This document shows positions 1 to 64,000 of a stretch of 64,000 nucleotides of DNA, one piece after another. This stretch comes from Escherichia phage A4: the sequence record ON286972. One strand, 5' to 3'. Position numbers and translations under genes: made by a program. Numbering within the stretch: position 1 is the first letter of the stretch; every line of letters starts with the position of its first letter. A model generated the notes under the pieces. It worked only from the letters and a program-made list of their open reading frames with translations. It did no database searches and was not told the DNA's origin.

Positions 1-1
1 G

Positions 2-100
2 TCACTTGTTGTAGATTTCCGTTCAGTAACTTATGACCATATCAAACTAATCAATGAAATGGTTGATATCGTCGCTAAGTTCGAAGAAGAAACCGCATAA
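2..100 (+). CDS. hypothetical protein, 3' fragment (gene starts upstream of window)
   Basis: Frame open from window edge to TAA at 98-100 (...MVDIVAKFEEETA*). Confidence 0.35.
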   Translation, partial: SLVVDFRSVTYDHIKLINEMVDIVAKFEEETA

Positions 101-113
101 TATAAAAAGAAAT

Positions 114-142
114 AAGGCTCTCAATCGGGAGCCTTATATTCA
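114..142 (+). terminator. putative intrinsic terminator
   Basis: AAGGCTC / GAGCCTT 7-bp stem with 8-nt loop, weak T-rich tail. Confidence 0.35.
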
Positions 143-177
143 TTTGTTAAATAAGACAAAGTAAAGGAGTACTTAAT

Positions 178-729
178 ATGATCGAACAAATTCAAAAATT
201 CACGAACCAAATTGTAAATTTCCTAGCAGATAAAGAAGGATTCAGCACTGAAGTTACACATCACGGTGTTAACCTTAACGTTACTGCACCAAGCGGTGAT
301 GTAACGTCATATGACATGTATGAGTTGTTGCTTTATACAATGGCAGTACGCAAAATAGGTTCTGATATAGAGCTAAACATCAATACTGATGACAAAGGGA
401 ACAATATTTTTGCTATTAATACTGATGCTAAACTTGATGTAATTGCAGAAATTCAAAAAATTAACGAGTCATTTATTAATTTCCAACATGATACGATACA
501 ATCCGTTTTTATTGGTCATCAAACATCTGAAAGTGTTTGCCCTTTTTGTGTAATGACTCTCTATAAGAATGGTAATTGGATGCGTCATGATTTGGCTAAA
601 GCTGAAGTTCTTTATGCCATTACACATGGTATGAAACTTGAACTAGATGACAGTGCTTTTGTCTTTAAGAAACTAAGAAAATTAACACTAGATGTTCAGA
701 CGAAATTAAAAGAGCTTAATGATAAATAA
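178..729 (+). CDS. hypothetical protein (183 aa)
   Basis: ORF-track ORF; AAAGGAG RBS 7-13 nt upstream of ATG. Confidence 0.6.
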   Translation: MIEQIQKFTNQIVNFLADKEGFSTEVTHHGVNLNVTAPSGDVTSYDMYELLLYTMAVRKIGSDIELNINTDDKGNNIFAINTDAKLDVIAEIQKINESFINFQHDTIQSVFIGHQTSESVCPFCVMTLYKNGNWMRHDLAKAEVLYAITHGMKLELDDSAFVFKKLRKLTLDVQTKLKELNDK

Positions 730-840
730 TTATGCCAGTAATGGCTAACATATTATTATGTTATTTTTCCTCCCTTCTATAATAAAATTAATTTATTATA
801 TTTTCCATTTCTTATTGTACATTTTATATCTTTTCGTACT

Positions 841-863
841 GCCCCTCCCAGGGGCATTTTTTA
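841..863 (+). terminator. intrinsic terminator
   Basis: GCCCCT-CCC-AGGGGC hairpin followed by TTTTTT. Confidence 0.55.
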
Positions 864-877
864 TATTAGGATAAAGT

Positions 878-1273
878 ATGTTAGGTAGTAGAATAGGCAG
901 CATCGTCACAATTAAACTTTCTTATTATCTAAATGATTTTTCAAAGATCGATTTATCAAAATATCAGCAATCATCATTCTATTATGAATCATCTGAGCAT
1001 GAATTTTCTATCAGCAAAGAAACTGTAAAACTAAAGTATCAGGGGTTTGCAGAAAAGAATGAATTCGTGTATGATTATGGTATGGACAAAATTGTATTCA
1101 CTGAATATACTAAGGGTACAAGACCTACATGGAAAGCGGATTATCATAGAAAATCATTCATCAATATACATAAGTATCTTGACGAAGAGCATTACTTTCA
1201 ACAGTTGCTTTTGGAGGATTTACCATTCACTATTGATGATCTAAAAACATTATTTAAGTACTATGCGATATAG
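878..1273 (+). CDS. FQ-motif paralog family protein
   Basis: ORF track; C-terminal DEEHYFQQLL motif; RBS AGGAT upstream. Confidence 0.55.
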   Translation: MLGSRIGSIVTIKLSYYLNDFSKIDLSKYQQSSFYYESSEHEFSISKETVKLKYQGFAEKNEFVYDYGMDKIVFTEYTKGTRPTWKADYHRKSFINIHKYLDEEHYFQQLLLEDLPFTIDDLKTLFKYYAI

Positions 1274-1290
1274 TACTAAAGGAGATACAT

Positions 1291-1725
1291 ATGAATATAT
1301 CATTCAAAAAAGTACTAAAATATTTCCAAAATAATAAACTTAAAGATATGAAAGTACGTGTCAATTTCTTTGCTAAAAGTGTGTGGTTTTGTACAGAGGA
1401 TGAAATTAAGGTTAATGTAAGATTAACTGATTCATATGAAATAATTCGCCTGTACACAACCATTGATGGCGTGGATACCAAAATATCATACATTTCAACG
1501 AGTGGTACGTTGATCATGAGTACGCGAGAAAATGAAACTGACACATTCAATGAAATTAAGATAGAAAACGTCCATGAAATCACATCTGAAGAGATACTAT
1601 TTCAACGTTCACTTGTTGACAATGTACTAGATTTAACATATGATAATATCATACTAATTCACAAACTACATGATGAGGCAAAAGCGTTTGCTCTAACCAA
1701 ATTCGGAGAATTGGATGATAAGTGA
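1291..1725 (+). CDS. FQ-motif paralog family protein
   Basis: ORF track; AAGGAG RBS; C-terminal SEEILFQRSL. Confidence 0.6.
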   Translation: MNISFKKVLKYFQNNKLKDMKVRVNFFAKSVWFCTEDEIKVNVRLTDSYEIIRLYTTIDGVDTKISYISTSGTLIMSTRENETDTFNEIKIENVHEITSEEILFQRSLVDNVLDLTYDNIILIHKLHDEAKAFALTKFGELDDK

Positions 1726-2140
1726 CCTGTTGAATATTGATATCACTAAACTAAAAATTACCGATTGTGGTATGTGTGTCAATGATAAACGTAAGATTGA
1801 TTATGCTATACTTACTGATGGCAATAAATCTCTTTGGTATGATAAATCTGTAGGAATTCAATTTAGACATAGTTCTAGTATTGAAAAGTATTCAGAGACA
1901 TTAGATTACATAAGTAATGGTAGTATTATCTATGTAAAATATTCAGAATCTGGAAAAATTACAAATACCATTACATTCAATGAAAAGAAGTACTCTGAAG
2001 AAGAATTCTTTATGGTTAGTACTTTGTATGATTTTGGGTGTATCAGGTACTGTGATTATGTTAAAACATTGGACATTTCCAATAAGATCTATTCAATACT
2101 TGAGCAATATGAAAAGGAGATTGTAGATGACAGTAAGTAA
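1715..2140 (+). CDS. hypothetical protein, degenerate FQ-family member
   Basis: ORF track; SEEEFFMVSTL near C-terminus; 11-nt overlap with upstream gene. Confidence 0.5.
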   Translation: MISDLLNIDITKLKITDCGMCVNDKRKIDYAILTDGNKSLWYDKSVGIQFRHSSSIEKYSETLDYISNGSIIYVKYSESGKITNTITFNEKKYSEEEFFMVSTLYDFGCIRYCDYVKTLDISNKIYSILEQYEKEIVDDSK

Positions 2141-2537
2141 ATGTTACATTATCATTCGTGAAGACTTAGATATGCCAGTTGGGAAGCTTGCTGCTCAGGC
2201 GGGTCATGCGGTTGATTCTATCTGGTCCACGATTACAGTTGCTGGTACATCAATTCGTGGTTGTAATGCTGTTGGTGAGAACCCAAGAGATGAAGATGAA
2301 AAGATCCTGAACGATTTCAGTACTTGGGTACAGGACGGTCGCCGCAAGATTATCTTAAAGGCTAAATCTGAAGAACAGATGCTTAATCTATTCGATAAAG
2401 TGAAAGCTGAAGGATTCACTGCAACTAAGATTCATGATTATGGATTCAACCATTTTGATGGTCTAACATTAACTGGATTCGTTGTGTTCCCGTGCACTGA
2501 CGAAGTTAAAGCATTGAAAAGGGTAAGATTATGGTAG
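2127..2537 (+). CDS. peptidyl-tRNA hydrolase, PTH2-like
   Basis: N-terminal CYIIIREDLDMPVGKLAAQAGHA recalls the PTH2 signature (vvRtDLkMgkGKiaAQcaHA); about 136 aa. Confidence 0.55.
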   Translation: MTVSKCYIIIREDLDMPVGKLAAQAGHAVDSIWSTITVAGTSIRGCNAVGENPRDEDEKILNDFSTWVQDGRRKIILKAKSEEQMLNLFDKVKAEGFTATKIHDYGFNHFDGLTLTGFVVFPCTDEVKALKRVRLW

Positions 2538-2911
2538 ATGAATTGGATAGAAAAATTGATGCTTTGTATAAATCAATTGAAACCAATGAGGTTACTGTAT
2601 ATTATGGGAGACAGAGTGTACAACAATCAAATTCATGTTTACGTTTAACCATAACCTTAGATTCAAGAGATAATCCATATACTTGTGTTTTCAAAGAAAG
2701 AAACACCATTGAATGGATTGGTTGGTATATAGATGACCGTCTTTCATACCTTTATGATTTTGAAAATTATGATAGTTCAGAAGTTTACTTGAATTCATCT
2801 GAAGAAGAATTATTTCAACTATCATTAATTGAAAAACATGTAATGTCATATGACAATTTACAAAAAATCAAGTCAATAATGAATTATGCTCTATCTAAGG
2901 TAAAGCAATGA
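2531..2911 (+). CDS. FQ-motif paralog family protein
   Basis: ORF track; SEEELFQLSL motif. Confidence 0.55.
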   Translation: MVDELDRKIDALYKSIETNEVTVYYGRQSVQQSNSCLRLTITLDSRDNPYTCVFKERNTIEWIGWYIDDRLSYLYDFENYDSSEVYLNSSEEELFQLSLIEKHVMSYDNLQKIKSIMNYALSKVKQ

Positions 2912-3348
2912 ACATTAAATTAGTTAAAAAATATATCAGTACTTTTAATAAAATTAAATTTATCAACGATGGTTTGACTGATCCTGAAGAACAAATTAAA
3001 AATACCACATACGTAGGTCAGAATTGCTTTAAGATTATTATTGAAAATAATGTATTATCATTATCAGTTAATAATCTGGTATATGGTGATCAGATGTATA
3101 TCGTGCACAATGTTAATAACAATAACTTAGAAATTATGCTTCGTGATGATAATATTATCAAAATATATCAGGTACAAAATGTAAGTGAATGCACTACTGA
3201 AGAGGGGTATTTCCAGGAATCACTGGTTCAAACATTTAATATTGATTTTAAGGATTTGAAATATCTCATGAACACACTAACAAAAATGCGTTCAGCTATC
3301 TTTAACATCTTTTTTATTGATGAACAGCGACAAATGGATGTAAAATGA
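2908..3348 (+). CDS. FQ-motif paralog family protein
   Basis: ORF track; TEEGYFQESL motif; ATGA start-stop overlap. Confidence 0.55.
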   Translation: MNIKLVKKYISTFNKIKFINDGLTDPEEQIKNTTYVGQNCFKIIIENNVLSLSVNNLVYGDQMYIVHNVNNNNLEIMLRDDNIIKIYQVQNVSECTTEEGYFQESLVQTFNIDFKDLKYLMNTLTKMRSAIFNIFFIDEQRQMDVK

Positions 3349-3767
3349 ACCCAAGAGATTGTTTTGATTTGTTAAAGGGAATGCCTATAGATTCACTAGT
3401 ACCTGATAATAGGTTTGAGCACAATCTTGATTTTCATGGTGAAAATTACAATGTATATATAAGCTACAGTGATGATGAGAGTGAAGAACTAACATTTGTG
3501 TTCATTTATAATGTTTTTGAAGGTGATAAGTTGTTGGATGTTGAAATTGCATCATATACTGTCACAAATCAATACGTTATCGAAGATGAACTTCGCAACA
3601 AATTTGATATAACACTGTACAGTACTGAAGAAGAGTTGTTTCAGTTAAGTACTATCAGTGATGTGTGCACAACTGTCGAAGAGTTAGCAGACGTTAAGAA
3701 AATTATTGACACTGTGTACAACAAGATATACAATACATTCCATATCGAGAAACAATTGAAAGGGTAA
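3345..3767 (+). CDS. FQ-motif paralog family protein
   Basis: ORF track; TEEELFQLST motif. Confidence 0.55.
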   Translation: MNPRDCFDLLKGMPIDSLVPDNRFEHNLDFHGENYNVYISYSDDESEELTFVFIYNVFEGDKLLDVEIASYTVTNQYVIEDELRNKFDITLYSTEEELFQLSTISDVCTTVEELADVKKIIDTVYNKIYNTFHIEKQLKG

Positions 3768-3771
3768 CACA

Positions 3772-4032
3772 GTGACTACAGTAGTTCGTAAACGCCACAT
3801 GATGAACATGGATGAATTCCGTACATTTGACAAATATCGCACTATGTTTCGTATGCTGACACAGGGGCGACCAATTGTCATTGTAACAGAAAATTACATG
3901 TCACCGGAAATCATGTTTGGTAATTATGAAAAGGTTTTCATGTTGTATGTGAAGCGTGGATTATTAACTATCAAGACCTTAGCAGAAGCAACTGATGAAG
4001 ACATGGATGGTGATAACACATTCACTATGTGA
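3772..4032 (+). CDS. hypothetical protein (GTG start)
   Basis: ORF track; start codon is GTG. Confidence 0.4.
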   Translation: MTTVVRKRHMMNMDEFRTFDKYRTMFRMLTQGRPIVIVTENYMSPEIMFGNYEKVFMLYVKRGLLTIKTLAEATDEDMDGDNTFTM

Positions 4033-4108
4033 GGAACTATGAGCGAAAAACCAAAAGAACCATTAGACCGTGATGATGATTACTACGACGAACGTTATGG
4101 TGATAAAG

Positions 4109-4360
4109 ATGAGTGAACATAGTGCAGTACTAAAAAAGATTTTAAATGATATGGGTAGTGAATTTGAAGTTTCAGACGAAGAATATGAATTTTGGAAAAA
4201 GGATTTTGAACAACTGTCCGAGAGTGATAAAGTGTTCAATATGATTGGTGTGGTCAGTCAGTACATATTAGGCGGTGGTCGTGCTAGTGCTTCAATCCTT
4301 GCATCGGCAATCATCTGTACTGCCCGATGGTGTCAAGAAAAAAGTATTGACGATTTCTAA
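4109..4360 (+). CDS. hypothetical protein (83 aa)
   Basis: Same frame as track ORF 4070..4360; first ATG at 4109 (MSEHSAVL...), overlapping the stop of a 25-aa upstream micro-ORF at 4039..4116. Confidence 0.45.
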   Translation: MSEHSAVLKKILNDMGSEFEVSDEEYEFWKKDFEQLSESDKVFNMIGVVSQYILGGGRASASILASAIICTARWCQEKSIDDF

Positions 4361-4418
4361 ATTAGGAGATATAATGTTTGTATCAGAGAGAAAGAATGTA
4401 TAAGGAATTATATTTTGC

Positions 4419-4447
4419 TTGACAATGGAGCAATAATATTATACAAT
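4419..4447 (+). promoter_or_regulatory. sigma70-type promoter
   Basis: TTGACA-N17-TACAAT. Confidence 0.5.
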
Positions 4448-4646
4448 TAATCAATCTTATACAACGAGGAAACTCCAATTGAAATATGTAATGATCCTTA
4501 TCCCAGTGGGGTCATTCCATGAAATTCTACCTACTGATGTACTGGATGGTCTTAAAAAGAGAAATCCACATAAGTTTTAAATAGTATTAAAAAGGACAAT
4601 ACTGGGCGAATATTCGTCCAGTATTTTATTTTATAAAGGATTATAG

Positions 4647-6545
4647 ATGGAACCGATACGTGTACTATCACTATTCAATGGGATGAGTGTTGGGTATATG
4701 GCCTTGCAAAGTGCAGGAATACCAGTTGAAAAGTACTACTCATCTGAAATTGATAAATTTGCTATAGCTGAATCCCAGGCTAACTTTCCTGATATCATCC
4801 AATTGGGTGATGTAACTAGATGGAAAGAATGGGATATCGAATGGGACAAGATAGATCTTCTGATGGGTGGTTTTCCTTGCTTCCCAGCAGGAACCATGAT
4901 CATGACAAATGAAGGTCATAAAGATATAAAAGATATAAAAATTGGTGATATGGTTCTTACACACACTGGACAATACCAAAAAGTATTGAGTATTGGTAGC
5001 AAGATTGCACCAACAAGAATCATCACAGGTCAGGGACATATACCAATTGAATGCACTGATAATCATCCATTTTATGCGAGAAAAATGAGCAAGAAGTGGG
5101 ATAATGAAAAACGACAATATGTTCGTGAATATACAGAACCTACATGGATCGATGCACATGAACTCACAGAAGAACATGCTATATGTAATGTTCGTTGTAA
5201 TGTGAATTTTCAACATAACAAGAGTGAAAGCTTTTGGTATTTCATGGGTAGATTTATGGGTGATGGATGGACTTACAAAGTAAAACGACAAAATAGAAAA
5301 AATAGTTATCAATATCGTGTTTTTATTTGCTGTGCTCATGATGAATTTGATGAATTGGTTTCATGTTTTGATGGTATGAATATGAAATATAATTTTGTTA
5401 AAGAAAGAACATCTTATAAATTCTATATTTGTTCAAAAGAACTAGTTGAATTTTGTGAACAAATGGGTAAGGGTGCTTCAAATAAACAAGTACACCCCAC
5501 ACTTTTCACTGAAAGTATCGCTAATCAGAAAGCATTCATTGATGGTTATTTTGACGCAGATGGTCACCATGACAAGAAAGATGATTGTTTAAAATTTACA
5601 TCAACATCAAAGAATGTTATTCTTGGTATACAACAACTAATTATGAATGTGTATGGTCGTCATTCTAACATAACATACTTTAAACCGTCTGAAACAAAAG
5701 TTATAGAAGAACGTGTTGTTAATCAGAAGCCGTATTACGTATTAACATACAAAAAAGAAAAGCACCGAAAAGATGAAGCATTCTATGATGATGGGTCATA
5801 TTCATGGGTAAAAGGTGTTAAATCGAACACCACAACCGGAGAATGGAAAACCGTTTACAATATTGAAGTTGCAGTAGATAACACATATACGGCGAACAAT
5901 ATTGTAGTTCATAACTGCCAAGCGTGGTCAGTTGCTGGGAAACAAGGCGGTGTGAATGATCCTCGTGGTATGTTATTCCATACAATGGTTGATATTTACC
6001 AGCACATAAAAAGTCTCAATCCTAACTTGAAAGTTCTTTTTGAGAATGTTAAGATGAAGGAAGATTTCAAGGATTATATCAATGGCGTGTTGGAAATGAC
6101 ACCAATTTTGATAAATTCACAAAATTATACAGCACATTATCGCCAACGTTACTACTGGTATAGCTCGGATAAGTTGTTTATTCCAAAACCTCTTATTTTA
6201 GCACCAAAATTACAAGATATACTAACTGGTAATTGGTATACTGATCGTGATAAATCATATTGCATTGACGCAAACTACTTCAAGGGTGGAGATCCGAATC
6301 AGTACTTCAATAAGTCAAGAAGACAAATCGTTTTCAAAGACCCTGATATCAACAGGAACTTCCTGATTGAGAAGGGTAAACGAAATGTGGACTATCGTCA
6401 TTTAACAGTACAAGAGTGTTGCATGTTGCAAGGAATTGATGTAAACTACTTCAAAGTTAGTAGTTCAACACAAGCGTACAAAATGCTTGGTAATGGCTGG
6501 ACAGCACCTGTTATAGAACATTTACTACGTGATATATTCTTTTAA
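4647..6545 (+). CDS. DNA (cytosine-5) methyltransferase, intein-containing precursor
   Basis: Motif I LSLFNGMSVGY, GGFP|C...intein...HN|CQAWS (motif IV PCQ restored after splicing), ENV motif VI, QRYYW, GNGWT. Confidence 0.85.
   Translation: MEPIRVLSLFNGMSVGYMALQSAGIPVEKYYSSEIDKFAIAESQANFPDIIQLGDVTRWKEWDIEWDKIDLLMGGFPCFPAGTMIMTNEGHKDIKDIKIGDMVLTHTGQYQKVLSIGSKIAPTRIITGQGHIPIECTDNHPFYARKMSKKWDNEKRQYVREYTEPTWIDAHELTEEHAICNVRCNVNFQHNKSESFWYFMGRFMGDGWTYKVKRQNRKNSYQYRVFICCAHDEFDELVSCFDGMNMKYNFVKERTSYKFYICSKELVEFCEQMGKGASNKQVHPTLFTESIANQKAFIDGYFDADGHHDKKDDCLKFTSTSKNVILGIQQLIMNVYGRHSNITYFKPSETKVIEERVVNQKPYYVLTYKKEKHRKDEAFYDDGSYSWVKGVKSNTTTGEWKTVYNIEVAVDNTYTANNIVVHNCQAWSVAGKQGGVNDPRGMLFHTMVDIYQHIKSLNPNLKVLFENVKMKEDFKDYINGVLEMTPILINSQNYTAHYRQRYYWYSSDKLFIPKPLILAPKLQDILTGNWYTDRDKSYCIDANYFKGGDPNQYFNKSRRQIVFKDPDINRNFLIEKGKRNVDYRHLTVQECCMLQGIDVNYFKVSSSTQAYKMLGNGWTAPVIEHLLRDIFF
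4878..5915 (+). mobile_element. intein with LAGLIDADG homing-endonuclease domain (346 aa)
   Basis: Begins CFPAGTMIMT (Cys at 4878), two LAGLIDADG-like blocks (FMGRFMGDGW, FIDGYFDADGH), ends IVVHN at 5915 followed by Cys. Confidence 0.8.
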
Positions 6546-6560
6546 CCATCAGAGGCACAA

Positions 6561-7933
<1,373 letters not shown>

Positions 7934-7949
<16 letters not shown>

Positions 7950-8389
7950 CAGTACTGCACCAATTAAAGAAAGTTAAACATCCGGTAGTTTATAATGATT
8001 GGCTACGCCAGAAGGAGATGGGGGACTTTTACTACCCAAAGTCTAAAGTACTGGCAACGTCAAAAACTATATACCTGAAATATAACGATGAAGATTGTTT
8101 GTGTATTCAAATGGGATTCCATCCTAAAGTTGGATTGTTTACATCAAATCAAACATTTTATAAATTTAGAATTCAAAAAGATACATTTAGTATTCACATT
8201 GAAAAGCATGACGTAGAAGATACAATATATCGTGTGGAAAGTGAGCCTTTGAATCTTGTTGGGATTCCGTACAATAATTTAGAAGAAATGTACTTTCAGC
8301 AGTTGACAATACAAGAAGACTTTGGTATGATAGGACTTCAAGAGTTAGAGATGATTAAACAAATTCGTGATATCTACTTTAAGGAGTAA
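7934..8389 (+). CDS. FQ-motif paralog family protein
   Basis: ORF track; LEEMYFQQLT motif. Confidence 0.55.
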
Positions 8390-8391
8390 TT

Positions 8392-8535
8392 ATGCCAGTG
8401 CGTAACAGTACATCACGCTTTACACTTCAACAGAAAGCAGATCTTCTGAATATGGCTAATAAAGATTCTAATTTTTACTATCTAGTACTTGGTGGTTCAG
8501 TTGAAAAGATTGATCTACGCGAGTGTATGAAATAA
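8392..8535 (+). CDS. small hypothetical protein (47 aa)
   Basis: Not in track (under 60 aa); AAGGAG RBS 6 nt upstream of ATG 8392. Confidence 0.35.
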   Translation: MPVRNSTSRFTLQQKADLLNMANKDSNFYYLVLGGSVEKIDLRECMK

Positions 8536-8547
8536 TAAGGGGACAAA

Positions 8548-8718
8548 ATGAGTCTGAGTGAATCCTGGAAACAGTTCAAAGAAGAGATTGGTTATCGTGG
8601 TGTATCGAGTGAACCAATCAATCGTACTGAAAGCATTAAGGCCAGTACTAACGGTACTACCTATGACCGATATGACCCACGTTACGGGTTACATGAAGAA
8701 GTCAAAAAAGAAGATTGA
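8548..8718 (+). CDS. small hypothetical protein (56 aa)
   Basis: ATG 8548 after AGGGGA RBS; competes with track ORF 8558..8758 in another frame. Confidence 0.35.
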   Translation: MSLSESWKQFKEEIGYRGVSSEPINRTESIKASTNGTTYDRYDPRYGLHEEVKKED

Positions 8719-8781
8719 CAATATATCGAGAGTGTGTGATAATACTCTCGTCTTTTAATTAAACAAAAAGGTAAAATAAAA

Positions 8782-9348
8782 ATGGCTGGATGTGAAAAGA
8801 TTTGTGAATACAGTGATGAATATGTTGGACATGAAATGTATCACCATAAACGCAATCATATTCAAGTACTATCTAAGCACAGAAAACATTTCCGTGGTAA
8901 AGAGGCAACTCTTTTTGTTTTTGAAAATGGTTTGAAAGAAGTTTGGAAATCAGGTGGTCAATCCGACGCATCATTGGAATGTGTGAATCCCAATCCAACA
9001 GAAGAGAATTGGGATAATTATGAATACTTCCGCATGTTTAAACGTACACCGTGGGGTAAATCCGAATGCTATGCTGTGTTTTTTGAAAACCTCGATGAAT
9101 ACAAAGCTGCACTGAAACAGTTCCAGCAACGACTGGTAATGGAATATGCATATTACCTGTACGTACCAGATGTACCAGGTAAAGTCGGTGGTATGTATCT
9201 TAACTTCTCAACTGATCTGAGTGCAGTTAAGCGTCGTTTGCGTCGTCTGGTAGGAACACGCAATCTTAAAATCAAATACATGAAAGGTGATTTCTGCGAT
9301 TTCTATAATGAACAGAAATTGATTAGAATCGGTTCAGAGGACATGTAA
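8782..9348 (+). CDS. hypothetical protein (188 aa)
   Basis: ORF track; AAAGG RBS-like upstream. Confidence 0.55.
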   Translation: MAGCEKICEYSDEYVGHEMYHHKRNHIQVLSKHRKHFRGKEATLFVFENGLKEVWKSGGQSDASLECVNPNPTEENWDNYEYFRMFKRTPWGKSECYAVFFENLDEYKAALKQFQQRLVMEYAYYLYVPDVPGKVGGMYLNFSTDLSAVKRRLRRLVGTRNLKIKYMKGDFCDFYNEQKLIRIGSEDM

Positions 9349-9602
9349 TGGAACATCTTAAAACTATATGGGAACAAGTGAAAATCATCGTTGAAGGTGT
9401 TGTATTCGCTCTTATGACCTTAATCACAATTGTAGTTGCTTTGATTCCATCCATCATTTATCAATATAATGGTGGAACTAACACTGATATTGACTTAGCA
9501 TTGCGTATATTAGGTTTTGTGATTTGGTTACTATTTGTTGTTTGGGTGATGAACCGCAAAAGTCCATATGAGCAAGATGAGAAATCGGATAATGAGTATT
9601 GA
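9348..9602 (+). CDS. small membrane protein
   Basis: ORF track; two hydrophobic helices (VVFALMTLITIVVALIPSII, ILGFVIWLLFVVWVM). Confidence 0.5.
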   Translation: MEHLKTIWEQVKIIVEGVVFALMTLITIVVALIPSIIYQYNGGTNTDIDLALRILGFVIWLLFVVWVMNRKSPYEQDEKSDNEY

Positions 9603-10386
9603 AAAGATATTAAAAGATAACTTAACAAAGTACTTGATGAATTGCGACCGTGATGTACGCCGTAAATTTAACGGGTACTTAAAACGTTATCCTTACATCA
9701 TGTTTTGTCCTATTAAAATTAATAACGAGGAAGAACACGATTGTCTTCACATTGGATTCACAAATCGTGTACTGAAAAAAAGTGAATTGTCTGAATCGGA
9801 CGTATGGATTGAAACAGATGCACATGAGACTAATGTTTTCTATCTGTATACTCCATATGCAGAGATTGTACATAACATATGTGATGCTGTATTCATTAGT
9901 ACTGATGAGTTTCCAAAACTTTATATAAAGCCAGCACCACTTAAAGTTGCTATCAATGCACCATCTGTCGGGGAGGATGTATTTGGTACAATACAGTACT
10001 GTGTAGAAGAACATTTGGATCGTGAGATTTCAATTGAAATGGCAGACATGCTTGCTGATGCTGTATCTGAATGTACGGCCCTTGAAAGTTACCTTATATA
10101 TGATAAATCGTATTATAATTTGAATAACATTGTTGAAGGTGAAATCACAGTATGTATCAAATACAACAGTGAAGTTATTGGGTTTGTTCATTGTAAAGGG
10201 CATGATTTGTACCGTAAAAACATATCAGTGGTTGATCTACAGAAATGGAATCAGGTGATGGATTTAATCATTGACAACAGCGGTGTAAATGATATACTCG
10301 TTAAACAATATAGAGTAATCAACCCTAAAGATGACTGTGATTTGTACTTCCCAGTACAAGGTGTAACTGACGAGGATAAGCGATGA
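9568..10386 (+). CDS. hypothetical protein (start uncertain, possibly ATG 9592)
   Basis: ORF track; overlaps upstream gene, alternative in-frame ATGs at 9577 and 9592. Confidence 0.5.
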   Translation: MSKMRNRIMSIEKILKDNLTKYLMNCDRDVRRKFNGYLKRYPYIMFCPIKINNEEEHDCLHIGFTNRVLKKSELSESDVWIETDAHETNVFYLYTPYAEIVHNICDAVFISTDEFPKLYIKPAPLKVAINAPSVGEDVFGTIQYCVEEHLDREISIEMADMLADAVSECTALESYLIYDKSYYNLNNIVEGEITVCIKYNSEVIGFVHCKGHDLYRKNISVVDLQKWNQVMDLIIDNSGVNDILVKQYRVINPKDDCDLYFPVQGVTDEDKR

Positions 10387-10646
10387 AAATTTTAGAATAC
10401 GTATATGGCAGTGAACATCAAAGCACTCTTTATGTTGGTAATGAATTCAGTCCAGACCCTCTGGATATGTTACAACGCATTCAAGGGTTGAAGAAAGATA
10501 TCAGTACTAAGGAACCGTTTGTTAAGCGTGTTGACGTTCAATCACGCAATCCAGAAGAATATATTACCACAGATGCTGATATTAAAAAACTTCTTGCAAA
10601 GAATGGTTATGTTGAGTATAATCCTCACATCGTCAATCTTCAATAA
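10383..10646 (+). CDS. hypothetical protein (87 aa)
   Basis: ORF track; ATGA overlap with upstream gene. Confidence 0.5.
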   Translation: MKILEYVYGSEHQSTLYVGNEFSPDPLDMLQRIQGLKKDISTKEPFVKRVDVQSRNPEEYITTDADIKKLLAKNGYVEYNPHIVNLQ

Positions 10647-10656
10647 GGGAAAGCGA

Positions 10657-10932
10657 ATGACCGAATCAACAGAAGTACTGAAAGAACGCCTATCTAAACT
10701 CCGTGAAGAACGCCGCATTGTTCGTCTGGATTGGGATATTCTTAACCGCAAGGATGAACAATCCTATGCCAACTGGAGTTCAGATAAAGTTCGTAACGAA
10801 CGTTCTAAAGAAGATGCTAAACAATTTTCAGCACTGTCCAAGCGTCTATCATGTCTGAATAGTGAGATTACTGGAATTCAAAAAGAAATCACTGAGCGTT
10901 TACTATCTGAACTGAGATCAATGTATGAATAA
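10657..10932 (+). CDS. hypothetical coiled-coil protein (91 aa)
   Basis: Track ORF 10519..10932 trimmed to ATG 10657 with AAGGGA RBS; charged heptad-like sequence. Confidence 0.5.
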   Translation: MTESTEVLKERLSKLREERRIVRLDWDILNRKDEQSYANWSSDKVRNERSKEDAKQFSALSKRLSCLNSEITGIQKEITERLLSELRSMYE

Positions 10933-11221
10933 ACATGAAGTTCTAGTTTTTGATAATAAGTTCTATGTACCAACATGTGGAAGTACTGAATCATATTATC
11001 TAATTAATAATATCATGTCAGCAACCCAAACGTGTTGCCGTCAACGTCCAGGTGAGTACGAGTTCAGCCAGACTATCGGGTATTACCGTTATACTGAGTT
11101 GGAAAGTTTCACAATTGATTCTAAAAAAGTTATTGACGTTCTTATCAGTAACGGTTACAATGAACAAGAATCAAATAACACTGATTTACCTGTAGTTGAG
11201 ATTGTTCTAAAAAATTCTTAA
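10925..11221 (+). CDS. hypothetical protein (98 aa)
   Basis: ORF track. Confidence 0.5.
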   Translation: MNKHEVLVFDNKFYVPTCGSTESYYLINNIMSATQTCCRQRPGEYEFSQTIGYYRYTELESFTIDSKKVIDVLISNGYNEQESNNTDLPVVEIVLKNS

Positions 11222-11340
11222 GAAGTTGTGGAACAATTTCGAATCCAATGATATAATGTTTTCATCGGCAGATGTTAAAATGCAAATCACTTCCTCAATG
11301 ATTGAGGGTTCTATAAAAAAGAAATAAAAGGGTATTAACA

Positions 11341-11550
11341 ATGGCACAAGAAATTAAAGCACAAGTACTAGACGTAACTGATTTTGACCGCACTGTAAAC
11401 TACATTCAGTTCCAAATTCACCAAGCGGAAGAAGCACTTGCTCAATTCCACGGTACTGGTGCTAAGCCAATCATGTTCGCTCATCTCATCACTTGGAAGA
11501 AAAATCTCCAAGAAGAACTACACGAACTGCGTAAAGCAAATCGTAAGTAA
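11341..11550 (+). CDS. hypothetical protein (69 aa)
   Basis: ORF track; AAAGGG RBS. Confidence 0.5.
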   Translation: MAQEIKAQVLDVTDFDRTVNYIQFQIHQAEEALAQFHGTGAKPIMFAHLITWKKNLQEELHELRKANRK

Positions 11551-11561
11551 TTAGGGTTTAT

Positions 11562-11589
11562 GCCCTGTCCATATGGATGGGGCTTTTTA
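11562..11589 (+). terminator. intrinsic terminator
   Basis: GCCCTGTCCATATGGATGGGGC hairpin then TTTTT. Confidence 0.5.
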
Positions 11590-11615
11590 ATCAAAAGTAT
11601 AGAGGAAAAAAGAAA

Positions 11616-12155
11616 ATGGGTGTAGAATATTATTTTTTATTTGGATGCCTTAGTGTTCTGGTGTTGATAACAGTAGGATTAATTATTAATACATGCATAA
11701 GTGGTTCTAAATATTTTCGTTCTTTCCAGTTTCTTATGTCAGCTATGTCATATAATAAAGAAGCTGATACAGCCATTAATCTATTACTAGATAAGACTGA
11801 AGCTGGAATACTTATTGCGAAATTATCACCATCTGATGACACGATTATGTTTGTCAATCCAAACGATGAAGAAACAACACTTGTAGCAAATCAATATCGC
11901 ACTAGTCATGCAGATCCACGTTATGTTAAAGTTCTTAATTCAGAAGGTGAAATCTGGATTGGTTCTAAATACTATGCTTATGGATACATCCATCGTTACT
12001 ACGGTCAACGAAAGGAAGAATTTTATAAGAAACGTCCAAGTTTAAATACATTTAAACGTATTCTAAAACTTGAACACGAGTTAAAGAAACCAAGTTCAGA
12101 AAACGCAGCACCAAATCATGTGCATAAGCGTGATAGTGATATCGTGGAGTTATAA
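11616..12155 (+). CDS. membrane-anchored hypothetical protein (179 aa)
   Basis: Track ORF 11577..12155 trimmed to ATG 11616 after AGAGGA RBS; N-terminal TM helix. Confidence 0.5.
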   Translation: MGVEYYFLFGCLSVLVLITVGLIINTCISGSKYFRSFQFLMSAMSYNKEADTAINLLLDKTEAGILIAKLSPSDDTIMFVNPNDEETTLVANQYRTSHADPRYVKVLNSEGEIWIGSKYYAYGYIHRYYGQRKEEFYKKRPSLNTFKRILKLEHELKKPSSENAAPNHVHKRDSDIVEL

Positions 12156-12451
12156 TGTCACCAGATGAAGCAAGTAAAGTCCTCGTTGAAGTTCAAAATC
12201 GACTTCTACACGTAATGGACGCAGTAAAAGATTTACCACAAGGATATCAGTATAAGGTTCGCGAAATGCTTTCTTGTGCTGAAACCGTAGTCTCGATGTA
12301 TTGTGATGTTCAACACGGAATTATCCCTGAAGTTCTGAAGAAAGATGTAACAGAAGAACGAGAAATCCCTGAAGAAGTTCAGGTAACACAAGTTGTTAAA
12401 CAAAAAACAATCCTTGATATTAGTGATATCAATCTAGACTTAGGAGATTAA
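12155..12451 (+). CDS. hypothetical protein (98 aa)
   Basis: ORF track. Confidence 0.5.
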   Translation: MSPDEASKVLVEVQNRLLHVMDAVKDLPQGYQYKVREMLSCAETVVSMYCDVQHGIIPEVLKKDVTEEREIPEEVQVTQVVKQKTILDISDINLDLGD

Positions 12452-12453
12452 AA

Positions 12454-12597
12454 ATGAGTTCACAGAAAGTTGATTTGGTTTTAAAACTCCAAGAGATTCA
12501 AGCACTTGCAAAAAATCTCGATGAAAAAAGTACTAAAATGGTAGACGACCTCTGTGCATCTATTTTAGTAGTGTTTGCTGAAGCAGAAAAGAAATAA
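12454..12597 (+). CDS. small hypothetical protein (47 aa)
   Basis: Not in track; TAGGAG RBS upstream of ATG 12454. Confidence 0.35.
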   Translation: MSSQKVDLVLKLQEIQALAKNLDEKSTKMVDDLCASILVVFAEAEKK

Positions 12598-12606
12598 AAT
12601 ATATTA

Positions 12607-12636
12607 CCCAGTACTTAGATACTGGGTATTTTTTTA
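12607..12636 (+). terminator. intrinsic terminator
   Basis: CCCAGTA-CTTAGA-TACTGGG hairpin then TATTTTTTT. Confidence 0.55.
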
Positions 12637-12646
12637 AGGAAAATTC

Positions 12647-13039
12647 ATGACTGATACTGACTTACAAAAACTCATTGATTACATCTATGAAATGGTTCAA
12701 GATAAAAACAATATAAATTACATAGCTTCCGGCTCAAAACCAATTGGAAATGTAATGACATATTCTTTGTCTTTGTGGTTACATCAGTACTATAAGGTTG
12801 ATTGTGTGTATTATCGCCCAGATATCAATGCATTTTATTTTGTGAACCCAGCAGTATTGTTTGACCGAACAAAGAAGCTTCCAGATGATGAATCATTTAT
12901 ACCTAGTCCATTCTATGTATCCGAATCAGACGAAGACGAGTTCCAAAAAAATACTTCTTTAGAGCGTGATGCGGGATGTATCCCTTATAAACTCAAAGAT
13001 AAAATTGATTTCATTGTAGAAGTTATGAAAACATGTTGA
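12647..13039 (+). CDS. hypothetical protein, degenerate FQ-family member
   Basis: ORF track; SESDEDEFQKNT near C-terminus. Confidence 0.5.
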   Translation: MTDTDLQKLIDYIYEMVQDKNNINYIASGSKPIGNVMTYSLSLWLHQYYKVDCVYYRPDINAFYFVNPAVLFDRTKKLPDDESFIPSPFYVSESDEDEFQKNTSLERDAGCIPYKLKDKIDFIVEVMKTC

Positions 13040-13065
13040 TAAGTACAGTGAAACTCTGATATAAT
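13036..13065 (+). promoter_or_regulatory. sigma70-type promoter
   Basis: TTGATA-N18-TATAAT. Confidence 0.4.
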
Positions 13066-13089
13066 ACTATGACTTACTAAGGAGAACAT

Positions 13090-13659
13090 ATGAACTTTAT
13101 TAAATTCAACACATATGAGTCAGAAGCATACTTTAATACAAATAATAAATTTAATATTATTCTTAAAGACGGAACGGTTGTTATCGGAGTATCATTGCTT
13201 TCATTTGATGGCGAAAAACTCAAAACTGTTTATAAATTCACCAATCTTGATGGTGATTACTGGGATACGTCAGATGTATCTAAAATTTGCACACATTATG
13301 TATTTGAATCTATTGAAGTTGGTGATGGCTGGGCATTGACCTGTAATGGTAATAAAGTATTTTCTGGTAACATATTTGGAGTAATTTCCAGTAAAGAAAT
13401 CGTAGACCATCATCTTCATGTTCTCAATAATAACGCCAACACTTATACACCTGATAATATCAAAATTCACGATATTGTAACATACACTGATTATAATGGT
13501 TTCAGACATAAAGCAATCGTAACTGAAGTTAAAAAACCAAAAAATTATTTCGACCACGGTTTAATTGAAGTATATATGGTAGGTGGCGAAAAACAATACT
13601 TTGATCATTTCACTTATACTGGTTGGGATAGATTCCTAACCGTTATTGAGGAATACTAA
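13090..13659 (+). CDS. hypothetical protein (189 aa)
   Basis: ORF track; AAGGAG RBS. Confidence 0.55.
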   Translation: MNFIKFNTYESEAYFNTNNKFNIILKDGTVVIGVSLLSFDGEKLKTVYKFTNLDGDYWDTSDVSKICTHYVFESIEVGDGWALTCNGNKVFSGNIFGVISSKEIVDHHLHVLNNNANTYTPDNIKIHDIVTYTDYNGFRHKAIVTEVKKPKNYFDHGLIEVYMVGGEKQYFDHFTYTGWDRFLTVIEEY

Positions 13660-13660
13660 C

Positions 13661-14137
13661 ATGCCGATTCGTGGTGTGCCAGAACCATTAAGTGAAGTTC
13701 TTAAGAATGTCAATGTTGGAACACGAGAAGTTAATCAGCGACGTGGTAATATATATTACTTTAAAACTACAGGAATGAGTTCTATACAGGTTGTTATTGG
13801 CACATCTATTACGGTCACGCGTGTTCTTGATGGTAGTACTGACTTCGTTGGATACAATGTACTTACTAATAAAGTAACACATACATATAAATGGAGTGGT
13901 TATAAAACCATCACATATGAGTTTGACTTAGCTAGAACTGAAGAAGAACGATTTATGTTGAGTACTATTAATCCAGCAAACTATCCTGACCTTGATGCAT
14001 TTTTGCTAATTTTAAAATTGTATAATGAAGCAAATGAGAAAGCTAAAGAGTATGATAGAATCATGTATGAACGTAGAAAAGAACGTTCTCAAAAAAGTTA
14101 TGATCTGTATGAAAGTTACATTCATAGATCCAAATGA
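13661..14137 (+). CDS. hypothetical protein, degenerate FQ-family member
   Basis: Track ORF 13646..14137 (TTG) trimmed to ATG 13661 after GAGGAA; TEEERFMLST. Confidence 0.5.
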   Translation: MPIRGVPEPLSEVLKNVNVGTREVNQRRGNIYYFKTTGMSSIQVVIGTSITVTRVLDGSTDFVGYNVLTNKVTHTYKWSGYKTITYEFDLARTEEERFMLSTINPANYPDLDAFLLILKLYNEANEKAKEYDRIMYERRKERSQKSYDLYESYIHRSK

Positions 14138-14175
14138 AATAAATAGTTACCTATAGATTAATCTAAGGAGTAACT

Positions 14176-14526
14176 ATGTTTAAAAGTAATCTTAAAGTAG
14201 AATTAATTAATAACGAAGGTCAACGTTGGAAAGTTCTAGAAGATCTAGAATACGAGTATAACGGTATTAAAATTGTTGTTCCCGCAGGTTTCAAAACTGA
14301 TTTTGCAAGCGTCCCACGTATTCGTGGTATATTTGAACTAGTCGGTAATATGGGTCACGCCGCAGCAACAATACATGACTACTTGTATAGTACTGGTATG
14401 CTATCCCGTAAAGATAGTGATAAGGTGCTACTACAGGCTCTACGTGCTACTGAAGTTGGTAAGCCACGTAGTATGATTATGTATGCTGGTGTTCGTGTAT
14501 TCGGTTGGTTGTTTTACAAAAAATAA
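14176..14526 (+). CDS. hypothetical protein (116 aa)
   Basis: ORF track; AAGGAG RBS. Confidence 0.55.
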   Translation: MFKSNLKVELINNEGQRWKVLEDLEYEYNGIKIVVPAGFKTDFASVPRIRGIFELVGNMGHAAATIHDYLYSTGMLSRKDSDKVLLQALRATEVGKPRSMIMYAGVRVFGWLFYKK

Positions 14527-14536
14527 AACTATTTAT

Positions 14537-14565
14537 GAGTACTGCTTGCAGTACTCATATTTTTA
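14537..14565 (+). terminator. intrinsic terminator
   Basis: GAGTACTG-CTTG-CAGTACTC perfect 8-bp hairpin then ATATTTTT. Confidence 0.5.
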
Positions 14566-14578
14566 CTCCGAGGTACAT

Positions 14579-14794
14579 ATGAAAGTTATTATTAATCCAG
14601 CATCAAACTTTTTTGGTGAGGTTTTCGGTGCAGACAGTATTGTGCATAATTTTCCACGAATTGAAATCGACGGAATTGAAGTCCAACGATATGGCAACCT
14701 GTACTATGTAATAGATGAAAATGGTTCTATTGTACACGACAGTGCATTCTTTACTGAAGAAGAGATGAAACACTTGATAGTACTGGACAAATAA
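14579..14794 (+). CDS. hypothetical protein (71 aa)
   Basis: Track ORF 14483..14794 trimmed to ATG 14579 (MKVIINP...). Confidence 0.45.
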   Translation: MKVIINPASNFFGEVFGADSIVHNFPRIEIDGIEVQRYGNLYYVIDENGSIVHDSAFFTEEEMKHLIVLDK

Positions 14795-14795
14795 A

Positions 14796-14981
14796 ATGAC
14801 ACTAGATGAATGGCATAAAAGAAACGATAAACTGTATGAAAATGATATTTTCTTCTTCGCATTCGGTGGTCTTGGAAGTATTTTACGTGATAGTGATGAT
14901 TATTACAATTCGATCATTAGCTATTATGATTGCTATGGGACTATGTACGCTATAGCACGAACAACGGGATGTTACACATGA
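14796..14981 (+). CDS. MTxxEW mini-protein family member
   Basis: ORF track; N-terminus MTLDEWHKRN related to four downstream paralogs. Confidence 0.45.
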   Translation: MTLDEWHKRNDKLYENDIFFFAFGGLGSILRDSDDYYNSIISYYDCYGTMYAIARTTGCYT

Positions 14982-15160
14982 CACATCAAGAATGGTTAGA
15001 TGAATTAAAATTCAAACATGATCATTTTGGCTTTGGTGTACGCCAGGGTCATTATGATATTTTAAAAGATAAGAACAAGTTCAAATCATTTGTCTTGGAT
15101 GAGGATAGTAATCGCTGGTTCATCTATGAGCTTGCGGTTAGAGGTAAAAAAATTGACTAG
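14978..15160 (+). CDS. MTHxEWL mini-protein family member (60 aa)
   Basis: Track ORF 14930..15160 trimmed to ATGACACATCAAGAATGG start; ATGA overlap. Confidence 0.5.
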   Translation: MTHQEWLDELKFKHDHFGFGVRQGHYDILKDKNKFKSFVLDEDSNRWFIYELAVRGKKID

Positions 15161-15205
15161 TACTGATATATATGCTATTCTTTTGTTTTAAACAGGAGTT
15201 CAATA

Positions 15206-15705
15206 ATGCTCATTACGCATGTACCGGAAAGTATTACTGAAATTTTAAATAAAATTAATGTTAATGAGTTTGAACGAACAGTTCGAAAACAGGGTACTTA
15301 TCACTATAAGCACAAAGATGGTGATCATCAAATAAGCTTAGATCAGAATTATCAAACTCTAACAATTAAAATGGTTACTCGTTGGAATTTTGTTCGTAAA
15401 GACACTATTATCTGTGATTTTGGTAAAAGTCTACTTAGAAAATGTTTCTCTGAAACAAATGGTATCTATCCAAACCCGAATAGAATTTTTACATATCGAT
15501 ACATCACAGATGAAGATGCACATTTCCAAGAGAGCTTGGTATGCGATAATAAGTACTTTCCCGCATTTTCTGATAATTTGAAATTAAAAGAACTATATGA
15601 CTATTTCTTGAATGACAATATCCTGTGGGATGAAGAATTAAAAAAACGACAGATAGAACGTGAAAAGAAAAAAGTATGGACTGGCTCACATTGGATGCAA
15701 CGTAA

Positions 15706-15709
<4 letters not shown>
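15206..15709 (+). CDS. FQ-motif paralog family protein
   Basis: ORF track; DEDAHFQESL. Confidence 0.55.
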
Positions 15710-16199
<490 letters not shown>

Positions 16200-16216
16200 T
16201 AATTAAAGGTTAAACC

Positions 16217-16595
<379 letters not shown>

Positions 16596-16596
16596 C

Positions 16597-17611
<1,015 letters not shown>

Positions 17612-17614
17612 TTC

Positions 17615-17770
<156 letters not shown>

Positions 17771-17798
17771 CAAAACGAAATGATAATAGGAAATTAAA

Positions 17799-17984
17799 AT
17801 GCAACTTTTAATTCTTTCAATATTGTATATTATTATAATGGTTCCTATATCAATACGTTTAATTATACTTGAACGATTTTTATCGAAACATGGAAATAGA
17901 TCTATGATATTTGTACCAATCGGGCTTATATTGTTTGGTATATTTGCATTTATAATGGGAATTAACGCTACATTCATTTCATAG
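17799..17984 (+). CDS. small membrane protein (61 aa)
   Basis: ORF track; two hydrophobic helices. Confidence 0.45.
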   Translation: MQLLILSILYIIIMVPISIRLIILERFLSKHGNRSMIFVPIGLILFGIFAFIMGINATFIS

Positions 17985-17993
17985 GAAACAAAT

Positions 17994-18475
<482 letters not shown>

Positions 18476-18482
18476 AAGAACG

Positions 18483-18515
<33 letters not shown>

Positions 18516-18516
18516 C

Positions 18517-18572
<56 letters not shown>

Positions 18573-18573
18573 T

Positions 18574-18780
<207 letters not shown>

Positions 18781-18874
18781 GGTTCAAGAAGAAAACTGGG
18801 GTTTTTAACCTAACGAGGTCAATATGAAAGTAAGTAAAGAAACAGCTAAACAGATTGAAGAACTCTGCACTGCT

Positions 18875-18913
<39 letters not shown>

Positions 18914-18914
18914 A

Positions 18915-18966
<52 letters not shown>

Positions 18967-18967
18967 A

Positions 18968-19098
<131 letters not shown>

Positions 19099-19099
19099 T

Positions 19100-19534
<435 letters not shown>

Positions 19535-19542
<8 letters not shown>

Positions 19543-19906
19543 TCTAATAGTACGTATAATGCAAGATGTTCGAAAGAACCTTTATACAGGCAATTTTGAC
19601 GATTCGAACATTAAACTATTATGTTATGATGGTTTTACCTTGGTACATCCATCTGAATCAAATAATATATACATATCATATACTTCCAAAAATCAATTAT
19701 ATCAATTATATCAATTTGATATATATAGCACAATGGCTAAAATAACTTTGGACGTATCCAAGCAGCCTATCCTTATCGCTGTACCAGAATGCAATTACAC
19801 TGAAGAATCACTGTTTCAGTACTCAATGATAAATGACATTGGCGACTTGACATTAGAAGAGATTAACGCTATACTAGATGTATCACGTTTGATTAATGCC
19901 TACTAA
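19535..19906 (+). CDS. FQ-motif paralog family protein
   Basis: ORF track; TEESLFQYSM. Confidence 0.55.
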
Positions 19907-19919
19907 TTTGGAGATTAAT

Positions 19920-20111
19920 ATGTTCTGGAATTTGTTATGTCTTTTTGGTCGTACCTTTGTTCTTGCAATTATCCATACACCAGGTATTCGTAATTTTGTT
20001 TCTTATGAATTTAAGAAAAATTATCACAACAATACTGAAGTTCGTGCCACTAAAATGTGCAAAGACTTCAATGTAACAGTACCACCATTTAAGAAGTACG
20101 AGGATGAATAA
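19920..20111 (+). CDS. small membrane protein (63 aa)
   Basis: Track ORF 19896..20111 trimmed to ATG 19920 after GGAG RBS. Confidence 0.45.
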   Translation: MFWNLLCLFGRTFVLAIIHTPGIRNFVSYEFKKNYHNNTEVRATKMCKDFNVTVPPFKKYEDE

Positions 20112-20389
20112 TGGAATTCATTGTAGCTCCTGAAGAACTCAAGACCTTTAAGTTCAAAGATAATTATACGTATTCAAATCATTCCTTGAATTCAATTCAT
20201 GTAATTGCAATGGTTGCATCTGAATATAAAGATAACCCGTGTATTGATTTTAAAACCACTGATGGTGAATATACATGGGTGATCCCACGAGATAAATATA
20301 GTTATCAAGGGGCAGTAGAAATTCGTGACTCGATTCTAAAACAAATCGAAGATGGACATACTCATCCTAAACTAAACATTCAGTACTGA
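20111..20389 (+). CDS. hypothetical protein (92 aa)
   Basis: ORF track; ATGA overlap. Confidence 0.5.
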   Translation: MEFIVAPEELKTFKFKDNYTYSNHSLNSIHVIAMVASEYKDNPCIDFKTTDGEYTWVIPRDKYSYQGAVEIRDSILKQIEDGHTHPKLNIQY

Positions 20390-20639
20390 AAATGTTATAC
20401 CGATAGCTTCTGGAGCAGTACTGAATCCTCCTTTTTCTTTCAGAAGCTATCACATATTTTGTCGTAAAATGGTACTGTGAGTGGTTTGTCTTTCCATTCT
20501 CTCCAGGTCCAGTACCTATCATTGTAGTTCTGGAGAGATATAACATGTATAATGTTTTTTACCTCCTGTTTATCATTATATATGTCACTAAACGAGTAAT
20601 AACTACCCTCCCTCTAGGTTATTACTTTTGATTTTGGTA

Positions 20640-20668
20640 TTGACTTTCAATGCCGCAAATGTTATACT
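20640..20668 (+). promoter_or_regulatory. sigma70-type promoter
   Basis: TTGACT-N17-TATACT. Confidence 0.5.
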
Positions 20669-20671
20669 TAA

Positions 20672-20700
20672 GGCTGATTCAAATTGAATCGGCCTTTTTT
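20672..20700 (+). terminator. intrinsic terminator-like hairpin between promoter and gene
   Basis: GGCTGATTCAA-AAT-TTGAATCGGCC 10-bp stem then TTTTTTCTTTTT. Confidence 0.45.
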
Positions 20701-20718
20701 CTTTTTAAGGAGAACACC

Positions 20719-21114
20719 ATGAATTTGGTTGTAGAAGACGATATCTTTTCCGATGCTATTGAGTATATGTACAATCTTGTTAGACTTAATGAATTTGTAC
20801 AACGTCATACATTGACACATAAGGATGGGATTATTACTGTTGGTGCATACATTAATGGATACTTAACCGAGTTTTACAATTGTGATAACATTTTTATAAC
20901 CATTGATAACATCACTACGACTAATGACATATCCATTGATTTATTCAAAGATCATATTGAAATTGATATAGACAAGATGATTGCCATCGATATCGATCCT
21001 GTAATGTATGAGTTACAAGAAGAAATGTATGAGCAATTATGCTTTGTGTATGATTTGAGTAAAATTTCATTCTTTGACTTACGCAGAATCTGTTACGTAG
21101 TAGGTAAGTTATGA
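20719..21114 (+). CDS. hypothetical acidic protein (131 aa)
   Basis: Track ORF 20650..21114 trimmed to ATG 20719 after AAGGAG RBS. Confidence 0.5.
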   Translation: MNLVVEDDIFSDAIEYMYNLVRLNEFVQRHTLTHKDGIITVGAYINGYLTEFYNCDNIFITIDNITTTNDISIDLFKDHIEIDIDKMIAIDIDPVMYELQEEMYEQLCFVYDLSKISFFDLRRICYVVGKL

Positions 21115-21584
21115 CAAATATACGTGATGTATTAATGCAGTACGGTATCAGTGCTGAAATGCTTTCAGATGAAATTATTAAAAACTCTAAGATAGAATTT
21201 ATGTTTAATAGACACCGTTATCCAGGTGTTTATATTAATCGATCCTGTTCATTAATTTACTTTGAATACATGGATGAATATGTTATCATTGAAGAAATCA
21301 AACTCAATGGATGGCACTGTACAATTGAGTTAACGAAACCAAGAACCAAGAACAAAATAGTGATTAGTATTAATATCTATTACGATATTAGTACTGAAGA
21401 TGGAGCCTCACACTTTGTTCGAGTTTTGTCATCTGATGATAATTTAAAGTTAGATTATAAATCAGAAGAAGAATACTTTCAGGAAAGTTTAATCAATGAT
21501 TTAGTTTTTGATTATAACTTTTATAAAGAACTATCAAAAAACTTCGTTGAATGTATCAAACTATATGAGGAAGAGGACGAATGA
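21111..21584 (+). CDS. FQ-motif paralog family protein
   Basis: ORF track; SEEEYFQESL. Confidence 0.55.
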   Translation: MTNIRDVLMQYGISAEMLSDEIIKNSKIEFMFNRHRYPGVYINRSCSLIYFEYMDEYVIIEEIKLNGWHCTIELTKPRTKNKIVISINIYYDISTEDGASHFVRVLSSDDNLKLDYKSEEEYFQESLINDLVFDYNFYKELSKNFVECIKLYEEEDE

Positions 21585-22000
21585 AAAATTATAAGTTAAG
21601 TACAGAATACAATGAAATGATCATCAATGCACTTGATAATCATGGTGAGTTTCGTTATCCAGGTGAAGGATTGAACGTTTACTTCGGAGATGAAAACTGG
21701 TGCTATCTGAATAATGGTGTTCTGACTATCCATATTCAGGATATTAAAAGTGATGTATCATTTGGAATTCACCTAGTTCCCGGTACATTGGTTAATGACG
21801 CACGTATCAATGTTATTGTCAATGAGAACGAATTCTTTCATGATGATTTTGAAGATGTTAAAATGGCAGCTAGTAAGTTGTATACTACTGAAGAAGAGTA
21901 CTTTCAGGATAGCACTGTGAAAGATATGCGAATCCCTTATGAGTTGATGGTTTCAGTACAGAAATTTATTGAGGATTTCAGATGCGATTTGATCAAGTAG
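21581..22000 (+). CDS. FQ-motif paralog family protein
   Basis: ORF track; TEEEYFQDST. Confidence 0.55.
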   Translation: MKNYKLSTEYNEMIINALDNHGEFRYPGEGLNVYFGDENWCYLNNGVLTIHIQDIKSDVSFGIHLVPGTLVNDARINVIVNENEFFHDDFEDVKMAASKLYTTEEEYFQDSTVKDMRIPYELMVSVQKFIEDFRCDLIK

Positions 22001-22449
22001 TTAATCGTGAGTACTTGGGTCGTATGGTGGGTGCTGCAATTGACATGATGGTAAAAAAGATGTGCCGTTATCATCCATCACAATGGAATGCTTCATATAG
22101 CATTGAGATATATGCATATAAACTTCATGGGGCTGCAACTTCATTTGAGAAAATTCACTCATTGAGGCTTCACATGTACAGGGGAACCGAACGTACATAC
22201 ACTGTAATTGTGAATTCCGGTGGTGTTACATTACATTTAACACCATTTAATGCTGTTAATTTGGATTTAAGTTCAGTTATTGAGAGCACAGAAATCTGTC
22301 ACATTGAAGTTGGTGCTAATTATCATCCATTAACCGAAGAACAGTACTTCCAGATTCAAACTCTACATGATATCCATGACTTGACATATGAAGAAATTCG
22401 TGATTTAATAAGATTAAGTGCAATGATTCCAAATAAGGGTACAGTGTGA
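21982..22449 (+). CDS. FQ-motif paralog family protein
   Basis: ORF track; TEEQYFQIQT. Confidence 0.55.
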   Translation: MRFDQVVNREYLGRMVGAAIDMMVKKMCRYHPSQWNASYSIEIYAYKLHGAATSFEKIHSLRLHMYRGTERTYTVIVNSGGVTLHLTPFNAVNLDLSSVIESTEICHIEVGANYHPLTEEQYFQIQTLHDIHDLTYEEIRDLIRLSAMIPNKGTV

Positions 22450-22552
22450 ACGACCACATAACTGTCTGATTTGAATGGGTTGACATTTAACCAATGTAAA
22501 AGAATTGTTTCTATATGTAATCGAATTACATATGAGTACACGGAGATATAAA

Positions 22553-22999
22553 ATGGCATTTGGTAACATTGAAGAAGTACAACTAGTATTTGAAAACTGT
22601 GAAGTTCAAAACTTCAAGTTCACTGACATTCTGTACATGTATGTTGGTGATGAATCGCAACGTGCATATCGTTATGCTAATGGTTTGTCAATTGAATCAG
22701 TACTGAAGAAGTTTGCTATTGTCTTTAAGAAAGACACGGAGGCTGATTTTTACAACGGAACTTCATTGGTAGATCGCCTGTCAGAGCGTGATGTTACTCA
22801 TGTTGTGTTCTTCGGTGCAAATGACAAAATGGCATCATATGTCATTGACTGGGGTGAATATGATTCATGTAATATGCAGTACTCAATCAATCAGAGGTTG
22901 CAATTTACACCTGATGGACATATCATCTTCACAAGCAGTACAGAAGATATGATTAAGATTGATGCAGAAGAGATTGATTCTTTTGCGAGGTACATGTAA
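22553..22999 (+). CDS. hypothetical protein (148 aa)
   Basis: Track ORF 22505..22999 trimmed to ATG 22553 after GGAG RBS. Confidence 0.5.
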   Translation: MAFGNIEEVQLVFENCEVQNFKFTDILYMYVGDESQRAYRYANGLSIESVLKKFAIVFKKDTEADFYNGTSLVDRLSERDVTHVVFFGANDKMASYVIDWGEYDSCNMQYSINQRLQFTPDGHIIFTSSTEDMIKIDAEEIDSFARYM

Positions 23000-23463
23000 T
23001 GCGTCCAGTACTGAAAGATATTAAATCCAGGAAATATTTTCCTGGGTTTATGGAGTACATCATTGGGTTAGCTGAATCCAAGACTGGACAGAAAGTTGAT
23101 ATCCAACTCGGTGATGTACTGATTTGTGCAAGATCTTATCGTAATAATTTCATGGACATTTTTGAAAGATCCAATTCGATTCTTGCCTCTCTTGATTTAG
23201 AGGGCTATTTAAATGCTAAATTCGTATTGGATATATACAGTCATGGGTTTTCAATAAGACCTTATAATTCACATTACAATGATGATCCCAAAAACTTCTT
23301 TGTGCATGTAGAAAATGTTGACCAATTCACTGACCTTAGTGATGAAAGTTACTTTCAGATGCAGGTGGCATATGACCTACAGGACTTGACACGTCAAGAA
23401 ATCAATGCTATCCTCTATGTATGTTCTAAATTGAAAGAAAATGAGGTAAGCGGTCGTGTCTAA
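22999..23463 (+). CDS. FQ-motif paralog family protein
   Basis: ORF track; DESYFQMQVA. Confidence 0.55.
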   Translation: MRPVLKDIKSRKYFPGFMEYIIGLAESKTGQKVDIQLGDVLICARSYRNNFMDIFERSNSILASLDLEGYLNAKFVLDIYSHGFSIRPYNSHYNDDPKNFFVHVENVDQFTDLSDESYFQMQVAYDLQDLTRQEINAILYVCSKLKENEVSGRV

Positions 23464-23884
23464 TACAGCAAAGATTAAAGTTCATTTTCGTGACACATGG
23501 AAAGACGTAGATACTGGTAACGTACTAAATGTAGAATACAGTACAGAAACAGTTCATGCCGATGATATGGGAACGGCTAAAGCTCAAGCACAGAAACTGA
23601 AAGAAACCGAAGGTGTTGCCATTTTTGAAGGTGTTGAGCATACTCGTGAATGTATCAATGTAGATGTGATTACTGAAAATGTCACAGTACTATCAAAGGA
23701 ACAGATGTTTGATTTCATTTTAAATCACACTGTATCTATTACACCAGACAACACACTTTGGACCAAAACTGATGGCACAAAGGTACGTAATAAGTACAAA
23801 GTTATAATTGATGGTATTAACTATCAGGGTTATGACCTGGTAGATGCAATAAATGAACATACTAGTAAGAGTAGAGGTTATTGA
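23456..23884 (+). CDS. hypothetical protein (GTG start)
   Basis: ORF track. Confidence 0.5.
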   Translation: MSNTAKIKVHFRDTWKDVDTGNVLNVEYSTETVHADDMGTAKAQAQKLKETEGVAIFEGVEHTRECINVDVITENVTVLSKEQMFDFILNHTVSITPDNTLWTKTDGTKVRNKYKVIIDGINYQGYDLVDAINEHTSKSRGY

Positions 23885-23887
23885 AAA

Positions 23888-24211
23888 ATGTATGCTATAA
23901 TTATCACTGTAATTTGTTGTGCTACTATAATCATCTGCCGTTGTATTGAAAAGAATGCACACATTCGTGGTATGGAAATTGAAAAAGACCTATATACTGA
24001 AAACATAGCAGAAAAGAAACCACAATCTCCATATAAACTTCAGAGAGATATGCATAATGAGTCAAAAACATGGGGTTATTGCATTACTCAAAACGGTAGT
24101 CGTCTAACATCAAGTTCTGGACATTATCAAATCATCCATAACATTGATGAAGCAAAAGAACTTGTTTGGGAACTAGAGGATCTTGGTGGCTATGAAAGAA
24201 CGAAATTTTGA
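23888..24211 (+). CDS. hypothetical protein with N-terminal TM or signal segment
   Basis: ORF track; hydrophobic N-terminus MYAIIITVICCATIIICRC. Confidence 0.45.
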   Translation: MYAIIITVICCATIIICRCIEKNAHIRGMEIEKDLYTENIAEKKPQSPYKLQRDMHNESKTWGYCITQNGSRLTSSSGHYQIIHNIDEAKELVWELEDLGGYERTKF

Positions 24212-24395
24212 AATTTACAAAACAATTCAGGAATTAAACGTAAAGCATGATATAATGCTAGATGTAGACAATAAGATTGCTTACATGAAAAAAGAAACTG
24301 TTTCAATGCTTCAGAGATTTTCACAAAAAGCATTTTTAATGAAGTTCTGTGCAGATGAGCATCTCACGGGACGAAAACTCTATAACGAGGCATAA
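24183..24395 (+). CDS. hypothetical protein (70 aa)
   Basis: ORF track; overlaps upstream gene by 29 nt. Confidence 0.35.
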   Translation: MVAMKERNFEIYKTIQELNVKHDIMLDVDNKIAYMKKETVSMLQRFSQKAFLMKFCADEHLTGRKLYNEA

Positions 24396-24396
24396 T

Positions 24397-24738
24397 ATGG
24401 ATTTAAGCTCAACAATTAATTTTTTGAGTGATAATTACGAAAAGGTCATATCAAGGGGTGGTATTATTATCCACCCTGTAACAAATGAAATGTTCATGGT
24501 TCGCTTTGATGCAAATTCATATGACCAAGTACTTGTAATATCACAATTTATCGATTATAATGAAGTTGTTCAATTTTGCTGTACTGAATTCGGAATCTAT
24601 CTTAAAGATGCGGAAACTAATGAGATTGGTCATTACTTATATCAAACTCTGATGGTTACTCTAGATTTTGGACTTACTTTCGAAAATCTGGTACAATGTC
24701 ACTATATGTTTAAAAACTTTCCCGCGTCTGGGAATTAA
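24397..24738 (+). CDS. hypothetical protein (113 aa)
   Basis: Track ORF 24349..24738 trimmed to ATG 24397 after GAGG RBS. Confidence 0.45.
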   Translation: MDLSSTINFLSDNYEKVISRGGIIIHPVTNEMFMVRFDANSYDQVLVISQFIDYNEVVQFCCTEFGIYLKDAETNEIGHYLYQTLMVTLDFGLTFENLVQCHYMFKNFPASGN

Positions 24739-24748
24739 TGGAGTTCAA

Positions 24749-25591
24749 ATGTCAAACATTATCGTATTCAAAACTGTATCATTCAATAAAGATCTTTATT
24801 CTCATTCTTATGTGTCTTCCAATAATCTCATCATTGAGTTGACAAATGGGGCAACGTTGGCGGTAGAATTCGATTCTAGTATTGAATCTAACGCTGCACT
24901 AAAAGAACTAGCAATGGTATTAAATGGTGAACCAGTAAACAAATCCAAACCAACTGATGGGTTGGATATGTTGGTCAATAAGATCCTAAATGGCAAATCT
25001 TCTGAAATTGTTGAACTTCTTAAAAATTGTACTGATAAAATCACTGAAACTGTTAGTACTGCAAAATCTAAGGCTGAAGATAAGCTTTATGAAGAAGCAT
25101 TTAAAGTCGTGGGGGCCGCAGCAGAATCTAAGTTAAATGGTATGATTAATAATCTTGACCAAGTGCTGTCTCATATGTTCACAAAAGAATATGAAACTGA
25201 AGAACCTGAATCCCAAGAACAACCTTCCAAAAAAGAAGATGTAAAATCTAAAGTGAAATCCGCATTTACTGGTGCTAAAAAGAAATTTGGTCTATCTGAA
25301 GATATCTTTGGATATTCTGATACCACAGCACAAACCGATGATGATTCACAGTCAGATGATATTCTGATTGGTGATATGCTTGATCGCCAGTTGCGTGCTG
25401 AAATTTCAGCATTCGTTGACAGTGTTGTTAGTTCTGAACGTGCACAAGATATGTTCGAAAGTATCAGTAAGAATTTTGGTGAAGAAGAATCGAAAGCTGC
25501 TATTGATGGATTTAAAAATCTAATTTATTCCGTTGCAGTGCAGCACCAAGATAAAACATTAGAATATGTGATTCGCAATTACTTTATGTAA
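24749..25591 (+). CDS. hypothetical acidic protein (280 aa)
   Basis: Track ORF 24668..25591 trimmed to ATG 24749 after GGAG RBS. Confidence 0.5.
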   Translation: MSNIIVFKTVSFNKDLYSHSYVSSNNLIIELTNGATLAVEFDSSIESNAALKELAMVLNGEPVNKSKPTDGLDMLVNKILNGKSSEIVELLKNCTDKITETVSTAKSKAEDKLYEEAFKVVGAAAESKLNGMINNLDQVLSHMFTKEYETEEPESQEQPSKKEDVKSKVKSAFTGAKKKFGLSEDIFGYSDTTAQTDDDSQSDDILIGDMLDRQLRAEISAFVDSVVSSERAQDMFESISKNFGEEESKAAIDGFKNLIYSVAVQHQDKTLEYVIRNYFM

Positions 25592-25602
25592 TGAGAACGA
25601 AA

Positions 25603-25628
25603 AAGCCTCCATATGGAGGCTTTTTTTA
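25603..25628. terminator. bidirectional intrinsic terminator between convergent genes
   Basis: Palindrome AAGCCTCCATATGGAGGCTT flanked by A-run and T-run. Confidence 0.6.
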
Positions 25629-26783
25629 TTGTTTGTCATAACCAATCACTACAATCTTAGCATCAAATGCTTCGACAGAAGTAATTGTAACATTCTCATC
25701 ATCATCAAGCTGAATTTCACATTGAACTGCATCATTGTTAATATCATATACTTGAACAAAAACAAATTCTTTCAAGTGTCCAGTACTGGATATATTAATT
25801 TCATACATTTCACCATTGCGTGTCCATTCAGAAGAAGAGACATTTTGTACATATGGAGATGTTTGTAATGTACTACCCAATATACTTAGTTTTATAGGTG
25901 TATTATCATATATTGTTACTGTAATATCACCAGTGGAGCTAACATTAATGCCAGCAGATACCAAATTATTATGATTATCATATACCTGAATAGCTAAGTT
26001 ATTACCACGCCCATGTACATCACCAGGGATTCTTGCACTATACACATCACCAGGCCCAGTACTGAATGTAGTTACTGATACAGTAGTGGTAAAGCCGTCA
26101 TCATCACCAACATCTAATATATTAAAATTAACGCTTTTTGTATTATAAAAATCAGACGTAAGAGTTATAGTTGCAGTTCCGGTTGACATAATTTCCGGTA
26201 CTGTTATAATGAATTCATCATTGACTATTGTACTCGTTGAATACTCGGACCCATCTGAAAATTTTACAGTAATTGTCATTCCTGTTGTGTTGATGGTTTG
26301 TCCAGCATTGAACAGTTTACCCGATATTTCAGTATCCCCAACATGAACCGGATTAACTAAAATATTATCTATATCACGATCAATAATTGAACAAGTTGGT
26401 GTGTACATATCAAAAGTAACATCGGAGTTTCCAAATATCGTTTTGTGTAATTGGAATTTAGTTACAAACCCTGTTGGATCTGTAGGTTTCAATTGATTAG
26501 TGTATCCACGAACAAAGAAAGTATTCTTTGCAATAACATCCAATAATTCATCATCGGATTTTTTATAGTTAAGTAAATTTCCTACCTTATCATAAGAAGT
26601 AATTTGTACGCGTCTATATATTTTGTTTGTTACAGGATCTATAATATCAAATAGTTTATAACTACGCTGTCTGTAAATTCTTATATTTTTTAATTTGGTT
26701 CCATCGATTAGTAAAGCACCATCCACGATATAACCACATTCACCGAACTTGTATTCTCCGGCATCAGCTATGGTTCTAGACAT
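25626..26783 (-). CDS. hypothetical beta-rich protein (385 aa), possibly Ig-like or virion-associated
   Basis: ORF track; only long minus-strand gene in the central region; Thr/Ser/Val-rich repeated beta-strand-like segments; GAGGGG RBS. Confidence 0.55.
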   Translation of the reverse strand: MSRTIADAGEYKFGECGYIVDGALLIDGTKLKNIRIYRQRSYKLFDIIDPVTNKIYRRVQITSYDKVGNLLNYKKSDDELLDVIAKNTFFVRGYTNQLKPTDPTGFVTKFQLHKTIFGNSDVTFDMYTPTCSIIDRDIDNILVNPVHVGDTEISGKLFNAGQTINTTGMTITVKFSDGSEYSTSTIVNDEFIITVPEIMSTGTATITLTSDFYNTKSVNFNILDVGDDDGFTTTVSVTTFSTGPGDVYSARIPGDVHGRGNNLAIQVYDNHNNLVSAGINVSSTGDITVTIYDNTPIKLSILGSTLQTSPYVQNVSSSEWTRNGEMYEINISSTGHLKEFVFVQVYDINNDAVQCEIQLDDDENVTITSVEAFDAKIVVIGYDKQ

Positions 26784-26848
26784 AAAACAAACCCCTCATT
26801 GTTGAAATGCTTATAAAATATTTATGATAAGGAGGGTGAAAATCGGCC

Positions 26849-26876
26849 TTGACAGACCTGTATTTTTGAGTATAAT
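26849..26876 (+). promoter_or_regulatory. sigma70-type promoter
   Basis: TTGACA-N16-TATAAT. Confidence 0.55.
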
Positions 26877-26904
26877 GTACATTAATAGTGAAAAGGAGTA
26901 TTTT

Positions 26905-27489
26905 ATGAATGTATTAGAAAATCGTTTAATTGTTAAAAATGGCAAGATGACTGTGAAACTATACTCTGATGAAGCAGATTCTTTCATGGCTAAAGCAATC
27001 GAAAAGTCTGAGCGATATCAAGTTCTTGCACCTGAAAACAAATCACCTTATGGGTTTAATCACGCTCATAGTCATTTTGTTGGAATGGTTTGTGAACACG
27101 CATCGTTTGTATTGTTCTCTGAAATTGAAGCCAGTACTGGTATTAAGTTAAACATTGATCCAGCATTCCAATGTGATGGACGTGATGGTGAATGTGACAT
27201 TAAAGTAAATGGGTTGCGTATAGAAGTAAAAGGTATTAAGTATAAATCATGGAAAGACTTTGGTCCATGTGTCAGTACTCGACAATTGAAAAACATTCAG
27301 AAAAAAGCTGATGTTATTCTGTGGGTCTTGTATAATGAGAAAAAACAAGAATTTACGTTTGAGGGATTCAATTACGTAAAAGACATTAGTTCGATTCCAG
27401 TAGTATTAACAGGTGTACCAGGTCGTCCATTAATTGAGAATCACCCAGTTATTAGTATTCTTAAGCCACTACAGGAGCTACCACTATGA
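26905..27489 (+). CDS. hypothetical protein, possible PD-(D/E)xK nuclease fold
   Basis: Track ORF 26824..27489 trimmed to ATG 26905 after AAGGAG; DGRDGECDIKV...IEVKG resembles a D...(D/E)xK core. Confidence 0.5.
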   Translation: MNVLENRLIVKNGKMTVKLYSDEADSFMAKAIEKSERYQVLAPENKSPYGFNHAHSHFVGMVCEHASFVLFSEIEASTGIKLNIDPAFQCDGRDGECDIKVNGLRIEVKGIKYKSWKDFGPCVSTRQLKNIQKKADVILWVLYNEKKQEFTFEGFNYVKDISSIPVVLTGVPGRPLIENHPVISILKPLQELPL

Positions 27490-27725
27490 TTAAATGTAAT
27501 ATTGAAGTAAATGAATACACTACTAATCAATATAACGGTGAGAAAGAGTTTTCATTTAGTACAGTACAACATGTATTGAATTTCCCAGTACTTCCATCTA
27601 TTGGTTCAGTACTGACAATCACAAATACGTATGATACCCAGTACGAGATCCTTGATATTGAGTACAGAGCAAATCTTAGTTCCAGTGCAGATGTTGAAAT
27701 CTATATCATCGTAGAAGAGGTATAA
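27486..27725 (+). CDS. hypothetical protein (79 aa)
   Basis: ORF track; ATGA overlap. Confidence 0.45.
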   Translation: MIKCNIEVNEYTTNQYNGEKEFSFSTVQHVLNFPVLPSIGSVLTITNTYDTQYEILDIEYRANLSSSADVEIYIIVEEV

Positions 27726-28051
27726 TGATGTTCAAGAACTTCATTGCTATAGTAGCAGTACTATTCTTAACTACGTGCTTCATCAATCCAGTTTATGCTG
27801 ATAAAGTGCGATGGAAGGATGTTAAATCACCATCCTATTGTGCTGGTTATGCTAAGGTAAAGGATGAACAACACAATAAGCAGTACTATAAGGATATGTT
27901 TTCATTTTACAATTCTATGATTTCAGAAACTGACTTGATGGCAAAGAGAGTTGATCGTGAAGATTTCCTTCAAGGCTATGACATGAATGATGATGAAAAA
28001 ACATTAGAATGCGTAGAAGTTTTTAATTACATACGAGGGTTTGATGAATGA
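27725..28051 (+). CDS. secreted hypothetical protein (signal peptide)
   Basis: ORF track; N-terminus MMFKNFIAIVAVLFLTTCFINPVYA. Confidence 0.5.
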   Translation: MMFKNFIAIVAVLFLTTCFINPVYADKVRWKDVKSPSYCAGYAKVKDEQHNKQYYKDMFSFYNSMISETDLMAKRVDREDFLQGYDMNDDEKTLECVEVFNYIRGFDE

Positions 28052-28512
28052 CAGCACTGATATGTATTAGTCTATTTGTTATTGTATATCAATTGATTTT
28101 TTCTATCATTGATGATGTTGAACATATTGCATATAGTAAATCTATATCTAAGTTTGAGGGCAATCTTGCTTTTTTTAAATCATTATTTTGGACATATTTG
28201 TTACCAAAAGAATTTTTAGTTGTGTCTTCATATTATTCATCATATAATCTAAACTATAGTATTAGTGATTTAGCAAACATTGAACTGGTTTGTCGAAATG
28301 CTATCAACAATGTTAATGGATACAAAGTTGTGATGAAAAATCCAGGGGTGATCCATTTTATAGAACCAGGTAACAGCAGTTCTGAACTAAAACTTAGTGA
28401 TATGTATCTTTCATATAACTCAATGGAAAGATTCGTTTTACCACCGTACTATATTCGTTTGATCCTAAAAGCACTACAAAATAAAACTACAGATGTTCTT
28501 GACAGGCTATAG
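28048..28512 (+). CDS. membrane-anchored hypothetical protein
   Basis: ORF track; N-terminal TM helix. Confidence 0.5.
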   Translation: MTALICISLFVIVYQLIFSIIDDVEHIAYSKSISKFEGNLAFFKSLFWTYLLPKEFLVVSSYYSSYNLNYSISDLANIELVCRNAINNVNGYKVVMKNPGVIHFIEPGNSSSELKLSDMYLSYNSMERFVLPPYYIRLILKALQNKTTDVLDRL

Positions 28513-28576
28513 GTGAAGTGATAAGATAGTACCAATGAAACACAACACTAATTTATAATCTAATGAGGAACCAACC

Positions 28577-29035
28577 ATGACAGTATTAGCTACCCAATTT
28601 AAACGAAATACAGAGCAACGTGAAGGTTACTTGAGTATCAGTGAAGTGGTTGAAGGAAACTTCAAACAGTACATTTTCAATGCTTCTATTAAATTAAAAG
28701 CGACAAAATCTGATAAAGATCGTGGCTTTACTAAGTGGGTGGCTTACTGGGAAGATTCACCTGTTGCAATTGAAATGACAGTAATGACAACAGTACTGGA
28801 AACTGGATACATTAAAGCGACCATTGTAGATAAACAAGTACGAACCATTGATGAGATTGGTCCTTACCCAGCACGAAATTCTAAAGTATTTGGTAACTTG
28901 ATTGATGGTAAGTTTATGTTGGATAAAGATGCACAAGTTTATGTGATGGATAAGGTAGAAAAAGCGGCAGCTAAAAAAGAAGTTGTAAATCAAAGTCAAA
29001 TTGACTTAATCAAACAAGCATGGGGTTTAAAATGA
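28577..29035 (+). CDS. hypothetical protein (152 aa)
   Basis: ORF track; GAGGAA RBS. Confidence 0.5.
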   Translation: MTVLATQFKRNTEQREGYLSISEVVEGNFKQYIFNASIKLKATKSDKDRGFTKWVAYWEDSPVAIEMTVMTTVLETGYIKATIVDKQVRTIDEIGPYPARNSKVFGNLIDGKFMLDKDAQVYVMDKVEKAAAKKEVVNQSQIDLIKQAWGLK

Positions 29036-29475
29036 TTTCTATCAAATCCGTAAAATACATTTATCTTCTTGGTATTTTGTCTTGGTTTGCATTACCAGTA
29101 CTGGACTTCTTTCAAGTCACAGATGATAACAAGTACCAAACAGTAGTTTCAGTGTTTTCACTTTTATTTTTTCTTGGTGTCTTTTTTTCTAGTGCTTTTA
29201 TGATCTTTAGTGATGAAGACGATGCAAGACGTTTCTATGCAGTAGTTTTTGAATTTAAACACTATGGGTGGTATCTAACACTCCCGTTCATTCCATGTAT
29301 CATTTATGCTTTCAACTATGAATACTATTCATATATGGGCATGGCAATGATTTTGTTTATTATCCTTGAACGTATGCGAACGGTTCAAAACAAGTTTGCA
29401 CAGGAGTACGAAGACATGCAAACTGCGGAAGAGATACGTAGGAAGTCAATTCCAACAACAAAGGTAGATTTATAA
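29020..29475 (+). CDS. integral membrane protein (start may be ATG 29032)
   Basis: ORF track; several hydrophobic helices. Confidence 0.5.
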   Translation: MGFKMISIKSVKYIYLLGILSWFALPVLDFFQVTDDNKYQTVVSVFSLLFFLGVFFSSAFMIFSDEDDARRFYAVVFEFKHYGWYLTLPFIPCIIYAFNYEYYSYMGMAMILFIILERMRTVQNKFAQEYEDMQTAEEIRRKSIPTTKVDL

Positions 29476-29900
29476 TGAGAACATACTATAAACTATTACT
29501 CGCTCCCTTTTCATTTGGTATTTTATGTCTAATCGACGTATTATGCACAAAGTATTCGATTAGTACAGTACTTAATCCAGCTTGGTTTACTATTGCTATT
29601 GTTGGATACTGCCTGTGTGCGGGTATGGCTGCTCTTATTACGTTACTAACAATTGCAATGGATAATGACGAGAAAGATAAAAACAGCTTTGCGAATGACT
29701 TTGGGTGGAAAACGATCAGTTCAGTAACTATTGTACCATTTGCATTACTGACAGTTTATTTCATTCAAATGGGTGAGATCATTCCTGGTGTTGCATCATC
29801 AATACTTTTGTTAATGACAATAGTTGTTCGTTCACGACAAAATTCAATAATCCAAGAGTTTCTTGAACGAGAGGCAAGGGAAGGAACAAAAACATCTTGA
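29475..29900 (+). CDS. integral membrane protein
   Basis: ORF track; several hydrophobic helices. Confidence 0.5.
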   Translation: MRTYYKLLLAPFSFGILCLIDVLCTKYSISTVLNPAWFTIAIVGYCLCAGMAALITLLTIAMDNDEKDKNSFANDFGWKTISSVTIVPFALLTVYFIQMGEIIPGVASSILLLMTIVVRSRQNSIIQEFLEREAREGTKTS

Positions 29901-29926
29901 CATAAAATGTGTTAAGGGATATAATT
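29898..29926 (+). promoter_or_regulatory. sigma70-type promoter
   Basis: TTGACA-N17-TATAAT; -35 overlaps the TGA stop of the upstream gene. Confidence 0.55.
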
Positions 29927-29954
29927 ATTTTATCAAAACAAAGGAGGGACACAT

Positions 29955-30206
29955 ATGAATCTCGAGGTGGTGAAATCATTAACTGAAGCTTTACAGAAAA
30001 ATGAAGTCCAATGTCAAGAACTACGTGACACTATTAAGGTTGAATACGCACGACTCCAAGGTATGCTTCAAGAATCAGAATGGGTAGTTACTAAAAGCAT
30101 CGAAGGTATCTACAAAGATATCGAATCAATGTTCAATAAGAAAAGTAAGATTGAATCAGATTCTTTTAACAAACGTAAAGAACTAAATGCAGTTTTAGGT
30201 ATCTAA
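29955..30206 (+). CDS. hypothetical protein (83 aa)
   Basis: ORF track; AAGGAGG RBS. Confidence 0.5.
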   Translation: MNLEVVKSLTEALQKNEVQCQELRDTIKVEYARLQGMLQESEWVVTKSIEGIYKDIESMFNKKSKIESDSFNKRKELNAVLGI

Positions 30207-30210
30207 GTAC

Positions 30211-30239
30211 TTGACAGTACTGAAATATAGGAGTACAAT
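30211..30239 (+). promoter_or_regulatory. sigma70-type promoter
   Basis: TTGACA-N17-TACAAT. Confidence 0.5.
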
Positions 30240-30279
30240 GTACTCCTACTTTAATTGAAAACCAAAAAGGAAAAACACA

Positions 30280-30555
30280 ATGAACTCTATTCTAGTAGCA
30301 GTAAACCTGGTTGCTTCTCCGTCTTTTGATTTTAAAAAAGTTATTTCTAATAATCTTAAAAACATTTGCCCTGATACTGAACTTACTTTTTGTGTATTCG
30401 ATTCTGAAAAAGTTACTAAAGTAGATCTTAATTATCTCATGAACGATGTTAAGAGTGTTCAAGGTAAAACTAATTTAGATGTAGTACGTTCTGTTGCTGA
30501 CGACTACGATGATGCTCTGATCATTTCTGAATCTTTTGAAGAGGGTGTACTGTGA
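30280..30555 (+). CDS. hypothetical protein (91 aa)
   Basis: ORF track; AAAGGAAA RBS-like. Confidence 0.5.
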   Translation: MNSILVAVNLVASPSFDFKKVISNNLKNICPDTELTFCVFDSEKVTKVDLNYLMNDVKSVQGKTNLDVVRSVADDYDDALIISESFEEGVL

Positions 30556-31019
30556 ATAAATTAGTTCAATGGGTAGAAAAAACTAAGGTCTATCCACCGT
30601 CTGAATTGTTTTTCCAAGCAGACTCTAAGCAAGCCAAGGCAGAAAAACGCGTTGTAGCCATTTGTGAAGACCTTTATAAACTTGAAGTACATACTCTTAG
30701 TGATATGCATACTGCGTTCACAGTGCTTGCCAACGCAGCTAAACGCGATATTCATAACATGAAGATGAAGTACATTGAAGAACTATGCGGTGTGCTTGCA
30801 TTCCATGTTGAATATTCGGTTAATGCATTAGATGCTATGCATAAGAAAGATCCCATCCTCCAAGCTTATTACAAAGGATGGTCAGTAAAAGCTAAAGAGC
30901 TAAAGGATGAAATCAAAGCATTACTTATTGAATCATTCCCTGATATTGATAAGGCAATGTTACTTTCGGAGATGCAGTACTATTATGATTCTGAAAAAGA
31001 TAAGGTACTTTCTAAGTAA
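30552..31019 (+). CDS. hypothetical protein (155 aa)
   Basis: ORF track; GTG start, ATGA-type overlap. Confidence 0.5.
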   Translation: MNKLVQWVEKTKVYPPSELFFQADSKQAKAEKRVVAICEDLYKLEVHTLSDMHTAFTVLANAAKRDIHNMKMKYIEELCGVLAFHVEYSVNALDAMHKKDPILQAYYKGWSVKAKELKDEIKALLIESFPDIDKAMLLSEMQYYYDSEKDKVLSK

Positions 31020-31416
31020 ACTAATTCTAAGTAAGCCCAAAGTACAAATACAAGCTCAAGAGGCTTTTGATATATACGAGGCATTGAATAATTGTAATTA
31101 TGATTTACTCAATAAGCATTGTAGATCCAAAGTAGCTGTTGATTTGATATGTGAACAAATGGCAGTTAGTAACTTTTCAAAAAATTACAACATTCACTAT
31201 TTTGGATTTGATGGTTCACCTACAAAATTTGATTATAATTATGCTTATGCAGAATTGGTTAAGAGTAAGGAAAACATCAAAATAACTGAATTCATTGCCT
31301 TGTATTTTTTCACAAAACTTGGTATAGTAACTGGATGTAAAGATCCCTTCCCATTTGATAAGGTATTGAAAGGAAGAGAACTTGATATATATTCCGCATT
31401 CTTAGATAAGGTGTAG
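30985..31416 (+). CDS. hypothetical protein (start uncertain)
   Basis: Track ORF 30907..31416; first plausible in-frame ATG 30985 still overlaps upstream gene by 35 nt. Confidence 0.35.
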   Translation: MILKKIRYFLSKLILSKPKVQIQAQEAFDIYEALNNCNYDLLNKHCRSKVAVDLICEQMAVSNFSKNYNIHYFGFDGSPTKFDYNYAYAELVKSKENIKITEFIALYFFTKLGIVTGCKDPFPFDKVLKGRELDIYSAFLDKV

Positions 31417-31417
31417 A

Positions 31418-31915
31418 ATGACTACAGTATATGTTGACAAGCGTGTTGGATTATTGCTCACTGATTCACGAGTAACAACCACTACTGAGAGGTACTTTCT
31501 CGGATTATTCCCGTTAAAACCAAAAAAACAATATGGTGTAGTTACTCAAAAATCATTATACATTCATGATCGTCTGTTTAGTGCCGCAGGTTCAGTGAAT
31601 GAAATCAATAAAGTCTTGATGTATTTGATATATGGTGATATAGTACTGCCCAGTAGAAAAGAGAACTGCCATTGTGTCTTGTTGTCCAAAGATTATTGTA
31701 TTCACTTAGGAACAAAGAACGGGAAGTTTTTTAAGTACCTTGAGTTCATGCATGAGGAATATGTGTTCTTCATGGGGAGTGGTGGAGAGTACATGGTTGA
31801 TGCTGCTGTGCATGAGAACCAAGACACACTACTTCAAAAAATATTCAGTACTTTCAAAGAGGTAAAAAACCACGATGAATATACTGACGACAATATTAAT
31901 GTATACCAATTTTGA
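31418..31915 (+). CDS. hypothetical protein (165 aa)
   Basis: ORF track. Confidence 0.5.
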   Translation: MTTVYVDKRVGLLLTDSRVTTTTERYFLGLFPLKPKKQYGVVTQKSLYIHDRLFSAAGSVNEINKVLMYLIYGDIVLPSRKENCHCVLLSKDYCIHLGTKNGKFFKYLEFMHEEYVFFMGSGGEYMVDAAVHENQDTLLQKIFSTFKEVKNHDEYTDDNINVYQF

Positions 31916-31936
31916 TTTTTTCATTAGGAGAAGTAA

Positions 31937-32899
31937 GTGAAGAAACTAGACTTAAACGCAATTTCCGAAGAAGTACTGGATGAATGTTTTGCGAATGAAG
32001 AAGTCAATCCATTGGAAGCAATTGAACCATCAGAAGTTATTGAAGATGATATTCCACATAAAGTTCGTAGTAAAAGTAACATTAGTCTCAAGCGTCCAGT
32101 AGGTGTGACTAATGAATCCATCATCGAAGAGATTCGTGCTGGAATTAATGTAAAAAAGAACACTGACCTATTACTTCGTTATAACTATGGTATGATCGTT
32201 GATGTTGCTTCAAAGTGTACATGTTATATTCCGTTTGAAGATAAAATTGCATATGGTGTAGAAGGTTTTATGCGAGCACTTAAAACCTTTGATCTTAGTA
32301 AGAATGTCAAATTCATTACATATGCAACAACGTCCGTTTATATGACTATGTATAATGAAAGTTCAGATGCAAATTACATGGTGTACTTACCACGTTATAT
32401 GAGCGTTCATAACATCCAAGTACGTCGATTTAATGAATCATATCAACGTGAACACGGTAAGCGACCTACACCAGAATTAATCTCTGAGAGTACTGGTATC
32501 GAGCTTCAGCACGTTAAGAACTGTTTGTTATACCAGAATGCATATACGACTCTTGATGCACAACTGGGTTCAGATTCAGACGGAACCCTTGGGGATATTC
32601 TGAGTTCATCTGCTCGTGATTATAACCTTAATGTTGATAGCATTTGTAATCCATTACGTTATGCAATCACAGAAATCATTGACGAATTGAGTACTAAAGA
32701 ACGAGAAATTATCATGCGTGTTCATGGTCTTGGGGATTACAAAGCAGAAACCCTTCGTGAAATTTCTGATAATGGATATGTTGATGATAAAGGAAACATT
32801 GTTAAGTCCCGTTCATCTGTGCACCGAAAATATAGTGAAGCTATTCAAAAGCTTAAAAAAATAGTACTTGAAAAAGGGTACGAATACGAAGATTTCTAA
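31937..32899 (+). CDS. phage-encoded sigma70-family RNA polymerase sigma factor
   Basis: GTG start after AGGAG; region-2-like LLLRYNYGMIVDVA...FMRALKTFD...KFITYATTSVYM and region-4-like LSTKEREIIMRVHGL...TLREIS...SRSSVHRKYSEAIQKLKK. Confidence 0.75.
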   Translation: MKKLDLNAISEEVLDECFANEEVNPLEAIEPSEVIEDDIPHKVRSKSNISLKRPVGVTNESIIEEIRAGINVKKNTDLLLRYNYGMIVDVASKCTCYIPFEDKIAYGVEGFMRALKTFDLSKNVKFITYATTSVYMTMYNESSDANYMVYLPRYMSVHNIQVRRFNESYQREHGKRPTPELISESTGIELQHVKNCLLYQNAYTTLDAQLGSDSDGTLGDILSSSARDYNLNVDSICNPLRYAITEIIDELSTKEREIIMRVHGLGDYKAETLREISDNGYVDDKGNIVKSRSSVHRKYSEAIQKLKKIVLEKGYEYEDF

Positions 32900-32906
32900 A
32901 GAAAAA

Positions 32907-32934
32907 GGGTTGACTTAGGTCAGCCCTTTTTTTA
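32907..32934 (+). terminator. intrinsic terminator (GGGTTGAC-TTAG-GTCAGCCC hairpin)
   Basis: Same hairpin family as the downstream terminator/promoter cassettes, followed by TTTTTTT, no good -10. Confidence 0.6.
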
Positions 32935-33457
32935 TGGGACAAAATGGATGTTCATGATACAATGATATTGTACAATTCTGTTGGCATGGATGACATGAAC
33001 CTGATCCACTCGAAAATGTAGAGGGCAGTTGAGCAGTCCAGCAGTGCGAAGTGCAGAAGAAACCCGTCAGATGTGGGCATATTATGAACCCCTCACGGCA
33101 ATGCGGCACTATAAAGAACCACGTTAGGATGGCTGGTGGTTCCTCGATAGACATATAAGGATAACACCTTACGAATTATCTAAGGGAGAGTTATCAAATT
33201 TTGTACAGGAAAGTTGCGTCCAAAATTTGAGTACTCACATTAAGTATTTGATTGCATAGATACTTAATGAAGATACACTATGTTTAAAAGTGTAGACCGT
33301 CATATGAAACTGAAGTAGAGAGAAACAGGATGACCCGCTTTCGTACTCATTAAGAGTAATCTTCAATGCAATAGCTCTGATACCATCAGCGTCAAATTCC
33401 CCTCCCAGCGGGGGGAAGAAAAATCCCTTCCTCAAATCCCGTCAATATTAAAAGTCC

Positions 33458-33486
33458 TTGACAGTTATTAATCATTCGCGTAGAAT
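33458..33486 (+). promoter_or_regulatory. sigma70-type promoter
   Basis: TTGACA-N17-TAGAAT. Confidence 0.5.
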
Positions 33487-33550
33487 ACGTAGTATTAGAA
33501 GCGAACAGACATCTCGAAGAGATGGATGACTAACTATTAAGGAACATTCA

Positions 33551-33760
33551 ATGAATACTACAATCTTTTTAATTGTTGCTCTTTCAATGCAATCCGGTGT
33601 ACAAATTACCCCTATGAATTCATTAAACCAATGTTTTTCTGTACGTGATAGTACATACGAACAAGTAAACAAAAATTCTTGGATGACAGTTAGTGAAGAA
33701 CAAATGTGGTGTTACAAAAGTGATATTAAAGCGAAATTTATTGTAGGACAAACTCAATGA
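33551..33760 (+). CDS. small secreted or membrane protein (69 aa)
   Basis: ORF track; hydrophobic N-terminus; AAGGAA RBS. Confidence 0.45.
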   Translation: MNTTIFLIVALSMQSGVQITPMNSLNQCFSVRDSTYEQVNKNSWMTVSEEQMWCYKSDIKAKFIVGQTQ

Positions 33761-33951
33761 TTTATCGAGTGAGGTTTGAAGTTTGTAAAATTGTTTTCAA
33801 TAGCAAAGGTGAAGCCTCACTAGATGAAACTATGCACATATATAATCTCCAATTTAGGGCAAAAACAGAAGCTGATGCATTAGTAAACATGTTTAATTTC
33901 AACCATAGGTGCGGGTATCATTTAGTAAGAGTTATAGAGGTTAAAAAGTAA
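33757..33951 (+). CDS. hypothetical protein (64 aa)
   Basis: ORF track; ATGA overlap. Confidence 0.45.
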   Translation: MIYRVRFEVCKIVFNSKGEASLDETMHIYNLQFRAKTEADALVNMFNFNHRCGYHLVRVIEVKK

Positions 33952-33981
33952 TCACCGAATGCAGTGAAGAGGAAATCTAAA

Positions 33982-34245
33982 ATGAGTACTATCAATGCAT
34001 TCAAGCACTTAGACAAAGGTATCAAACACTTTGATGTTGAATGTTTAAATTCAGGTATGAATCGTTTAGTACAAATTTACATGAAATCGTTTATAGGTAT
34101 TGACAGTGCACGACTACCAGTATATAATTACTTTATTGAAAGCGTAGAAGGTGAATCACTTCGTGATTATGGTGAAAGATTTAATAAGAAAGTTTTCACT
34201 GCAATAGCAAATGAGATTCATTACTATAAACCCTATGTAATTTAA
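33982..34245 (+). CDS. hypothetical protein (87 aa)
   Basis: Track ORF 33964..34245 trimmed to ATG 33982 after AGAGGAAA. Confidence 0.45.
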   Translation: MSTINAFKHLDKGIKHFDVECLNSGMNRLVQIYMKSFIGIDSARLPVYNYFIESVEGESLRDYGERFNKKVFTAIANEIHYYKPYVI

Positions 34246-34259
34246 TTAGAGGAACTATC

Positions 34260-34427
34260 ATGCAAATCATTATCTTAATCGTTGGTATCGGTTTGGGCAT
34301 CTATGGACATTCATGGGTAACTGAGAAGTTTCCTGACACCCGTCCAGATTACTGTACAACTAAAACAGAAAGTACTGAAAGTATTGGAACTAAGATCGAT
34401 AAAGTAATCGAGGTGATTAAACAATGA
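34260..34427 (+). CDS. small membrane protein (55 aa)
   Basis: Not in track; AGAGGAA RBS; hydrophobic MQIIILIVGIGLGIYG; followed by two 26-27 aa hydrophobic micro-ORFs at 34424..34504 and 34727..34810. Confidence 0.35.
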   Translation: MQIIILIVGIGLGIYGHSWVTEKFPDTRPDYCTTKTESTESIGTKIDKVIEVIKQ

Positions 34428-34515
34428 TGAAACTTAATATATTTCTGGTTGTATTCACTGTCGTTGTTATCGGTATTGGTGCACTGGCATATATCCAACC
34501 TTAAAGGAAAAATAA

Positions 34516-34716
34516 ATGTTTAAATCGAATACAAATGTTGGTAAGCAGGTTCAATTACTTGAAGACGTATCCACTATGAGTGGAACCTTCACTAAAGGTC
34601 ACATCATGACTATTATTGCCGAAACATCCCGTGGCTGGGACTTGGAAGATGCTGATGGTAATCGCATCCTTGAGGCTGGCTTCTATGGTCATCGTGAATA
34701 TAAAATTATCGATTAA
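34516..34716 (+). CDS. hypothetical protein (66 aa)
   Basis: ORF track; AAAGGAAA RBS. Confidence 0.45.
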   Translation: MFKSNTNVGKQVQLLEDVSTMSGTFTKGHIMTIIAETSRGWDLEDADGNRILEAGFYGHREYKIID

Positions 34717-34812
34717 GGATATAACATGATGTTAGAGGCTATCGTTGGTATTATTAGTTTAGTCGTCTGTGTAGGTTGGTTTGGGTATCTGATGATTTTT
34801 GGCGATTAATAC

Positions 34813-34840
34813 TTGACATAAGATATCAGTACTGTATAAT
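34813..34840 (+). promoter_or_regulatory. sigma70-type promoter
   Basis: TTGACA-N16-TATAAT with cagtactg spacer. Confidence 0.55.
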
Positions 34841-34884
34841 GTTTATATCAACGACACCCACTTTAACAAATAATAGGAAATATT

Positions 34885-35163
34885 ATGTCTTTTACCAAAG
34901 AAGAACGTGACCTTATTAAAAAAGCAATCTGGTTTTATGCTAATGAAGGGGAGTGCGATGAAGAAAAAGCACGTGAACTGTGTAATATCCTTGAGCAGAA
35001 ACAAGAACTGAAAGTTTATCGTATCCGTGTTTTGGATGACGGGGATCGTATTGTCCTAGCTGAAACAAAAGAAGAAGCAGAACAAATCTTCACTGATAAA
35101 AACGAAAATCCACATTGGATGGAAGAAGTCTGTGAAGTAAAAAAAGGTACTTATATCGATTGA
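34885..35163 (+). CDS. hypothetical acidic protein (92 aa)
   Basis: ORF track; TGA stop sits inside the next -35 (TTGACT). Confidence 0.5.
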   Translation: MSFTKEERDLIKKAIWFYANEGECDEEKARELCNILEQKQELKVYRIRVLDDGDRIVLAETKEEAEQIFTDKNENPHWMEEVCEVKKGTYID

Positions 35164-35188
35164 CTGTACTGAATAATAGCAGTATAAT
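35160..35188 (+). promoter_or_regulatory. sigma70-type promoter followed by long leader hairpin
   Basis: TTGACT-N17-TATAAT, then 13-bp stem GGGAATGCAGTGA...GTCACTGCGTTCCC at 35200-35250. Confidence 0.5.
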
Positions 35189-35281
35189 GTTTATATCAAA
35201 GGGAATGCAGTGAAAGGAAAGACAGCATAATCGTACTCGTCACTGCGTTCCCGCCCTTTTAAATTAAATGAGGAATTAACT

Positions 35282-35590
35282 ATGTTTCAAACTAACACTC
35301 AAGGTTTTGTAATCATCGATTTGAATCAAAACAGCGGTTATTGGATGAAACCTACTGACGCATGTATGCAGTTTGATTTCTTAGGTTACAGAATTAGTGT
35401 AAGTACTGGTGCTTCTGTACTGCGTGGTGGTTGTATCGTTGAACATCTGGTAACTGATCCAGAAGGTCGTGAGTATGAAATCGCAGGTTCAGTACAAGAT
35501 GCCATTATGTTTGTATGTCAGCGTGAAATGAATGGTTCGAATTCAAATGCACTGACTCATGCTCTTTCTCAAGAAGTGGAGGTTCGTTAA
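35282..35590 (+). CDS. hypothetical protein (102 aa)
   Basis: ORF track; GAGGAA RBS. Confidence 0.5.
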   Translation: MFQTNTQGFVIIDLNQNSGYWMKPTDACMQFDFLGYRISVSTGASVLRGGCIVEHLVTDPEGREYEIAGSVQDAIMFVCQREMNGSNSNALTHALSQEVEVR

Positions 35591-35835
35591 TGAAATATAT
35601 TGTAGCAGTACTAATTGCTTTCCTACTCACTGCATGTGATGCTTCAACAAAAGAACGAACTGGTGAGTTTGTTTTACCAACTGAACTCAAAGAAGCAGGG
35701 TGTAAGATTTATCGTATGCAACAGGAAGGTGCAGGTGCAACTTTGTACACTGTTTACTGTCCTAATGCAAACACTACTACGTCTTATATGAGTGGTAAAG
35801 TTCGCGTGGATACATCTGTGGTTCATGGAGAATAA
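35590..35835 (+). CDS. small lipoprotein (lipobox LLTAC)
   Basis: ORF track; N-terminus MKYIVAVLIAFLLTAC. Confidence 0.5.
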   Translation: MKYIVAVLIAFLLTACDASTKERTGEFVLPTELKEAGCKIYRMQQEGAGATLYTVYCPNANTTTSYMSGKVRVDTSVVHGE

Positions 35836-35837
35836 CA

Positions 35838-36206
35838 ATGAGTCTTGATACTACTCGTTCGGCAAATATCTTGGAACGTTTGAATGATGAAGAATATCTT
35901 GCTAATGCAAAATATCAGCTTGAAAAACTCATTCGAAATGTAAAATATGTTGATATCACTACACAGCTTCCACTAGATGAATATCACAAGTTAAACGAAG
36001 ATATTGTATATCACCCAAATGAAATTTGGATTGAGTGGGAATCATGGACTCATTCGGTTCTCCGTATCGAAGGATATTGTGTGAAATATGAAAGTTCACC
36101 AGGTGATTTTACAAAAAAACTGTCGATATTGTGCACTGACACACATGAAATAGTTGAGGTGAATTTGAATCATATGAAGGGTTGCCGTTGGGGAGATGTT
36201 AAATGA
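35838..36206 (+). CDS. hypothetical protein (122 aa)
   Basis: ORF track. Confidence 0.5.
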   Translation: MSLDTTRSANILERLNDEEYLANAKYQLEKLIRNVKYVDITTQLPLDEYHKLNEDIVYHPNEIWIEWESWTHSVLRIEGYCVKYESSPGDFTKKLSILCTDTHEIVEVNLNHMKGCRWGDVK

Positions 36207-36478
36207 TTAAAAAACTCTTGACGGTGTTTGTTGTATTCTGTACAATGTTTCTTACAGCATGTAATGATGACGGCAGGTTCAGTGCAAAAGACTTAGTTCG
36301 TCAGGATTGTACATTCACAGGTAAGTCTTTTATTAACGAATATGAAATATGTACACAAGCAGGACGTATTTGTGGGGGTTGGGAAAAACGTCAGGAGCGT
36401 CTGTATGTATATGATTGTCCAGGACACCTCAACAAAGTACTAAGCACACACAAACTTGTTTATGATAAGGTTGAATAA
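36203..36478 (+). CDS. small lipoprotein (lipobox FLTAC)
   Basis: ORF track; N-terminus MIKKLLTVFVVFCTMFLTAC. Confidence 0.5.
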   Translation: MIKKLLTVFVVFCTMFLTACNDDGRFSAKDLVRQDCTFTGKSFINEYEICTQAGRICGGWEKRQERLYVYDCPGHLNKVLSTHKLVYDKVE

Positions 36479-36687
36479 TGACTACCAATGAAATGATGCA
36501 GGTTATTTGGAATAAAGGTTGTGATATTAAAATCACTAGTACTGATGTTCGTGTATTCAAAACTGAATACATGGAATACTTGGACCTTGATACTTATAAT
36601 AATATTGTATCAATTGAACACAAAGGTGCAGTACTGGAAACAATTGACGTTGTTCTCAAGAAAGCAACGGATTTATTGGGAGCATAA
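36478..36687 (+). CDS. hypothetical protein (69 aa)
   Basis: ORF track. Confidence 0.45.
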   Translation: MTTNEMMQVIWNKGCDIKITSTDVRVFKTEYMEYLDLDTYNNIVSIEHKGAVLETIDVVLKKATDLLGA

Positions 36688-36688
36688 G

Positions 36689-36835
36689 GTGAACAATAAA
36701 GAATGGGAAGAGTACCGCAAGAAGTGCCGAGAGTTTGATAAAGAACTCACTGGTACTGTGAACGCAGTAATGTGGGTATCTGCAATAATTGCAGTACTGG
36801 GACTGTTTGCAGTTATCATTAATAAGTTTTTTTGA
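36689..36835 (+). CDS. small C-terminally membrane-anchored protein (48 aa)
   Basis: Track ORF 36521..36835 overlaps upstream gene; trimmed to GTG 36689 after GGAG. Confidence 0.35.
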   Translation: MNNKEWEEYRKKCREFDKELTGTVNAVMWVSAIIAVLGLFAVIINKFF

Positions 36836-36844
36836 GGAATACAC

Positions 36845-37045
36845 ATGTTTACTTTATATCTAGCTGTAGTACTAACAAATGGTGAAATCACACGTACATT
36901 CGGTGATGGTGTATATAAAACACCTGAGCAGTGTTATTCTGCGACACACTGGCCTCGTGATGCTGGTGACGAAACTCGTACCGAATACAAATGTATGAAG
37001 GTCAAAGGTGACTTTGTTAACCTTAAGGTCATTGAGGTGAAGTAG
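36845..37045 (+). CDS. hypothetical protein (66 aa)
   Basis: ORF track; GAGGAA RBS. Confidence 0.45.
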   Translation: MFTLYLAVVLTNGEITRTFGDGVYKTPEQCYSATHWPRDAGDETRTEYKCMKVKGDFVNLKVIEVK

Positions 37046-37551
37046 TGAATCTTAGTACTGATAAGTTTGTAAAGTTCATAGAGTTTATCAATTTCAATGA
37101 GAGCTACAATGGTACGTACAATACTATGAATATTGTATCTGATAAAGTATTTGATAGTACAATGTTCTATTTGTATGATACAAACGGTGATAAGCTGTGT
37201 GATGTTACATTCGGTATTGGTGATCTTTTTGAATCTGCGGTTTATCTATCTAAACCAACGGTGCGTGATACATATGAAATTCACTTTCATAATAGACCGA
37301 ATCACAAAAACATTGTAGAATATGATATACCATCATCACACGAACTGTTCATTGTAGATTACAGTACTGAAGAGGGTGTATTTCAAAGTTCATTGCTATA
37401 CAACTTTGAACTACACGATCCTGATATTCCTAAAGTACTGGCAATTTCGAATAAGGTATGTGAATTGCCATATAACATATACATGTCAGTTCCTGGTAAA
37501 AGAGTAGGTAATTTCTGTAAAGCCTTTGACATACAAGCGGATGATAAATGA
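37045..37551 (+). CDS. FQ-motif paralog family protein
   Basis: ORF track (GTG start); TEEGVFQSSL. Confidence 0.55.
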   Translation: MNLSTDKFVKFIEFINFNESYNGTYNTMNIVSDKVFDSTMFYLYDTNGDKLCDVTFGIGDLFESAVYLSKPTVRDTYEIHFHNRPNHKNIVEYDIPSSHELFIVDYSTEEGVFQSSLLYNFELHDPDIPKVLAISNKVCELPYNIYMSVPGKRVGNFCKAFDIQADDK

Positions 37552-37772
37552 ACAGATACGTGATTGAATACGTGGGTATATCTGAATTTGATAACATTCG
37601 TGGCTATGAAAAGGTCATGAGTGAACGCACGATATATGTTAGGGGTCGCGATGAAGCCCATGTTCTCTCTTTACTGTTAAATGACCTGACAAAGTTCAAT
37701 ACAACAAAGACACAACGTTATATTGAAACAATTAAATCTATTAAACTTTTAGACGAGGATGATGAAGAATGA
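37548..37772 (+). CDS. hypothetical protein (74 aa)
   Basis: ORF track; ATGA overlap. Confidence 0.45.
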   Translation: MNRYVIEYVGISEFDNIRGYEKVMSERTIYVRGRDEAHVLSLLLNDLTKFNTTKTQRYIETIKSIKLLDEDDEE

Positions 37773-37981
37773 ATTTATATCTAGTAGAAGGTACAGTGCA
37801 GGTTTTCCGTTTTGATGGTGATCGTGGTATGCGTTTCTCACATGTTGAAGAATTTAAATTTGTCGTACATGCAGAAGGTGAGTACGAAGCTGAGATTAAA
37901 GTATCTGAATCCTTTGATAAGAAAGAAACCGTAGATGTACAGTATCAGCAACTACAATTTAAAGTGTGGCCTACGCTTTAA
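37769..37981 (+). CDS. hypothetical protein (70 aa)
   Basis: ORF track; ATGA overlap. Confidence 0.45.
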   Translation: MNLYLVEGTVQVFRFDGDRGMRFSHVEEFKFVVHAEGEYEAEIKVSESFDKKETVDVQYQQLQFKVWPTL

Positions 37982-37985
37982 AAAC

Positions 37986-38014
37986 TTGACACGCATGTAA
38001 AAAGCGAGTATTAT
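37986..38014 (+). promoter_or_regulatory. sigma70-type promoter
   Basis: TTGACA-N17-TATTAT. Confidence 0.5.
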
Positions 38015-38045
38015 ATCTGTATTATGAATTAACTGAGGAATACGT

Positions 38046-38711
38046 ATGCTCGCCAATTTAAGTTACATTATTAGTGATGATATGGTACAAAGTCGTGGGA
38101 TGTATCTTGAGAAAGTTCCATACGATAGCGATGGTATCAAAGGAACTTTATACGAAAGTCGTTTTGACAGAAAGCATCCATTCTGGGAAAAGGCTAATCT
38201 AACGGAAGAAGATAGTAATCGTTTATTTTGTGCTGTGCAGACACCTACACCTGGTATATTAGCGGGTTATGGTATAGATAAAGTCATTAACTTTATGACA
38301 GACTATGAAGTTATTGAACGTCTTCAATATATTAATACGAACAATGGTGAGTTCTATAATTCTGATGATTTTCTTGCTATGTGTAGTGCTTCATATGAGA
38401 GTGAATTATTGCCAAGTGGTAGACCATTCCCATTGTCAACACATTGTAATTCCCCTTACGGTGTAGCTGACAACTTACAGCAGATCCTTAAGAAACATAA
38501 GAATGTTCTTACATCTGAAATGGAAGTTGTTATTGGATTTCATCCAGTGTACAAGGAAGATCAACCTGAACATGGTGGGTGGCGTTGGCATAAGCACGGC
38601 ACATACATTGGTACTCATAAGAAAAAGCATGAGTACTTGTATGATGAAGAAGGTATTGATGTTGTTTATTGTTACGAACTAATCCCAGTAAAGAAAAAGG
38701 AAACACTATAA
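38046..38711 (+). CDS. hypothetical protein (221 aa)
   Basis: ORF track; GAGGAA RBS. Confidence 0.55.
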   Translation: MLANLSYIISDDMVQSRGMYLEKVPYDSDGIKGTLYESRFDRKHPFWEKANLTEEDSNRLFCAVQTPTPGILAGYGIDKVINFMTDYEVIERLQYINTNNGEFYNSDDFLAMCSASYESELLPSGRPFPLSTHCNSPYGVADNLQQILKKHKNVLTSEMEVVIGFHPVYKEDQPEHGGWRWHKHGTYIGTHKKKHEYLYDEEGIDVVYCYELIPVKKKETL

Positions 38712-38953
38712 TGTTAATTTTATACGTTGTACTGATTTTATTAGTTAACTTTTCTCCAACTATTTTAACTTTAGTATGGGGTAAATTTTATGATGCTGTA
38801 AAAGTATTTCTCTTGAATACTGCATGGGTATTGGTAAGTCTGACTCTTTATTGGTCTACTGATTGGATGATGATTGTGAGTCATATACTACTATATATTT
38901 CATTCCTAATGTTGTTCCAAGAAAAAGAAGTACTTGACAAACTTGAAGGTTAG
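38711..38953 (+). CDS. small integral membrane protein (80 aa)
   Basis: Track ORF 38669..38953 trimmed to ATG 38711 overlapping upstream stop. Confidence 0.45.
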   Translation: MLILYVVLILLVNFSPTILTLVWGKFYDAVKVFLLNTAWVLVSLTLYWSTDWMMIVSHILLYISFLMLFQEKEVLDKLEG

Positions 38954-38962
38954 ACCTATAAT
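38934..38962 (+). promoter_or_regulatory. sigma70-type promoter
   Basis: TTGACA-N17-TATAAT inside the 3' end of the upstream gene. Confidence 0.5.
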
Positions 38963-38985
38963 ATCCTTCTACTAAGGGGGATATT

Positions 38986-39246
38986 ATGGCAGTAGGTTTT
39001 GGTTCACCTGATAACCACCAAGAAACAATACAAGCAACAATTGATAATGCTATTGACTTTGCTCGCTCAAATCTGTATAGTGGTGAGTCTGAAGAGTACT
39101 GCATCGACTGTGACTGTGAGATACCAGAGAAGCGGAGGTTAGTACTGAAGGGTGTAAAACGATGTGTTCAGTGTCAATCAAAGGTTGACAAGGTATATCA
39201 AGAGCGTTATAATAGACGTGGAAGTAAAGACAGCCAACTCCGTTAA
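38986..39246 (+). CDS. TraR/DksA-family C4 zinc-finger protein
   Basis: CIDCDCEIPEKRRLVLKGVKRCVQCQ...YQER matches the TraR signature (CEACGNPIPEARRKIFPGVTLCVECQAYQER). Confidence 0.8.
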   Translation: MAVGFGSPDNHQETIQATIDNAIDFARSNLYSGESEEYCIDCDCEIPEKRRLVLKGVKRCVQCQSKVDKVYQERYNRRGSKDSQLR

Positions 39247-39266
39247 ATTAATATGAGGAACTACTA

Positions 39267-39599
39267 ATGTTATCATTTATTCTTTCTATCCCTTGTTTTG
39301 TTCTTCTTTTTGTATTACTTTTTGAAGCATTCCAGAAAGATGAAGAAGTTAAAAATGACCTACGTAAACTATTCAATCTGGATAGTCCAGTAGTTAGGAT
39401 CTTTTATGTTTTAGTATGTGTGTATGCGGTTGTGTGGCTATTGGGCTTTTTATTACCACTATCTACTGTACTTGCATGGATTTCCGTTGTTGAAAATTTA
39501 GTAGCTATTGTATGGTTTATTCAATGTTTGTTTAGTGGTTTGGTTTCTGATTGGATTTTCTTACTTAAAATGAAGTTTAAATCAAAATCTGATAAGTAA
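39267..39599 (+). CDS. integral membrane protein (110 aa)
   Basis: ORF track; hydrophobic helices. Confidence 0.5.
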   Translation: MLSFILSIPCFVLLFVLLFEAFQKDEEVKNDLRKLFNLDSPVVRIFYVLVCVYAVVWLLGFLLPLSTVLAWISVVENLVAIVWFIQCLFSGLVSDWIFLLKMKFKSKSDK

Positions 39600-39690
39600 T
39601 AACCAAGTACTCATATAAAATACAGAATAGTATTAAATACTTGTGTACTAGTTAAGTACGCAAGTATTTTTTTATTATTTTGAGGTTAAT

Positions 39691-40056
39691 ATGGGAAAGC
39701 TTACAATTATAATAGCCATGATAATGGCACTTAATGTTATGCCAGTTGAAGCTAACGAGGACGTTGCGTGGTTCGATTGCATAGGAAATGATGGACAGTG
39801 GCATACGTTTTCCAGTGATCCATATAATGGTACTGATATACTAATAGATGGTGAAAATTATCGTTTTGTTAGTGAAAGTAAAATTGGCAACAAAAAGGTA
39901 TCGACATTTAGAACTGATTCTGGTATAATTGCTAATGTCATAATGATAGTTGATCCTGAAAATAATACAGGGGATATATATGTAGTGGTTTACCGTGATC
40001 ATTCCAATAAAAGAAGTCTGGATCTTGATAAACTTCATTTACATTGTCAAATATAA
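39691..40056 (+). CDS. secreted hypothetical protein (signal peptide)
   Basis: ORF track; MGKLTIIIAMIMALNVMPVEA; paralog of 40442..40795. Confidence 0.5.
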   Translation: MGKLTIIIAMIMALNVMPVEANEDVAWFDCIGNDGQWHTFSSDPYNGTDILIDGENYRFVSESKIGNKKVSTFRTDSGIIANVIMIVDPENNTGDIYVVVYRDHSNKRSLDLDKLHLHCQI

Positions 40057-40070
40057 TTTAAGGTAAATCT

Positions 40071-40445
40071 ATGTTCAATAGTATCATTGGGTTCTCATTA
40101 GTACTTCCACAAATCATTTTTGGTATTTGTTTTGTAACTTTTATGATGGGGTCAATCTATGGTATATGGTATTACATTTTAAAACAATCAGATGGAATCA
40201 TTTTAAAAATAACAATGCATTTTGATGTGGATTCACCAGCATGGAATTCATCTATTATTACCAATACATTGTATTTTATGATGATCATTTTGGAACAATT
40301 GGGATTTGTATCTAATAGTAATGTTTCTATGACCGCAGGTATGGCAAGTATTTGTTGTTTGTGGTATATTGTTTATAAGATTGATGTGTTGTATAATATG
40401 TATCGTGAAATGGTATTGAACAGAGATATGCAGAGGAAAAAATGA
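40071..40445 (+). CDS. integral membrane protein (124 aa)
   Basis: ORF track. Confidence 0.5.
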   Translation: MFNSIIGFSLVLPQIIFGICFVTFMMGSIYGIWYYILKQSDGIILKITMHFDVDSPAWNSSIITNTLYFMMIILEQLGFVSNSNVSMTAGMASICCLWYIVYKIDVLYNMYREMVLNRDMQRKK

Positions 40446-40795
40446 TGAAAGTTATATTATTTTTTATGTGTATTATTATGTGTGGTGTCTCTTATGCTGC
40501 ACCCTTAGCCGGATTGCTTTGTAAAGAGAATTCTGAACAACACATATTCCAAGGGGATTCAGATGACCTTGATATCATTTACATCGATGGTACTGAATAT
40601 ACATACGTTAAAGACCATACTGTTGGTGATATCAGTTTCACTGAATATGCAAAAACAGGTGACACTGATTATAGAGCCTACCTTCAAGTGAATATGATAG
40701 AGGGTGAAGACGGAACACAAGAAGTCAAACTCGTACTTAAACGTATTGGAGATAAGGAGGCTGATTTTGGAGGTGAGTGTACATATGATGATTGA
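40442..40795 (+). CDS. secreted hypothetical protein, paralog of 39691..40056
   Basis: ORF track; signal peptide; shared DG.EY...G pattern. Confidence 0.5.
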   Translation: MMKVILFFMCIIMCGVSYAAPLAGLLCKENSEQHIFQGDSDDLDIIYIDGTEYTYVKDHTVGDISFTEYAKTGDTDYRAYLQVNMIEGEDGTQEVKLVLKRIGDKEADFGGECTYDD

Positions 40796-40803
40796 TTAAA
40801 AAA

Positions 40804-40836
40804 GGTTGACTAACGTCAGCCTTTTTTGTTATACTG
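40804..40836 (+). promoter_or_regulatory. terminator/promoter cassette (hairpin containing -35, T-tract, -10)
   Basis: GGTTGAC-TAAC-GTCAGCC hairpin, TTTTTT, TATACT; TTGACT -35 lies inside the stem. Confidence 0.55.
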
Positions 40837-40844
40837 ATCCCAAT

Positions 40845-40970
40845 ATGCTTGCATTTCTTCAAGTTGATGTATATGAAGAAAGTAATGGCGAACAGTATGT
40901 TAAACTTGTGATGATGCGTAAGGCAGCAAAACAGGCAACATTCGGTGGCTTGTGTAAATATGAGGACTAA
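40845..40970 (+). pseudogene. truncated copy of the C-terminus of the 40442..40795 gene family (41 aa)
   Basis: LQVDVYEESNGEQYVKLVMMRKAAKQATFGGLCKYED versus LQVNMIEGEDGTQEVKLVLKRIGDKEADFGGECTYDD. Confidence 0.4.
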
Positions 40971-40974
40971 ACAT

Positions 40975-41166
40975 ATGTTGATTTATCAATGTGATAACAT
41001 TCGTGTTATACAGCATCCCTACTTACAAATCTTTGATGTGCAGCAGTATATGGAAGGTGATGACCCAAGAACCTATGGTCGTAAGTATGATTACTTCACT
41101 GTAAAGCAGTGTCGTAACATCAAAGAAGTACGACAATTAGTTCAAGAACTTCAAAATAAAGGTTGA
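40975..41166 (+). CDS. hypothetical protein (63 aa)
   Basis: Track ORF 40945..41166 trimmed to ATG 40975 after GAGGA. Confidence 0.45.
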   Translation: MLIYQCDNIRVIQHPYLQIFDVQQYMEGDDPRTYGRKYDYFTVKQCRNIKEVRQLVQELQNKG

Positions 41167-41193
41167 CTTCGGTCAGCCTTTTTTGTTATAATC
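41161..41193 (+). promoter_or_regulatory. terminator/promoter cassette
   Basis: GGTTGAC-TTCG-GTCAGCC hairpin, TTTTTT, TATAAT; the TGA stop of the upstream gene is inside the hairpin. Confidence 0.6.
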
Positions 41194-41221
41194 ATTTCAT
41201 CTACTACTGGGGATTTTAATT

Positions 41222-41662
41222 ATGTATGTATATCGTTTTGAACTTAAATTCAGTTATATTGAACCTAACTTAGATCCTGCAAAAACAGTAGGACCGTTCG
41301 CACGGTACTCTTCGCGATACAGTACTAAAAATGGATTTGAACGTTTGTGTATGACTACACCTTCGCAATTCCAACCTGAGCCAACTGAAGATGGGATATA
41401 TTCAATCAAACGTGGCTGGGTATTTGGTTGTCAGAGTTTGAATGATTTGTTTAAGTTCTTTACTATGGACTTGGGTAAATTACATCGTGCAGGGTTCGCT
41501 GTATCAGTATATGAAGTTCCTGATAACCATGTAGACATTGGACATAACCAAGTGCAGTACTATTGTGGTAGTGCAAAACTACTTCGTATTATGTCAGTAA
41601 AGGAAGCTAAAGAAGAATTTCGTGCTACAAGATTTAATAAGGAAGAGATGGCATATGAATAA
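41222..41662 (+). CDS. hypothetical protein (146 aa)
   Basis: ORF track. Confidence 0.55.
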   Translation: MYVYRFELKFSYIEPNLDPAKTVGPFARYSSRYSTKNGFERLCMTTPSQFQPEPTEDGIYSIKRGWVFGCQSLNDLFKFFTMDLGKLHRAGFAVSVYEVPDNHVDIGHNQVQYYCGSAKLLRIMSVKEAKEEFRATRFNKEEMAYE

Positions 41663-42011
41663 AACATCAACACGATTTGCAAAGTACTTGAGTTATGAAA
41701 TACCACAAGATCCGTATTTCGACCAACGTGACGATGAAGATTACATAAAGTTAACTCGTGAACTACGAAATAAGTTCCAACAGATTTTAAGTTCATACAC
41801 TAATACACATCCACATTTAAAGTACTTCATTAAGGCAGATATAGATTCAGATGATTCTGAACTATCATTCCTTGAATACACAGTTGAGTGTGTTGGGTAT
41901 GTACCTGATAATAGTGTAATTAATCACAACAAAATAAAGTTCGACTTGTACGTTATTTGTGTTATAATGAACTTAATTGCACAAATGAACAACTATTCAA
42001 TAGGGGATTAA
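41655..42011 (+). CDS. hypothetical protein (118 aa)
   Basis: Track ORF 41622..42011 trimmed to ATG 41655. Confidence 0.5.
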   Translation: MNKTSTRFAKYLSYEIPQDPYFDQRDDEDYIKLTRELRNKFQQILSSYTNTHPHLKYFIKADIDSDDSELSFLEYTVECVGYVPDNSVINHNKIKFDLYVICVIMNLIAQMNNYSIGD

Positions 42012-42275
42012 ATGAAACTGAAATTGAACTATCATGGTTTTCGTCTGCGTGATGATGTGGAGTTCCTTCGTCGCACACCAGGTGCTGAATTGTTTTTAAC
42101 TGAAATGGGTGTCCCATTTAAAGTCGAGCACATTGGTGACAATGACTGCCTGGTATATGATAATCAACCAGATATCAACGTTCCGTGGTATTCTGAACAT
42201 ATGTACATTGATATGGCGGCTCGCTACAACTGTACGTTTGAAATTACATCTAAAGGTATTGCTATTCAATTCTAA
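42012..42275 (+). CDS. hypothetical protein (87 aa)
   Basis: ORF track. Confidence 0.5.
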   Translation: MKLKLNYHGFRLRDDVEFLRRTPGAELFLTEMGVPFKVEHIGDNDCLVYDNQPDINVPWYSEHMYIDMAARYNCTFEITSKGIAIQF

Positions 42276-42296
42276 TAGTCTGATGGACACGAGTAA

Positions 42297-42521
42297 ATGA
42301 AATACATGCTGGTGGCATTAATGTTTGTGAGCACTATAGTACAGGCCAGAATCAAGTACTTTGTGAAGTGTACAAACGTTAGCGGTGGCTACACAGAGAC
42401 ATATCAGGGTAAGTCGGTTAAGATGGCAATACACAATGATAGAGGAACAGTGATTTTCCTTGTGAATGATATAATCATTTTGTACAAACCAGATGTACCA
42501 TGTGAAGTAAAAAGATATTAA
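42297..42521 (+). CDS. small secreted protein (signal peptide)
   Basis: ORF track; MKYMLVALMFVSTIVQA. Confidence 0.45.
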   Translation: MKYMLVALMFVSTIVQARIKYFVKCTNVSGGYTETYQGKSVKMAIHNDRGTVIFLVNDIIILYKPDVPCEVKRY

Positions 42522-42527
42522 ACTACG

Positions 42528-42559
42528 GGGTTGACATAAGTCAGCCCTTTTGTATAATG
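42528..42559 (+). promoter_or_regulatory. terminator/promoter cassette
   Basis: GGGTTGAC-ATAA-GTCAGCCC, TTTT, TATAAT; -10 ends only 8 nt before ATG 42567. Confidence 0.55.
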
Positions 42560-42566
42560 GTGACTT

Positions 42567-43145
42567 ATGAACCGTAAAGGTAAGTTTAAAGTATCAAAGA
42601 AGAATAAAAGTGGAAGGTTCAATGATATATGCTTAGGTTTTATCAAAGCACACAATAAACTTTCTGCCCTGAGTAGAAAGATAGTATCTAACAAGATTGA
42701 TATTAGATATATAAGTACTAACAATAGTACAGGGAAAGATGCACATCCAACTGAAAATATTATTTCAGTATCCTTCGTATACGATGGTCTGGACATTACG
42801 ATAGATGATTACAGACGATACGGTACTGGGTTTATACGTATCTATTGCAGAGATGCATCTGATAAGCCGGAACGTATTCGTATTATCGGTACATTGAGTG
42901 CTGGTATATTTGAGTGGGAGATTGTTCAACTTAAAACTATCGATGAGTACACCACAAGTTCTAATATTATTGAGTTGAATTGCAATGTGAAAGACCTCCC
43001 AAACTTGAGCGAAGAAGAATATTTTCAAGAAAGCTTGCTAACGCCAAATTTGGATGATATAATTAAACAATATAAGACGATGGTGTACTTCTTCAAATGT
43101 ATCAAACCTAAGACTTGTTTGATGAATATTGTCCGTGATCTATAA
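42567..43145 (+). CDS. FQ-motif paralog family protein
   Basis: ORF track; SEEEYFQESL. Confidence 0.55.
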   Translation: MNRKGKFKVSKKNKSGRFNDICLGFIKAHNKLSALSRKIVSNKIDIRYISTNNSTGKDAHPTENIISVSFVYDGLDITIDDYRRYGTGFIRIYCRDASDKPERIRIIGTLSAGIFEWEIVQLKTIDEYTTSSNIIELNCNVKDLPNLSEEEYFQESLLTPNLDDIIKQYKTMVYFFKCIKPKTCLMNIVRDL

Positions 43146-43156
43146 CAGGAAAAAAT

Positions 43157-43588
43157 ATGTGGGTTAACGTTAATAGTACTGAACTTAATGAAATTGATAT
43201 CTTTGCATTTGTTAATCTGGAAACTGATACCTTTGTTCGTGGACGTTTGTTCATGAGTTCTGCCTGTGTTCGCAGTATTGCAGTTATGGATGAACTCGGT
43301 CAGGTAATTGAGTGCCTACCATTACCTGCATGGGCATATAGCAGTACTGAAGAAGATGTAATGCAAAAGATCTTTGAAGGGATCAATAAGCTACCAGGTG
43401 CAGATGTGAAGAATAAGATATTCAACATTGAGAATAAGAACTACAGTGCAGATGTATTGCGTCCTTTAGTGGATTCAGTACTACAAGCTGCATTAGCTAA
43501 ACCTAAGTGCATTATTTTAAAGTACATTCCAGAACTTTCCCTAACTAAAGAGGATATGAAAGGATTTATATTCTCATCGGAGTTGTGA
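43157..43588 (+). CDS. hypothetical protein (143 aa)
   Basis: ORF track. Confidence 0.5.
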   Translation: MWVNVNSTELNEIDIFAFVNLETDTFVRGRLFMSSACVRSIAVMDELGQVIECLPLPAWAYSSTEEDVMQKIFEGINKLPGADVKNKIFNIENKNYSADVLRPLVDSVLQAALAKPKCIILKYIPELSLTKEDMKGFIFSSEL

Positions 43589-43812
43589 TGAAAAGGTATA
43601 AAATTGAATACCTACTTAAAGTAAGAGAGAAAAGTATTAGTAGTGAGAAATACACCAGTGAGATATTCGTCAGAGATGAGTATTACATTGGTGAAAATGA
43701 AGTTGAAGTACTGTTACAATGCATAGAAAATGAATTTCAAGATATGACACGTTATATGTCATTTGAGATATCGTGTGCAAAAGTTACATTCTTGAACAAT
43801 ACTTCATATTAA
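43585..43812 (+). CDS. hypothetical protein (75 aa)
   Basis: ORF track; ATGA overlap. Confidence 0.45.
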   Translation: MMKRYKIEYLLKVREKSISSEKYTSEIFVRDEYYIGENEVEVLLQCIENEFQDMTRYMSFEISCAKVTFLNNTSY

Positions 43813-43816
43813 AAAA

Positions 43817-43856
43817 GGGTTGACTTTTGTTGACCCTTTTTGCTATTCTATAAATA
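43817..43856 (+). promoter_or_regulatory. terminator hairpin with degenerate promoter region (TATAAATA box)
   Basis: GGGTTGAC-TTTT-GTTGACCC hairpin, T-tract, then CTATTCTATAAATATAG. Confidence 0.45.
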
Positions 43857-43902
43857 TAGACATAGAGAATATATAACATGAAATCTATGGAGAGAAATCA
43901 AA

Positions 43903-45441
43903 ATGCCAGGTAAATTCACTGACAAAAACGGCGGCAATATGGCTGGACACTCTGATAAATGGAGTGATGAGAATCGTCGCAAAAATAGTTTCCAAGCGGG
44001 GCAAGGTTCCCGTGGCTCTCGCAACCAAGGAACGGGAGAAGCTGGGAAAGCAAACACAGTTGCATCACAGGGTCTTGATACTTCAAACATGTCCCAGCAT
44101 GAAAAATTGAAGTACTTCAATAGTCTTGGTCTTTTAAATCCGCAGCAGAAGCAACAACTTGCTGCACTGGATAAAGCACAAGAACAACCTAAAGCAGCAC
44201 CAGAAGCACCTGCACAGCCTAAAGCGGCTAATCCGGTAAAAGAACTAAGTGATAAACTTGGGAAGATCTTTGCTAACAAACCACAACTAATTCAAGGTAT
44301 CGTAAAAGCACTTCAAGCGGTTCCTAAAGAACAACTCAAGGATAAAGCACAAGCTGTTCTTGATAGTATGAAAGGGAATACCAGTACTGAACCAACTGAA
44401 GTATTCAGTACTATCATGCGTGCACTTGAAGGTAAGCCACAGGCTGATGATGATATTGAGTTTGATGAACCTGCACAAGAAGTAGCAAATCTTGACTCAA
44501 TCGTTTCTACATTTGGAAAAATTGGTGCAGAAGATAAGACTAATGCACAACAAGTTAAGAATGTACAAGCTAAGTTACAAAATCGTCTTGAAGGTAAAGA
44601 TGAAAAGATTAAACTTGCAGCAGATGCGTTGAAGAAAGCATTAGAATCATATAAACCTGGTGAGAAATCTCGCTTCATTACTGCAATGAATGCAGTATTC
44701 GGTGCAATGAAGAAGTATGAAGCTGAACACGGTGAGAAAGTAACTCCTGATGGATATCTCCTTCGCAAAGATGAAGAAGGTGCTGTTGACCAGAAGGACG
44801 CTGAACCAGACTATGGTAATTTACCAGATACAGTTGATATGGATGGTTACATTCATCGTCCTGATATGCAAGAATTTGGTTCAGACAAAGAAGGTTTTGA
44901 ACATGCTATGGCTGTGTACAAAGCATTAGTCGATAATCCACAATATGCAAATAGTTTTGTAGATGAGTTTGATAGTGCATGGAACAACTACCAAGACAAA
45001 GGATATGATTTCCCAGCAGAAGCAGCATTCTTTGAACTAGGTAAACTTCTTGCTAAAAATGGTATTAATGTTGGTTCTAATGGTGAAGCAAACACTTCAG
45101 AAATGGACGCTGAATTGGCTAAAGATCGTGAAATGACTGATAAGTCAATTCATGAACTACAAAAGCTAATGATGTGGATTGCTGAAATTGGCAAGAAAGC
45201 TGGTGCAGATCCTAAGAGCATTAACAGCAATATTAGTTGGATTAAACATAAGGTTGATAACAATGCCCGTAAATTACAAAAGGCATGGACCGACCTAGTG
45301 AATGGTGCAGACGATGTTGATATCGATTCACCAGAAGCATACGAGTACGCATTGAACACACTTGATAACTCTTTCAAGGATTACGAAAATGGTAACGTAA
45401 CTGATTGGGAAAAGGATATCATGCATAAGTACGGTAAATGA
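43903..45441 (+). CDS. hypothetical Lys/Ala/Glu/Gln-rich protein (512 aa)
   Basis: ORF track; GGAGAG RBS; codon usage richer in GC than neighbours; low-complexity N-terminus. Confidence 0.6.
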   Translation: MPGKFTDKNGGNMAGHSDKWSDENRRKNSFQAGQGSRGSRNQGTGEAGKANTVASQGLDTSNMSQHEKLKYFNSLGLLNPQQKQQLAALDKAQEQPKAAPEAPAQPKAANPVKELSDKLGKIFANKPQLIQGIVKALQAVPKEQLKDKAQAVLDSMKGNTSTEPTEVFSTIMRALEGKPQADDDIEFDEPAQEVANLDSIVSTFGKIGAEDKTNAQQVKNVQAKLQNRLEGKDEKIKLAADALKKALESYKPGEKSRFITAMNAVFGAMKKYEAEHGEKVTPDGYLLRKDEEGAVDQKDAEPDYGNLPDTVDMDGYIHRPDMQEFGSDKEGFEHAMAVYKALVDNPQYANSFVDEFDSAWNNYQDKGYDFPAEAAFFELGKLLAKNGINVGSNGEANTSEMDAELAKDREMTDKSIHELQKLMMWIAEIGKKAGADPKSINSNISWIKHKVDNNARKLQKAWTDLVNGADDVDIDSPEAYEYALNTLDNSFKDYENGNVTDWEKDIMHKYGK

Positions 45442-45450
45442 TAAAAAAAG

Positions 45451-45484
45451 AGGTTGACTTCGGTCAGCCTTTTTTGCTATAATA
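45451..45484 (+). promoter_or_regulatory. terminator/promoter cassette
   Basis: AGGTTGAC-TTCG-GTCAGCCT, TTTTT, TATAAT. Confidence 0.6.
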
Positions 45485-45511
45485 CTCTCATAACCTAAAA
45501 GGAGAAACTCT

Positions 45512-45787
45512 ATGAACACATACGAACGTTTAGTTGGCTCAATGCGTTATGAAGAAATTTTAAGTGATATTGAAGAACTGAAAGACTCTAAAAGTTACAT
45601 CCACTTAGATGAACTTATCGTGAAGTATGGGGAGGTTGGTGCAAAAGAATTAATTTGCTTTATGGTTCATGTTCGAAATTTAAATTACTTTGATCTTTCA
45701 TCGAAGAACGGTGAACCGAATCTTTATTATCTATATTATTTGAAACATAAAGATGCATGTAATAAATTATTCTTAGAACTTTTATAA
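45512..45787 (+). CDS. hypothetical protein (91 aa)
   Basis: ORF track; AAGGAG RBS. Confidence 0.5.
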   Translation: MNTYERLVGSMRYEEILSDIEELKDSKSYIHLDELIVKYGEVGAKELICFMVHVRNLNYFDLSSKNGEPNLYYLYYLKHKDACNKLFLELL

Positions 45788-45800
45788 CTGGAGATATCTA

Positions 45801-46061
45801 ATGCAAAACCCTGAATTGAAAATGTTTACACAAATCCGTCTTGCTCGTGTTGAACATGACACTAACTATGTACTGAACGATGGTCCTCCACAACGCGTTG
45901 AAGTTGGTTATATTGACGTTGATAATTCACAATCTCTTCTGATTACCATTGGTTCTAACTCTTACAGTGTTGCTACACTGGAGAGTGTATTGTCCCTGGC
46001 ACAATCCGCAAGGATTGCCCGTAACGCTCTTATGAACTGTGATGAACCTGATAATGAATGA
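45801..46061 (+). CDS. hypothetical protein (86 aa)
   Basis: ORF track; GGAG RBS. Confidence 0.5.
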   Translation: MQNPELKMFTQIRLARVEHDTNYVLNDGPPQRVEVGYIDVDNSQSLLITIGSNSYSVATLESVLSLAQSARIARNALMNCDEPDNE

Positions 46062-46392
46062 TTATATGTATGAATTAAACCTGGTATCGTTTATCGTATC
46101 AGGACTAGGATGGATGTACTATATGCTTGGGTATATTTTATTATTCTTCCGATACAATACATTCTACAAACGCTATTGGGATGATGCACCAATTCACTTC
46201 TTCGCATTTGTATTCTTAACTATGGCAGTGGGTGAAGTACTGCTAACTGGTATCCAAAGTACTGGTGGAATGATGTGCACACTAACAACATTCTTTGTTG
46301 TTTTTGGGACTGTAGTTTGGTTTTTCGCGTGGGGACTCTTCTCTTTGATTATGAAACTTGAGAAACTCCGAGACAAATTACCAGAGCGTTGA
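46039..46392 (+). CDS. integral membrane protein
   Basis: ORF track; several hydrophobic helices; start uncertain. Confidence 0.45.
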   Translation: MMNLIMNDYMYELNLVSFIVSGLGWMYYMLGYILLFFRYNTFYKRYWDDAPIHFFAFVFLTMAVGEVLLTGIQSTGGMMCTLTTFFVVFGTVVWFFAWGLFSLIMKLEKLRDKLPER

Positions 46393-46402
46393 TGAAAAGT
46401 AT

Positions 46403-46430
46403 TTGACAAACTCAACTAGTACTGTATAAT
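46403..46430 (+). promoter_or_regulatory. sigma70-type promoter
   Basis: TTGACA-N16-TATAAT with tagtactg spacer. Confidence 0.55.
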
Positions 46431-46477
46431 GTTTATCAAGGGGATGAACTTCTCATCCCTACAATCGAGGAACTACC

Positions 46478-47029
46478 ATGATTACTTTTAAGAAAACTGC
46501 CAACCACATCCATGAAATTTACATTAACGGTCACAAAGCTGGCCTTCTTCGTTTACTCGCCCATCATCCTGATGTTACCGTATCTGATAATGAACCTAAA
46601 GATTGGCGTGTATTTTTCTTTGGAAAGTACAGTGATTTTCAAGTATCAAACCTGAAGAACATTCGTTCAGTATGCACGTTAACTGAAATTAAAGAAAAGT
46701 TAACCAAAGCATTGAAAACTAATCCAGATGGTGTTCTTCCACCTGATAACTTTGTAGAGAAAGGATATGCCTTAGCTCATTTCAAAGATGGTACTATTCA
46801 ATCTATCAGTACTGAATATGAATACCAATGGACTGAGTACTTCACTTATGGCTCCCGTAATACTTTGATGGCTTCACGTAGTAAATTGGAAGAAGTACTG
46901 ACTCGTATGAATGAACGCGAGCGTCAGTACTATGAACCAGAAATGTGGAGTTCAACTTACATTGACCGTATTGACTATGTTATGATGACTCCAATCTTTG
47001 ACACTGCTTACTATGATTCTTTGAAATAA
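46478..47029 (+). CDS. hypothetical protein (183 aa)
   Basis: ORF track; GAGGAA RBS. Confidence 0.55.
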   Translation: MITFKKTANHIHEIYINGHKAGLLRLLAHHPDVTVSDNEPKDWRVFFFGKYSDFQVSNLKNIRSVCTLTEIKEKLTKALKTNPDGVLPPDNFVEKGYALAHFKDGTIQSISTEYEYQWTEYFTYGSRNTLMASRSKLEEVLTRMNERERQYYEPEMWSSTYIDRIDYVMMTPIFDTAYYDSLK

Positions 47030-47040
47030 GGATAACTTAT

Positions 47041-47217
47041 ATGAAACTACGTACTCGCAATCGACTGATGGATGCCCTATATCATGAACAGTGTTCATTA
47101 AATGAAGTAAAGCGTCAGTTAATGTACACATATCAGTTACCCGCTCGTGTTGCAAAACAACGTGCTAACGAATTGCTGAAAGAAGCAATCGAGTACTGGG
47201 AATCTGATTCGTACTAA
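47041..47217 (+). CDS. small hypothetical protein (58 aa)
   Basis: Not in track; AAGGAT RBS; clean ATG to TAA frame. Confidence 0.4.
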   Translation: MKLRTRNRLMDALYHEQCSLNEVKRQLMYTYQLPARVAKQRANELLKEAIEYWESDSY

Positions 47218-47256
47218 TATTACGTGATATGTCACGTTAATTAAGTGAGGCGATAA

Positions 47257-47508
47257 ATGAAAATATTATTAGTTCTAATACTACTAATTGTTTTACCATT
47301 TACTTTAGTATCCCCTGAACTTGCATGGAATGTGTTTGTGTACTTAGTATGTACTATTGTAGTAAATGGTATCTTGTTCTTAGTTCTATTCATAAATGGA
47401 ATAGGACACGGTGGAGGATGGACCAGTACTGCTGATATTGTACATAAAACCACTATGTCTTTATTTGTAGTGTGGAATTTATTCTGGACTTGGTTTGTGT
47501 TCTTCTAA
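47257..47508 (+). CDS. small integral membrane protein (83 aa)
   Basis: ORF track; GAGG RBS. Confidence 0.45.
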   Translation: MKILLVLILLIVLPFTLVSPELAWNVFVYLVCTIVVNGILFLVLFINGIGHGGGWTSTADIVHKTTMSLFVVWNLFWTWFVFF

Positions 47509-47517
47509 TTAAAAAAT

Positions 47518-47889
47518 ATGAATATAGATTTGAAAGGTGCAACACGAACTGTCATACTCATTGGGGAATATGCTATCAAGATTCCAACCTTCAAAAGCTG
47601 GAAGTTATTCCTAACTGGAATGATAGCTAACCTCAATGAACGCTCATGGATGCAGTACTCCAAGCGTAGTGACAGTGGGATATGTCCTACTCTGTGGTCA
47701 TCGCGAACTGGCTTAATAACAGTACAGAAACGTTGTAAGCCAGTACAACATAGGGGTTTGTTTTGGGTGGAGTTGAGTGCATTAGCATTGAATTCAGAGT
47801 TGAGTACTGACTTCTTCTATTCAGATGCGAAGCCAGAAAACTTTGGATATTTGAATGGTAAGTTAGTTAAGCTTGATTATGGAGATTAA
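47518..47889 (+). CDS. minimal protein-kinase-like protein (123 aa)
   Basis: YAIKIP (beta3 Lys), DAKPENFGY (D-x-K-P-E-N catalytic loop), KLDYGD (DFG-like); truncated after DFG. Confidence 0.45.
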   Translation: MNIDLKGATRTVILIGEYAIKIPTFKSWKLFLTGMIANLNERSWMQYSKRSDSGICPTLWSSRTGLITVQKRCKPVQHRGLFWVELSALALNSELSTDFFYSDAKPENFGYLNGKLVKLDYGD

Positions 47890-47916
47890 TATGTACGCAT
47901 TGTATAATAAAGAAAA

Positions 47917-47950
47917 GGATTGACTTCAGTCAGCCCTTTTTTCTATAATC
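47917..47950 (+). promoter_or_regulatory. terminator/promoter cassette
   Basis: GGATTGAC-TTCA-GTCAGCCC, TTTTTT, TATAAT, then conserved CATTTCATC. Confidence 0.55.
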
Positions 47951-47977
47951 ATTTCATCGAAACGAGAGGATGAATAC

Positions 47978-48415
47978 ATGACACGCATTAACTTAGTACA
48001 TGTTAAAGAACTTGCTGACCAACATCTGATGGCTGAATATCGTGAACTTCCACGTGTGTTTGGTGCTGTACAAAAACATGTTCAAGCACGTAAGCGTGTA
48101 CGTGATTTCAAAATTAACAGTACTTATCTGTTAGGTTCAGGTCATGTAACATTCTTCTACGACAAGTTACTATACTTACAGAAGCGTCATATTGATATTG
48201 TTAACGAATGTTTGCGTCGTGGTATGAAGATTCAAAACACTGAAGTAAACGACATTAGCGGCTTCCCTGCTGAGTTTTGTAATGACTACGTACCATCGGA
48301 GTCCGAGATTAAAACATCACGCGAGCGTTTGATTGAGAAGCTTCAGATGAAGCCTAAGTGGTATAAGTTTACTGATGTTGAGCTACCTATATATTATGTT
48401 GATATGATACAATGA
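47978..48415 (+). CDS. denV: pyrimidine-dimer DNA glycosylase / endonuclease V
   Basis: Near full-length similarity to T4 endonuclease V as recalled: [30 protein letters not shown]...KRVRDFKI......[11 protein letters not shown]. Confidence 0.9.
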
Positions 48416-48639
48416 ATGATGAAGAATTCAAAAAATATGCGATTGCGAAGCTTGATTCATACAAGTCACGCGAAACGTATAAATTTAATCCTGATAAAAC
48501 AAAAGCATCTATAAGATGGATGATTAATTCACCCAAATATACATTTGACGAAAAATATTCATGGATAGTGCAATGTAGTGATTATGAGGATTTGGTATAT
48601 AATATTAAACTGTGTTGGTATGAATACAACAATAAATGA
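48412..48639 (+). CDS. hypothetical protein (75 aa)
   Basis: ORF track; ATGA overlap. Confidence 0.45.
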
Positions 48640-48645
48640 TATAAG

Positions 48646-48679
48646 GGGTTGACTTCGGTCAGCCCTTTTTGCTATAATC
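48646..48679 (+). promoter_or_regulatory. terminator/promoter cassette
   Basis: GGGTTGAC-TTCG-GTCAGCCC, TTTTT, TATAAT, CATTTCATC. Confidence 0.6.
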
Positions 48680-48704
48680 ATTTCATCAAATTAAGAGGTG
48701 ATAC

Positions 48705-48944
48705 ATGAAACTATCTTTTATACGTTTAGCAGAATTCTTCGGTACTGATATAATTACTTTACAACAAATTGCAGACAATACTTCATTAAGTACACAAGAA
48801 GTACTTGACTTAGATGTGATAGAGTGTGATAATACTTCTATCGATTATAAAGAAGGTCTTGTCGAAAAAGATAAGATTCAGGCTAAGATTAATGGTGCTG
48901 GACGGGTTCAGTACTGGAAAGGAGTTTTAAGTCATGCCAGCTAA
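48705..48944 (+). CDS. hypothetical protein (79 aa)
   Basis: ORF track; AGAGGTGA RBS. Confidence 0.45.
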   Translation: MKLSFIRLAEFFGTDIITLQQIADNTSLSTQEVLDLDVIECDNTSIDYKEGLVEKDKIQAKINGAGRVQYWKGVLSHAS

Positions 48945-50631
48945 ATTAACCCCTAAACAAGCAAAAGAAAAATTCAACAAAAAAGTATTAGAACATAACG
49001 TTCCAATTGAAGCTGATTATAGTAAGTATGAAAATGCCAAATTAAAAAACATCCAAGTAGTTTGCAATGATGTATTAAAACACAAATCAGGCATATCACA
49101 AATATATCTTATGGATCACGCAAACCTCACACACCCATCCAAAAAATTTGGTTGTCCTGAATGTGAAGACTGGTATAATGGTCATGCTAAAAGTTTAGAT
49201 ATTTTAATTGTTAGGGAAAGAATTAATTCTTGGATTAGTACTTATGGCGGGATTATTGATACGGTTAGTGGTGAAGTTGAAGTTTATAAAAATAATTCAT
49301 CCAAAATACCATATATTTGTAAAAATGGAACTAAAAAAACGCTTACTATTTCTTCACTTGGCGATGAAATCGGTTGTAATTGTTCTAAATGTAAAGCTGA
49401 ATTAATATCAGAAATCGAAGATAACAATGAATATACATCCATGACTACTGTTGATGATTGTGTTACAATTTCCCATTTTAAATTTGGGGATGATGTTGCA
49501 TTCTCGTGGATTTCACCATTGGAAATGAAAAAACATGGTTACTGTCTTGCCGAAAAAATGAAAGAAAAAGCATTGTCGGTTGGTAAAAATATTATTGGAT
49601 ATGCAATATCATCTCTTAGTGAATGGAAAAATGAAAAAACTCCTGTAATAACCGAACACGAAGGAGTATTATATCGTATTTCCAAAGCATCATATTTGAT
49701 CAATAATAATATAGTACATAGACCACATTATACAAAAAATAATTTTTTATATTATTTTTACAAATGTTCACCTAACAATCAACTTATTACACCAATCCTA
49801 ATACCTGATGATATTGGTACAAAAAAGAAAATTAAAGTATGTTATAAATCATGTGGGTGTGAATATGATATATCTGTGGACGTTATAATGAACAGAAATT
49901 TAAAAACTTGTGGAAACTGTAAAAATATAGATACTAATAAATTTATAGAACAGTGCTTGGAGTTCACTTCAAGTGGAGATTATATCTATGATAGAGTAAA
50001 CTATATAAATCAAAGTACACCTGTAACTATAGTTCATAAAATTTACGGCGAATTCAAAAGTACACCACAAAATCACTTAATACATTTAAAAAACGGTTTG
50101 AAATATGATACAGCTAACTTTAAAATAAAAAATTTAACTCAATTTAAAATTAAAGCAAATGAAGTTCATAATAACTTATATAATTATGATAAAGTTGATT
50201 ATGTAAATTCTTCAACGAAAGTATTAATAACTCATCCAGTATATGGAGACTTTTGGCAAACTCCAGCAAGTCACCTTGGTGGGTGTGGTCATCCACTTGC
50301 GGCTGGTCATTCTCAGCAATATGCATATATTCATAATATTTTGGATGGTGTTTTATCTGTAGCATTGAAATATGGGATTGAAAAGCAGAAAGGTAAGAGG
50401 GTGATGCAGCAAAATAAAAAATCCATGTTTCAAGTTCAATCTCTGTATACTTATTTTTTTCCATCTGTATACGAATGTAAGCAAGCTGAAAAAGAATGTA
50501 AGAAACTATTTGGTAAAGGTGTTTTAACTAAACAAGAAATGCCAGACGGGTATACTGAAACAACTACACCAAACAACATAGATAAAATTATTGCCATCTA
50601 TGAAAAATGGGGTGGGGTGAAACAAAACTAA
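48934..50631 (+). CDS. Cys-rich protein with three internal repeats (565 aa)
   Basis: ORF track; CPECEDW, CNCSKC, CGCEYD, CGNCKN pairs; repeat Y.YD.V.Y.N.ST.V.I.H..YG.F..TP..HL three times. Confidence 0.6.
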   Translation: MPAKLTPKQAKEKFNKKVLEHNVPIEADYSKYENAKLKNIQVVCNDVLKHKSGISQIYLMDHANLTHPSKKFGCPECEDWYNGHAKSLDILIVRERINSWISTYGGIIDTVSGEVEVYKNNSSKIPYICKNGTKKTLTISSLGDEIGCNCSKCKAELISEIEDNNEYTSMTTVDDCVTISHFKFGDDVAFSWISPLEMKKHGYCLAEKMKEKALSVGKNIIGYAISSLSEWKNEKTPVITEHEGVLYRISKASYLINNNIVHRPHYTKNNFLYYFYKCSPNNQLITPILIPDDIGTKKKIKVCYKSCGCEYDISVDVIMNRNLKTCGNCKNIDTNKFIEQCLEFTSSGDYIYDRVNYINQSTPVTIVHKIYGEFKSTPQNHLIHLKNGLKYDTANFKIKNLTQFKIKANEVHNNLYNYDKVDYVNSSTKVLITHPVYGDFWQTPASHLGGCGHPLAAGHSQQYAYIHNILDGVLSVALKYGIEKQKGKRVMQQNKKSMFQVQSLYTYFFPSVYECKQAEKECKKLFGKGVLTKQEMPDGYTETTTPNNIDKIIAIYEKWGGVKQN

Positions 50632-50637
50632 ACAAAA

Positions 50638-50671
50638 GGGTTGACTTCGGTCAGCCCTTTTTGCTATAATT
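50638..50671 (+). promoter_or_regulatory. terminator/promoter cassette
   Basis: GGGTTGAC-TTCG-GTCAGCCC, TTTTT, TATAAT, TATTTCATC. Confidence 0.6.
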
Positions 50672-50698
50672 ATTTCATCAACTGATGAGGACAACGAA

Positions 50699-51469
50699 AT
50701 GACCAGAGAAGCACGCAGCATTCAAATTCAGAAAAACTTCAACTCCATGATGGTTGCTCTTGAGTGTTTGCTCGATGATAGCAGTACTGTAAAAAGTATG
50801 GTTGTCAGCGGTGCTCCTGGTGTTGGTAAGACTTACACCCTCTCTAAACGCCTCCAGAAAGCACATGACGCGGCAGAATGGAACGTAGCTACCATCAGTG
50901 GTAAAATGACCACTCTGGCTCTGTACGAAGTTCTGTACAAGAATCGTCATAGCACCAACGTGTTAGTACTGGATGATATGGACAGCATCTTTGATTCAGA
51001 AGACGGTATGAACCTGCTCAAAGCAGTACTGGATAGTGGCAAGCGTACTGTTTCTTATATGACTAGCTCGAAGTATCTGAGCAGCAACGGTATCCCTAAC
51101 AGCTTTGATTTTAATGGTCGCATCGTATTCATTACTAACAAAGATTTAGCACTGAATGCTAAAGCTAAAACTAAAATGTCTGCTCACTATGCTGCTCTTA
51201 TGTCTCGCTCTGTATACGTTGACTTACAGATCCAGACCAAAAGCGATATCATGATTCACATTGAGAACGTGATGAACCAGACCAACATTCTGGAATCTAA
51301 GGGTATTAACAGTAATGGTAGTAAAGCAATCCTGAACTGGATGTTGAAGCACGAAGATTCACTTCGTTCACCTTCACTGCGTATGCCACTGTTGATTTCG
51401 GCAGTATATAACAACAACCCATACGATTGGGAAGAGCAATGTGAAAACTTGTTCCTGGAGAAAAATTAA
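50699..51469 (+). CDS. P-loop ATPase (AAA-like)
   Basis: Walker A GAPGVGKT, Walker B VLVLDDMD; GC-richer codon usage than neighbours. Confidence 0.7.
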   Translation: MTREARSIQIQKNFNSMMVALECLLDDSSTVKSMVVSGAPGVGKTYTLSKRLQKAHDAAEWNVATISGKMTTLALYEVLYKNRHSTNVLVLDDMDSIFDSEDGMNLLKAVLDSGKRTVSYMTSSKYLSSNGIPNSFDFNGRIVFITNKDLALNAKAKTKMSAHYAALMSRSVYVDLQIQTKSDIMIHIENVMNQTNILESKGINSNGSKAILNWMLKHEDSLRSPSLRMPLLISAVYNNNPYDWEEQCENLFLEKN

Positions 51470-51688
51470 TTGATAACACATAACATCGATAAGGTCATGT
51501 TATTATATGCATGTATTAACATGATTGTCGTTTTAGTTAAAGTTTATGGATGGTTTCATACACTTGATATTGATACTGAAAAGGAGTATAATCCTCAAGA
51601 AGCATCTCTTGGATTAAAAATTATTGTTTTAATTAGCGTAGTATCCGTATACATGGTATTACTATCAACTATGATTAAGTTCACTTAA
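51470..51688 (+). CDS. small integral membrane protein (72 aa)
   Basis: ORF track; two TM helices. Confidence 0.5.
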   Translation: MITHNIDKVMLLYACINMIVVLVKVYGWFHTLDIDTEKEYNPQEASLGLKIIVLISVVSVYMVLLSTMIKFT

Positions 51689-51698
51689 CGAGGAACAT

Positions 51699-52031
51699 AT
51701 GATTAATTTATTTTCAACTGAGGTTATGATTAAAATTACATTAGTATACATATGTCTATTCGTATACTACCACGCTCTCATCGGAATCTTGTGGTTCTTT
51801 AAGAAAGGTCGTATTCTTGAGAAATTGTACCCAGACTATATGATATTGTATACAATTGTCCAGGGTGTAGGAATAGTACTGGGAATTCTAGTGCACTTGA
51901 TATATTTGTTTGAACCACACCTTCCGTGTATTACACAATACATTGTATTCGGAACTACTATTATGTGGCTTGTAATGATGGGTGTGTATGGTCTGTATTT
52001 GTACAGGAAACGTATAGTGGGAGATTTCTAA
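51699..52031 (+). CDS. small integral membrane protein (110 aa)
   Basis: ORF track; multiple TM helices. Confidence 0.5.
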   Translation: MINLFSTEVMIKITLVYICLFVYYHALIGILWFFKKGRILEKLYPDYMILYTIVQGVGIVLGILVHLIYLFEPHLPCITQYIVFGTTIMWLVMMGVYGLYLYRKRIVGDF

Positions 52032-52384
52032 TGCAAGAGGTTATTAAATGGTTGACAACCAGTGATATTGCTAGTACACTGAACTATGTACTCATTATCT
52101 TATATCCGTTTTTGATGGTTCTAAACTTCATTGGATGGTATTTCAAACGTCCAATTTACTACAAGATTAATAATTCAGAGTACTATGAAAGTGTTGTAAT
52201 TGCAACCTCAATCACGTATACTATGGGTGCGGTTCTTACAGTCATAGGATTAGGTCAAGGTGATAATCTTAACTTTATGCTATGTACCTTTGTTATGATA
52301 TGTATTCCAACACTAATTGTAATTCTATCGAATATTGTGTGGAAAAAAATGTTATTTGCACGCAACAAAATACCGGAGGCATAA
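52031..52384 (+). CDS. small integral membrane protein (117 aa)
   Basis: Track ORF 51926..52384 trimmed to ATG 52031 after GGGAG; contains WYFKRPIYYKI. Confidence 0.5.
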   Translation: MQEVIKWLTTSDIASTLNYVLIILYPFLMVLNFIGWYFKRPIYYKINNSEYYESVVIATSITYTMGAVLTVIGLGQGDNLNFMLCTFVMICIPTLIVILSNIVWKKMLFARNKIPEA

Positions 52385-52719
52385 TGGAGTACTTTATCAG
52401 TTTACTACCGTGGTACTTGAAAGTAAGTACAATTTACTACATCATTTCCGCTGGGTTTTATTTCTTGATGTGGTTCTTTAAACGTCCAATCAGTGAATTC
52501 ATCGATAATCATATGATGAGTTTTAAACTTCACTGCTGGTTTTGGTCATCGTCAGTGATGCCATTCATCCATTACGGAATTATCAGTACTGGTAAACGTT
52601 CTAATGGTGAAATCATTTCCTTGGGTTTTTACTGGATATCGACTATTGTTTACATTGGTGTGCTTTTGTATCCATTTGTAGTTAAACTACGAAACTCTAT
52701 CCCAGATCACAGGAAATAA
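52384..52719 (+). CDS. small integral membrane protein (111 aa), paralog of preceding gene
   Basis: Track ORF 52282..52719 trimmed to ATG 52384 after GGAGG; contains WFFKRPISEFI. Confidence 0.5.
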   Translation: MEYFISLLPWYLKVSTIYYIISAGFYFLMWFFKRPISEFIDNHMMSFKLHCWFWSSSVMPFIHYGIISTGKRSNGEIISLGFYWISTIVYIGVLLYPFVVKLRNSIPDHRK

Positions 52720-52720
52720 T

Positions 52721-53041
52721 ATGAAGATTCAATTTATTCTTTTCACAGTAAGTGCATTCTACTTTTGGGTTTGCTGGATTGGTTTTCTCTTTGCACTAAA
52801 ACCATTTGACTTCTATGCAAAGCAGTGTAAAAATGCTGCTGTTGGTAATGTAGCTTTTACATTGCTTAGTACATTATGGGTAGTACTGATTATATTCAAT
52901 CCACCTGATAATGATTTGGAAATGTCATTGTGTACATTATTTGCAGGACTGTGTGTATTCGCAGCATTCTGTAGTTATATTGGAAAGTTATGTTCTTTGG
53001 TATCAAATTTCCATCGTAAACAAAAAGATAAGAGGGTATAA
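52721..53041 (+). CDS. small integral membrane protein (106 aa)
   Basis: ORF track. Confidence 0.5.
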   Translation: MKIQFILFTVSAFYFWVCWIGFLFALKPFDFYAKQCKNAAVGNVAFTLLSTLWVVLIIFNPPDNDLEMSLCTLFAGLCVFAAFCSYIGKLCSLVSNFHRKQKDKRV

Positions 53042-53424
53042 TGTACACAACAATATATGTTATTCTTAATATCCTAAGTGCATGTCTAACAATAGGTGCA
53101 TTAATATACATTGGAAAGTTCTTTTGTGTAAAGTTCGTCGAAGATGTGTATGAGGATATTGAATCCGACTACGAATCTAAGTGCTTCTTCCATGTTGGAT
53201 ATATCATTTGCTTAGTAACCACTATCTTCACATGGATTGTATACGTATTCGGGATTGGAATCACTTCAATTGGTGAACCAGTACTGTGCATTATTGGATT
53301 AGTGTTTTCTTCAATATTCGGGTTATTGTTCATGATTATTCTTATGTATAATTTAATCTGTACTGCTATTGTTCCTTTCTTTTATGAAATTCACAATAAC
53401 ATTAAACGTAAGAAACGAGGTTAA
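53041..53424 (+). CDS. small integral membrane protein (127 aa)
   Basis: ORF track. Confidence 0.5.
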   Translation: MYTTIYVILNILSACLTIGALIYIGKFFCVKFVEDVYEDIESDYESKCFFHVGYIICLVTTIFTWIVYVFGIGITSIGEPVLCIIGLVFSSIFGLLFMIILMYNLICTAIVPFFYEIHNNIKRKKRG

Positions 53425-53426
53425 TT

Positions 53427-53780
53427 ATGTTTTCTCCTGCTGGACAAGTTATATTCATGGTATGTACACTGGTATTCTTTATGTTGTCTGTACTATTTGT
53501 GATGAAATTCTTTCACATGAAACCATTCAGTACTTGGTATGATAATATTGTGTACTATATTGGTAATGCTATAACACTCTTTTCAGTTGCATACTATTTC
53601 GGTTATTTTGCAATGCTATTTGGGTTATTACTTGAAGCTCGTGCATTGCTTGTAGCTGGTATGGTGGCAGATTTAATGTGTCTAACACTAGCTTGTATTG
53701 GATTTACTGTATGTATGTCGTTAACCATTTTTGACAAATTATGTAAACTACACAAACGTTTAGGTGAGAGGATGAAATAA
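53427..53780 (+). CDS. small integral membrane protein (117 aa)
   Basis: ORF track. Confidence 0.5.
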   Translation: MFSPAGQVIFMVCTLVFFMLSVLFVMKFFHMKPFSTWYDNIVYYIGNAITLFSVAYYFGYFAMLFGLLLEARALLVAGMVADLMCLTLACIGFTVCMSLTIFDKLCKLHKRLGERMK

Positions 53781-54163
53781 TGACTTACCGTGATTACTTT
53801 TGTATTTTTGAAATTGCAGTATTCGCTTTAGGTTCAGTCTGGTTACTTCTATACTACTTCTGTATTAATCCAGTATTCAATTGGGTTCGTCGTGCTGAAC
53901 AAAGTAGTGCTGGACAAATAGCAGTTGTTATGGGTATGACATATTATATGTTCGCCGTGGCTTCTGTTGTTATTGAAGTAATATTTGGTGGCATGAATGG
54001 TGATGATGGGGCAACGTTCTATGGATTCGTAACATTCTTTAGTGTGCTGATTCCGTGTGGTGCTCTTATTATTACTGCGTTCTATTGGCTATATCGTGGT
54101 GTTAAGAAGCTGGAATCAATTCACGTAGATATGCGTTCAAAACGAATGGGGATTGACAAATAA
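53780..54163 (+). CDS. small integral membrane protein (127 aa)
   Basis: ORF track. Confidence 0.5.
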   Translation: MTYRDYFCIFEIAVFALGSVWLLLYYFCINPVFNWVRRAEQSSAGQIAVVMGMTYYMFAVASVVIEVIFGGMNGDDGATFYGFVTFFSVLIPCGALIITAFYWLYRGVKKLESIHVDMRSKRMGIDK

Positions 54164-54714
54164 TGAAACGAAGTTCTAATGTCATTCGCGAACGATTTCG
54201 TAAAGTAAAAACTATTAAGTACGGGACTATTGCTCTTGTACTTAGTAGTACTTTTATTATGACAGGATGTGAACGCTCTGAAGATATTTCTGTATATCAG
54301 AATGTGGACCAATGTAAAAGAAGTGGTAGCAATCCGGTACAGTGTGAAGATGATTATAAAAAAGCACTAACTGAATCGGAAAAGGTAGCACCAAAATATA
54401 GTTCACAAAGTGATTGCTCTAGTGATTTTGGTAATCAGTGTCAACAGCATAGCTCTGGATTCTTTTGGATGCCAATTATGAGTGGATTCCATAGTAGTGG
54501 TAATGGGTTTGCTAGTCAACCACTATACAACTCTAAAGGGAACTACTATGATGCTGGTGGTAACTCCTACGGTAGCAGTACTGCAAAAGGTACAACACGT
54601 ACTGTATCAAGTTCCGCATTAGCTCCAAAACCTCCTACAACGACCACAATCACCCGCAATGGGTTTGGGTCTTCAGTAGCCAGAAGTGCCGCTCACACGA
54701 GTTCTGGTGGATAA
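54163..54714 (+). CDS. lipoprotein (lipobox IMTGC), Ser/Gly/Thr-rich C-terminus
   Basis: N-terminus MKRSSNVIRERFRKVKTIKYGTIALVLSSTFIMTGC; ATGA overlap with upstream gene. Confidence 0.6.
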   Translation: MKRSSNVIRERFRKVKTIKYGTIALVLSSTFIMTGCERSEDISVYQNVDQCKRSGSNPVQCEDDYKKALTESEKVAPKYSSQSDCSSDFGNQCQQHSSGFFWMPIMSGFHSSGNGFASQPLYNSKGNYYDAGGNSYGSSTAKGTTRTVSSSALAPKPPTTTTITRNGFGSSVARSAAHTSSGG

Positions 54715-54715
54715 T

Positions 54716-54745
54716 AAAAAAGCCCACATTAAGTGGGCTTTTTGT
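54716..54745. terminator. bidirectional intrinsic terminator between convergent gene blocks
   Basis: AGCCCAC-ATTAA-GTGGGCT hairpin flanked by AAAAA and TTTTGTT. Confidence 0.6.
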
Positions 54746-56769
54746 TATTTGTGTTTTATGTGTAAAGTGTCTAATATTGTATTGAACAATGATTTAGCAG
54801 AAATCATGATTACTTGATCAAAATCTTTAGTATAAGAAATATTAGCAGTACTGGAAGAATCTTTCACCTCATCCGGTAATGCATCAAACTCTTCTTTTTC
54901 CATAATCTTTTCAAGTTCTTCACGAGAAATGGCTTTTACGTTTTCAATAGTCCTTAGTTGTATATTATAATCTTTATAATACGAAACTAAGTTCGTTGCG
55001 TATGAACCATCTTTAGATGCTGTTCCAGTAAAATCATAACATCCTGTATCAGTACTAACCCAATCGATTTTCCCTGAACTACCACTATATACACCTTTGT
55101 TGAACTTAATGTTAACAACATCACCAATAGTTTTCAATATACCACCTTTACATTCATTAAATGCGTTTAATTGATAACTTGTAGTCATATAGAATTTCGG
55201 TTCTAATGTAACAGTATCACCTACAGTTGCTTTCATATCAGAAACACTTAAGAACAATTCATTAAATCCTTTTGAATAAGTCTTGGTAATTGTTGTTCCA
55301 TCCCTGTTAGTTACTGTGTATTCTAAGTCCAATTCACAAATACTATTCAATGATAAGTAAGGGATATCAAATTTATCAGTACTAGCATCATAAGGACATC
55401 TTGAGGATGGTAGTATACCAGTAGGGTTTGGTACGTATTGAACTTTTGTTAACTCATACCCGCTTGCATTCGCTGGTGTAACTGTAATAGACGGTGTAGA
55501 TATTCCTTTCATTCCACAGAAGTATATGTTATCTGGAAAATCATTTATTACGAAGTCAGTGACAGGAATATCATAAGTATCTTTATCAGTCCAATTAAGA
55601 ACAACATTAGAACTGGTTGGATCAACAATATGTTCACTAGAACCACAGAAATATACTGATTTGGTATTAGTAATCATTAGTAATGTTTTGGATGATGAGT
55701 TCAATTCAAGAACATCTTTCACTTCAAGACCAGATGGTAATGTCAATGGTAACTTCGTAAATGATGTTAAATCTTGTTCATCTTTAACACCACTAGTCCC
55801 CGCCGGAAACTTACCTGAACCATAGAAAACACCTTTATTCGTCATGAAATACATGAACGGGGTTGATGTTCCTTTGTCAAATAGTTGAATGTCATCACAT
55901 GTTAAACCATCAGGTAAATCCACTTTAGATGGAGTTCTATAAACACCAGGCTTAATACCACCTTCACCATTACTTACATCACCTAGTACATATAAATCTT
56001 TACCTAGTTTCAAGAACATTGATTTATTTTTAGCACACAAGAATGTATCATATGATTTATCATCAATTGGTAGCTTGGTATATTCGGTGTATGTAGGCAT
56101 TGAATCATCAATCCACGAACTATCACCACTAATGTAAATGTGATTGTTTCTGTCAATATAATATGAATACACATCAGTACTGTTCATATATAAAGCATTT
56201 AGTGCATTTGTTTTCACTAAGTGATTGAACTTAAGAACTTGTTTTCCATCGTACTTATGGGAGTTGACACCAATATCACCATTTAGGCTACTACCAATTG
56301 AATATATATGACCACGTGGTAATAGAACTTGAACACCACTTTTGGTTAAATTATATTTGGAGTGCAAGAGATCGTTATATACAACTCTAACTTTCTTAAA
56401 GATATCAGTACATTCAATCCACGATTTAGATGGTGTACCATCCATTCCTATTATTGCCGGATCACCATAATAATAAGCTTTATTTTCATATGATATTTTA
56501 AAAGATGATTTACCATCTTTTGTATTAGCACTGAAGTACACATCTTTACTATCTTTAATTGGATAAGTACTATTCTCTACAAAAGTATTATATGAGATAT
56601 CGTTGTTAGCACTATTAAGAACAAAAGAAGTAGATGTACTATTGGACTTATAGACTGCTACGGAAGATGTATCACTGAAATCAATTTTAGTGAACGTATC
56701 TTTGTATGTTTCGTTTAATAATCCTACATAAAAAACATCAGTGCCATCCATCAGTAACGAATATAGCAT
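54745..56769 (-). CDS. RCC1-like repeat protein, possibly the C-terminal part of a frameshifted gene continuing from 56738..57682
   Basis: ORF track; no RBS before its ATG; frame opens 29 nt upstream of the stop of the preceding minus-strand ORF. Confidence 0.55.
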   Translation of the reverse strand: MLYSLLMDGTDVFYVGLLNETYKDTFTKIDFSDTSSVAVYKSNSTSTSFVLNSANNDISYNTFVENSTYPIKDSKDVYFSANTKDGKSSFKISYENKAYYYGDPAIIGMDGTPSKSWIECTDIFKKVRVVYNDLLHSKYNLTKSGVQVLLPRGHIYSIGSSLNGDIGVNSHKYDGKQVLKFNHLVKTNALNALYMNSTDVYSYYIDRNNHIYISGDSSWIDDSMPTYTEYTKLPIDDKSYDTFLCAKNKSMFLKLGKDLYVLGDVSNGEGGIKPGVYRTPSKVDLPDGLTCDDIQLFDKGTSTPFMYFMTNKGVFYGSGKFPAGTSGVKDEQDLTSFTKLPLTLPSGLEVKDVLELNSSSKTLLMITNTKSVYFCGSSEHIVDPTSSNVVLNWTDKDTYDIPVTDFVINDFPDNIYFCGMKGISTPSITVTPANASGYELTKVQYVPNPTGILPSSRCPYDASTDKFDIPYLSLNSICELDLEYTVTNRDGTTITKTYSKGFNELFLSVSDMKATVGDTVTLEPKFYMTTSYQLNAFNECKGGILKTIGDVVNIKFNKGVYSGSSGKIDWVSTDTGCYDFTGTASKDGSYATNLVSYYKDYNIQLRTIENVKAISREELEKIMEKEEFDALPDEVKDSSSTANISYTKDFDQVIMISAKSLFNTILDTLHIKHK

Positions 56770-57682
56770 TTCTATTATTACATAAAGAAGTAATATTTTT
56801 TACTACTTTATTTGAATTATAGTTTGGTAACTTCTTTAATCCACGAACAAAATTATCACAAATAATACCAGTACCATAGAAGTTATAATCTTTATCACAG
56901 TATATAAATGCTGTATCATATGGTGAAGTACTTAAATTCTTATAGAATGGGAATGGAGTGAATGTGAATTGTAGAACCTTACGCAATTCCCCTACTGTCT
57001 CTGTTGGGAATTGTCTGTTTTTATTATTACCAATAAAAACAACTCTATCTGTTAGGAATGTGTACATAATTCCATATGGTTTTACGTACAAATCATTATA
57101 TCCCAATGATAATTTAGTTGGTGATGTTAGTGGTCCTGAGTTTATTTTGGTTTGATTAATTGAAAACTCATTAGAATTATAACCAGCCCCATATGTATTA
57201 CCATTAGTACTTAAATAATATACAGTAGCTTCCCCTGCTCCAAGAAAAGTCTTTACATCAGTTGCTAACGTTTTTTGGAAAGTTGGATAAAATTTATTAT
57301 ATGTTCCCGTTCCCATCATCAGTTCACCATTGCGGTTATGACCACGAGCATATAGAATACCTTTGTCTGTATCTAAGAAGAACATACCATTATATGTTTT
57401 GTAAATCTTACCTTTTGTAATATCGAAATTGGAAAAATCATCACTAATATCAATGAATATTGTCTCAAGATTATCTTCAAGGGAGTTTAGAGATTTACCA
57501 CAATACCATACTGAGTTATCTTTTTTAACAGCAACACAACCACACGGACTGGCATCAAAATATGTTACATCGGAAAGAACCAGAGATAAGTTCTTTGTAC
57601 TGCAATAGTTATCCATTGCATATAAATCGGAATCTTTAAGTATATATACGGAATTCCCAACCGCTTTAATCGAATTTATCAT
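56738..57682 (-). CDS. RCC1-like repeat protein (N-terminal part or separate gene)
   Basis: Track ORF 56738..57772 trimmed to ATG 57682 (MINSIK...) after GAGGA RBS; G.N..GELMMGTG-type repeats. Confidence 0.55.
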   Translation of the reverse strand: MINSIKAVGNSVYILKDSDLYAMDNYCSTKNLSLVLSDVTYFDASPCGCVAVKKDNSVWYCGKSLNSLEDNLETIFIDISDDFSNFDITKGKIYKTYNGMFFLDTDKGILYARGHNRNGELMMGTGTYNKFYPTFQKTLATDVKTFLGAGEATVYYLSTNGNTYGAGYNSNEFSINQTKINSGPLTSPTKLSLGYNDLYVKPYGIMYTFLTDRVVFIGNNKNRQFPTETVGELRKVLQFTFTPFPFYKNLSTSPYDTAFIYCDKDYNFYGTGIICDNFVRGLKKLPNYNSNKVVKNITSLCNNRNAIFVTDGWH

Positions 57683-57901
57683 GTTTATATCCTCATAAAT
57701 TGATACCAATTCTAATGTATTTACCCACTTAAAGTACAAAAAATGATCAATTAAATGGGGAATCTTTAACAAATGAATTCATGATGTACTTGATGAATTG
57801 CCCATACCAACGGATTCCTCAGTCCCAGCATACCACATGGTATTATCGAACTTTTTATCATTGTAGTATCATAACCACACCAAACATCATCAACATTAGT
57901 A

Positions 57902-59254
57902 TTACAACAATTGTATTTCTGTGAGTGTTTGATATGTTGTACCGTTGTACACACCTCTCCAATATACCCTACCTTCAGTACTAACCACTAATAATCCATA
58001 TGTTGTAAACCCAAGAGTACCACCAACATACATAGCATCTTTAATTCGAATACCAATGTCTTCATATGTAAATGAAGCGACTGCTCCCGCTTGCCACGAA
58101 GGACTAGCGTAGTAATCACTATAAACACCATGTGCTTTATATATTGATGTTGTTCCTGGTTCAAAAATTACAGTTCCACAGTAGTTCATTCGTATTTTAG
58201 TACTGGATGAAGTCGGTACATTTATACCTATGCCATCTTTTATCCCTGTAGTTAGGACGTTAAAACCACCCGCCACACGGTTGACGTCATTCTCACCGAT
58301 TAAAAACATACCAACGTTGTAGCCCATATAATATACACTGCTACTGCCATTCCAGAAAGAAAAACCACCACCATTACCACAGCGATATAGTTGTGAATTT
58401 GAGCAGTACATCATACCTTCGTTTGTCGCATCAAATTCATCTGCTGTTCCTATTGTAGCTACAGTAGTCCACGTTTTAATCACTTGGTTTGTACTAGCTG
58501 GTGTTTGTATACCATATCGTATATTATATCCCTTACCAACGATTGTACCATCTTCTAATTTAGCATAAAGTACAGGTCTATTACCAACAAAATACATATT
58601 ATTGTGTGACATGTCTATTGTGCATCTTAATGAAACTACTTTTTGTGTCAATTGATTATCTTTAGTAAAAGAAGTAAAGTAGTAATCCGATGTTGAGTTG
58701 TTTATTAAACCTTGTATTGACAATCCCATATACCAGATTTCACCATTGCTGTTTAATGCTGCCAAAATACAACTATATTTTGAAGTGTATGCTGGTGATG
58801 TTGTTGAAGTTGCTGGTCCTTTATCATATCCACCACAGAATACCATCTCCACAACTTCACCTACGTTCGAAAAATAAGAAGATACATTGATAAAACCATT
58901 TGTTATAAAAGGTGCTGTATTCATACTTGAATGTGTGAATATCCCATTTGCATATACACCACAAAAATGATATGAACCATCATTATCTTGGACTATTATT
59001 CCATTTGATAGTAACCAAAAATTGTTTACATTTTTTCTTACTAATTCAACTCCTGCACCATTGGTTGGTGTTATACCAAAAGAAACATATTTTGTTTGAC
59101 CAATACCATATAAATTTCCATTAGTTGCTAGTATTGCACCAAACCAGTTCCCACCACCATTCCTATCATGACCCATACCAATGGAGTCAAATTTCTTCAC
59201 AGTAGGGACTTCAACTTTATTCCCATACTCTAGCATTCTAACAAAAGGTAACAT
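57902..59254 (-). CDS. RCC1-like beta-propeller repeat protein (putative receptor-binding or tail-fibre-like), paralog E
   Basis: Track ORF 57902..59320 trimmed to ATG 59254 (MLPFVRMLEYGN) after AGGAGG; track N-extension reads through the terminator hairpin. Confidence 0.65.
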   Translation of the reverse strand: MLPFVRMLEYGNKVEVPTVKKFDSIGMGHDRNGGGNWFGAILATNGNLYGIGQTKYVSFGITPTNGAGVELVRKNVNNFWLLSNGIIVQDNDGSYHFCGVYANGIFTHSSMNTAPFITNGFINVSSYFSNVGEVVEMVFCGGYDKGPATSTTSPAYTSKYSCILAALNSNGEIWYMGLSIQGLINNSTSDYYFTSFTKDNQLTQKVVSLRCTIDMSHNNMYFVGNRPVLYAKLEDGTIVGKGYNIRYGIQTPASTNQVIKTWTTVATIGTADEFDATNEGMMYCSNSQLYRCGNGGGFSFWNGSSSVYYMGYNVGMFLIGENDVNRVAGGFNVLTTGIKDGIGINVPTSSSTKIRMNYCGTVIFEPGTTSIYKAHGVYSDYYASPSWQAGAVASFTYEDIGIRIKDAMYVGGTLGFTTYGLLVVSTEGRVYWRGVYNGTTYQTLTEIQLL

Positions 59255-59318
59255 ATATCCTCCTTTATTCATTATATTATATTTAATCAAAAAAGAAAAG
59301 CCAGTACAGAGTACTGGC
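59255..59318 (-). promoter_or_regulatory. repeated intergenic cassette: terminator hairpin, TATAAT box, AGGAGG RBS
   Basis: Minus-strand read: GCCAGTACTCTGTACTGGC, T-tract, GATTAAATATAATATAATGAATAAAGGAGG, ATG; near-identical at four sites. Confidence 0.5.
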
Positions 59319-59329
59319 ATTTAAAATAA

Positions 59330-60505
59330 TCAAAATGTAGGAAGTTTGAATTCTCTCATAACAGATGAACTGCTTGCAGATACATTATCTGGTGATTTCC
59401 CTGCGTAGTATAATTTATTATCAATGAACATATACAATGTTGCATCATTTCCTGCTACAAGTGATTCACTTTTCTTAAATTTAACACCACTAGGTAAAAT
59501 TGCTTCAACAAATGAACCTGATTCTCTTGTAGTATTATTTGCCAATTGACCATTGTTATTATAACCAGTACTATAAATTTTACCTGAACTATAATATACG
59601 AGTCCACGAGTACTAGTGTTTTCTATTCGAATGAATTCACTATCATCTGGGACTGTAGTTGATAGAACTGGGTTTAACTTATAAGCAGATGATACATTAT
59701 TATTACCCAATTGACCATAACCTTGAAAGCCTAGTGTATACATAGGACATGATTCTGGTGTGCCTTTTGTTATAATACCAATATAATTCACACTACAAAA
59801 AATGTCTATTGCTTCTGTAATAGGTGTACCCTTATATTGAACCCAAGGGAATACATACGATTGTTGCTTACCATTTCCCAAAGTACCGGAAGTTGTTGTC
59901 CCAGTACGCCACATTGTATCATCAAGTTTAATAATCCAGTTAGCTGTCGTTATCGATGAACAGAATTTTTTAACATTATCCACTAAAAATGTAAATTGAT
60001 TATAATATGATGCAGTGTTTATACCAAACTTAGCACCAGTATTATCACCTAACAAATATAAACTATTATCTGTACCTAAAATCAAAGCATAATCATAACC
60101 CACGTATATATCTTTAATTCTTGAAATTCCAAATTGTGTAAAATAGCTTGTACATTCTGTGAATGTTGTTATATTATTGGTTGTATTATTACCTAGCCAT
60201 TTATCTAAACCACTATAAAAGAATCTATCATCATTTGTGCGTATTAGACAAAAAGCGTTCATTGTACTGCACCAAAAATCTTTAACATTGCTATATATTT
60301 TTGTCCATTCAGTTACTGCATTAGTATGACCTAAACCAAAAATTCCACCATTCTGAAGACCAATAGCCCATATTGAACCATTTTTATCAAGCATCATTGT
60401 ACATGTATGTGAATAACCACCCGATGGTGTAACTAATTTAACAAAATTGGGAATATATGGTAAAACTTTATTTCCATAATCCAACATTCTAACAAAAGGT
60501 AACAT
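59330..60505 (-). CDS. RCC1-like beta-propeller repeat protein, paralog D
   Basis: Trimmed to ATG 60505 (MLPFVRMLDYGN); repeats such as GIFGLGHTNAVTEW, GYGQLGNNNVSSAY. Confidence 0.65.
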   Translation of the reverse strand: MLPFVRMLDYGNKVLPYIPNFVKLVTPSGGYSHTCTMMLDKNGSIWAIGLQNGGIFGLGHTNAVTEWTKIYSNVKDFWCSTMNAFCLIRTNDDRFFYSGLDKWLGNNTTNNITTFTECTSYFTQFGISRIKDIYVGYDYALILGTDNSLYLLGDNTGAKFGINTASYYNQFTFLVDNVKKFCSSITTANWIIKLDDTMWRTGTTTSGTLGNGKQQSYVFPWVQYKGTPITEAIDIFCSVNYIGIITKGTPESCPMYTLGFQGYGQLGNNNVSSAYKLNPVLSTTVPDDSEFIRIENTSTRGLVYYSSGKIYSTGYNNNGQLANNTTRESGSFVEAILPSGVKFKKSESLVAGNDATLYMFIDNKLYYAGKSPDNVSASSSSVMREFKLPTF

Positions 60506-60569
60506 AATTCCTCCTTTATTCATTATACTATATTTAATCAAAAAAGAAATGCCAGCATCAAGTACTGGC
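60506..60569 (-). promoter_or_regulatory. repeated intergenic cassette (terminator, TATAAT, RBS)
   Basis: Hairpin GCCAGTACTTGATGCTGGC, T-tract, TATAGTATAATGAATAAAGGAGG. Confidence 0.5.
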
Positions 60570-60576
60570 ATTATTG

Positions 60577-61767
60577 TTATAGTTGTCTTGGTGTATCAAG
60601 TACATATCTATTTGTACTAGGACCACCATCATCATACGTTCCGGTTGAATATATATTTTTCATATCAGCAGTTAGAAAAGTACGATACGAACCGCGATAT
60701 ATTTTTATTTTATCATACATAGAATATGATATTTCTGCTGGCATTGGACATATAGTAAATCTACCAATAGTAACATTAGAACCAACACCCAACGAACCAG
60801 CATAACTACTCGCATTTAAACCAGTTGCATATACACCAGTACTCGTAACTAGTATACTAGATTGTGTTGGGTATCCTGTATGAATTGAATACAAAGTTCC
60901 AGTTGGTAATGTCGTACTATTGCTCCCTAATACAGCAAGTGCCGAACTGGTTGTGGTATTGTTACCCCATGCACCATTACTCGCTAAACCACCAACTAGA
61001 AACTGACGTGCACCAGTACTTGGATTCTCAACCAAAGCACTGACTGCACCACTTGAGCATCCAGTGTATTGTAACGTTTTTGTGTATGTTGTACTTGGTT
61101 TATATAAAGTATATTCATTAAATGGTGTCCATGTGGTACTGGTACTTATACCTGACGTACCACCACCAATATATAAATTATTTTGTGTATCAAAAAACAT
61201 TACACAGTTATTTGTTGACTGTATTTGTGCAATATCAACATTAGGCGTGACAGCTTTTACAAATGATCCATCTGTTATTTGTTGAGTACTACCAGTACCA
61301 TCAGCGAATTGTCTAGCCCCACTCCAACCAGTACTCCATATTGTATTATTATCCATTAATACCGTAAACCACGTAGTACCTCCATACATCTGTTTAATTG
61401 AAGTACTTGAACTTTGCGTGTACAAATTTTCAATATATTGGTTATAACTTAAAAACGTAGTAGTACTAGTTGGTAAACCAATATGATCACCATATCCACA
61501 ATAAAAATAATTTGAGTCATTATCTTGTACTAACAAAGTTCCTTGTGACACCCAGAAATCTTTAACATTTTCTCTAATTAAGGTCCATGACTTTACTGCA
61601 TTACTATTTCCTATACCAAACTTCCCAAAACTATTATTTCCACGTGCGTATAGTTGACCATCCGTATAAAGAACGACAACATCTAAATCAGTTGGTGTTA
61701 TTTTCTTAATTTGAATAGGGACTGGTGTTATATTCCCATAATCAAACATTCTAACAAAAGGTAACAT
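60577..61767 (-). CDS. RCC1-like beta-propeller repeat protein, paralog C
   Basis: ORF track; starts MLPFVRMFDYGN; GKFGIGNSNAVKSW repeats. Confidence 0.65.
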   Translation of the reverse strand: MLPFVRMFDYGNITPVPIQIKKITPTDLDVVVLYTDGQLYARGNNSFGKFGIGNSNAVKSWTLIRENVKDFWVSQGTLLVQDNDSNYFYCGYGDHIGLPTSTTTFLSYNQYIENLYTQSSSTSIKQMYGGTTWFTVLMDNNTIWSTGWSGARQFADGTGSTQQITDGSFVKAVTPNVDIAQIQSTNNCVMFFDTQNNLYIGGGTSGISTSTTWTPFNEYTLYKPSTTYTKTLQYTGCSSGAVSALVENPSTGARQFLVGGLASNGAWGNNTTTSSALAVLGSNSTTLPTGTLYSIHTGYPTQSSILVTSTGVYATGLNASSYAGSLGVGSNVTIGRFTICPMPAEISYSMYDKIKIYRGSYRTFLTADMKNIYSTGTYDDGGPSTNRYVLDTPRQL

Positions 61768-61832
61768 ATTTCCCTCCTTTATTCATTATACTATATTTAA
61801 TCAAAAAAGAAAAGCCAGTATCAAGTACTGGC
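61768..61832 (-). promoter_or_regulatory. repeated intergenic cassette (terminator, TATAAT, RBS)
   Basis: Hairpin GCCAGTACTTGATACTGGC, T-tract, TATAGTATAATGAATAAAGGAGGG. Confidence 0.5.
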
Positions 61833-61838
61833 CTATAT

Positions 61839-63008
61839 TTAAACTGGTGAATCTAATACAAATTCTAAACTACTAATGCCACCATATGTGACATTTGTCC
61901 CTGTGCTATATACAAAATTACCATCAGTTATATAAGTTCGGTTATACCCACCTGCCATCTGCGACTTACTATAATCAAACCCATCAGGAACGATTGCTTT
62001 GGTATATACTAATGCATTATTAGATGTACCAATACCTAACATACCAGCTCCTGAAGATTTATTGTAGCCGCAACAATATATACCATCTGTTGTAGCAATA
62101 ACTTGGTTATAATATGAAGTAATGTTAGCAATGCTTACTACATCACCGGGTGGCATTAGTGAAGCAGTTTGAACCTCAAATGCTCTATAATCACTGAGAG
62201 AACCATTTATCCCATCTGCTTGTGCACCAAATATTCTCGAACCGCCATTTGCGATGATGGTTTTACCAGTGGGATCAGTACCAATTGCCATTGCCATTGA
62301 AGTACTATTCTCCATATAGTACTTGATATTAATTGTATTTCTTAAGCTGGTAGGAGCACCATAATATATAGTATATAACTTACCTCCTGAACTTGTAACT
62401 GCATTTACTCTTCCTGTATAAAATAGCCATCCTTGGTTTGTAACATAACCGTGCATTAAATTACTTGCAAACAATTTAACAGGTAATTGATCTGCTGCGG
62501 TCGGAACAGTACTTTTGACGAATTTTCTAGCAACATTGTTAGTTGTTGTCCCATCACCCAACTGACCATCACCCCCTGCTCCAGTACTCCATATTGTTTG
62601 GTCTGTTAGTAATACACTTGTAGTCTGATAACTAACTGCTATATCTAATATTGGTAATGTTAACGTATCGAATGTTGGCATAGCAGAAGTCCATATTGAT
62701 ACTGCTGCCCCTGGCATACCAACAGTTGTTGAACTTCCACTGTACCATATTTCATCATTGCTTTTCTTAATAACTATCGACGTGGCTCCCATCCAAAAAT
62801 CTTGAACATCAGAAGTGCTAAAAGTCCATGTAGTAACAATATTTTTGTGACCTAAACCCAAAAGACCATTTGTATTCTCACCACGCACATATAAATCACC
62901 ACTGTTTGTTAAAACAGCAACATTATAGTTGTTAGCTAGTATTTTTTTAATATTTGGTTTAGCAGGTGCAATATTCCCATACTCTAACATTCTTACAAAA
63001 GGTAACAT
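61839..63008 (-). CDS. RCC1-like beta-propeller repeat protein, paralog B
   Basis: Track ORF 61839..63170 trimmed to ATG 63008 (MLPFVRMLEYGN); GLLGLGHKNIVTTW, GQLGDGTTTNN repeats. Confidence 0.65.
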   Translation of the reverse strand: MLPFVRMLEYGNIAPAKPNIKKILANNYNVAVLTNSGDLYVRGENTNGLLGLGHKNIVTTWTFSTSDVQDFWMGATSIVIKKSNDEIWYSGSSTTVGMPGAAVSIWTSAMPTFDTLTLPILDIAVSYQTTSVLLTDQTIWSTGAGGDGQLGDGTTTNNVARKFVKSTVPTAADQLPVKLFASNLMHGYVTNQGWLFYTGRVNAVTSSGGKLYTIYYGAPTSLRNTINIKYYMENSTSMAMAIGTDPTGKTIIANGGSRIFGAQADGINGSLSDYRAFEVQTASLMPPGDVVSIANITSYYNQVIATTDGIYCCGYNKSSGAGMLGIGTSNNALVYTKAIVPDGFDYSKSQMAGGYNRTYITDGNFVYSTGTNVTYGGISSLEFVLDSPV

Positions 63009-63072
63009 AATTCCTCCTTTATTCATTATATTATATTTAATCCAAATAAGAAAGCCAGTATCAAGTACTGGC
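63009..63072 (-). promoter_or_regulatory. repeated intergenic cassette (terminator, TATAAT, RBS)
   Basis: Hairpin GCCAGTACTTGATACTGGC, T-tract, TATAATATAATGAATAAAGGAGG. Confidence 0.5.
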
Positions 63073-63078
63073 ATTGTG

Positions 63079-64000
63079 TTATTTCGGTAAATCAATTTTA
63101 GTAAAGACTGCAACATCCTCGCTTGCACCGGGAATGGCGTAATACGTTCCAGTACTATATACATCTCCATTTTTGGTTAATATTGAAGTCAAACCATCAC
63201 TAAAAAGAACATCCCTAATCTCACTAACTTCAACGGGTAATTGTAAATTTGTAGCACTATATATAGCACCAGTTTGAGAATTGTTTAATCCCAAACCACG
63301 GTTCGCCCCAACACCCTTCTGATATGTACTGGTAATTACCATTTGTGTAGCAGTATTTAATGCAGGTGAATTCGTCATAAACAACGGAGAACTATTAGGC
63401 AAAGTACTTACAGGAACTGCACGGAATGTAGTCGTACCTGAACTAAGAAAGTTTGGAGTTTGACCACATACGAAATATGATGTACCATTATAGTAATTAA
63501 ATGCATTACCACCAATCGCTGCATCGATTACACCAGAACTACGTAATCCCCAAGTGTTAATTTGTGTTTGGTCCCCTGTACCATGCTGCCCACTGCTATT
63601 CCATCCAGAACTATATAGCTTATTATCTAATGTAATATACATACTATCATTTGCATTAGTCATTACTTTACGCACGTTAGTAGCACATTGAGTTAATGTG
63701 TAAATCGATGATGAGCCAATACCTAAAGAACCACGATATCCATTATCTCCTGCACCATAGAGTACTGAACTAGTGCTAAGTACAAATATTAAACCATTTG
63801 TACATACAATATTAGCAATTTCACTCACTGGTATAGCATTGGTAAACCAATTAGTCCTTTCAACTAATATAGTACTGTAAGAAGTAGTTGTAGAAGATGA
63901 GAACCAGTACGTTTCACCCGATGTCCATATCGTATTATCATTTTTAATAATAACAAGTGTACGACCACCCACGAAAAAATTAGAAACATCTGAACTTACT
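63079..64000 (-). CDS. RCC1-like repeat protein, paralog A, 5'-truncated by window edge
   Basis: Frame stays open upstream of the track start (GTG 63972) to the window end; GYRGSLGIGSSS, GQHGTGDQTQINTW repeats. Confidence 0.55.
   Translation of the reverse strand, partial: VSSDVSNFFVGGRTLVIIKNDNTIWTSGETYWFSSSTTTSYSTILVERTNWFTNAIPVSEIANIVCTNGLIFVLSTSSVLYGAGDNGYRGSLGIGSSSIYTLTQCATNVRKVMTNANDSMYITLDNKLYSSGWNSSGQHGTGDQTQINTWGLRSSGVIDAAIGGNAFNYYNGTSYFVCGQTPNFLSSGTTTFRAVPVSTLPNSSPLFMTNSPALNTATQMVITSTYQKGVGANRGLGLNNSQTGAIYSATNLQLPVEVSEIRDVLFSDGLTSILTKNGDVYSTGTYYAIPGASEDVAVFTKIDLPK

Follow-up and report, generated by a model that had tools for sequence, protein, structure and literature searches.

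Why does the palindrome AGTACT recur throughout the DNA of Escherichia phage A4, and what might read it? The stretch analysed here (the window) is 64,000 bp of record ON286972, a new relative of coliphages 121Q and PBECO4, which are RaK2-like jumbo myoviruses. An exact count gave 173 copies (2.7/kb), spread evenly at 17 to 26 per 8 kb; 24 lie in the first 10 kb, where a preliminary description had estimated about 20. Base composition predicts 21.7 copies and an order-1 Markov model 18.1, an excess larger than that description had noted. The expectation is 34.6 at order 2 and 67.5 at order 3, and the 141 expected at order 4 says nothing, as that model conditions on AGTAC and GTACT, which themselves bear the signal. 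AGTACT ranks first among the hexamers of the window (z = 36), followed by CAGTAC and GTACTG, both derivatives that overlap it. Throughout this jumbo phage and every close relative the word is about nine-fold over chance, although most other palindromes have been lost from these genomes, and no earlier account of this excess was found in the literature searched.

The excess acts at the DNA level and is strand-symmetric. When synonymous codons were shuffled in the 123 called genes, the 145 copies observed compared with 42.0 ± 5.1 (z = 20), a ratio far from 1 and the most extreme among all 4096 hexamers; shuffling codon order gave an expectation of 21. Each of the three codon frames is over-represented (65/34/46 copies against 21.8/6.9/13.5 expected), and the amino-acid sequence is also bent, with Ser-Thr and similar dipeptides at about twice the codon-order expectation. 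Non-coding DNA of the window holds 28 copies in 8.9 kb (3.2 sites/kb, about ten-fold over chance), and the sequence context is unique for 165 of the 173 sites and repeated for eight. FQ-family codons, to which part of the excess had been ascribed, contribute negligibly (three sites fall in an F-Q-Y codon context), and the promoter, terminator and FQ-codon examples first listed cover only about 12 of the 173 sites.

The favoured extended form is H-AGTACT-D (not-G, AGTACT, not-C), most commonly CAGTACTG, with 37 copies where dinucleotide-preserving shuffles gave 0.85 ± 0.87 (maximum 3). Extra information is present only at positions −1 and +6, which are mirror images (C 0.44 and G 0.10 versus G 0.47 and C 0.06; C at −1 and G at +6 are each found in 79 sites). 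The sites are spaced almost as in a Poisson process, if slightly more evenly (CV 0.885; for 2-kb bins the variance/mean is 0.65, with a lower-tail P of 0.07), with no helical phasing between close pairs. The palindrome depletion that the preliminary description expected of phages, and to which AGTACT runs contrary, is very strong here: the window has no GCGC (29 expected) and lacks many G+C-rich palindromic hexamers, including GGATCC, CTGCAG and CCATGG, while the whole 121Q genome has no GCGC (178 expected) and 16 palindromic hexamers at zero, with 16 to 47 expected each. Eight of the nine classes of one-mismatch neighbours of AGTACT are at or over expectation (1.0-2.3x), the deamination product AGTATT/AATACT standing at 1.22x; AGGACT/AGTCCT is the sole mildly low class (0.66).

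Only the RaK2/121Q/GAP32 jumbo myovirus clade shows the excess, whatever the host. The 121Q genome carries 903 copies (100 expected), and counts are 114 for RaK2 (10.8), 114 for GAP32 (14.2), 93 for Hallingskeid (12.1) and 56 for Xanthomonas phage XbC2 (7.9); the excess is present in Asteriusvirus, Alcyoneusvirus, Mimasvirus and an Erwinia relative, the Xanthomonas isolate included. No excess was seen in Vibrio 2.275.O (9 vs 6.2), Atu_ph07 (1 vs 3.9), MIJ3 (1 vs 8.8), a 29-kb sample of coliphage PHB05 (0 vs 9.0) or E. coli (3 vs 4.8), the density in phage DNA being about 45 times that in E. coli DNA. As outgroups and E. coli lack it, the excess tracks the phage clade and not the host. The sites are conserved above background, non-coding DNA included: they are kept two to three times above background, yet turn over. 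Between the window and 121Q, 47 of 57 sites are kept (baseline 0.434, p = 2e-9), between RaK2 and Hallingskeid core genes 15 of 38 (0.146, p = 2e-4), and in the non-coding DNA of the terminal repeats 59 of 64 (0.703, p = 2e-5), where the footprint does not extend beyond the word.

Table 1. Features and AGTACT sites of the window
Feature	Position	Strand	Remarks
DNMT3-like C5 cytosine methyltransferase	4647..6545	+	intein-split
AGTACT-free stretch, 1.56 kb	4738..6300	.	largest class; spans intein
Intrinsic terminator hairpin	14534..14559	+	AGTACT in each arm (14538, 14550)
Sigma-70-type promoter TTGACT-N16-TATAAT	16553..16580	+	upstream of tRNA-Gly; AGTACT (16568) in spacer
Promoter, near-identical copy of that at 16553	16962..16989	+	spacer AGTACT at 16977
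Promoter-like TTGACT-N17-TAAAAT	17486..17514	+	spacer AGTACT at 17501; upstream of tRNA-Ser/Met/Asn cluster
14-bp perfect palindrome ATTCAGTACTGAAT	18499..18512	.	ORF-free stretch; second copy 18620-18633
Promoter TTGACA-N16-TATAAT	34813..34840	+	spacer AGTACT at 34828
AGTACT-free stretch, 1.8 kb	44413..46235	.	longest in window
Promoter TTGACA-N16-TATAAT	46403..46430	+	spacer site 46418, reads tAGTACTg
AGTACT-free stretch	49243..50782	.	covers 565-aa ORF at 48934-50631
Terminator hairpin GCCAGTAC..GTACTGGC	59300..59318	-	after RCC1-like gene
Further copies of the 59300 terminator	~60551-60569, 61814-61832, 63054-63072		
AGTACT first bases	168, 1257, 1272, 1311, 1989, 2018, 2319, 2938, 3621, 3648, 4126, 4732, 6301, 7037, 7182, 7227, 7951		
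AGTACT first bases	8047, 8484, 8644, 8865, 9629, 9898, 9995, 10503, 10674, 10982, 11364, 12529, 12610, 12786, 13835, 13961, 14389, 14538, 14550, 14779, 15159, 15552		
AGTACT first bases	16013, 16515, 16568, 16882, 16922, 16977, 17501, 18074, 18503, 18624, 18737, 19433, 19818, 20382, 20417, 21390, 21897, 22010, 22343, 22699, 22878, 23007, 23686		
AGTACT first bases	24528, 25055, 25782, 26058, 27133, 27274, 27587, 27608, 27757, 27882, 28792, 29097, 29567, 30206, 30216, 30976, 31642, 31847, 31972		
AGTACT first bases	32489, 32690, 32863, 33230, 33985, 34371, 34828, 35402, 35607, 36436, 36538, 36630, 36793, 36868, 37054, 37363, 37434, 38632, 38929, 39095, 39141, 39606		
AGTACT first bases	40100, 41321, 41556, 41683, 41821, 42355, 42714, 43175, 43343, 43477, 43707, 44111, 44383, 44407, 46236, 46258, 46418, 46808, 46836, 46894, 46926, 47192, 47425, 47654, 47803		
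AGTACT first bases	48119, 48800, 48910, 49237, 50783, 50965, 51025, 51875, 52179, 52388, 52585, 52882, 53280, 53529, 54247, 54577, 54847, 55051, 55378		
AGTACT first bases	56176, 56566, 56927, 57206, 57977, 58199, 59310, 59567, 59609, 60561, 60838, 61015, 61285, 61330, 61402, 61462, 61824, 62301, 62318, 62508, 62583, 63064, 63151, 63403, 63761, 63871		

Within the window, the promoter-spacer examples of the preliminary description were all present, with a further one at 17501 (Table 1); the spacer site of the promoter at 16553 begins 7 nt before the −10 hexamer. The terminator stem placed at 14537 is a hairpin with an 11-bp stem followed by a T-run (−14.7 kcal/mol, z = −6.9), and the TACTGGC stems of the propeller-gene cassettes correspond to GCCAG..AGTACTGGC terminators with AGTACT at 59310, 60561, 61824 and 63064, which form one repeat cluster. 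The perfect palindromes reported near 18500 and 18626 are the two copies of ATTCAGTACTGAAT; folded as RNA both do no better than shuffles, which makes them resemble extended duplex sites more than RNA hairpins. The site-free stretch over the intein fits mobile DNA that arrived recently and has acquired no AGTACT. By synteny the 565-aa ORF corresponds to 121Q gp221, likewise site-free (0 AGTACT in 1464 bp).

Sites peak in terminal repeats and are embedded in promoters. Density reaches 6.57 AGTACT/kb within the experimentally mapped direct terminal repeat of fEgEco12 and 6.37/kb in the CBB repeat, a peak seen in two genera. In the 121Q early region 19 of 21 strict sigma-70 promoters hold the word, 15 of them at −7/−8 from the −10 hexamer, as do six of seven in CBB; most immediate-early sigma-70 promoters have it within the spacer or abutting the −35. 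A 7.5-kb block in Asteriusvirus has AGTACT replaced by strand-specific AGTACA (38-48 copies, complement 0-2). In the fEgEco12 block AGTACA occurs 38 times on one strand and 0 on the other, the base after GTAC is A 62 times out of 73 and T once, and the usual flanks are kept. Two diverged lineages have 21 of 39 block sites in common; 121Q has AGTACT at none of the 39 aligned positions, and the block is missing from CBB. The first site-free zone has the opposite polarity, with nine TGTACT, about five of them in a ..gcTGTACT.. (Ala-Val-Leu) context in putatively paralogous small ORFs. AGTACA on one strand only is not predicted by a symmetric duplex reader.

AGTACT is probably used by the phage as a DNA signal. 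The preliminary description had offered a binding or nicking site for a phage protein, a methylation target, or a recombination or packaging signal as possible functions; a symmetric, DNA-level excess that is conserved and held against the palindrome purge makes a phage-protein site the most reasonable reading. The encoded C5-methyltransferase, with a Hint+LAGLIDADG intein (~4875-5915) in its catalytic Pro-Cys motif, is an unlikely reader or modifier. The closest relatives with solved structures are DNMT3 enzymes that act on CpG, and RaK2 DNA was reported to carry m5CpG by bisulfite sequencing (PMC3622015); CpG is most likely the target of the enzyme, and AGTACT has none. PHB05, whose 29-kb sample holds no AGTACT, carries a 50%-identical homologue. 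The 123 window ORFs yielded 21 Pfam families only, with no HTH, RHH or RE_ScaI domain, and the 121Q annotation offered no obvious reader candidate. We tentatively suggest that selection has favoured AGTACT as the recognition word of a phage protein that is two-fold symmetric and peculiar to the clade. Typical repressor operators are longer than a 6-8 bp word, and as some 750 non-promoter sites would titrate a simple repressor, an abundant architectural protein must be assumed.

It is rather unlikely that AGTACT is instead the target of a phage restriction-modification-type enzyme, either an orphan methyltransferase whose mark would be epigenetic or label the DNA as self, and might make early promoters respond to replication state, or a site-specific nickase/endonuclease that nicks or breaks the DNA to supply T4-type recombination-dependent replication or the clamp loading of late transcription. 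The word is compact like a type II site, with one discriminating base per flank; the strand-uniform hemi-sites (C)AGTACA(G) of the Asteriusvirus block fit action on one strand; and clade phages encode a T4-like recombination/replication set, a gp55-like late sigma factor and a clade-wide Dam-family (PF05869) methyltransferase with no specificity assigned. The Dam family is, however, classically GATC-specific, the only C5 enzyme is that discussed above, and no RE_ScaI-like protein is found among the window ORFs. Double-strand cleavage at about 900 places in every genome would be dangerous, and protective methylation gives no reason for sites to accumulate. DNA of fEgEco12 is cut exactly as predicted by ten enzymes other than ScaI, so it is not grossly hypermodified.

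An improbable origin is biased repair, in which methyltransferase-linked, very-short-patch-like correction turns near-sites into AGTACT in heteroduplex, a process like that suggested for the HIP1 palindrome of cyanobacteria, and fastest in terminal repeats, where recombination concentrates. The genome-wide, frame-independent excess, the sparser sites of the most constrained genes (major capsid gene 0, terminase 1), the peak in the recombinogenic repeats and the site-free intein would agree with this. Against it, no one-mismatch neighbour is strongly depleted, no cognate methyltransferase is known, and a global symmetric drive cannot yield a block that excludes AGTACT and carries one-strand AGTACA in two lineages.

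That block is an argument for a directional, single-strand unit 5'-AGTAC(W), for example a gp61-like primase priming site or a helicase/translocase loading or orienting site, with the palindrome an economical way of placing the word on both strands; a six-base priming need would also explain a density raised above chance. Known T4/T7-type primases read trinucleotides, however, and we know of no word enrichment for them. This possibility, which we hold to be slight, also leaves the fixed early-promoter positions and the terminal-repeat peak unexplained, attaches no cost to sites on the opposite strand, and has to set the block against its absence from CBB and against a zone of opposite polarity in which about five of nine words share one context.

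Recruitment of the host nucleoid-occlusion protein SlmA, which would block host cell division, is very improbable and was rejected. Its 12-bp site GTGAGTACTCAC has an AGTACT core (PMC3020112), and most clade hosts are enterobacteria. SlmA requires G1, T2 and a purine at position 3, but the favoured −1 base here is C, none of the 903 sites of 121Q has both flanks, and GTR flanks are depleted (1.1% of 121Q half-sites vs 3.3% background, p = 1e-9); moreover, the Vibrio-infecting outgroup lacks the excess and the Xanthomonas isolate has it. Codon usage, a conserved peptide motif or duplicated cassettes have next to no chance of being the cause. Four promoter and four terminator copies do hold the site, three sites encode F-Q-Y and AGT, ACT, GTA and TAC are common codons, but both codon shuffles and the frame, non-coding and context counts given above refute these explanations.

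We return to the selected recognition word, for which we infer the reading protein, its phage-encoded and dimeric nature and the effect of its binding. AGTACT, usually as CAGTACTG, would be a positively selected duplex-DNA word present about 900 times per genome across the RaK2/121Q/GAP32 clade, and its reader a phage-encoded protein of two-fold symmetry, peculiar to the clade and as compact in its specificity as a restriction enzyme. In the terminal repeats, at 6-7 sites/kb, occupancy at immediate-early promoters would control early transcription, most simply by shut-off, and outside the repeats, at 1-4 sites/kb, the same protein may mark or organise the phage DNA.

AGTACT occurs 173 times in the window, at 17-26 copies per 8 kb and with 24 copies within the first 10 kb, against an expectation of 18-22, so the excess claimed in the preliminary description is real. 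The expected count is 21.7 from base composition, and 18.1, 34.6 and 67.5 under Markov models of order 1, 2 and 3 respectively; the maximal-order expectation of 141 reflects nothing more than the inflation of AGTAC and GTACT by the motif itself. AGTACT is the most over-represented hexamer in the window (z = 36), the second and third ranks being taken by words that overlap it, and its extended form CAGTACTG is present in 37 copies, compared to 0.85 +/- 0.87 in dinucleotide-preserving shuffles.

The sites were assigned to the 123 genes called in the window (86% coverage), where 65 lie in frame 0 (nearly all as Ser-Thr), 34 in frame 1 and 46 in frame 2, and a further 28 are found in the 8.9 kb of non-coding DNA (3.2/kb). 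Shuffling of synonymous codons within each gene predicts 42.0 +/- 5.1 sites against the 145 seen, with every frame three- to five-fold over, and shuffling of codon order predicts 21 in genes. Under the synonymous null AGTACT is the extreme outlier of all 4096 hexamers (z = 20). The excess over both nulls indicates a bend toward AGTACT at the protein level in addition to that in codon choice. Eight sites belong to repeated contexts, namely four copies of a promoter and four of a terminator, and three to an F-Q-Y context. The preliminary description had allowed that a codon-aware model or the FQ-family codons might account for the whole excess; codon usage, these codons and duplicated cassettes are all ruled out by the two shuffles, the per-frame counts and the context clustering.

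The nearest relatives of the window are the Asteriusvirus phages slurp01, PBECO4 and 121Q, with 85-89% identity over only 40-55% of the query (megablast), which indicates an unsampled species-level relative among the RaK2-like jumbo myoviruses. By synteny the window corresponds to approximately 58-124 kb of 121Q. This region encodes a C5-methyltransferase, an RpoD-like sigma factor and endonuclease V, and also contains small early or middle genes, a tRNA cluster and, on the minus strand, the first part of an RCC1-like gene array. Pfam searches of the 123 ORFs detected 21 families, including RCC1-like, DNA_methylase and intein domains, sigma-70, Pyr_excise, PTH2, a DksA-type zinc finger, AAA, DUF1190 and DUF1353.

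Five further members of the clade are enriched and four outgroup phages are not, and the palindrome is many-fold over in coding and non-coding DNA across the lineage. In 121Q, CAGTACTG occurs 194 times against 4.4 expected and TCAGTACTGA 43 times against 0.44. AGTACT density is 2.7/kb in the phage and 0.06/kb in E. coli. When phages were ranked by terminase large subunit (TerL), AGTACT excess and absence of GCGC co-occurred in those with TerL at least 67% identical to that of RaK2. Both signatures follow the phage lineage and not the host. A locus search with a single TerL protein recovered RaK2 alone.

Counts of AGTACT (observed versus expected) and of GCGC in related phages, outgroups and a host
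Genome	AGTACT	GCGC
121Q, whole genome	903 vs 99.8	0 (178 expected)
RaK2, replication/structural 50 kb	114 vs 10.8	0
GAP32, 50 kb	114 vs 14.2	0
Erwinia phage Hallingskeid	93 vs 12.1	0
Xanthomonas phage XbC2 (Mimasvirus)	56 vs 7.9	0
Vibrio phage 2.275.O (TerL 51% identical)	9 vs 6.2	40
Pseudomonas phage MIJ3 (TerL 43%)	1 vs 8.8	22
Agrobacterium phage Atu_ph07 (TerL 43%)	1 vs 3.9	32
Coliphage PHB05 (unrelated)	0 vs 9.0	24
E. coli K-12, 50 kb	3 vs 4.8	342

In the sampled regions of PHB05, MIJ3 and Atu_ph07 AGTACT is below expectation, the expected counts being small. This is compatible with ScaI-type restriction pressure on phages outside the clade, which, if true, makes the excess in the RaK2-like clade more striking. 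A search for an equivalent word in the sister clade found only a weak, approximately threefold excess of TGCAG in MIJ3, which may reflect codon usage.

Individual sites are conserved above background. In DNA aligned between the window and 121Q (83% identity) 47 of 57 sites are intact, compared to 43% for all hexamers (p = 2e-9), and in core genes of RaK2 and Hallingskeid (71% identity) 15 of 38 are intact, compared to 15% (p = 2e-4). Most positions in the latter pair are unshared yet density is kept, so selection acts mainly on number, with moderate protection of single sites. In the non-coding DNA of the terminal repeats of fEgEco12 and 121Q, 59 of 64 sites are retained, compared to 70% (p = 2e-5), and identity is 0.94-1.00 within the word and approximately 0.89 in its flanks.

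Extra information is confined to the flanking positions -1 and +6, which mirror each other. Of the window sites, 79 have C, 43 A, 30 T and 21 G at -1, and 79 have G, 42 T, 41 A and 11 C at +6; the corresponding frequencies for the 903 sites of 121Q are C 0.44 and G 0.10 at -1, and G 0.47 and C 0.06 at +6. As this symmetry holds despite most genes being on one strand, the signal is one read on duplex DNA. Together these data establish AGTACT as a selected, duplex-read, clade-specific word.

Distances between sites approach a Poisson pattern, with no more than a slight tendency to evenness (CV 0.885; variance/mean 0.65 in 2-kb bins, lower-tail P = 0.07), which rules out regular spacing or one site per gene; 34 genes are without AGTACT where 46.9 are expected. 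No preference for position within genes was seen, and helical phasing of neighbouring sites was not significant (Rayleigh z <= 3.4). The longest AGTACT-free stretches cover the intein in the methyltransferase gene and a 565-aa ORF. The counterpart of this ORF in 121Q by synteny, gp221, has CapR-homology domains, is annotated as an endonuclease and also lacks AGTACT; this may be a mobile or newly acquired gene.

Density varies along the 121Q genome. Core genes for replication and structure carry 1-2.4 sites/kb, the major capsid gene being devoid of sites, and density is 2-4/kb in the region matching the window and 5-8/kb at approximately 130-155 kb. This last stretch is the one that matches, in alignment, the direct terminal repeat of fEgEco12, the ends of which were mapped by PhageTerm and restriction digests (PMC13070987). 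This 20,993-bp repeat carries 138 AGTACT (6.57/kb; 10.9/kb in non-coding and 4.55/kb in coding DNA, in all frames), and the 22,456-bp repeat of CBB, which belongs to another genus, carries 143 (6.37/kb). The terminal repeat is an array of tiny genes with one sigma-70-type promoter apiece. In 121Q, 19 of 21 strict TTGACA-N16-18-TATAAT promoters have a site within -70 to +20, and in 15 of the 21 it lies at -7/-8 from the -10 hexamer (...AGTACTgTATAAT); in other arrangements the site overlaps the -35 (AGTACTTGCAA, AGTACTaTTGACA, TTGACAGTACT). CBB has a site in six of seven promoters, at -7 in four. Within terminal repeats AGTACT is a frequent passenger of promoters. In the window the same fixed position (-7/-8 from the -10) is seen in 5 of approximately 30 promoters, accounting for 5 of the 173 sites, and AGTACT supplies no TGn extended -10 there, which rules out an explanation by promoters only. 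Six of the 173 sites lie in a G+C-rich hairpin followed by a T-run, as in an intrinsic terminator.

The reading that we favour, tentatively, is that a putative phage-encoded symmetric protein binds AGTACT. It would act at the immediate-early promoters of the terminal repeats, and the same protein would coat or mark the remaining genome, functionally like phi29 p6 or SPO1 TF1. These two are phage-encoded genome-coating regulators and resemble the proposed binder in being abundant and genome-wide, in favouring genome ends or terminal redundancy and in repressing early promoters, but they recognise DNA shape or hmU-DNA and not a defined hexamer. No p6 or TF1 homologue was detectable here. The SPO1 terminal repeat is, like the present one, an array of small early genes, every one of them under a strong promoter of its own. 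Pfam and PHROGs searches of the 123 window ORFs, and Pfam searches of selected 121Q proteins, found no DNA-binding or ScaI-type domain; among the Pfam families of the window ORFs there was no restriction-enzyme, RE_ScaI, HTH or RHH family. Outside the window the ScaI family was checked via deposited annotation only.

Asteriusvirus genomes have two AGTACT-free stretches directly past the repeat, at 21.0-25.5 and 30.0-37.5 kb in fEgEco12 and at 155.5-159.5 and 161.8-169.4 kb in 121Q. The second stretch is dense in AGTACA on the sense strand only, with 38 copies in fEgEco12 and 41-48 in 121Q, found in all frames and in intergenic DNA; the complement TGTACT occurs there 0 times in fEgEco12 and at most twice in 121Q. 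In the fEgEco12 block the base after GTAC is A in 62 of 73 cases and T in one, and the AGTACA sites retain C at -1 and G at +6, the flanks typical of AGTACT. The two lineages have 21 of 39 aligned AGTACA sites in common, their proteins being approximately 56% identical here, and none of the 39 positions reads AGTACT in 121Q, so a hemi-site of uniform strand is actively kept up in a region from which the full palindrome is excluded. The block is confined to Asteriusvirus, and CBB is without it. It is explained well by no hypothesis; it speaks against an origin by mutation alone and is a hint that whatever reads AGTACT may be sensitive to strand or orientation.

The main rival, which we consider unlikely, is that AGTACT serves as the target for an enzyme of the restriction-modification type, whether a nickase/endonuclease or an orphan methyltransferase. 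Such an enzyme would be a better fit to the compact motif and the oriented hemi-sites, but none is known. ScaI and Eco255I cut the same sequence (AGT^ACT), and phages classically avoid restriction sites, whereas here AGTACT is at nine times its expected number and 16 other 6-bp palindromes have no copies at all. The preliminary description had pointed to the encoded C5-methyltransferase as a possible modifier of AGTACT, and this suggestion was rejected. The closest solved relatives of the enzyme are DNMT3A/B and it is probably specific for CpG, RaK2 DNA is reported to contain m5CpG (PMC3622015), and AGTACT has no CpG, so this enzyme is probably not its modifier; PHB05 also has a homologue, in a sample without any AGTACT. 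In both the window and 121Q CpG observed/expected is 0.74, with TpG (1.31) and CpA (1.20) in excess, a pattern that deamination would be expected to leave if the phage DNA carries m5CpG. There is one other annotated methyltransferase, of the Dam family (PF05869), and no AGTACT-specific enzyme was identified among the two; the small methyltransferase of PHB05 is unrelated to 121Q gp417. The intein interrupts the C5-methyltransferase exactly at its catalytic Pro-Cys motif, and the gene is uninterrupted in 121Q, PBECO4 and Hallingskeid.

Loss of short palindromes is the expectation for a phage genome. Many palindromes in this DNA are indeed avoided, the opposite being seen for AGTACT. The window has zero copies of GGATCC, GGTACC, CTGCAG, CAGCTG, GCATGC, TGGCCA and CCATGG, and of GCGC, for which 29 are expected; in 121Q sixteen 6-bp palindromes are at zero copies against 16-47 expected. 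GCGC is also absent from the sampled loci L001-L003, L006, L018 and L020, its absence has exactly the clade distribution of the excess of AGTACT, and E. coli DNA contains it at 6.8 copies per kb. A putative phage nuclease directed at GCGC in host DNA is one speculative explanation. The two signatures appear jointly at the base of the clade. They could form a two-word, modification-free self/non-self code, although we regard this as quite unlikely. Under such a code AGTACT-saturated DNA (the word being rare in hosts) would be read by a new sequence-specific phage protein with a role in timing early promoters and in marking, protecting or organising the phage's own DNA, and the complete lack of GCGC would let a phage nuclease destroy host DNA with no damage to the phage. 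The most avoided window hexamers under the codon-aware null are TATTTA (6 vs 38) and TAAATA (13 vs 37), which is compatible with selection against the core of T4-like late promoters (ATAAATA) reported for CBB and GAP32.

The nearest described phenomenon is HIP1 (GCGATCGC), reportedly described by Elhai in 2015 as a highly iterated palindrome of cyanobacteria. Both are short, lineage-specific palindromes, many-fold over in coding and non-coding DNA at approximately one copy per 0.4-1 kb. AGTACT differs in that it is AT-rich, is carried by a phage clade and not a cellular genome, peaks in terminal repeats and promoters, and has no identified cognate methyltransferase, the C5 enzyme being of CpG type. 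A HIP1-like repair drive is very unlikely, as a very-short-patch-like process would leave a strongly depleted neighbour, but eight of nine classes of one-base neighbours are at or above expectation (1.0-2.3 times; AGTATT/AATACT at 1.22) and AGGACT/AGTCCT alone is mildly low (0.66). In the literature searched, full-text queries turned up no paper that connects AGTACT or ScaI to these phages; the excess also goes unmentioned in a jumbo-phage overview and in the genome papers of RaK2, CBB, Sharanji and fEgEco12.

That AGTACT is a replication signal read on one strand is very unlikely. Polar genome words of the Chi/KOPS type are asymmetric, with a strand bias that switches with direction, but AGTACT is a perfect palindrome with mirrored flanks, and polarity is restricted to the Asteriusvirus AGTACA block, outside the window. 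Chi, DUS/USS and KOPS are genome-wide identity or polarity words of cellular genomes, which resemble AGTACT in being short words at high density through selection on number, with turnover of sites, and in telling own from foreign DNA; they are asymmetric and polar, unlike AGTACT with the exception of that block.

Host SlmA was rejected as the reader. Its site GTGAGTACTCAC, in which G1, T2 and purine at the third position are required (PMC3020112), shares the central hexamer AGTACT and is likewise palindromic, for a dimeric protein, and scattered over the chromosome. The required flanks are absent and even depleted at the phage sites, with the full 12-bp palindrome GTRAGYRCTYAC at 0 of 173 sites in the window and 0 of 903 in 121Q and SlmA-type GTR flanks three-fold depleted in 121Q. 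Enrichment also follows the phage clade and not the host, the Vibrio-phage outgroup not being enriched and the Xanthomonas isolate XbC2 being so.

Several other features were observed in the window. In the ggTTGACTtcggtcagccctttttgcTATAAT cassettes, which are also present in 121Q, the -35 hexamer is one arm of a terminator-like hairpin and the spacer is filled by a T-run, so terminator and promoter occupy the same 35 bp. The RCC1-like (beta-propeller) genes carry the annotation 'regulator of chromosome condensation' in related phages. Four of these genes are followed by the same AGTACT-bearing terminator, and GC skew changes sign at the array because the coding strand changes. An ORF-free stretch of approximately 540 bp between small genes and tRNA-Thr, in which no tRNA was detected, contains two 14-bp palindromes; an RNA-hairpin reading of these was rejected, as they fold no better than shuffles.

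Coordinates of features in the window
Feature	Position	Strand	Description
C5-methyltransferase gene	4647-6545		Hint+LAGLIDADG intein at GGFP/C...HN/CQAWS
Intein	~4875-5915		AGTACT-free
AGTACT sites in terminator stems	14538, 14550		hairpin + T-run
ORF-free stretch	18475-19015		two copies of ATTCAGTACTGAAT, 121 bp apart
ggTTGACTtcggtcagccctttttgcTATAAT cassette, seven copies	40806, 41163, 42531, 45454, 47920, 48649, 50641	+	
565-aa ORF	48934-50631		AGTACT-free; counterpart of 121Q gp221
RCC1-like array, six genes	54745-63170	-	
AGTACT sites in RCC1-cassette terminators	59310, 60561, 61824, 63064		hairpin + T-run

For practical purposes, AGTACT could be a simple sequence diagnostic for the clade in metagenomes, and caution is needed in cloning or engineering these therapy-candidate phages, as ScaI would cut at intervals of approximately 400 bp were the DNA unmodified. 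Over 80% of the genes in these coliphages lack an assigned function, and the word offers an experimental handle on the reading protein through oligonucleotide pull-down (CAGTACTG vs CAGTTCTG). The clade is a counter-example to the expected loss of palindromes, since that loss is extreme and one palindrome is nevertheless kept at approximately 900 copies per genome in every genus examined. This suggests that these coliphages, which are among the largest known, have a cis-acting system so far unrecognised, tied to the control of immediate-early transcription in the terminal repeats.

Follow-up and report, generated by a model that had tools for sequence, protein, structure and literature searches.

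The open reading frame (ORF) at 2127–2537 (+) of the 64-kb stretch of phage DNA analysed here (the window) is a real gene that, from the agreement of sequence comparisons with a structural model, codes for a protein of the archaeal/eukaryotic-type (PTH2) family of peptidyl-tRNA hydrolases. The protein is probably a catalytically competent hydrolase that functions in tRNA recycling during infection, an activity and a role that are both predicted from sequence and model. The source phage is an E. coli jumbo myovirus of the Rak2/PBECO4-like group, with a very AT-rich 358 kb genome and hundreds of short ORFs. Its PTH2 gene is already known, being a member of a known clade and correctly named in GenBank; the new details are a presence/absence contrast with PBECO4-type phages, together with the tRNA cluster that these phages share with the window phage.

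The PTH2 gene

The PTH2 coding sequence starts with ATG and comprises 136 codons plus a stop; the N terminus of its translation reads MTVSKCYIIIREDLDMPVGKLAAQAGHA. A Shine–Dalgarno sequence, AAGGAG, is found at 2114–2119 (+), 7 nt upstream of the ATG. The gene overlaps both neighbours, with its start inside the end of ORF 1715–2140 on the upstream side and its stop inside the beginning of ORF 2531–2911 on the downstream side, a tight packing that is typical of phage operons. Two further ORFs, at 2179–2310 (+) and 2204–2419 (−), fall wholly within this conserved and well-supported coding sequence and were rejected as spurious. A profile hidden Markov model (HMM) of the family run against all six-frame ORFs of the 64-kb window matched 2127–2534 alone and found no second PTH2 copy.

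At 40.6% GC (z = 2.0) the gene ranks second among the 79 ORFs of the window, compared with an ORF mean of 34.0% and flanks at 31–32%. Its GC3 is raised only mildly (z = 1.1), for which reason we reject a recent horizontal acquisition. The GC excess sits in codon positions 1–2, and is thus explained by the amino-acid composition of the protein.

Family assignment and fold

The original prediction of a phage-encoded PTH2-type peptidyl-tRNA hydrolase is borne out by the Pfam search, the fold and the presence of the catalytic Lys and Asp, which all agree. The Pfam PTH2 profile (PF01981), which had been proposed as the check on that prediction, scores 66.8 bits on the protein (gathering score 23; E = 2.5e-18), with an alignment that takes in 2–103 of its 115 positions, and the unnamed PHROG 1866 matches residues 3–136 (E = 8.5e-30). 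A sequence search of the PDB matched seven PTH2 chains, the best of them from M. jannaschii (2zv3, E = 3.4e-13). Neither the Pfam nor the PDB resemblance can be a matter of chance at such E values. The protein does not reach the cutoffs of the NCBIfam equivalog models of archaeal Pth2, NF003314 and TIGR00283 (64.9 versus 126 bits and 63 versus 82 bits), indicating that it belongs to a divergent phage subfamily and is no orthologue-level counterpart of the archaeal enzyme. Pth1 (PF01195) gave no match in the Pfam and NCBIfam scans at E values up to 10, and by sequence the ORF is not a bacterial Pth1.

An AlphaFold2 model of the protein, computed from ten homologues, has a pLDDT of 90.6 and a pTM of 0.84. 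Its secondary-structure elements follow the order E-H-H-E-H-E-E, and the model has the alpha/beta architecture of the PTH2 fold, in which a four-stranded sheet is packed by helices. All 14 significant matches in a Foldseek search of the PDB are PTH2 structures (probability 1.0), and the next match has E > 0.5. Target-normalised TM scores are 0.72–0.85 for the PTH2 crystal structures and 0.47 for an NMR model (1rzw). Archaeal Pth2 from M. jannaschii (2zv3), S. solfataricus (1xty) and P. horikoshii (1wn2), as well as human PTRH2/Bit1 (1q7s), share the fold at target-normalised TM scores of 0.75–0.85.

These archaeal and human enzymes have in common with the phage protein the motifs R.D.x.M..GK..AQ..H and D.G....T.T and the catalytic Lys and Asp, although overall identity is only 20–28%. 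The phage protein has GRRK where the archaeal and human enzymes have GQxK, and towards its C terminus it has KR..W where the archaeal proteins have G..KLL. E. coli Pth1 has the same expected reaction and the same expected substrates (peptidyl-tRNA and N-acetyl-aminoacyl-tRNA) as the phage protein. It nevertheless differs from PTH2 in having an unrelated fold, with His20, Asp93 and Asn10 as catalytic residues, and the two families have no sequence similarity (PMC3488237).

The closest named counterparts are in the genus Alcyoneusvirus, where RaK2 ORF188 and K64-1 gp231 are 59% identical to the window protein over 98% of its length. K64-1 gp231 is annotated as a peptidyl-tRNA hydrolase, and the same orthologue is present in RaK2. 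The K64-1 gene order is also the same as that of the window: gp231 follows a homologue of ORF 1715–2140, and a DNA methyltransferase is encoded a few genes further downstream. The full-length match to PHROG 1866 and this shared genomic position place the window protein in a Rak2-like jumbo-phage PTH2 clade. RaK2 and K64-1 are nonetheless phages of another genus that infect another host genus, and 41% of residues differ. Only three clusters at 50% identity score above 119 bits among 1.84 billion representative sequences, which shows the clade to be compact. A separate match in the representative library, a protein of 2694 amino acids (P0038), contains 13 distinct matches to the phage PTH2 profile, which could stem from repeats in the protein or be an artefact of low complexity.

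Catalytic residues

The N-terminal PTH2 motif spans R11–H27 (REDLDMPVGKLAAQAGH; 2157–2207, +) and includes K20, as placed by alignment with 1xty, 1rlk and 2zv3. The original prediction had quoted the N terminus exactly and had likened it to the PTH2 signature; the resemblance holds, in that the motif carries the near-invariant family residues R..D.L.M..GK..AQ..H. The C-terminal catalytic motif, D104-Y-G-F-N108-H-F-D-G-L-T114-L-T116 (2436–2474, +), was placed by alignment with 1xty and the phage clade. In these alignments K20 corresponds to K18 of S. solfataricus Pth2 and D104 to D86, and N108 replaces T90; the S. solfataricus numbering was confirmed on the 1xty sequence. We take K18, D86 and T90 to be the residues picked out by mutagenesis of S. 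solfataricus Pth2, which reportedly identified all three.

We assessed conservation in 156 PTH2 sequences drawn from the search of 1.84 billion representatives. The putative catalytic pair is almost invariant, with K20 present in 155 and D104 in 154 of the 156 sequences. In the N-terminal motif H27 is found in 156, Q24 in 154, D13 in 153 and R11 in 152, and in the C-terminal motif T116 is found in 153 and T114 in 147. Together with W67 and K74, these residues form a set of ten positions that are each kept in 94–100% of the sample, and all ten are invariant across the ten-member phage PTH2 clade. Such conservation of the predicted active site down to 42% identity implies purifying selection.

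Position 108 is more variable: of the 156 sequences, 134 have Thr and 19 have Asn. Asn is typical of the phage clade, as in RaK2 and K64-1 (cluster P0011), which have Asn at the position equivalent to Thr90; one clade member (P0003) has Thr. Asn108 is thus, from these alignments, a conservative and recurrent minority variant, with which family membership stands.

The helix-1/helix-2 hairpin

Between the two catalytic motifs the phage protein has an extended hairpin of helices 1 and 2 (residues 28–66; 2208–2324, +), defined from HMMER alignments, the AlphaFold model and composition. It is 39 residues long, about 16 more than the 23 of S. solfataricus Pth2 (1xty), and appears in HMMER alignments to 2zv3 as a gap of about 20 residues. 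The model places helices at residues 18–48 and 55–69 with pLDDT above 90. The RaK2/K64-1 orthologue has the same extended hairpin. PTH2 family members have between 13 and 59 residues here, and the length of the phage hairpin is therefore not exceptional. The hairpin is net acidic (seven D+E versus three K+R), and the protein as a whole is near-neutral (pI 6.3) where the S. solfataricus enzyme is basic (pI 8.8). This suggests that tRNA binding could differ from that of S. solfataricus Pth2.

Distribution of phage PTH2 proteins

Window positions 1–12000 are 99.47% identical to a contig of 357,761 bp (AATHYQ020000001.1) in E. coli assembly GCA_012813795.2. The PTH2 protein encoded on this contig (P0001) is 99% identical to that of the window, with one amino-acid and two nucleotide differences, and is named "aminoacyl-tRNA hydrolase [Escherichia coli]" by NCBI. 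From this sequence identity the contig is essentially the same phage as the window phage, and it looks like a complete jumbo-phage genome that has been filed under a bacterial assembly. The contig is missing from the INPHARED phage collection, and a megablast search of RefSeq complete E. coli genomes with window positions 1–6000 gave no match.

PTH2 homologues were identified by tblastn in 39 phage records. Rak2-like jumbo phages account for nearly all of these records, and many of the homologues bear the annotation peptidyl-tRNA hydrolase. The hosts include Klebsiella, Salmonella, Cronobacter, Erwinia, Serratia, Pectobacterium, Yersinia and Xanthomonas. A fold search extends the distribution to PTH2-fold proteins named peptidyl-tRNA hydrolase in many other phages, in giant viruses and in one poxvirus. 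In addition, matches in the BFVD structure collection reveal that RaK2 and some other large phages encode a second protein with the PTH2 fold that has diverged strongly (about 13% identity), represented by RaK2 H6X423 (107 amino acids), CBB A0A1L2CVE3 and RB43 K8DVW4.

Members of the family have been described before. The identification of RaK2 ORF188 as Pth2 dates from 2013 (PMC3622015) and the description of CBB_392 from 2017 (PMC5259590), and a 2021 review of jumbo phages by Iyer et al. noted the archaeo-eukaryotic-type PTH2 and proposed a role in ribosome rescue (PMC7824862). Virus-encoded PTH2 is thus on record for jumbo phages through these three publications, and also for other phages and for giant viruses, which leaves the present gene with little discovery value. 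Our literature search found neither an experimental study of any phage PTH2 nor a link between these proteins and anti-defence.

Presence and absence among related E. coli phages

PBECO4/121Q-type E. coli jumbo phages (Asteriusvirus) share parts of the window sequence at 80–90% identity. In PBECO4 (L005), the homologues of the ORFs that flank the PTH2 gene (4316–4720 and 4722–5099) are directly adjacent, without PTH2 between them. Neither tblastn nor the family profile HMM detects PTH2 in the 15 kb syntenic locus of PBECO4, and no PBECO4-type record is among the matches of a genome-wide tblastn search; the absence of PTH2 from PBECO4-type phages is accordingly defined by genome-wide tblastn at E <= 1e-5 and by the profile HMM over the 15 kb syntenic locus. 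The simplest reading of these comparisons is that an ancestral PTH2 gene of the Rak2 group has been kept in the window phage and lost in the PBECO4 lineage. Because close E. coli relatives have no such gene at the same position, PTH2 is an accessory gene, and a phage must be able to do without its function on some E. coli hosts at least.

The original prediction had also remarked that the phage carries its own tRNAs. It does: ARAGORN and Rfam (RF00005) identify six tRNA genes at 16019–19088 (+), namely Ser-TGA, Gly-TCC, Ser-GCT, Met-CAT, Asn-GTT and Thr-TGT. The distance between this cluster and PTH2 is about 14 kb. The further suggestion that these tRNAs hint at what PTH2 does fares less well, since the PBECO4-type phages keep a cluster that is about 91% identical and yet have no PTH2. 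We therefore reject a functional coupling of PTH2 to the tRNA cluster.

The window phage and its PBECO4-type relatives constitute a natural plus/minus pair for PTH2 in a tractable host. Such a pair could be used to ask whether a viral Pth supports translation capacity or counters tRNA-directed toxins.

Proposed function and alternatives

We propose that the phage protein would act off the ribosome, where it would bind, as cellular Pth2 does, peptidyl-tRNAs and other N-blocked aminoacyl-tRNAs that have been dropped from stalled or aborted translation. The Lys20/Asp104 pair would promote hydrolysis of the ester bond to the 3′ adenosine, freeing a tRNA that can be used again. In the infected cell the phage enzyme would supplement the single essential Pth1 of the host, and the host and phage tRNA pools would stay available while the very AT-rich 358 kb genome is expressed. 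Archaeal and human Pth2 reportedly complement E. coli pth(ts) strains. Phage lambda is said to be unable to grow on pth(rap) hosts, with bar minigenes driving a drop-off and accumulation of peptidyl-tRNA that starves translation, from which it follows that Pth activity can limit phage growth. The breadth of viral PTH2 in sequence and fold searches, which reaches from phages with unrelated hosts to giant viruses and a poxvirus, favours a general role in translation maintenance.

The original prediction gave countering tRNA-targeting defences and rescuing stalled ribosomes as examples of what the protein might do; both are speculation, and had already been published for this gene family (PMC7824862). 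In one version, the same enzyme would have been selected for counter-defence, and would either reverse a chemical blocking of aminoacyl-tRNAs by the host or relieve a peptidyl-tRNA accumulation triggered by defence. For example, it might detoxify the N-acetyl-aminoacyl-tRNAs produced by host GNAT toxins of the TacT, AtaT and ItaT family, which would be released when infection shuts off antitoxin synthesis, and so prevent translational arrest or abortive infection. In its favour, TacT is less toxic to E. coli when host Pth1 is overexpressed, and the acetylation of aminoacyl-tRNAs is then undone (PMC4942678, PMC9241777); the presence or absence of PTH2 among close relatives and its small, fast-evolving ORF neighbours are typical of host-interaction or anti-defence loci. 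Were this reading correct, the distribution of PTH2 between the window phage and its PBECO4-type relatives would be expected to mirror differing host defence repertoires. We nonetheless regard a dedicated counter-defence enzyme as unlikely: the literature search found no report of GNAT tRNA-acetylating toxins restricting these phages, PADLOC finds no match and there is no defence-related neighbour, and the spread of PTH2 over jumbo phages of very different hosts and over eukaryotic giant viruses fits translation maintenance better. A role proposed explicitly for jumbo-phage PTH2, in the model of Iyer et al. 2021, is that together with phage tRNA repair it clears the peptidyl-tRNA fragments and jammed ribosomes left by host anticodon nucleases (PMC7824862). 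Rak2-like phages encode an RNA ligase, a polynucleotide kinase and a CCA-adding enzyme (PMC3622015), and the window phage has its six tRNA genes, but these genes are uncoupled from PTH2 in the PBECO4-type comparison and no RNA-repair gene was recognised among the scanned ORFs of the 64 kb window. Moreover, free peptidyl-tRNA, and not ribosome-bound tRNA, is the substrate of Pth enzymes. This explanation is, to our minds, still less probable than selection by toxins.

It is also conceivable that the PTH2 fold has been retained here with an altered or lost esterase activity, for instance as a tRNA- or ribosome-binding modulator or as an enzyme acting on another acyl-ester substrate. The missed equivalog cutoffs, the N108 substitution of the majority Thr and the longer acidic hairpin with a protein pI of 6.3 all point in this direction, as does the second, divergent PTH2-fold protein of RaK2 and other phages, which shows that the fold diversifies in phages. 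However, the ten conserved positions are all kept, the Asn at 108 is a conservative change that recurs in the family and gives way to Thr in one clade member, and the hairpin lies within the family range of lengths. We consider a change of activity the least probable of the alternatives, and a competent PTH2 hydrolase engaged in tRNA recycling remains our preferred reading.

Genomic context

The PTH2 gene is flanked on both sides by six small ORFs of 126–146 amino acids (878–3767, +), all of which match PHROGs of unknown function. Their pairwise identity is 16–22%, and they have in common a C-terminal S/T-E-E-x-x-F-Q-x-S-L, in which E, E and F are invariant. The alignment indicates that they are a diverged paralogous family with a C-terminal EE..F motif. 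Both PBECO4 and K64-1 have homologues of these flanking ORFs, in an unchanged order. A PADLOC scan gave no match for PTH2 or its neighbours, and a Pfam scan of 20 larger ORFs of the window revealed no evident tRNA-repair or translation domain.

Upstream of PTH2, a consensus scan finds a sigma-70-like promoter match, TTGACA-17-TATGAT, at 1616–1644 (+) that agrees with the consensus at 11 of 12 positions, in a window where such matches are not enriched (44 versus 41.3 expected from shuffled sequence). We tentatively suggest that this is an early promoter and that PTH2 belongs to an early transcription unit. The same type of scan locates terminator-like hairpins followed by T-runs at 840–856 (+) upstream and at 4598–4625 (+) downstream, which are the probable boundaries of the transcription unit containing PTH2.

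Several other features of the window merit mention. A C5 cytosine DNA methyltransferase gene at 4647–6545 (+) is split by an intein, with Hint_2 and LAGLIDADG_3 domains between the two DNA_methylase halves; its orthologues in PBECO4 (861 nt) and K64-1 (894 nt) are too short to contain an intein. On the opposite strand, at least five consecutive genes at 54745–63170 (−) encode proteins of 344–674 amino acids with RCC1 repeats or RCC1-like beta-propellers, and this array looks like a paralogous expansion. Finally, the 320-amino-acid protein encoded at 31937–32899 (+) combines the domains Sigma-70 region 2 and Sigma-70 region 3, which points to a sigma-like factor of the phage.

What the first reader, a model, noticed from the sequence alone, without database searches (positions are those of the whole stretch)
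4647..6545. C5 cytosine DNA methyltransferase interrupted by a LAGLIDADG intein exactly at the catalytic Pro-Cys motif
The 632-aa ORF has methyltransferase motif I (LSLFNGMSVGY) and GGFP, then at Cys (4878) an insertion of 346 aa begins CFPAGTMIMT (intein block A-like). It contains two LAGLIDADG-type motifs (FMGRFMGDGW, FIDGYFDADGH) and ends ...IVVHN (5915), immediately followed by CQAWS. Splicing would recreate GGFP-CQ (motif IV), followed by ENV (motif VI), QRYYW and GNGWT. This is a selfish element inside what is probably an anti-restriction or self-protection methyltransferase.
Basis: partly seen in the sequence, partly recalled or inferred. Interest (0 to 1): 0.8.

Follow-up and report, generated by a model that had tools for sequence, protein, structure and literature searches.

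The report
Intein splitting a phage cytosine methyltransferase
A jumbo coliphage's DNA cytosine methyltransferase gene is interrupted, right before its catalytic cysteine, by a mobile self-splicing protein element (an intein with a homing endonuclease); this is a correctly read, previously unannotated example of an already known kind of selfish element.

Summary
ORF 4647..6545 (+) encodes a 632-aa precursor. Residues 78-423 (nt 4878..5915, 346 aa) are a class 1 intein with a double-motif LAGLIDADG homing endonuclease. It sits between Pro77 and the catalytic Cys of C5-methyltransferase motif IV, and that Cys is the intein's +1 nucleophile.

- **Extein:** in-silico splicing gives a 286-aa enzyme that matches PF00145 contiguously across the junction.
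- **Fold:** the modelled intein (pLDDT 93) matches the TliVMA intein, PI-SceI, PI-PfuI and I-DmoI.
- **Source:** the window comes from an Asteriusvirus-like jumbo phage.
- **Empty sites:** about 30 relatives, including 121Q and PBECO4, carry the same gene without the insert. Four carry it (TH47, JNE01, UE-S1, ph0011).
- **Mobility:** TH47 shows a co-conversion tract. Its backbone is 121Q-like, but the intein plus about 30 nt upstream and about 190 nt downstream are JNE01-like.
- **Selection:** the endonuclease domain is under purifying selection (dN/dS about 0.08).
- **Wider family:** related inteins occupy the same Pro|Cys site in many unrelated phage and metagenomic C5-methyltransferases.

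Inteins in C-5 methylases are already listed in surveys, so this is a new member of a known kind. Minor peculiarities are a native Pro at -1 and Asn at block F position 4. Splicing, cleavage and methylation were not tested.

The parts
4647..6545 (+). Precursor ORF: 632 aa plus stop, calculated mass 73.8 kDa
   Evidence: The identical protein is in NCBI (USL83787.1 and others), named only 'DNA cytosine methyltransferase' or 'hypothetical protein'.
4647..4877 (+). N-extein, aa 1-77. It holds C5-methyltransferase motif I (LSLFNGMSVGY, nt 4665-4697) and the first half of motif IV (GGFP, nt 4866-4877). Pro77 is the -1 residue.
4878..5915 (+). Intein, 346 aa, 40.5 kDa, from Cys1 (ORF Cys78) to Asn346 (ORF Asn423)
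   Evidence: Pfam Hint_2, Intein_splicing and LAGLIDADG_3. AF2 model pLDDT 93. Foldseek: TliVMA intein E=6e-18 with TM 0.71, PI-SceI, PI-PfuI. The segment is absent from orthologues.
4878..4916 (+). Intein block A (CFPAGTMIMTNEG). Cys1 is the first nucleophile.
   Evidence: C1 is invariant and F2, T10 and G13 are conserved among 28 family members.
5049..5072 (+). Intein block B core (ECTDNHPF), with Thr60 and His63 forming the TxxH motif
   Evidence: H63 is invariant and T60 is at least 90% conserved. Residues checked.
5205..5768 (+). LAGLIDADG homing-endonuclease domain, approximately intein aa 110-297
   Evidence: DSSP of the model shows alpha-beta-beta-alpha-beta-beta-alpha twice, with helices at 117-129 and 214-228. 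I-DmoI matches by sequence and by fold, target TM 0.6-0.68. dN/dS is 0.07-0.10.
5241..5270 (+). LAGLIDADG motif 1 (FMGRFMGDGW). Asp129 is the predicted metal-binding acid.
   Evidence: G124 invariant, G130 at least 90%
5535..5567 (+). LAGLIDADG motif 2 (FIDGYFDADGH). Asp228 is the predicted metal-binding acid.
   Evidence: G223 invariant; D228 and G229 at least 90%
5853..5915 (+). Intein blocks F and G (VYNIEVAVDNTYTANNIVVHN). Asn328 is at the F:4 position, Asn335 at the F:13-equivalent position, then penultimate His345 and terminal Asn346.
   Evidence: TIGR01443 intein_Cterm matches ORF residues 403-424 weakly, E=0.052.
5916..6542 (+). C-extein, aa 424-632. Cys424 (nt 5916-5918) is both the +1 splice nucleophile and the catalytic Cys of motif IV (PCQ). 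It also holds ENV (6042-6050), QRYYW (6144-6158) and GNGWT (6489-6503).
4635..4640 (+). Shine-Dalgarno-like AAAGGA, 6 nt before the ATG
   Evidence: read from the sequence

Best explanation
The gene encodes a 73.8-kDa precursor in which a class 1 intein carrying a LAGLIDADG homing endonuclease lies between Pro77 and the catalytic cysteine of an orphan C5 cytosine DNA methyltransferase.

Inferred mechanism:
1. After translation, intein Cys78 makes an N-S acyl shift onto the Pro77 carbonyl.
2. Cys424, the +1 residue and the future catalytic thiol of the enzyme, takes over the N-extein by trans-thioesterification.
3. Asn423 cyclises and releases the 40.5-kDa intein.
4. An S-N shift restores the peptide bond and recreates GGFP-CQAWS in a 33.3-kDa, 286-aa methyltransferase.

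The precursor cannot be active, because motif IV is split and its thiol is engaged in splicing. The freed intein is predicted to cut the intein-less allele at the DNA that encodes the Pro-Cys motif when a related phage co-infects the same cell. Recombinational repair then copies the intein, together with some flanking sequence, into that genome (homing).

Shown here: the anatomy, all the signature residues, the fold, empty-site orthologues, purifying selection, and a co-conversion footprint in a sister phage. Inferred: splicing itself, endonuclease activity, and methyltransferase activity.
For: - **Profiles:** Hint, intein and LAGLIDADG profiles hit the insert. The spliced extein is contiguous against PF00145 and passes the TIGR00675 cut-off only after splicing.
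- **Signature residues:** Cys1, Thr60/His63 (block B), His345-Asn346 and Cys+1 are all present, and are invariant or nearly so among 28 relatives.
- **Fold:** the AF2 model has pLDDT 93 and pTM 0.90. Its top PDB fold matches are endonuclease-containing inteins (TliVMA E=6e-18, TM 0.71; PI-SceI; PI-PfuI), and I-DmoI for the middle domain.
- **Empty sites:** 121Q, PBECO4 and about 30 other Asteriusvirus-like phages, plus GAP32, CBB and RaK2, have the same gene without the insert at 64-81% amino-acid identity.
- **Mobility:** TH47 and JNE01 inteins are 94.4% identical in nucleotides while their exteins are 83.4% identical. dS is 0.17 in the endonuclease domain against 1.0-1.3 in the exteins. TH47 is 121Q-type at 25 of 29 informative N-extein sites and 77 of 84 distal C-extein sites. 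It is JNE01-type at 8 of 11 sites in the last ~30 nt before the intein and at 31 of 41 sites in the first ~186 nt after it.
- **Selection:** dN/dS is 0.07-0.10 in the endonuclease domain.
- **Same site elsewhere:** 37 of 38 complete metagenomic homologues, and phages of Mannheimia, Lactobacillus, Erwinia and P1-like RCS47, carry a related intein at P|C...N|C of a PF00145 protein. Some are decayed (264 aa) or mini (149-153 aa) forms, as the homing cycle predicts.
Against: - Nothing was tested biochemically.
- The -1 residue is Pro. Tested natural and engineered inteins generally do not tolerate Pro at -1 (PMC6486613).
- Block F position 4 is Asn rather than the usual Asp, and the F:13-equivalent position is Asn rather than His (PMC4031507).
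- Both features are shared by almost the whole family (Pro at -1 in 37 of 38; Asn at F:4 in 38 of 40). That argues for adaptation rather than decay, but it leaves the chemistry unverified.
- The co-conversion footprint is in sister phages, not in the window's own lineage. No close intein-less relative of the window's lineage is available.
Confidence: 0.85

Rival explanations
1. The intein still splices, but in this phage its endonuclease is inactive. It would be at a late stage of the homing cycle and retained only because precise loss is rare.
For: Decayed and mini versions of the same intein exist at the same site: P0003 at 264 aa, and P0039 and P0040 at 149-153 aa. No intein-less close relative of the window's own lineage was found, so recent homing into this lineage could not be shown.
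Against: Both LAGLIDADG motifs keep their acidic residues, Asp129 and Asp228. The domain is full length and modelled with confidence. dN/dS is 0.07-0.10 against TH47 and JNE01. The same endonuclease type moved recently in TH47.
Confidence: 0.12
2. The insert is a non-splicing in-frame insertion, so the methyltransferase gene is a pseudogene.
For: Pro at -1 and Asn at F:4 are both unfavourable in model inteins. In Mannheimia phage 587AP2, the reading frame after the related intein runs into a stop after 20 codons, so dead copies may exist.
Against: All nucleophiles and the block B His are intact. The exteins are under strong purifying selection in intein-bearing alleles, with dN/dS 0.02-0.16. 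The arrangement is kept in five phages and dozens of metagenomic lineages.
Confidence: 0.03
3. Splicing is conditional, for example gated by redox state through a Cys1/Cys+1 disulfide or by temperature. The intein would then also act as a timer for phage DNA methylation. This adds to the main explanation rather than replacing it.
For: Both splice nucleophiles are cysteines, and the +1 Cys is the enzyme's catalytic thiol, so enzyme activity is strictly coupled to splicing. The non-canonical F:4 Asn and -1 Pro could make splicing slow or tunable.
Against: There is no direct evidence. The sporadic distribution, with most relatives doing without the intein, fits a parasite better than a regulator.
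Confidence: 0.1

Closest known systems
Endonuclease-containing class 1 inteins with solved structures: TliVMA and PhoVMA inteins, PI-SceI (Sce VMA1), PI-PfuI
   Same: A Hint splicing domain interrupted by a two-motif LAGLIDADG endonuclease. Cys1, block B TxxH, terminal His-Asn and Cys+1 are all present. The insertion is at a catalytic motif of the host protein. Fold match TM 0.71 to TliVMA.
   Different: Only 12-17% sequence identity. The host protein is a C5-methyltransferase. The -1 residue is Pro, F:4 is Asn and the F:13-equivalent position is Asn. At 346 aa it is smaller than PI-SceI (454 aa).
Inteins of phage DNA methylases (actinobacteriophage surveys: Kelley 2016, PMC5050341; Gosselin 2023, PMC9957025; bioRxiv 10.1101/2025.01.02.630785)
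   Same: LAGLIDADG inteins inside orphan phage DNA methyltransferases. They are patchily distributed, and intein and extein histories disagree. The 2025 survey lists C-5 methylase (IPR001525) among the invaded hosts. Mycobacteriophage methylase inteins hit this intein at E~1e-30 and about 26% identity.
   Different: The well-described actinophage cases are N6/N4 methylases with a different junction, for example Pacc40 ...MHV|C...KN|CPLQ. This case is a Gram-negative jumbo myovirus, and the site is motif IV Pro|Cys. No paper in the searchable library describes that site.
Unannotated inteins at the same Pro|Cys site in other phage C5-methyltransferases (Asteriusvirus TH47, JNE01, UE-S1 and ph0011; Mannheimia 587AP2; Lactobacillus Nyseid; Erwinia Y3; P1-like RCS47 Dmt)
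   Same: Identical insertion point (…P|C[FS]xxG…HN|C[QK]…). They belong to the same intein family, at 24-77% identity over the full length.
   Different: UE-S1 and ph0011 share nearly identical splice-junction regions with the window (95-100% nucleotide identity) but carry a different endonuclease core (43-68% nucleotide, 30-40% amino-acid identity). The window's intein is therefore a mosaic of the two types.
I-DmoI (free-standing or intron-encoded monomeric LAGLIDADG endonuclease)
   Same: Two LAGLIDADG helices in one chain, with 22-24% identity over the domain and target TM 0.6-0.68.
   Different: I-DmoI is intron-encoded and has no splicing domain.

Membership tests
Class 1 intein (Hint splicing domain) | N-terminal Cys/Ser nucleophile at intein position 1 | tested here: met
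   Cys78 of the ORF. It is invariant in 28 relatives.
Class 1 intein (Hint splicing domain) | Block B Thr-x-x-His | tested here: met
   Thr60-Asp-Asn-His63. His is invariant and Thr is at least 90% conserved.
Class 1 intein (Hint splicing domain) | C-terminal (His)-Asn followed by a Cys/Ser/Thr +1 residue | tested here: met
   His345-Asn346 | Cys424. Asn is invariant. +1 is Cys in 38 of 38 homologues.
Class 1 intein (Hint splicing domain) | Block F position 4 Asp (an assisting residue, 'most commonly Asp', PMC4031507) | tested here: not met
   Asn328 here, and Asn in 38 of 40 family members. The position is described as less conserved, so this is not disqualifying.
Class 1 intein (Hint splicing domain) | Hint fold | tested here: met
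   AF2 pLDDT 93. Foldseek: TliVMA intein E=6e-18 with TM 0.71, PI-SceI, PI-PfuI. Pfam Hint_2 scores 36.7 bits, above its 28.4 cut-off.
Class 1 intein (Hint splicing domain) | The insert is absent from orthologues, and the exteins are colinear with the uninterrupted protein | tested here: met
   121Q, PBECO4, GAP32, RaK2 and others lack it. The spliced product aligns through the junction.
Class 1 intein (Hint splicing domain) | Autocatalytic protein splicing | not testable with these tools
   Needs expression followed by SDS-PAGE or mass spectrometry.
LAGLIDADG homing endonuclease (monomeric, two-motif) | Two LAGLIDADG helices, each ending in an acidic residue | tested here: met
   FMGRFMGD129G and FIDGYFDAD228G. 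The helices lie at 117-129 and 214-228 in the model.
LAGLIDADG homing endonuclease (monomeric, two-motif) | Profile and fold match | tested here: met
   PF14528 scores 33.8 bits, above its 22.5 cut-off. I-DmoI and PI-PkoII match by sequence and by fold.
LAGLIDADG homing endonuclease (monomeric, two-motif) | Mobility: a footprint of gene conversion into empty alleles | tested here: met
   TH47 co-conversion tract. Intein dS is 0.17 against extein dS of 1.0-1.3. This was shown for sister phages, not for the window's own lineage.
LAGLIDADG homing endonuclease (monomeric, two-motif) | Site-specific double-strand cleavage of the intein-less allele | not testable with these tools
   Needs purified protein and a target plasmid.
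C5 cytosine DNA methyltransferase (PF00145 / TIGR00675) | Motifs I (FxGxG-like), IV (PCQ), VI (ENV), VIII (QxRxR-like) and X (GN...V), in order | tested here: met
   LFNGMSVG, GGFP-CQ (after splicing), ENV, RQRYYW and GNGWTAPVI.
C5 cytosine DNA methyltransferase (PF00145 / TIGR00675) | Profile score above the curated cut-off | tested here: met
   PF00145 scores 123.6 bits against a cut-off of 22. TIGR00675 scores 116.1 bits against a cut-off of 100.65, for the spliced product only. DNMT3B E=2.4e-22 and M.HhaI 2e-18.
C5 cytosine DNA methyltransferase (PF00145 / TIGR00675) | 5-methylcytosine formation at a defined sequence | not testable with these tools
   Needs a methylome (bisulfite, EM-seq or nanopore) of phage DNA.
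Class 3 intein | No position-1 nucleophile, Cys at F:4, and the WCT triad | tested here: not met
   Cys1 is present and F:4 is Asn.

The most novel reading that the evidence does not exclude
The inteins at the Pro|Cys site may form a distinct lineage that has solved a chemical problem standard inteins handle badly: splicing through a prolyl thioester (-1 Pro). It would do so with a non-canonical catalytic set, namely Asn at F:4 and often Phe or Tyr in place of the penultimate His. The same solution may have let the lineage colonise the Pro-Cys catalytic nucleophile of two mechanistically related enzymes, C5-methyltransferases and thymidylate synthase (Aeromonas phage PS1 ThyA: ...LTP|C...HN|CHFSF). 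If so, the lineage would be a natural source of inteins tolerant of Pro at -1, and possibly a splicing-gated switch for phage DNA methylation.
Probability: 0.15. Interest if true: 0.6.

Novelty: new member of a known kind. Interest (0 to 1): 0.33.

Why it matters
- **Annotation:** this protein and its four phage homologues are deposited as plain 'DNA cytosine methyltransferase' or 'hypothetical protein'. The UE-S1 genome paper counts its homologue as a methyltransferase and does not mention an intein (PMC12805682).
- **Phage biology:** the case gives clean evidence that inteins are currently moving among jumbo coliphages, with a mapped co-conversion tract. It also shows that two endonuclease cores have been exchanged within one splicing scaffold.
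- **Protein engineering:** this is a family of natural inteins whose native -1 residue is proline. It is worth testing, because proline at -1 blocks most inteins used as tools.

Tried and rejected
- **Other inteins in the window:** I searched the window for further inteins by tblastn with 28 family members. Only noise turned up, with a best E-value of 0.003 over 39 residues.
- **Complete E. coli genomes:** megablast of the gene found no match.
- **Literature:** four searches for a description of an intein at motif IV of a C5-methyltransferase, or in Asteriusvirus or RaK2-like phages, found only a one-line listing of C-5 methylase as an intein host and terminase inteins in RaK2 and K64-1. Novikova 2016 does not mention methylases at all.
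- **Promoter scan:** the number of promoter-like sites around the gene equals the shuffled expectation, so I make no promoter claim.
- **Extein switching:** I considered whether the intein clade is host-specific. Inteins from NrdD, ThyA and N6/N4 methylases score as high against this intein as some C5-methyltransferase inteins do, so I do not claim a clean extein-switching history.
- **Rejected alternatives:** a group I intron is excluded because the reading frame is continuous and Hint blocks are present. A bacterial intein-like domain is excluded because the +1 Cys, the terminal Asn and an endonuclease are present. A class 3 intein is excluded because Cys1 is present and F:4 is not Cys.
Full report
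**Observation**

The ORF at 4647..6545 on the + strand encodes 632 residues.
- Motif I, LSLFNGMSVGY, starts at nt 4665.
- GGFP is followed by Cys78 at nt 4878.
- The insert is 346 residues and starts CFPAGTMIMT.
- The LAGLIDADG-type motifs FMGRFMGDGW and FIDGYFDADGH are at nt 5241 and 5535.
- The insert ends ...IVVHN at nt 5915, and CQAWS follows at nt 5916.
- ENV, QRYYW and GNGWT follow at nt 6042, 6144 and 6489.

**Profile evidence**

- Against Pfam, the precursor hits DNA_methylase (E=4.9e-29, in three pieces), Hint_2 (6.9e-9, above the curated cut-off) and LAGLIDADG_3 (4e-8, above the cut-off). It also hits Intein_splicing, Hom_end_hint and Hom_end more weakly.
- With residues 78-423 removed, the 286-aa product hits DNA_methylase at E=1.6e-35. 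A single stretch, residues 4-125 to profile positions 1-114, runs through the junction.
- The NCBIfam dcm model (TIGR00675) scores the precursor at 96.4 bits, below its 100.65 cut-off. It scores the spliced product at 116.1 bits, above it.
- Against solved structures, the spliced product aligns end to end with the DNMT3B and DNMT3A catalytic domains (E=2.4e-22). Its N-terminal half aligns with M.HhaI and M.HaeIII (about 2e-18).

**Structure of the insert**

I aligned 28 family members. Invariant positions include Cys1, His63 (block B) and Asn346. Thr60, Asn328, Asp228 and Gly229 are at least 90% conserved. AlphaFold2 on this alignment gives a confident model, with mean pLDDT 93 and pTM 0.90. 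The model has a beta-rich splicing domain made from residues ~1-105 and ~298-346. Between them lies a domain with two alpha-beta-beta-alpha-beta-beta-alpha halves, whose first helices (117-129 and 214-228) are the two LAGLIDADG motifs. Foldseek against the PDB returns endonuclease-containing inteins first: TliVMA (E=6e-18, TM 0.71), PI-SceI and PI-PfuI. I-DmoI follows for the middle domain. Sequence search of the PDB independently finds the gp41-1 intein, PI-PkoII, VMA inteins and I-DmoI.

**Where the window comes from, and the empty sites**

The window resembles Asteriusvirus jumbo coliphages (121Q, PBECO4 and others) at about 85% nucleotide identity over about a quarter of a 24-kb test stretch. 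The identical protein lies on a 357,761-bp contig of an E. coli assembly, GCA_012813795.2. NCBI names it 'DNA cytosine methyltransferase' or 'hypothetical protein'. The neighbouring genes are small ORFs with almost no Pfam hits, and none is a nuclease, so the methyltransferase is an orphan.

A tblastn search with the spliced extein finds an uninterrupted 286-297-aa orthologue in about 30 Asteriusvirus-like phages (about 80% identity). It also finds one in Erwinia phage Hallingskeid, GAP32, CBB, XbC2 and the RaK2 group (64%). Only TH47, JNE01, UE-S1 and ph0011 are interrupted, and at exactly the same codon. The DNA of the empty site in 121Q (…ATGGGTGGTTTCCCA|TGCCAAGCCTGGTCAGTTGC…) differs from the joined flanks of the window only at synonymous positions.

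**Evidence that the element moves**

- TH47 and JNE01 inteins are 94.4% identical in DNA, while their exteins are 83.4% identical. TH47's exteins are closer to the intein-less 121Q, at 90.9%.
- Between TH47 and JNE01, synonymous divergence is 0.17 in the endonuclease domain and 0.28-0.37 in the splicing lobes. It is 1.0-1.35 in the exteins.
- At sites where 121Q and JNE01 differ, TH47 follows 121Q at 25 of 29 sites in N-extein nt 1-195 and at 77 of 84 sites beyond nt ~200 of the C-extein.
- TH47 follows JNE01 at 8 of 11 sites in the last ~30 nt before the intein and at 31 of 41 sites in the first ~186 nt after it.

This is the co-conversion tract expected when a JNE01-type intein homes into a 121Q-type allele. 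The endonuclease domain has dN/dS of 0.07-0.10 in the window/TH47, window/JNE01 and TH47/JNE01 comparisons, which indicates selection for function.

The window's own intein is a mosaic.
- Its junction-proximal parts are 95-100% identical to UE-S1. These are the last ~110 nt of the N-extein, the first ~120 nt of the intein and the last ~100 nt of the intein.
- The first ~120 nt of the C-extein is 88-95% identical to UE-S1.
- Its endonuclease core is only 43-68% identical to UE-S1 and instead resembles TH47 and JNE01, up to 90%.

Two endonuclease cores have therefore been exchanged within one splicing scaffold.

**The same site elsewhere**

Related inteins (24-31% identity over the full length, E down to 1e-39) sit at the same point, P|C…N|C[Q/K/T], in C5-methyltransferases of several other phages. 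These are Mannheimia phage 587AP2, Lactobacillus phage Nyseid, Erwinia jumbo phage Y3 and the C5 domain of the P1-like RCS47 Dmt. Pseudomonas phage Lana has a close variant of the junction, PD|C.

A search of 5.8 billion proteins returned 41 clusters, nearly all carrying PF00145. Of the 38 with both junctions, 37 have Pro at -1 and all have Cys at +1 (30 are CQ). Sizes range from full inteins (331-369 aa) through a decayed one to mini-inteins. The decayed one is P0003 at 264 aa, sitting in an extein very like the window's. The mini-inteins are P0039 and P0040, at 149-153 aa. These are the stages of the homing cycle.

**Comparison with the literature**

- Inteins in phage DNA methylases are documented. 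The mycobacteriophage DNMT-1 and DNMT-2 inteins are in N6/N4 enzymes (PMC5050341). The Dorothy_75 methylase family shows patchy distribution and discordant histories for intein and extein (PMC9957025).
- For RaK2-like phages, only terminase inteins had been noted (PMC5259590).
- The UE-S1 genome paper counts UES1_76 as a methyltransferase and does not mention an intein (PMC12805682).
- I found no paper describing the motif IV Pro|Cys site.

The finding is therefore a new, unannotated member of a known kind.

**Peculiarities**

- The native -1 residue is Pro. A paper on engineered DnaX inteins states that natural and engineered inteins had previously failed with Pro at -1 or +2 (PMC6486613).
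- Block F position 4 is 'most commonly Asp' (PMC4031507). Here it is Asn328, and it is Asn in 38 of 40 family members. The F:13-equivalent position is Asn335 here and His in most relatives.
- Only 17 of 40 relatives keep the penultimate His. The window's intein does keep it.
- These features are conserved across the family, which suggests adaptation to the Pro-Cys junction rather than decay. The chemistry is untested.
- A related intein (27% identity, E=3e-27) precedes the catalytic Cys of thymidylate synthase in Aeromonas phage PS1 (…LTP|C…HN|CHFSF). That Cys is another Pro-Cys nucleophile working by the same pyrimidine-C6 attack chemistry.

**Mechanism proposed**

The precursor undergoes the standard four-step class 1 pathway, with Cys78, Cys424 and Asn423 as the reactive residues. 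This yields the 33.3-kDa methyltransferase with motif IV restored, plus a 40.5-kDa LAGLIDADG endonuclease that targets empty alleles in co-infecting relatives.

Shown here: the anatomy, the residues, the fold, the empty sites, selection, and a gene-conversion footprint in sister phages. Inferred: splicing, cleavage, methylation and the biological role of the methyltransferase.

**Verdict**

The element is ordinary in kind and modestly interesting in detail: a native Pro at -1, a mosaic endonuclease, and a well-defined recent homing event among jumbo coliphages. Interest is 0.33.

Noticed in passing
window 4347-4447 and 4598-4635: The 286-nt gap upstream of the methyltransferase holds two near-consensus sigma-70-like sites, TTGACG-17-TATAAT at 4347-4375 and TTGACA-17-TACAAT at 4419-4447. 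It also holds a 12-bp hairpin followed by a T-run (4598-4625) that ends about 20 nt before the start codon. In UE-S1 and 121Q the corresponding gap is only about 52 nt. The promoter-like count in the region is not above the shuffled expectation.
   Followed up: partly
window 4647-4877 + 5916-6542 (spliced extein): The best solved-structure matches of the 286-aa methyltransferase are the mammalian DNMT3B and DNMT3A catalytic domains, over the whole length (E=2.4e-22). They score better than bacterial M.HhaI or M.HaeIII, and the length is the same. The target specificity is unknown.
   Followed up: no
L015 1201-2211 (Aeromonas phage PS1, thymidylate synthase gene): A related LAGLIDADG intein (27% identity) is inserted at ...LTP|C...HN|CHFSF, immediately before the catalytic Cys of thymidylate synthase. 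This is the same Pro|Cys junction type as in the C5-methyltransferases.
   Followed up: partly
P0003, P0039, P0040 (metagenomic proteins): P0003 has exteins very like the window's methyltransferase, but its intein is 264 aa with an eroded endonuclease. P0039 and P0040 carry 149-153-aa mini-inteins at the same site.
   Followed up: partly
L005 1264-3100 (Mannheimia phage vB_MhS_587AP2): The intein-bearing methyltransferase is annotated as two overlapping CDSs. The frame after the intein (CQSDKGG...) reaches a stop after 20 codons. This suggests a frameshifted or dead copy, or a sequencing error.
   Followed up: no
window 54745-63972, minus strand: A run of large genes on the minus strand. At least three of them encode RCC1-like repeat proteins, at 54745-56769, 59330-60571 and 61839-63170.
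   Followed up: no
window 31937-32899 (+): A phage-encoded sigma-70-family factor, with regions 2 and 3 detected. It matches the 'RNA polymerase sigma factor' annotated in relatives.
   Followed up: no
window 16019-19088 (+): A cluster of six tRNA genes: Ser-tga, Gly-tcc, Ser-gct, Met-cat, Asn-gtt and Thr-tgt.
   Followed up: no
whole window: The source appears to be a 357,761-bp jumbo-phage contig inside an E. coli isolate assembly (GCA_012813795.2, AATHYQ020000001.1). The same protein occurs on at least six contigs from several samples. It is absent from RefSeq complete E. coli genomes and from the phage collection at high identity.
   Followed up: partly

What the first reader, a model, noticed from the sequence alone, without database searches (positions are those of the whole stretch)
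20390..20718. Hairpin-rich 330-bp intergenic region ending in a promoter followed by a terminator-like stem
The region contains an 11-bp stem (GATAGCTTCTG...CAGAAGCTATC, 20403-20451), a 9-bp stem (TCTCTCCAG...CTGGAGAGA, about 20505-20545), a 9-bp stem (AGTAATAAC...GTTATTACT, about 20597-20628), then promoter 20640-20668 and a 10-bp hairpin with T-run (20672-20700) abutting the RBS of gene 20719. It may be a regulatory leader, a replication or packaging-related cis element, or a small RNA gene.
Basis: seen in the sequence. Interest (0 to 1): 0.4.

Follow-up and report, generated by a model that had tools for sequence, protein, structure and literature searches.

The report
Phage operon boundary: hairpins, promoter, terminator
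This 330-base non-coding gap in a jumbo coliphage is most likely an ordinary but neatly built boundary between two early operons: a row of RNA hairpins, a conserved promoter, and a strong terminator that the promoter's own transcripts probably escape because they start inside its stem.

Summary
Window 20390-20718 is a non-coding gap between two + strand genes of a phage related to the Asteriusvirus jumbo coliphages (121Q/PBECO4; about 87% nt identity upstream). It holds six hairpins, not four. It has 4 perfect inverted repeats of at least 9 bp against 0.05 expected, and an RNA fold z-score of -6.9.

Relatives keep the same layout. Hairpin B has a compensatory G-C/A-U pair and G.U-preserving changes. 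Hairpins C, D and E keep their positions. The TTGACN-17/18-TGtTATACT promoter is conserved. Terminator hairpin T has an invariant stem and a variable loop. Hairpin H2 exists only in this phage. Phage ph0011 lacks B and C, so they are dispensable.

The predicted transcription start (20675-20677) lies inside T's 5' arm. Read-through RNA would therefore form T (-16 kcal/mol, U-tract) and stop. Promoter-initiated RNA keeps only a -4.7 kcal/mol stub and continues.

Sequence similarity between phage lineages collapses right after T, so the cassette marks a mosaic junction, as PeSL cassettes do in T4-like phages. No Rfam family, conserved ORF, origin or packaging signal was found.

Verdict: an ordinary regulatory intergenic region with one unusual feature, the promoter sitting upstream of the terminator. 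Interest is low to moderate. A side observation is more striking: the palindrome CAGTACTG is about 58-fold enriched across the window.

The parts
20111..20389 (+). Upstream gene (92 aa, PHROG 30132, function unknown). It is the homolog of 121Q gp144 and the last gene of the upstream early transcription unit.
   Evidence: about 85% aa identity to all Asteriusvirus homologs
20378..20391 (.). First copy of the genome-wide palindrome (ATTCAGTACTGAA; core CAGTACTG at 20381-20388). It overlaps the stop codon. It is complementary to the second copy at 20416-20426, in pseudoknot topology with hairpin B.
20402..20451 (+). Hairpin B: 11 perfect pairs (14 with G.U), about -17 kcal/mol. Its large loop carries CAGTACTG (20416-20423) and UCCUCCUU. 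A weak U-run follows 5 nt downstream.
   Evidence: Conserved in all relatives except ph0011, with a compensatory A-U/G-C pair and two G.U-preserving changes.
20498..20538 (+). Hairpin H2: 9 perfect pairs, -15 kcal/mol. It lies inside a stretch of about 90 nt (roughly 20456-20545) that no relative has.
   Evidence: No match in the phage, E. coli, IMG/VR or metagenome collections.
20543..20585 (+). Hairpin C: 12 pairs including one G.U. Its arms are inverted copies of TATAATG and its loop holds ACCUCC.
   Evidence: The equivalent TATAATGA/TCATTATA hairpin occurs in the 121Q and WPEC3 types, with a U.G-preserving change in the Logan variants.
20594..20636 (+). Hairpin D: 9 perfect pairs plus 2 G.U, -9 kcal/mol, loop ACCCUCCCUCUA. 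The tract UUUUGAUUUU follows. It is a weak intrinsic terminator just upstream of the promoter, the PeSL-like stem-loop.
   Evidence: All relatives, including ph0011, have a hairpin plus U-run at this position, but with a different stem sequence.
20636..20654 (+). Hairpin E: 8 pairs (GGUAUUGA/UCAAUGCC) enclosing the -35 hexamer.
   Evidence: Relatives have AGAAGTT..AACTTCT around their -35 element.
20640..20668 (+). Sigma-70-type promoter P: TTGACT, 17-nt spacer, TG-extended TATACT.
   Evidence: The hexamers are conserved while the spacer sequence varies across lineages.
20675..20677 (+). Predicted transcription start of P (7-9 nt after the -10 element; G20676 fits the pyrimidine-purine rule). 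It lies inside the 5' arm of hairpin T. This is inferred, not measured.
   Evidence: and established sigma-70 spacing rules
20670..20706 (+). Intrinsic terminator T: 12-bp stem at 20670-20681 / 20685-20696 (5 G-C pairs, one U.G), loop AAT, U-tract at 20697-20706. Stability is -16 kcal/mol.
   Evidence: The stem is invariant in 10 relatives while the loop varies in length and sequence; ph0011 converts the U.G pair to U-A. Annotated as a terminator in G17 and UE-S1.
20707..20721 (+). Shine-Dalgarno AAGGAG (20707-20712) and the ATG (20719) of the downstream gene 20719..21114 (131 aa, PHROG 35192). This is the first gene of a tandem paralog array.

Best explanation
The region is the boundary between two early, host-RNA-polymerase transcription units of an Asteriusvirus-like jumbo phage.

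RNA reading out of the upstream unit (genes 19896..20389) passes through an untranslated, hairpin-packed 3' region: B, H2, C, D, E. B and D carry short U-runs and probably act as weak terminators or 3'-end protectors.

The conserved sigma-70 promoter P (20640-20668) restarts transcription for the downstream paralog array.

The strong intrinsic terminator T (20670-20706) begins 2 nt after the -10 hexamer, so the predicted start site (about 20676) falls inside T's 5' arm. Transcripts arriving from upstream contain the whole stem next to the U-tract and should terminate. Transcripts started at P lack the G+C-rich base of the stem and should read through into gene 20719. T would therefore insulate the downstream unit without taxing its own promoter.

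Shown here: the hairpins, their non-random density, their conservation and pair-preserving substitutions on the + strand, the conservation of the promoter hexamers, the non-coding nature of the gap, and the similarity break directly after T.

Inferred: the start site, termination at T, and read-through of P-initiated transcripts.
For: Hairpin density and fold.
- 4 perfect inverted repeats of at least 9 bp against 0.054 expected.
- Fold z = -6.9 on the + strand. The equivalent regions of the relatives give z = -7.2, -6.1, -6.2 and -3.5.

Stems in relatives.
- On the 10-sequence alignment A3, 95% of stem cells pair, against 32-50% when the partners are slid.
- One pair is compensatory (A-U to G-C in hairpin B). 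The window carries the same G-C pair.
- Five internal one-sided changes all give G.U on the + strand, against one internal disruptive change. My own binomial estimate for this is P about 0.02.
- T's stem is invariant while its loop varies from 3 to 6 nt. That fits an RNA hairpin and not a fixed-spacing protein site.

Promoter and terminator.
- P scores 10 of 12 plus the TG motif. TTG.../TATACT is kept in six lineages while the spacer differs.
- T is the only strong + strand terminator between 14559 and 25599.
- T's stability falls from -16.2 to -4.7 kcal/mol or weaker when the RNA starts at 20675-20677. The remaining stub is separated from the U-tract by GGCC.

Non-coding status.
- ORFs inside the gap score like spurious antisense ORFs on codon usage: -0.04 against 0.19-0.36 for real small genes.
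- They match no PHROG or Pfam family.
- Their reading frames are not conserved in relatives.

Mosaic junction.
- 121Q against WPEC3: upstream gene 91%, intergenic region 91%, promoter-terminator block 89%, downstream gene 65% nt identity.
- The downstream proteins are only 39-44% identical.

Genome context.
- The same genome holds other composite terminator/promoter cassettes.
Against: - No transcript ends were measured. The start site comes from spacing rules only.
- Covariation is statistically weak because the relatives are 92% identical: 51 of 500 shuffles reach the observed score.
- Hairpins D and E of the window cannot be aligned with those of relatives. 'Conserved in position' could therefore mean independent origin.
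- The + strand fold is no better than the - strand fold in UE-S1 and is worse in ph0011.
- ph0011 lacks B and C, so those hairpins are not essential.
- Placing a promoter upstream of the terminator, not downstream, is atypical. It is the only such case in this window.
- Hairpin E, the CCUC-rich loops and the CAGTACTG copies are not explained by this model.
Confidence: 0.6

Rival explanations
1. The hairpin array B to D is a functional structured non-coding RNA on the + strand. It could be a 3'UTR-derived RNA, or a small RNA of about 75 nt started at the -10-like TATAAT (20548-20553) and ended at hairpin D. Its loops present 16S-like anti-Shine-Dalgarno sequences (CCUCC) that could pair with ribosome-binding sites.
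For: - The stems keep pairing on the + strand through G.U changes.
- CCTCC occurs 3 times in the region. Only 21 copies occur in the whole 64 kb, so about 0.1 would be expected here.
- Relatives keep CCUC motifs in the loops.
- The TATAAT/TACAAT box is conserved in most lineages.
- A related jumbo phage, PA5oct, has abundant ORF-free transcripts of 236-619 nt (PMC7318152).
Against: - No acceptable -35 element or extended -10 accompanies that TATAAT.
- The box is also simply one arm of hairpin C.
- There is no Rfam match.
- ph0011 has deleted B and C and is still a viable phage.
- UE-S1 lacks the CCUC motif in its D loop.
- Terminator-bearing intergenic regions here are pyrimidine-rich in general.
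Confidence: 0.15
2. T acts on transcripts from its own promoter as a promoter-proximal attenuator. Most P transcripts would stop at about +30 until a phage or host antiterminator allows read-through, giving delayed-early control comparable to lambda PR'-tR'.
For: - The promoter-then-terminator order and its exact spacing are conserved in all lineages.
- T is a canonical intrinsic terminator.
Against: - The complete stem would be transcribed only if initiation occurred 2 nt or less after the -10 hexamer. Sigma-70 normally starts 6-9 nt after it. With a start at 20675-20677 the stem is lost.
- There is no room for an alternative antiterminator structure, and no leader family matches.
Confidence: 0.1
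3. The region is read on the - strand. It would hold a small gene (59 aa, 20546..20367, behind AGGAGG) or an antisense RNA convergent on the upstream gene, started from TTATTA-16-TATAAT (20602 to 20575).
For: - A perfect TATAAT is present on the - strand and conserved in relatives.
- GGAGG-like motifs occur on the - strand, and the - strand is purine-rich like a sense strand.
- SD-1_S14 annotates a - strand CDS here.
Against: - The ORF's codon usage is typical of spurious antisense ORFs.
- It matches no family.
- Its SD-to-ATG spacing is 15 nt.
- Indels break the reading frame in relatives.
- The -35 element is poor and not conserved.
- All five G.U pairs from one-sided changes in stems would become A.C mismatches on the - strand.
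- No - strand terminator is present.
Confidence: 0.05
4. The inverted repeats work at the DNA level. They could be an origin, a packaging site or a recombination site, or binding sites for a phage protein that recognises the palindrome CAGTACTG. Two copies of that palindrome flank the 5' arm of hairpin B.
For: - CAGTACTG is about 58-fold enriched in this window and about 64-fold in 121Q. It also sits in the spacers of several strong promoters.
- The region is a mosaic junction.
Against: - There are no iterons or tandem repeats and no GC-skew extremum.
- Loop lengths vary between lineages.
- Substitutions preserve G.U pairs, which are meaningless in duplex DNA.
- The first palindrome copy is mutated in one lineage, ENA1.
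- The motif is everywhere in the genome, so two copies here carry little specific information.
Confidence: 0.07

Closest known systems
PeSL (promoter-early stem-loop) composite terminator/promoter cassettes of T4-like phages (Arbiol et al. 2010; Comeau, Arbiol and Krisch 2014, PMC4122927)
   Same: - A sigma-70-like early promoter has a stem-loop just upstream (hairpin D plus U-run) and an SD plus start codon at its 3' end.
- It lies in a region of small, variable early genes.
- It sits exactly where close relatives differ by insertion, deletion and gene replacement.
   Different: - This cassette is single-copy in the genome, whereas PeSLs form a dispersed family of near-identical repeats.
- It carries a second, much stronger terminator downstream of the promoter, overlapping the start site.
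- Four further hairpins precede it.
- The phage is an Asteriusvirus relative, not a member of the T4-like subfamily.
- No recombination activity was tested.
Canonical Rho-independent (intrinsic) terminators of E. coli and its phages
   Same: Hairpin T has a 12-bp stem with a G+C-rich base, a 3-nt loop, and a U-tract of 6 U immediately 3'. ARNold-based annotation of G17 calls the same element a terminator.
   Different: It lies downstream of, and overlaps, the start region of a promoter. Only read-through RNA should contain the full stem.
Lambda PR'-tR' (6S RNA): a promoter-proximal terminator under antitermination control
   Same: A strong promoter is followed by an intrinsic terminator ahead of the genes it serves.
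   Different: The lambda terminator lies 194 nt downstream and is fully transcribed. Here the terminator starts 2 nt after the -10 hexamer, so the promoter's own RNA should lack its 5' arm.
RNase III processing hairpins between T7 early genes
   Same: Large conserved hairpins sit between early genes of a phage that uses the host RNA polymerase. The record for 121Q annotates a protein kinase (gp205) as positively regulating RNase III.
   Different: B, H2 and C have 9-14 bp stems with large loops. T7 sites are about 20 bp of duplex with an internal loop. Cleavage could not be tested.
ORF-free abundant transcripts (ncRNA001-004) of the related jumbo phage PA5oct (PMC7318152)
   Same: These are ORF-free stretches of a few hundred nt in a phage described as related to 121Q/PBECO4.
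   Different: No sequence similarity was tested, and expression of the present region is unknown.

Membership tests
PeSL composite terminator/promoter cassette | Sigma-70-like early promoter (-35 and -10 hexamers about 17 nt apart) | tested here: met
   TTGACT-17-TATACT with a TG extension. The hexamers are conserved and the spacer varies in relatives.
PeSL composite terminator/promoter cassette | Stem-loop located just upstream of the promoter | tested here: met
   Hairpin D (20594-20627) plus a U-run ends 4 nt before the -35 hexamer. A hairpin occupies this position in all relatives.
PeSL composite terminator/promoter cassette | Shine-Dalgarno sequence and start codon at the 3' end of the element | tested here: met
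   AAGGAG at 20707-20712 and ATG at 20719
PeSL composite terminator/promoter cassette | Many well-conserved copies dispersed through the variable regions of one genome | tested here: not met
   The region has no second copy in the window and occurs at one place per phage record. A different cassette, aaaGGGTTGACTTCGGTCAGCCCTTTTTTGCTATAAT, is repeated 8 times in the window and 4 times in 50 kb of 121Q.
PeSL composite terminator/promoter cassette | Lies next to insertions, deletions or gene replacements between closely related phages | tested here: met
   There is an extra stretch of about 90 nt in the window and a deletion of about 75 nt in ph0011. Similarity drops from about 90% to about 65% nt directly after the U-tract. 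The downstream proteins are 39-44% identical.
PeSL composite terminator/promoter cassette | Recombination or mini-circle formation between cassettes | not testable with these tools
   Needs PCR or sequencing of infected-cell DNA
Intrinsic (Rho-independent) terminator | G+C-rich stem of 5-14 bp with a short loop, directly followed by a U-tract | tested here: met
   T has 12 pairs (5 G-C), a 3-nt loop, and UUUUCUUUUU directly 3' of a stem whose last two bases are also U. Stability is -16 kcal/mol. B and D meet this only weakly: B has a large loop and a distant U-run, and D has an A+U-rich stem.
Intrinsic (Rho-independent) terminator | Transcripts end in the U-tract | not testable with these tools
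   Needs Term-seq or in vitro transcription
Promoter-proximal attenuator, leader or riboswitch | The full terminator hairpin is present in RNA started at the promoter | tested here: inconclusive
   The predicted start at 20675-20677 removes 5-7 nt of the 5' arm, and stability falls from -16.2 to -4.7 kcal/mol or weaker. The start is predicted, not measured.
Promoter-proximal attenuator, leader or riboswitch | An alternative antiterminator structure, leader peptide or ligand-binding domain | tested here: not met
   Only about 43 nt lie between the predicted start and the ATG. No Rfam family scores below E = 0.4.
Described RNA families (Rfam 15) | Match at the gathering threshold | tested here: not met
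   Only the six tRNAs elsewhere in the window reach threshold. The best hit in the region scores 21 bits against a gathering score of 57.
Replication origin or packaging site | Iterons or direct repeats, a strand-skew turning point, an A+T-rich unwinding element | tested here: not met
   Only short chance-level direct repeats are present. GC skew stays positive from 1 to about 55 kb with no extremum here. G+C is 35%, equal to the genome average.
Protein-coding small gene (such as the annotated 121Q gp145 or the SD-1_S14 minus-strand CDS) | Conserved reading frame, gene-like codon usage, family membership | tested here: not met
   Frames differ between lineages. The codon log-likelihood is -0.04 to -0.05 per codon, against 0.19-0.36 for real small genes. 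There is no PHROG or Pfam hit.

The most novel reading that the evidence does not exclude
The hairpin array may be more than terminator padding. It could be a conserved + strand RNA, or RNA/DNA platform, whose loops expose 16S-like anti-Shine-Dalgarno sequences (CCUCC) and the palindrome CAGTACTG. That palindrome is about 58-fold enriched across the genome and also occupies the spacers of early promoters. On this reading the locus would belong to an undescribed genome-wide regulatory code of Asteriusvirus-like jumbo phages, for example a factor that recognises CAGTACTG to shut off or process early transcripts.
Probability: 0.1. Interest if true: 0.6.

Novelty: new variant of a known kind. Interest (0 to 1): 0.3.

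Why it matters
- It gives a first, testable map of an early transcription-unit boundary in the Asteriusvirus group of 350-kb coliphages. The genome papers I could search contain no analysis of their regulatory sequences.
- It proposes a compact design in which a terminator insulates a gene array without acting on that array's own promoter.
- The conserved promoter-terminator block coincides with the point where lineages have swapped divergent alleles of the downstream gene. The same role is proposed for PeSL cassettes in T4-like phages.
- It indicates that the small CDSs annotated inside this gap in some records (121Q gp145, G17_00168, a minus-strand CDS in SD-1_S14) are probably false gene calls.

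Tried and rejected
- H2 as a tandem duplicate of the hairpin-B unit: the local alignment score of 22 equals the shuffle mean of 21.4. Rejected.
- Protein-coding ORFs inside the gap (59 aa on the - strand, 28 aa and 15 aa on the + strand, and the relatives' annotated CDSs): rejected on codon usage, lack of family hits and non-conserved frames.
- Rfam at gathering and at permissive thresholds: nothing.
- More relatives for covariation:
  - IMG/VR returned only 121Q itself.
  - The metagenome scan returned one PBECO4-type contig plus 12 chance hits.
  - The GTDB genome scan returned only chance inverted repeats.
  - E. coli complete genomes gave no match.
  - A protein search for the upstream gene found two 90%-identity clusters, which added three new sequence variants of the intergenic region.
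- A distant homolog of the upstream gene in Erwinia Alexandravirus phages has an unrelated downstream region.
- Origin of replication: the GC skew is flat.
- Pyrimidine richness of the + strand as a sign of a - strand gene: the region is the most pyrimidine-rich 250-nt window in the first 55 kb. But another terminator-bearing gap (730-877) and a + strand gene (29020..29475) score similarly, so this is not diagnostic.
- Literature: no transcript mapping or regulatory-motif analysis was found for this genus. Nothing was found on the CAGTACTG motif.

Full report
**What the window is.** The window matches only Asteriusvirus jumbo coliphages (121Q, PBECO4, G17, phAPEC6 and others). Identity is about 87% nt across 19905-20474. 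The upstream protein is about 85% identical to its homologs. No closer relative was found in GenBank phages, IMG/VR, JGI metagenomes, GTDB genomes, E. coli genomes or the large protein collection. The finding lies in a + strand region of tRNA genes and small genes of unknown function. This region is syntenic with 121Q genes 119-151. In related phages such regions are considered early, sigma-70-driven regions (PMC5259590).

**Checking the observation.**
- a 12-bp hairpin, C, at 20543-20585;
- an 8-bp hairpin, E, at 20636-20654, which encloses the -35 hexamer;
- an 11-bp inverted repeat (20378-20388 / 20416-20426) interleaved with the first stem.

The density is not chance. There are four perfect inverted repeats of at least 9 bp against 0.054 expected, and none of 2000 shuffles reached four. 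The RNA fold z-score is -6.9 on the + strand and -4.8 on the - strand. The region ranks third of 386 GC-corrected 330-nt windows in this sequence.

**The region is non-coding.**
- The flanking genes belong to PHROG families; ORFs inside the gap do not.
- The 59-aa - strand ORF and the 28-aa + strand ORF score -0.04 and -0.05 per codon on a codon-usage log-likelihood. Spurious antisense ORFs score -0.07 +/- 0.08. Real small genes nearby score 0.19-0.36.
- The small CDSs annotated here in 121Q, G17 and SD-1_S14 are not frame-conserved between lineages.

**Comparison with relatives.** Thirteen further loci were examined. They give ten distinct sequences of the 121Q/WPEC3/UE-S1/Logan/ENA types, plus the shorter ph0011.
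- All full-length types fold into the same series B-C-D-E-T, with z between -6.1 and -7.2.
- ph0011 has lost B and C through a deletion of about 75 nt. It keeps D, E, the promoter and T.
- Hairpin H2 and the roughly 90 nt around it exist only in the window.

On alignment A3, 95% of stem cells form standard pairs, against 32-50% when the 3' partners are slid.
- One pair in B is compensatory (A-U to G-C in the Logan variants). The window has the same G-C pair.
- Five internal one-sided changes all produce G.U on the + strand. Only one internal change disrupts a pair.
- If roughly a third of random substitutions would preserve pairing, five or more of six has P of about 0.02. This is my own calculation. 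On the - strand all five would be mismatches.
- Formal covariation is weak, because the sequences are 92% identical (51 of 500 shuffles reach the observed score).
- Hairpins D and E of the window share position but not sequence with their counterparts.
- The + strand folds more stably than the - strand in four of six lineages.

**Promoter and terminator.**
- The promoter is TTGACT-17-TGtTATACT. Relatives keep TTG(A/C)(C/A/T)(A/T) and an invariant TGTTATACT, with 17-18 nt spacers of different sequence. That pattern indicates selection on the hexamers.
- T starts 2 nt after the -10 hexamer. It has 12 pairs, a 3-nt loop and a U-tract.
- T's stem is invariant in ten relatives, while the loop varies from 3 to 6 nt. 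ph0011 turns the single U.G pair into U-A.
- Loop-length variation argues for an RNA hairpin and against a fixed-spacing protein operator.
- T is the only strong + strand terminator between 14559 and 25599.
- G17 and UE-S1 annotate it as a terminator.

**Proposed mechanism.** Sigma-70 promoters normally start 6-9 nt after the -10 hexamer. Here that gives 20675-20677, inside T's 5' arm. RNA starting there keeps at most a 6-7 bp A+U-rich stub (-4.7 kcal/mol or weaker). That stub is separated from the U-tract by GGCC. The full hairpin is -16.2 kcal/mol. Read-through RNA from upstream should therefore terminate at T, while the promoter's own RNA should not. The start site and the termination are inferred, not shown.

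**Evolutionary context.** Similarity between lineages breaks right after T's U-tract.
- 121Q against WPEC3: 91% (upstream gene), 91% (intergenic region), 89% (promoter-terminator block), then 65% (downstream gene).
- The downstream proteins are homologous but only 39-44% identical.
- ph0011 combines a WPEC3-type downstream gene with a different intergenic region.

This is the behaviour described for PeSL cassettes in T4-like phages: a stem-loop just upstream of an early promoter, followed by SD and ATG, sitting at indels and gene replacements (PMC4122927). The 3' part of the region (D, promoter, SD, ATG) has that anatomy. But the block is single-copy, it carries the extra downstream terminator T, and the host phage is not a T4-like phage. 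I therefore call it PeSL-like and not a member of that family.

The genome does carry a dispersed cassette of its own. In aaaGGGTTGACTTCGGTCAGCCCTTTTTTGCTATAAT a terminator hairpin encloses the -35 hexamer. It occurs 8 times in the window and 4 times in 50 kb of 121Q. Another terminator overlaps a promoter at 8715-8750. Overlapping terminators and promoters are thus a habit of this phage group. Only the order found here (promoter first) is unusual.

**What remains unexplained.**
- B's loop conserves CAGTACTG followed by UCCUCCUU.
- CCTCC occurs three times in the region and 21 times in the whole window.
- The + strand here is the most pyrimidine-rich 250-nt stretch in the first 55 kb. Other terminator-bearing gaps are similar, however.
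- CAGTACTG is a genome-wide signal. It occurs 37 times against 0.85 expected by dinucleotide shuffling, or 0.64 from base composition. AGTACT occurs 173 times against 22 expected. The motif is equally enriched in 121Q, occurs in all three reading frames and in non-coding DNA, and sits in the spacers of several strong promoters.

These points keep a structured-RNA or protein-binding reading alive at low probability.

**Verdict.** The most likely reading (0.6) is a conserved multi-hairpin transcription-unit boundary with a self-insulating promoter/terminator pair at a mosaic junction. The rivals are a small or 3'UTR-derived RNA (0.15), an attenuator (0.1), a DNA-level element (0.07) and - strand expression (0.05). 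I class it as a new variant of a known kind, of low to moderate interest.

Noticed in passing
whole window; for example 16567, 16976, 17500, 18502, 18623, 20381, 20416, 34827; also L026 (121Q 55000-104999): The palindrome CAGTACTG occurs 37 times against 0.85 expected. AGTACT occurs 173 times against 22, while many other 6-bp palindromes are absent. The same enrichment is seen in 121Q (29 against 0.45). The motif occurs in all three reading frames and is over-represented in non-coding DNA. I found no literature on it.
   Followed up: partly
16553-16580, 16962-16989, 17486-17514, 34813-34840 (approx.), 46403-46430: A class of near-consensus promoters has CAGTACTG (or AGTACTG) filling the spacer directly before the -10 element (TTGACT-aaatagtt-CAGTACTG-TATAAT-GTTT). 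Several lie just upstream of tRNA genes. This suggests an operator-like role for the palindrome.
   Followed up: partly
32910, 40806, 41163, 42531, 45454, 47920, 48649, 50641; L026 43699, 46940, 47123, 49785: A dispersed composite cassette, aaaGGGTTGACTTCGGTCAGCCCTTTTTTGCTATAAT, is repeated. A terminator hairpin encloses the -35 hexamer, its U-tract forms the promoter spacer, and a -10 element follows. It looks like a true PeSL-like repeat family in this phage group. The copy at 32910 lacks the -10 element.
   Followed up: partly
8715-8750: Another terminator/promoter overlap: the hairpin CGAGAGT..ACTCTCG plus a U-run spans the spacer and -10 element of a TTGACA-17-GATAAT promoter.
   Followed up: no
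19105-23463: A tandem array of 120-155 aa paralogs shares a C-terminal motif (EE.YFQ....D...L..EEI). The array is interrupted by the two unrelated genes and the gap studied here. The first gene after the gap is the one that differs most between phage lineages.
   Followed up: partly
18476-18823: A second long ORF-poor gap holds two copies of the extended palindrome ATTCAGTACTGAAT, 121 nt apart, upstream of a TTGACA-17-TATTAT promoter. It is only weakly structured (z = -2.1).
   Followed up: partly
L047 1201-1240, L048: In one metagenomic lineage the upstream gene's stop codon is mutated (CAGTACTGA to CAGTACTCA). The ORF then runs 6 codons further and ends at a TAG inside the 5' arm of hairpin B.
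   Followed up: no
about 55000: GC skew changes sign near 55 kb, presumably where gene orientation switches. CAGTACTG almost disappears beyond that point, with one copy in the last 9 kb.
   Followed up: no
whole window: The source phage is not in any collection searched. The nearest relatives are at about 87% nt and 85% aa identity in conserved genes, so it appears to be an undescribed lineage beside the known Asteriusvirus species.
   Followed up: partly
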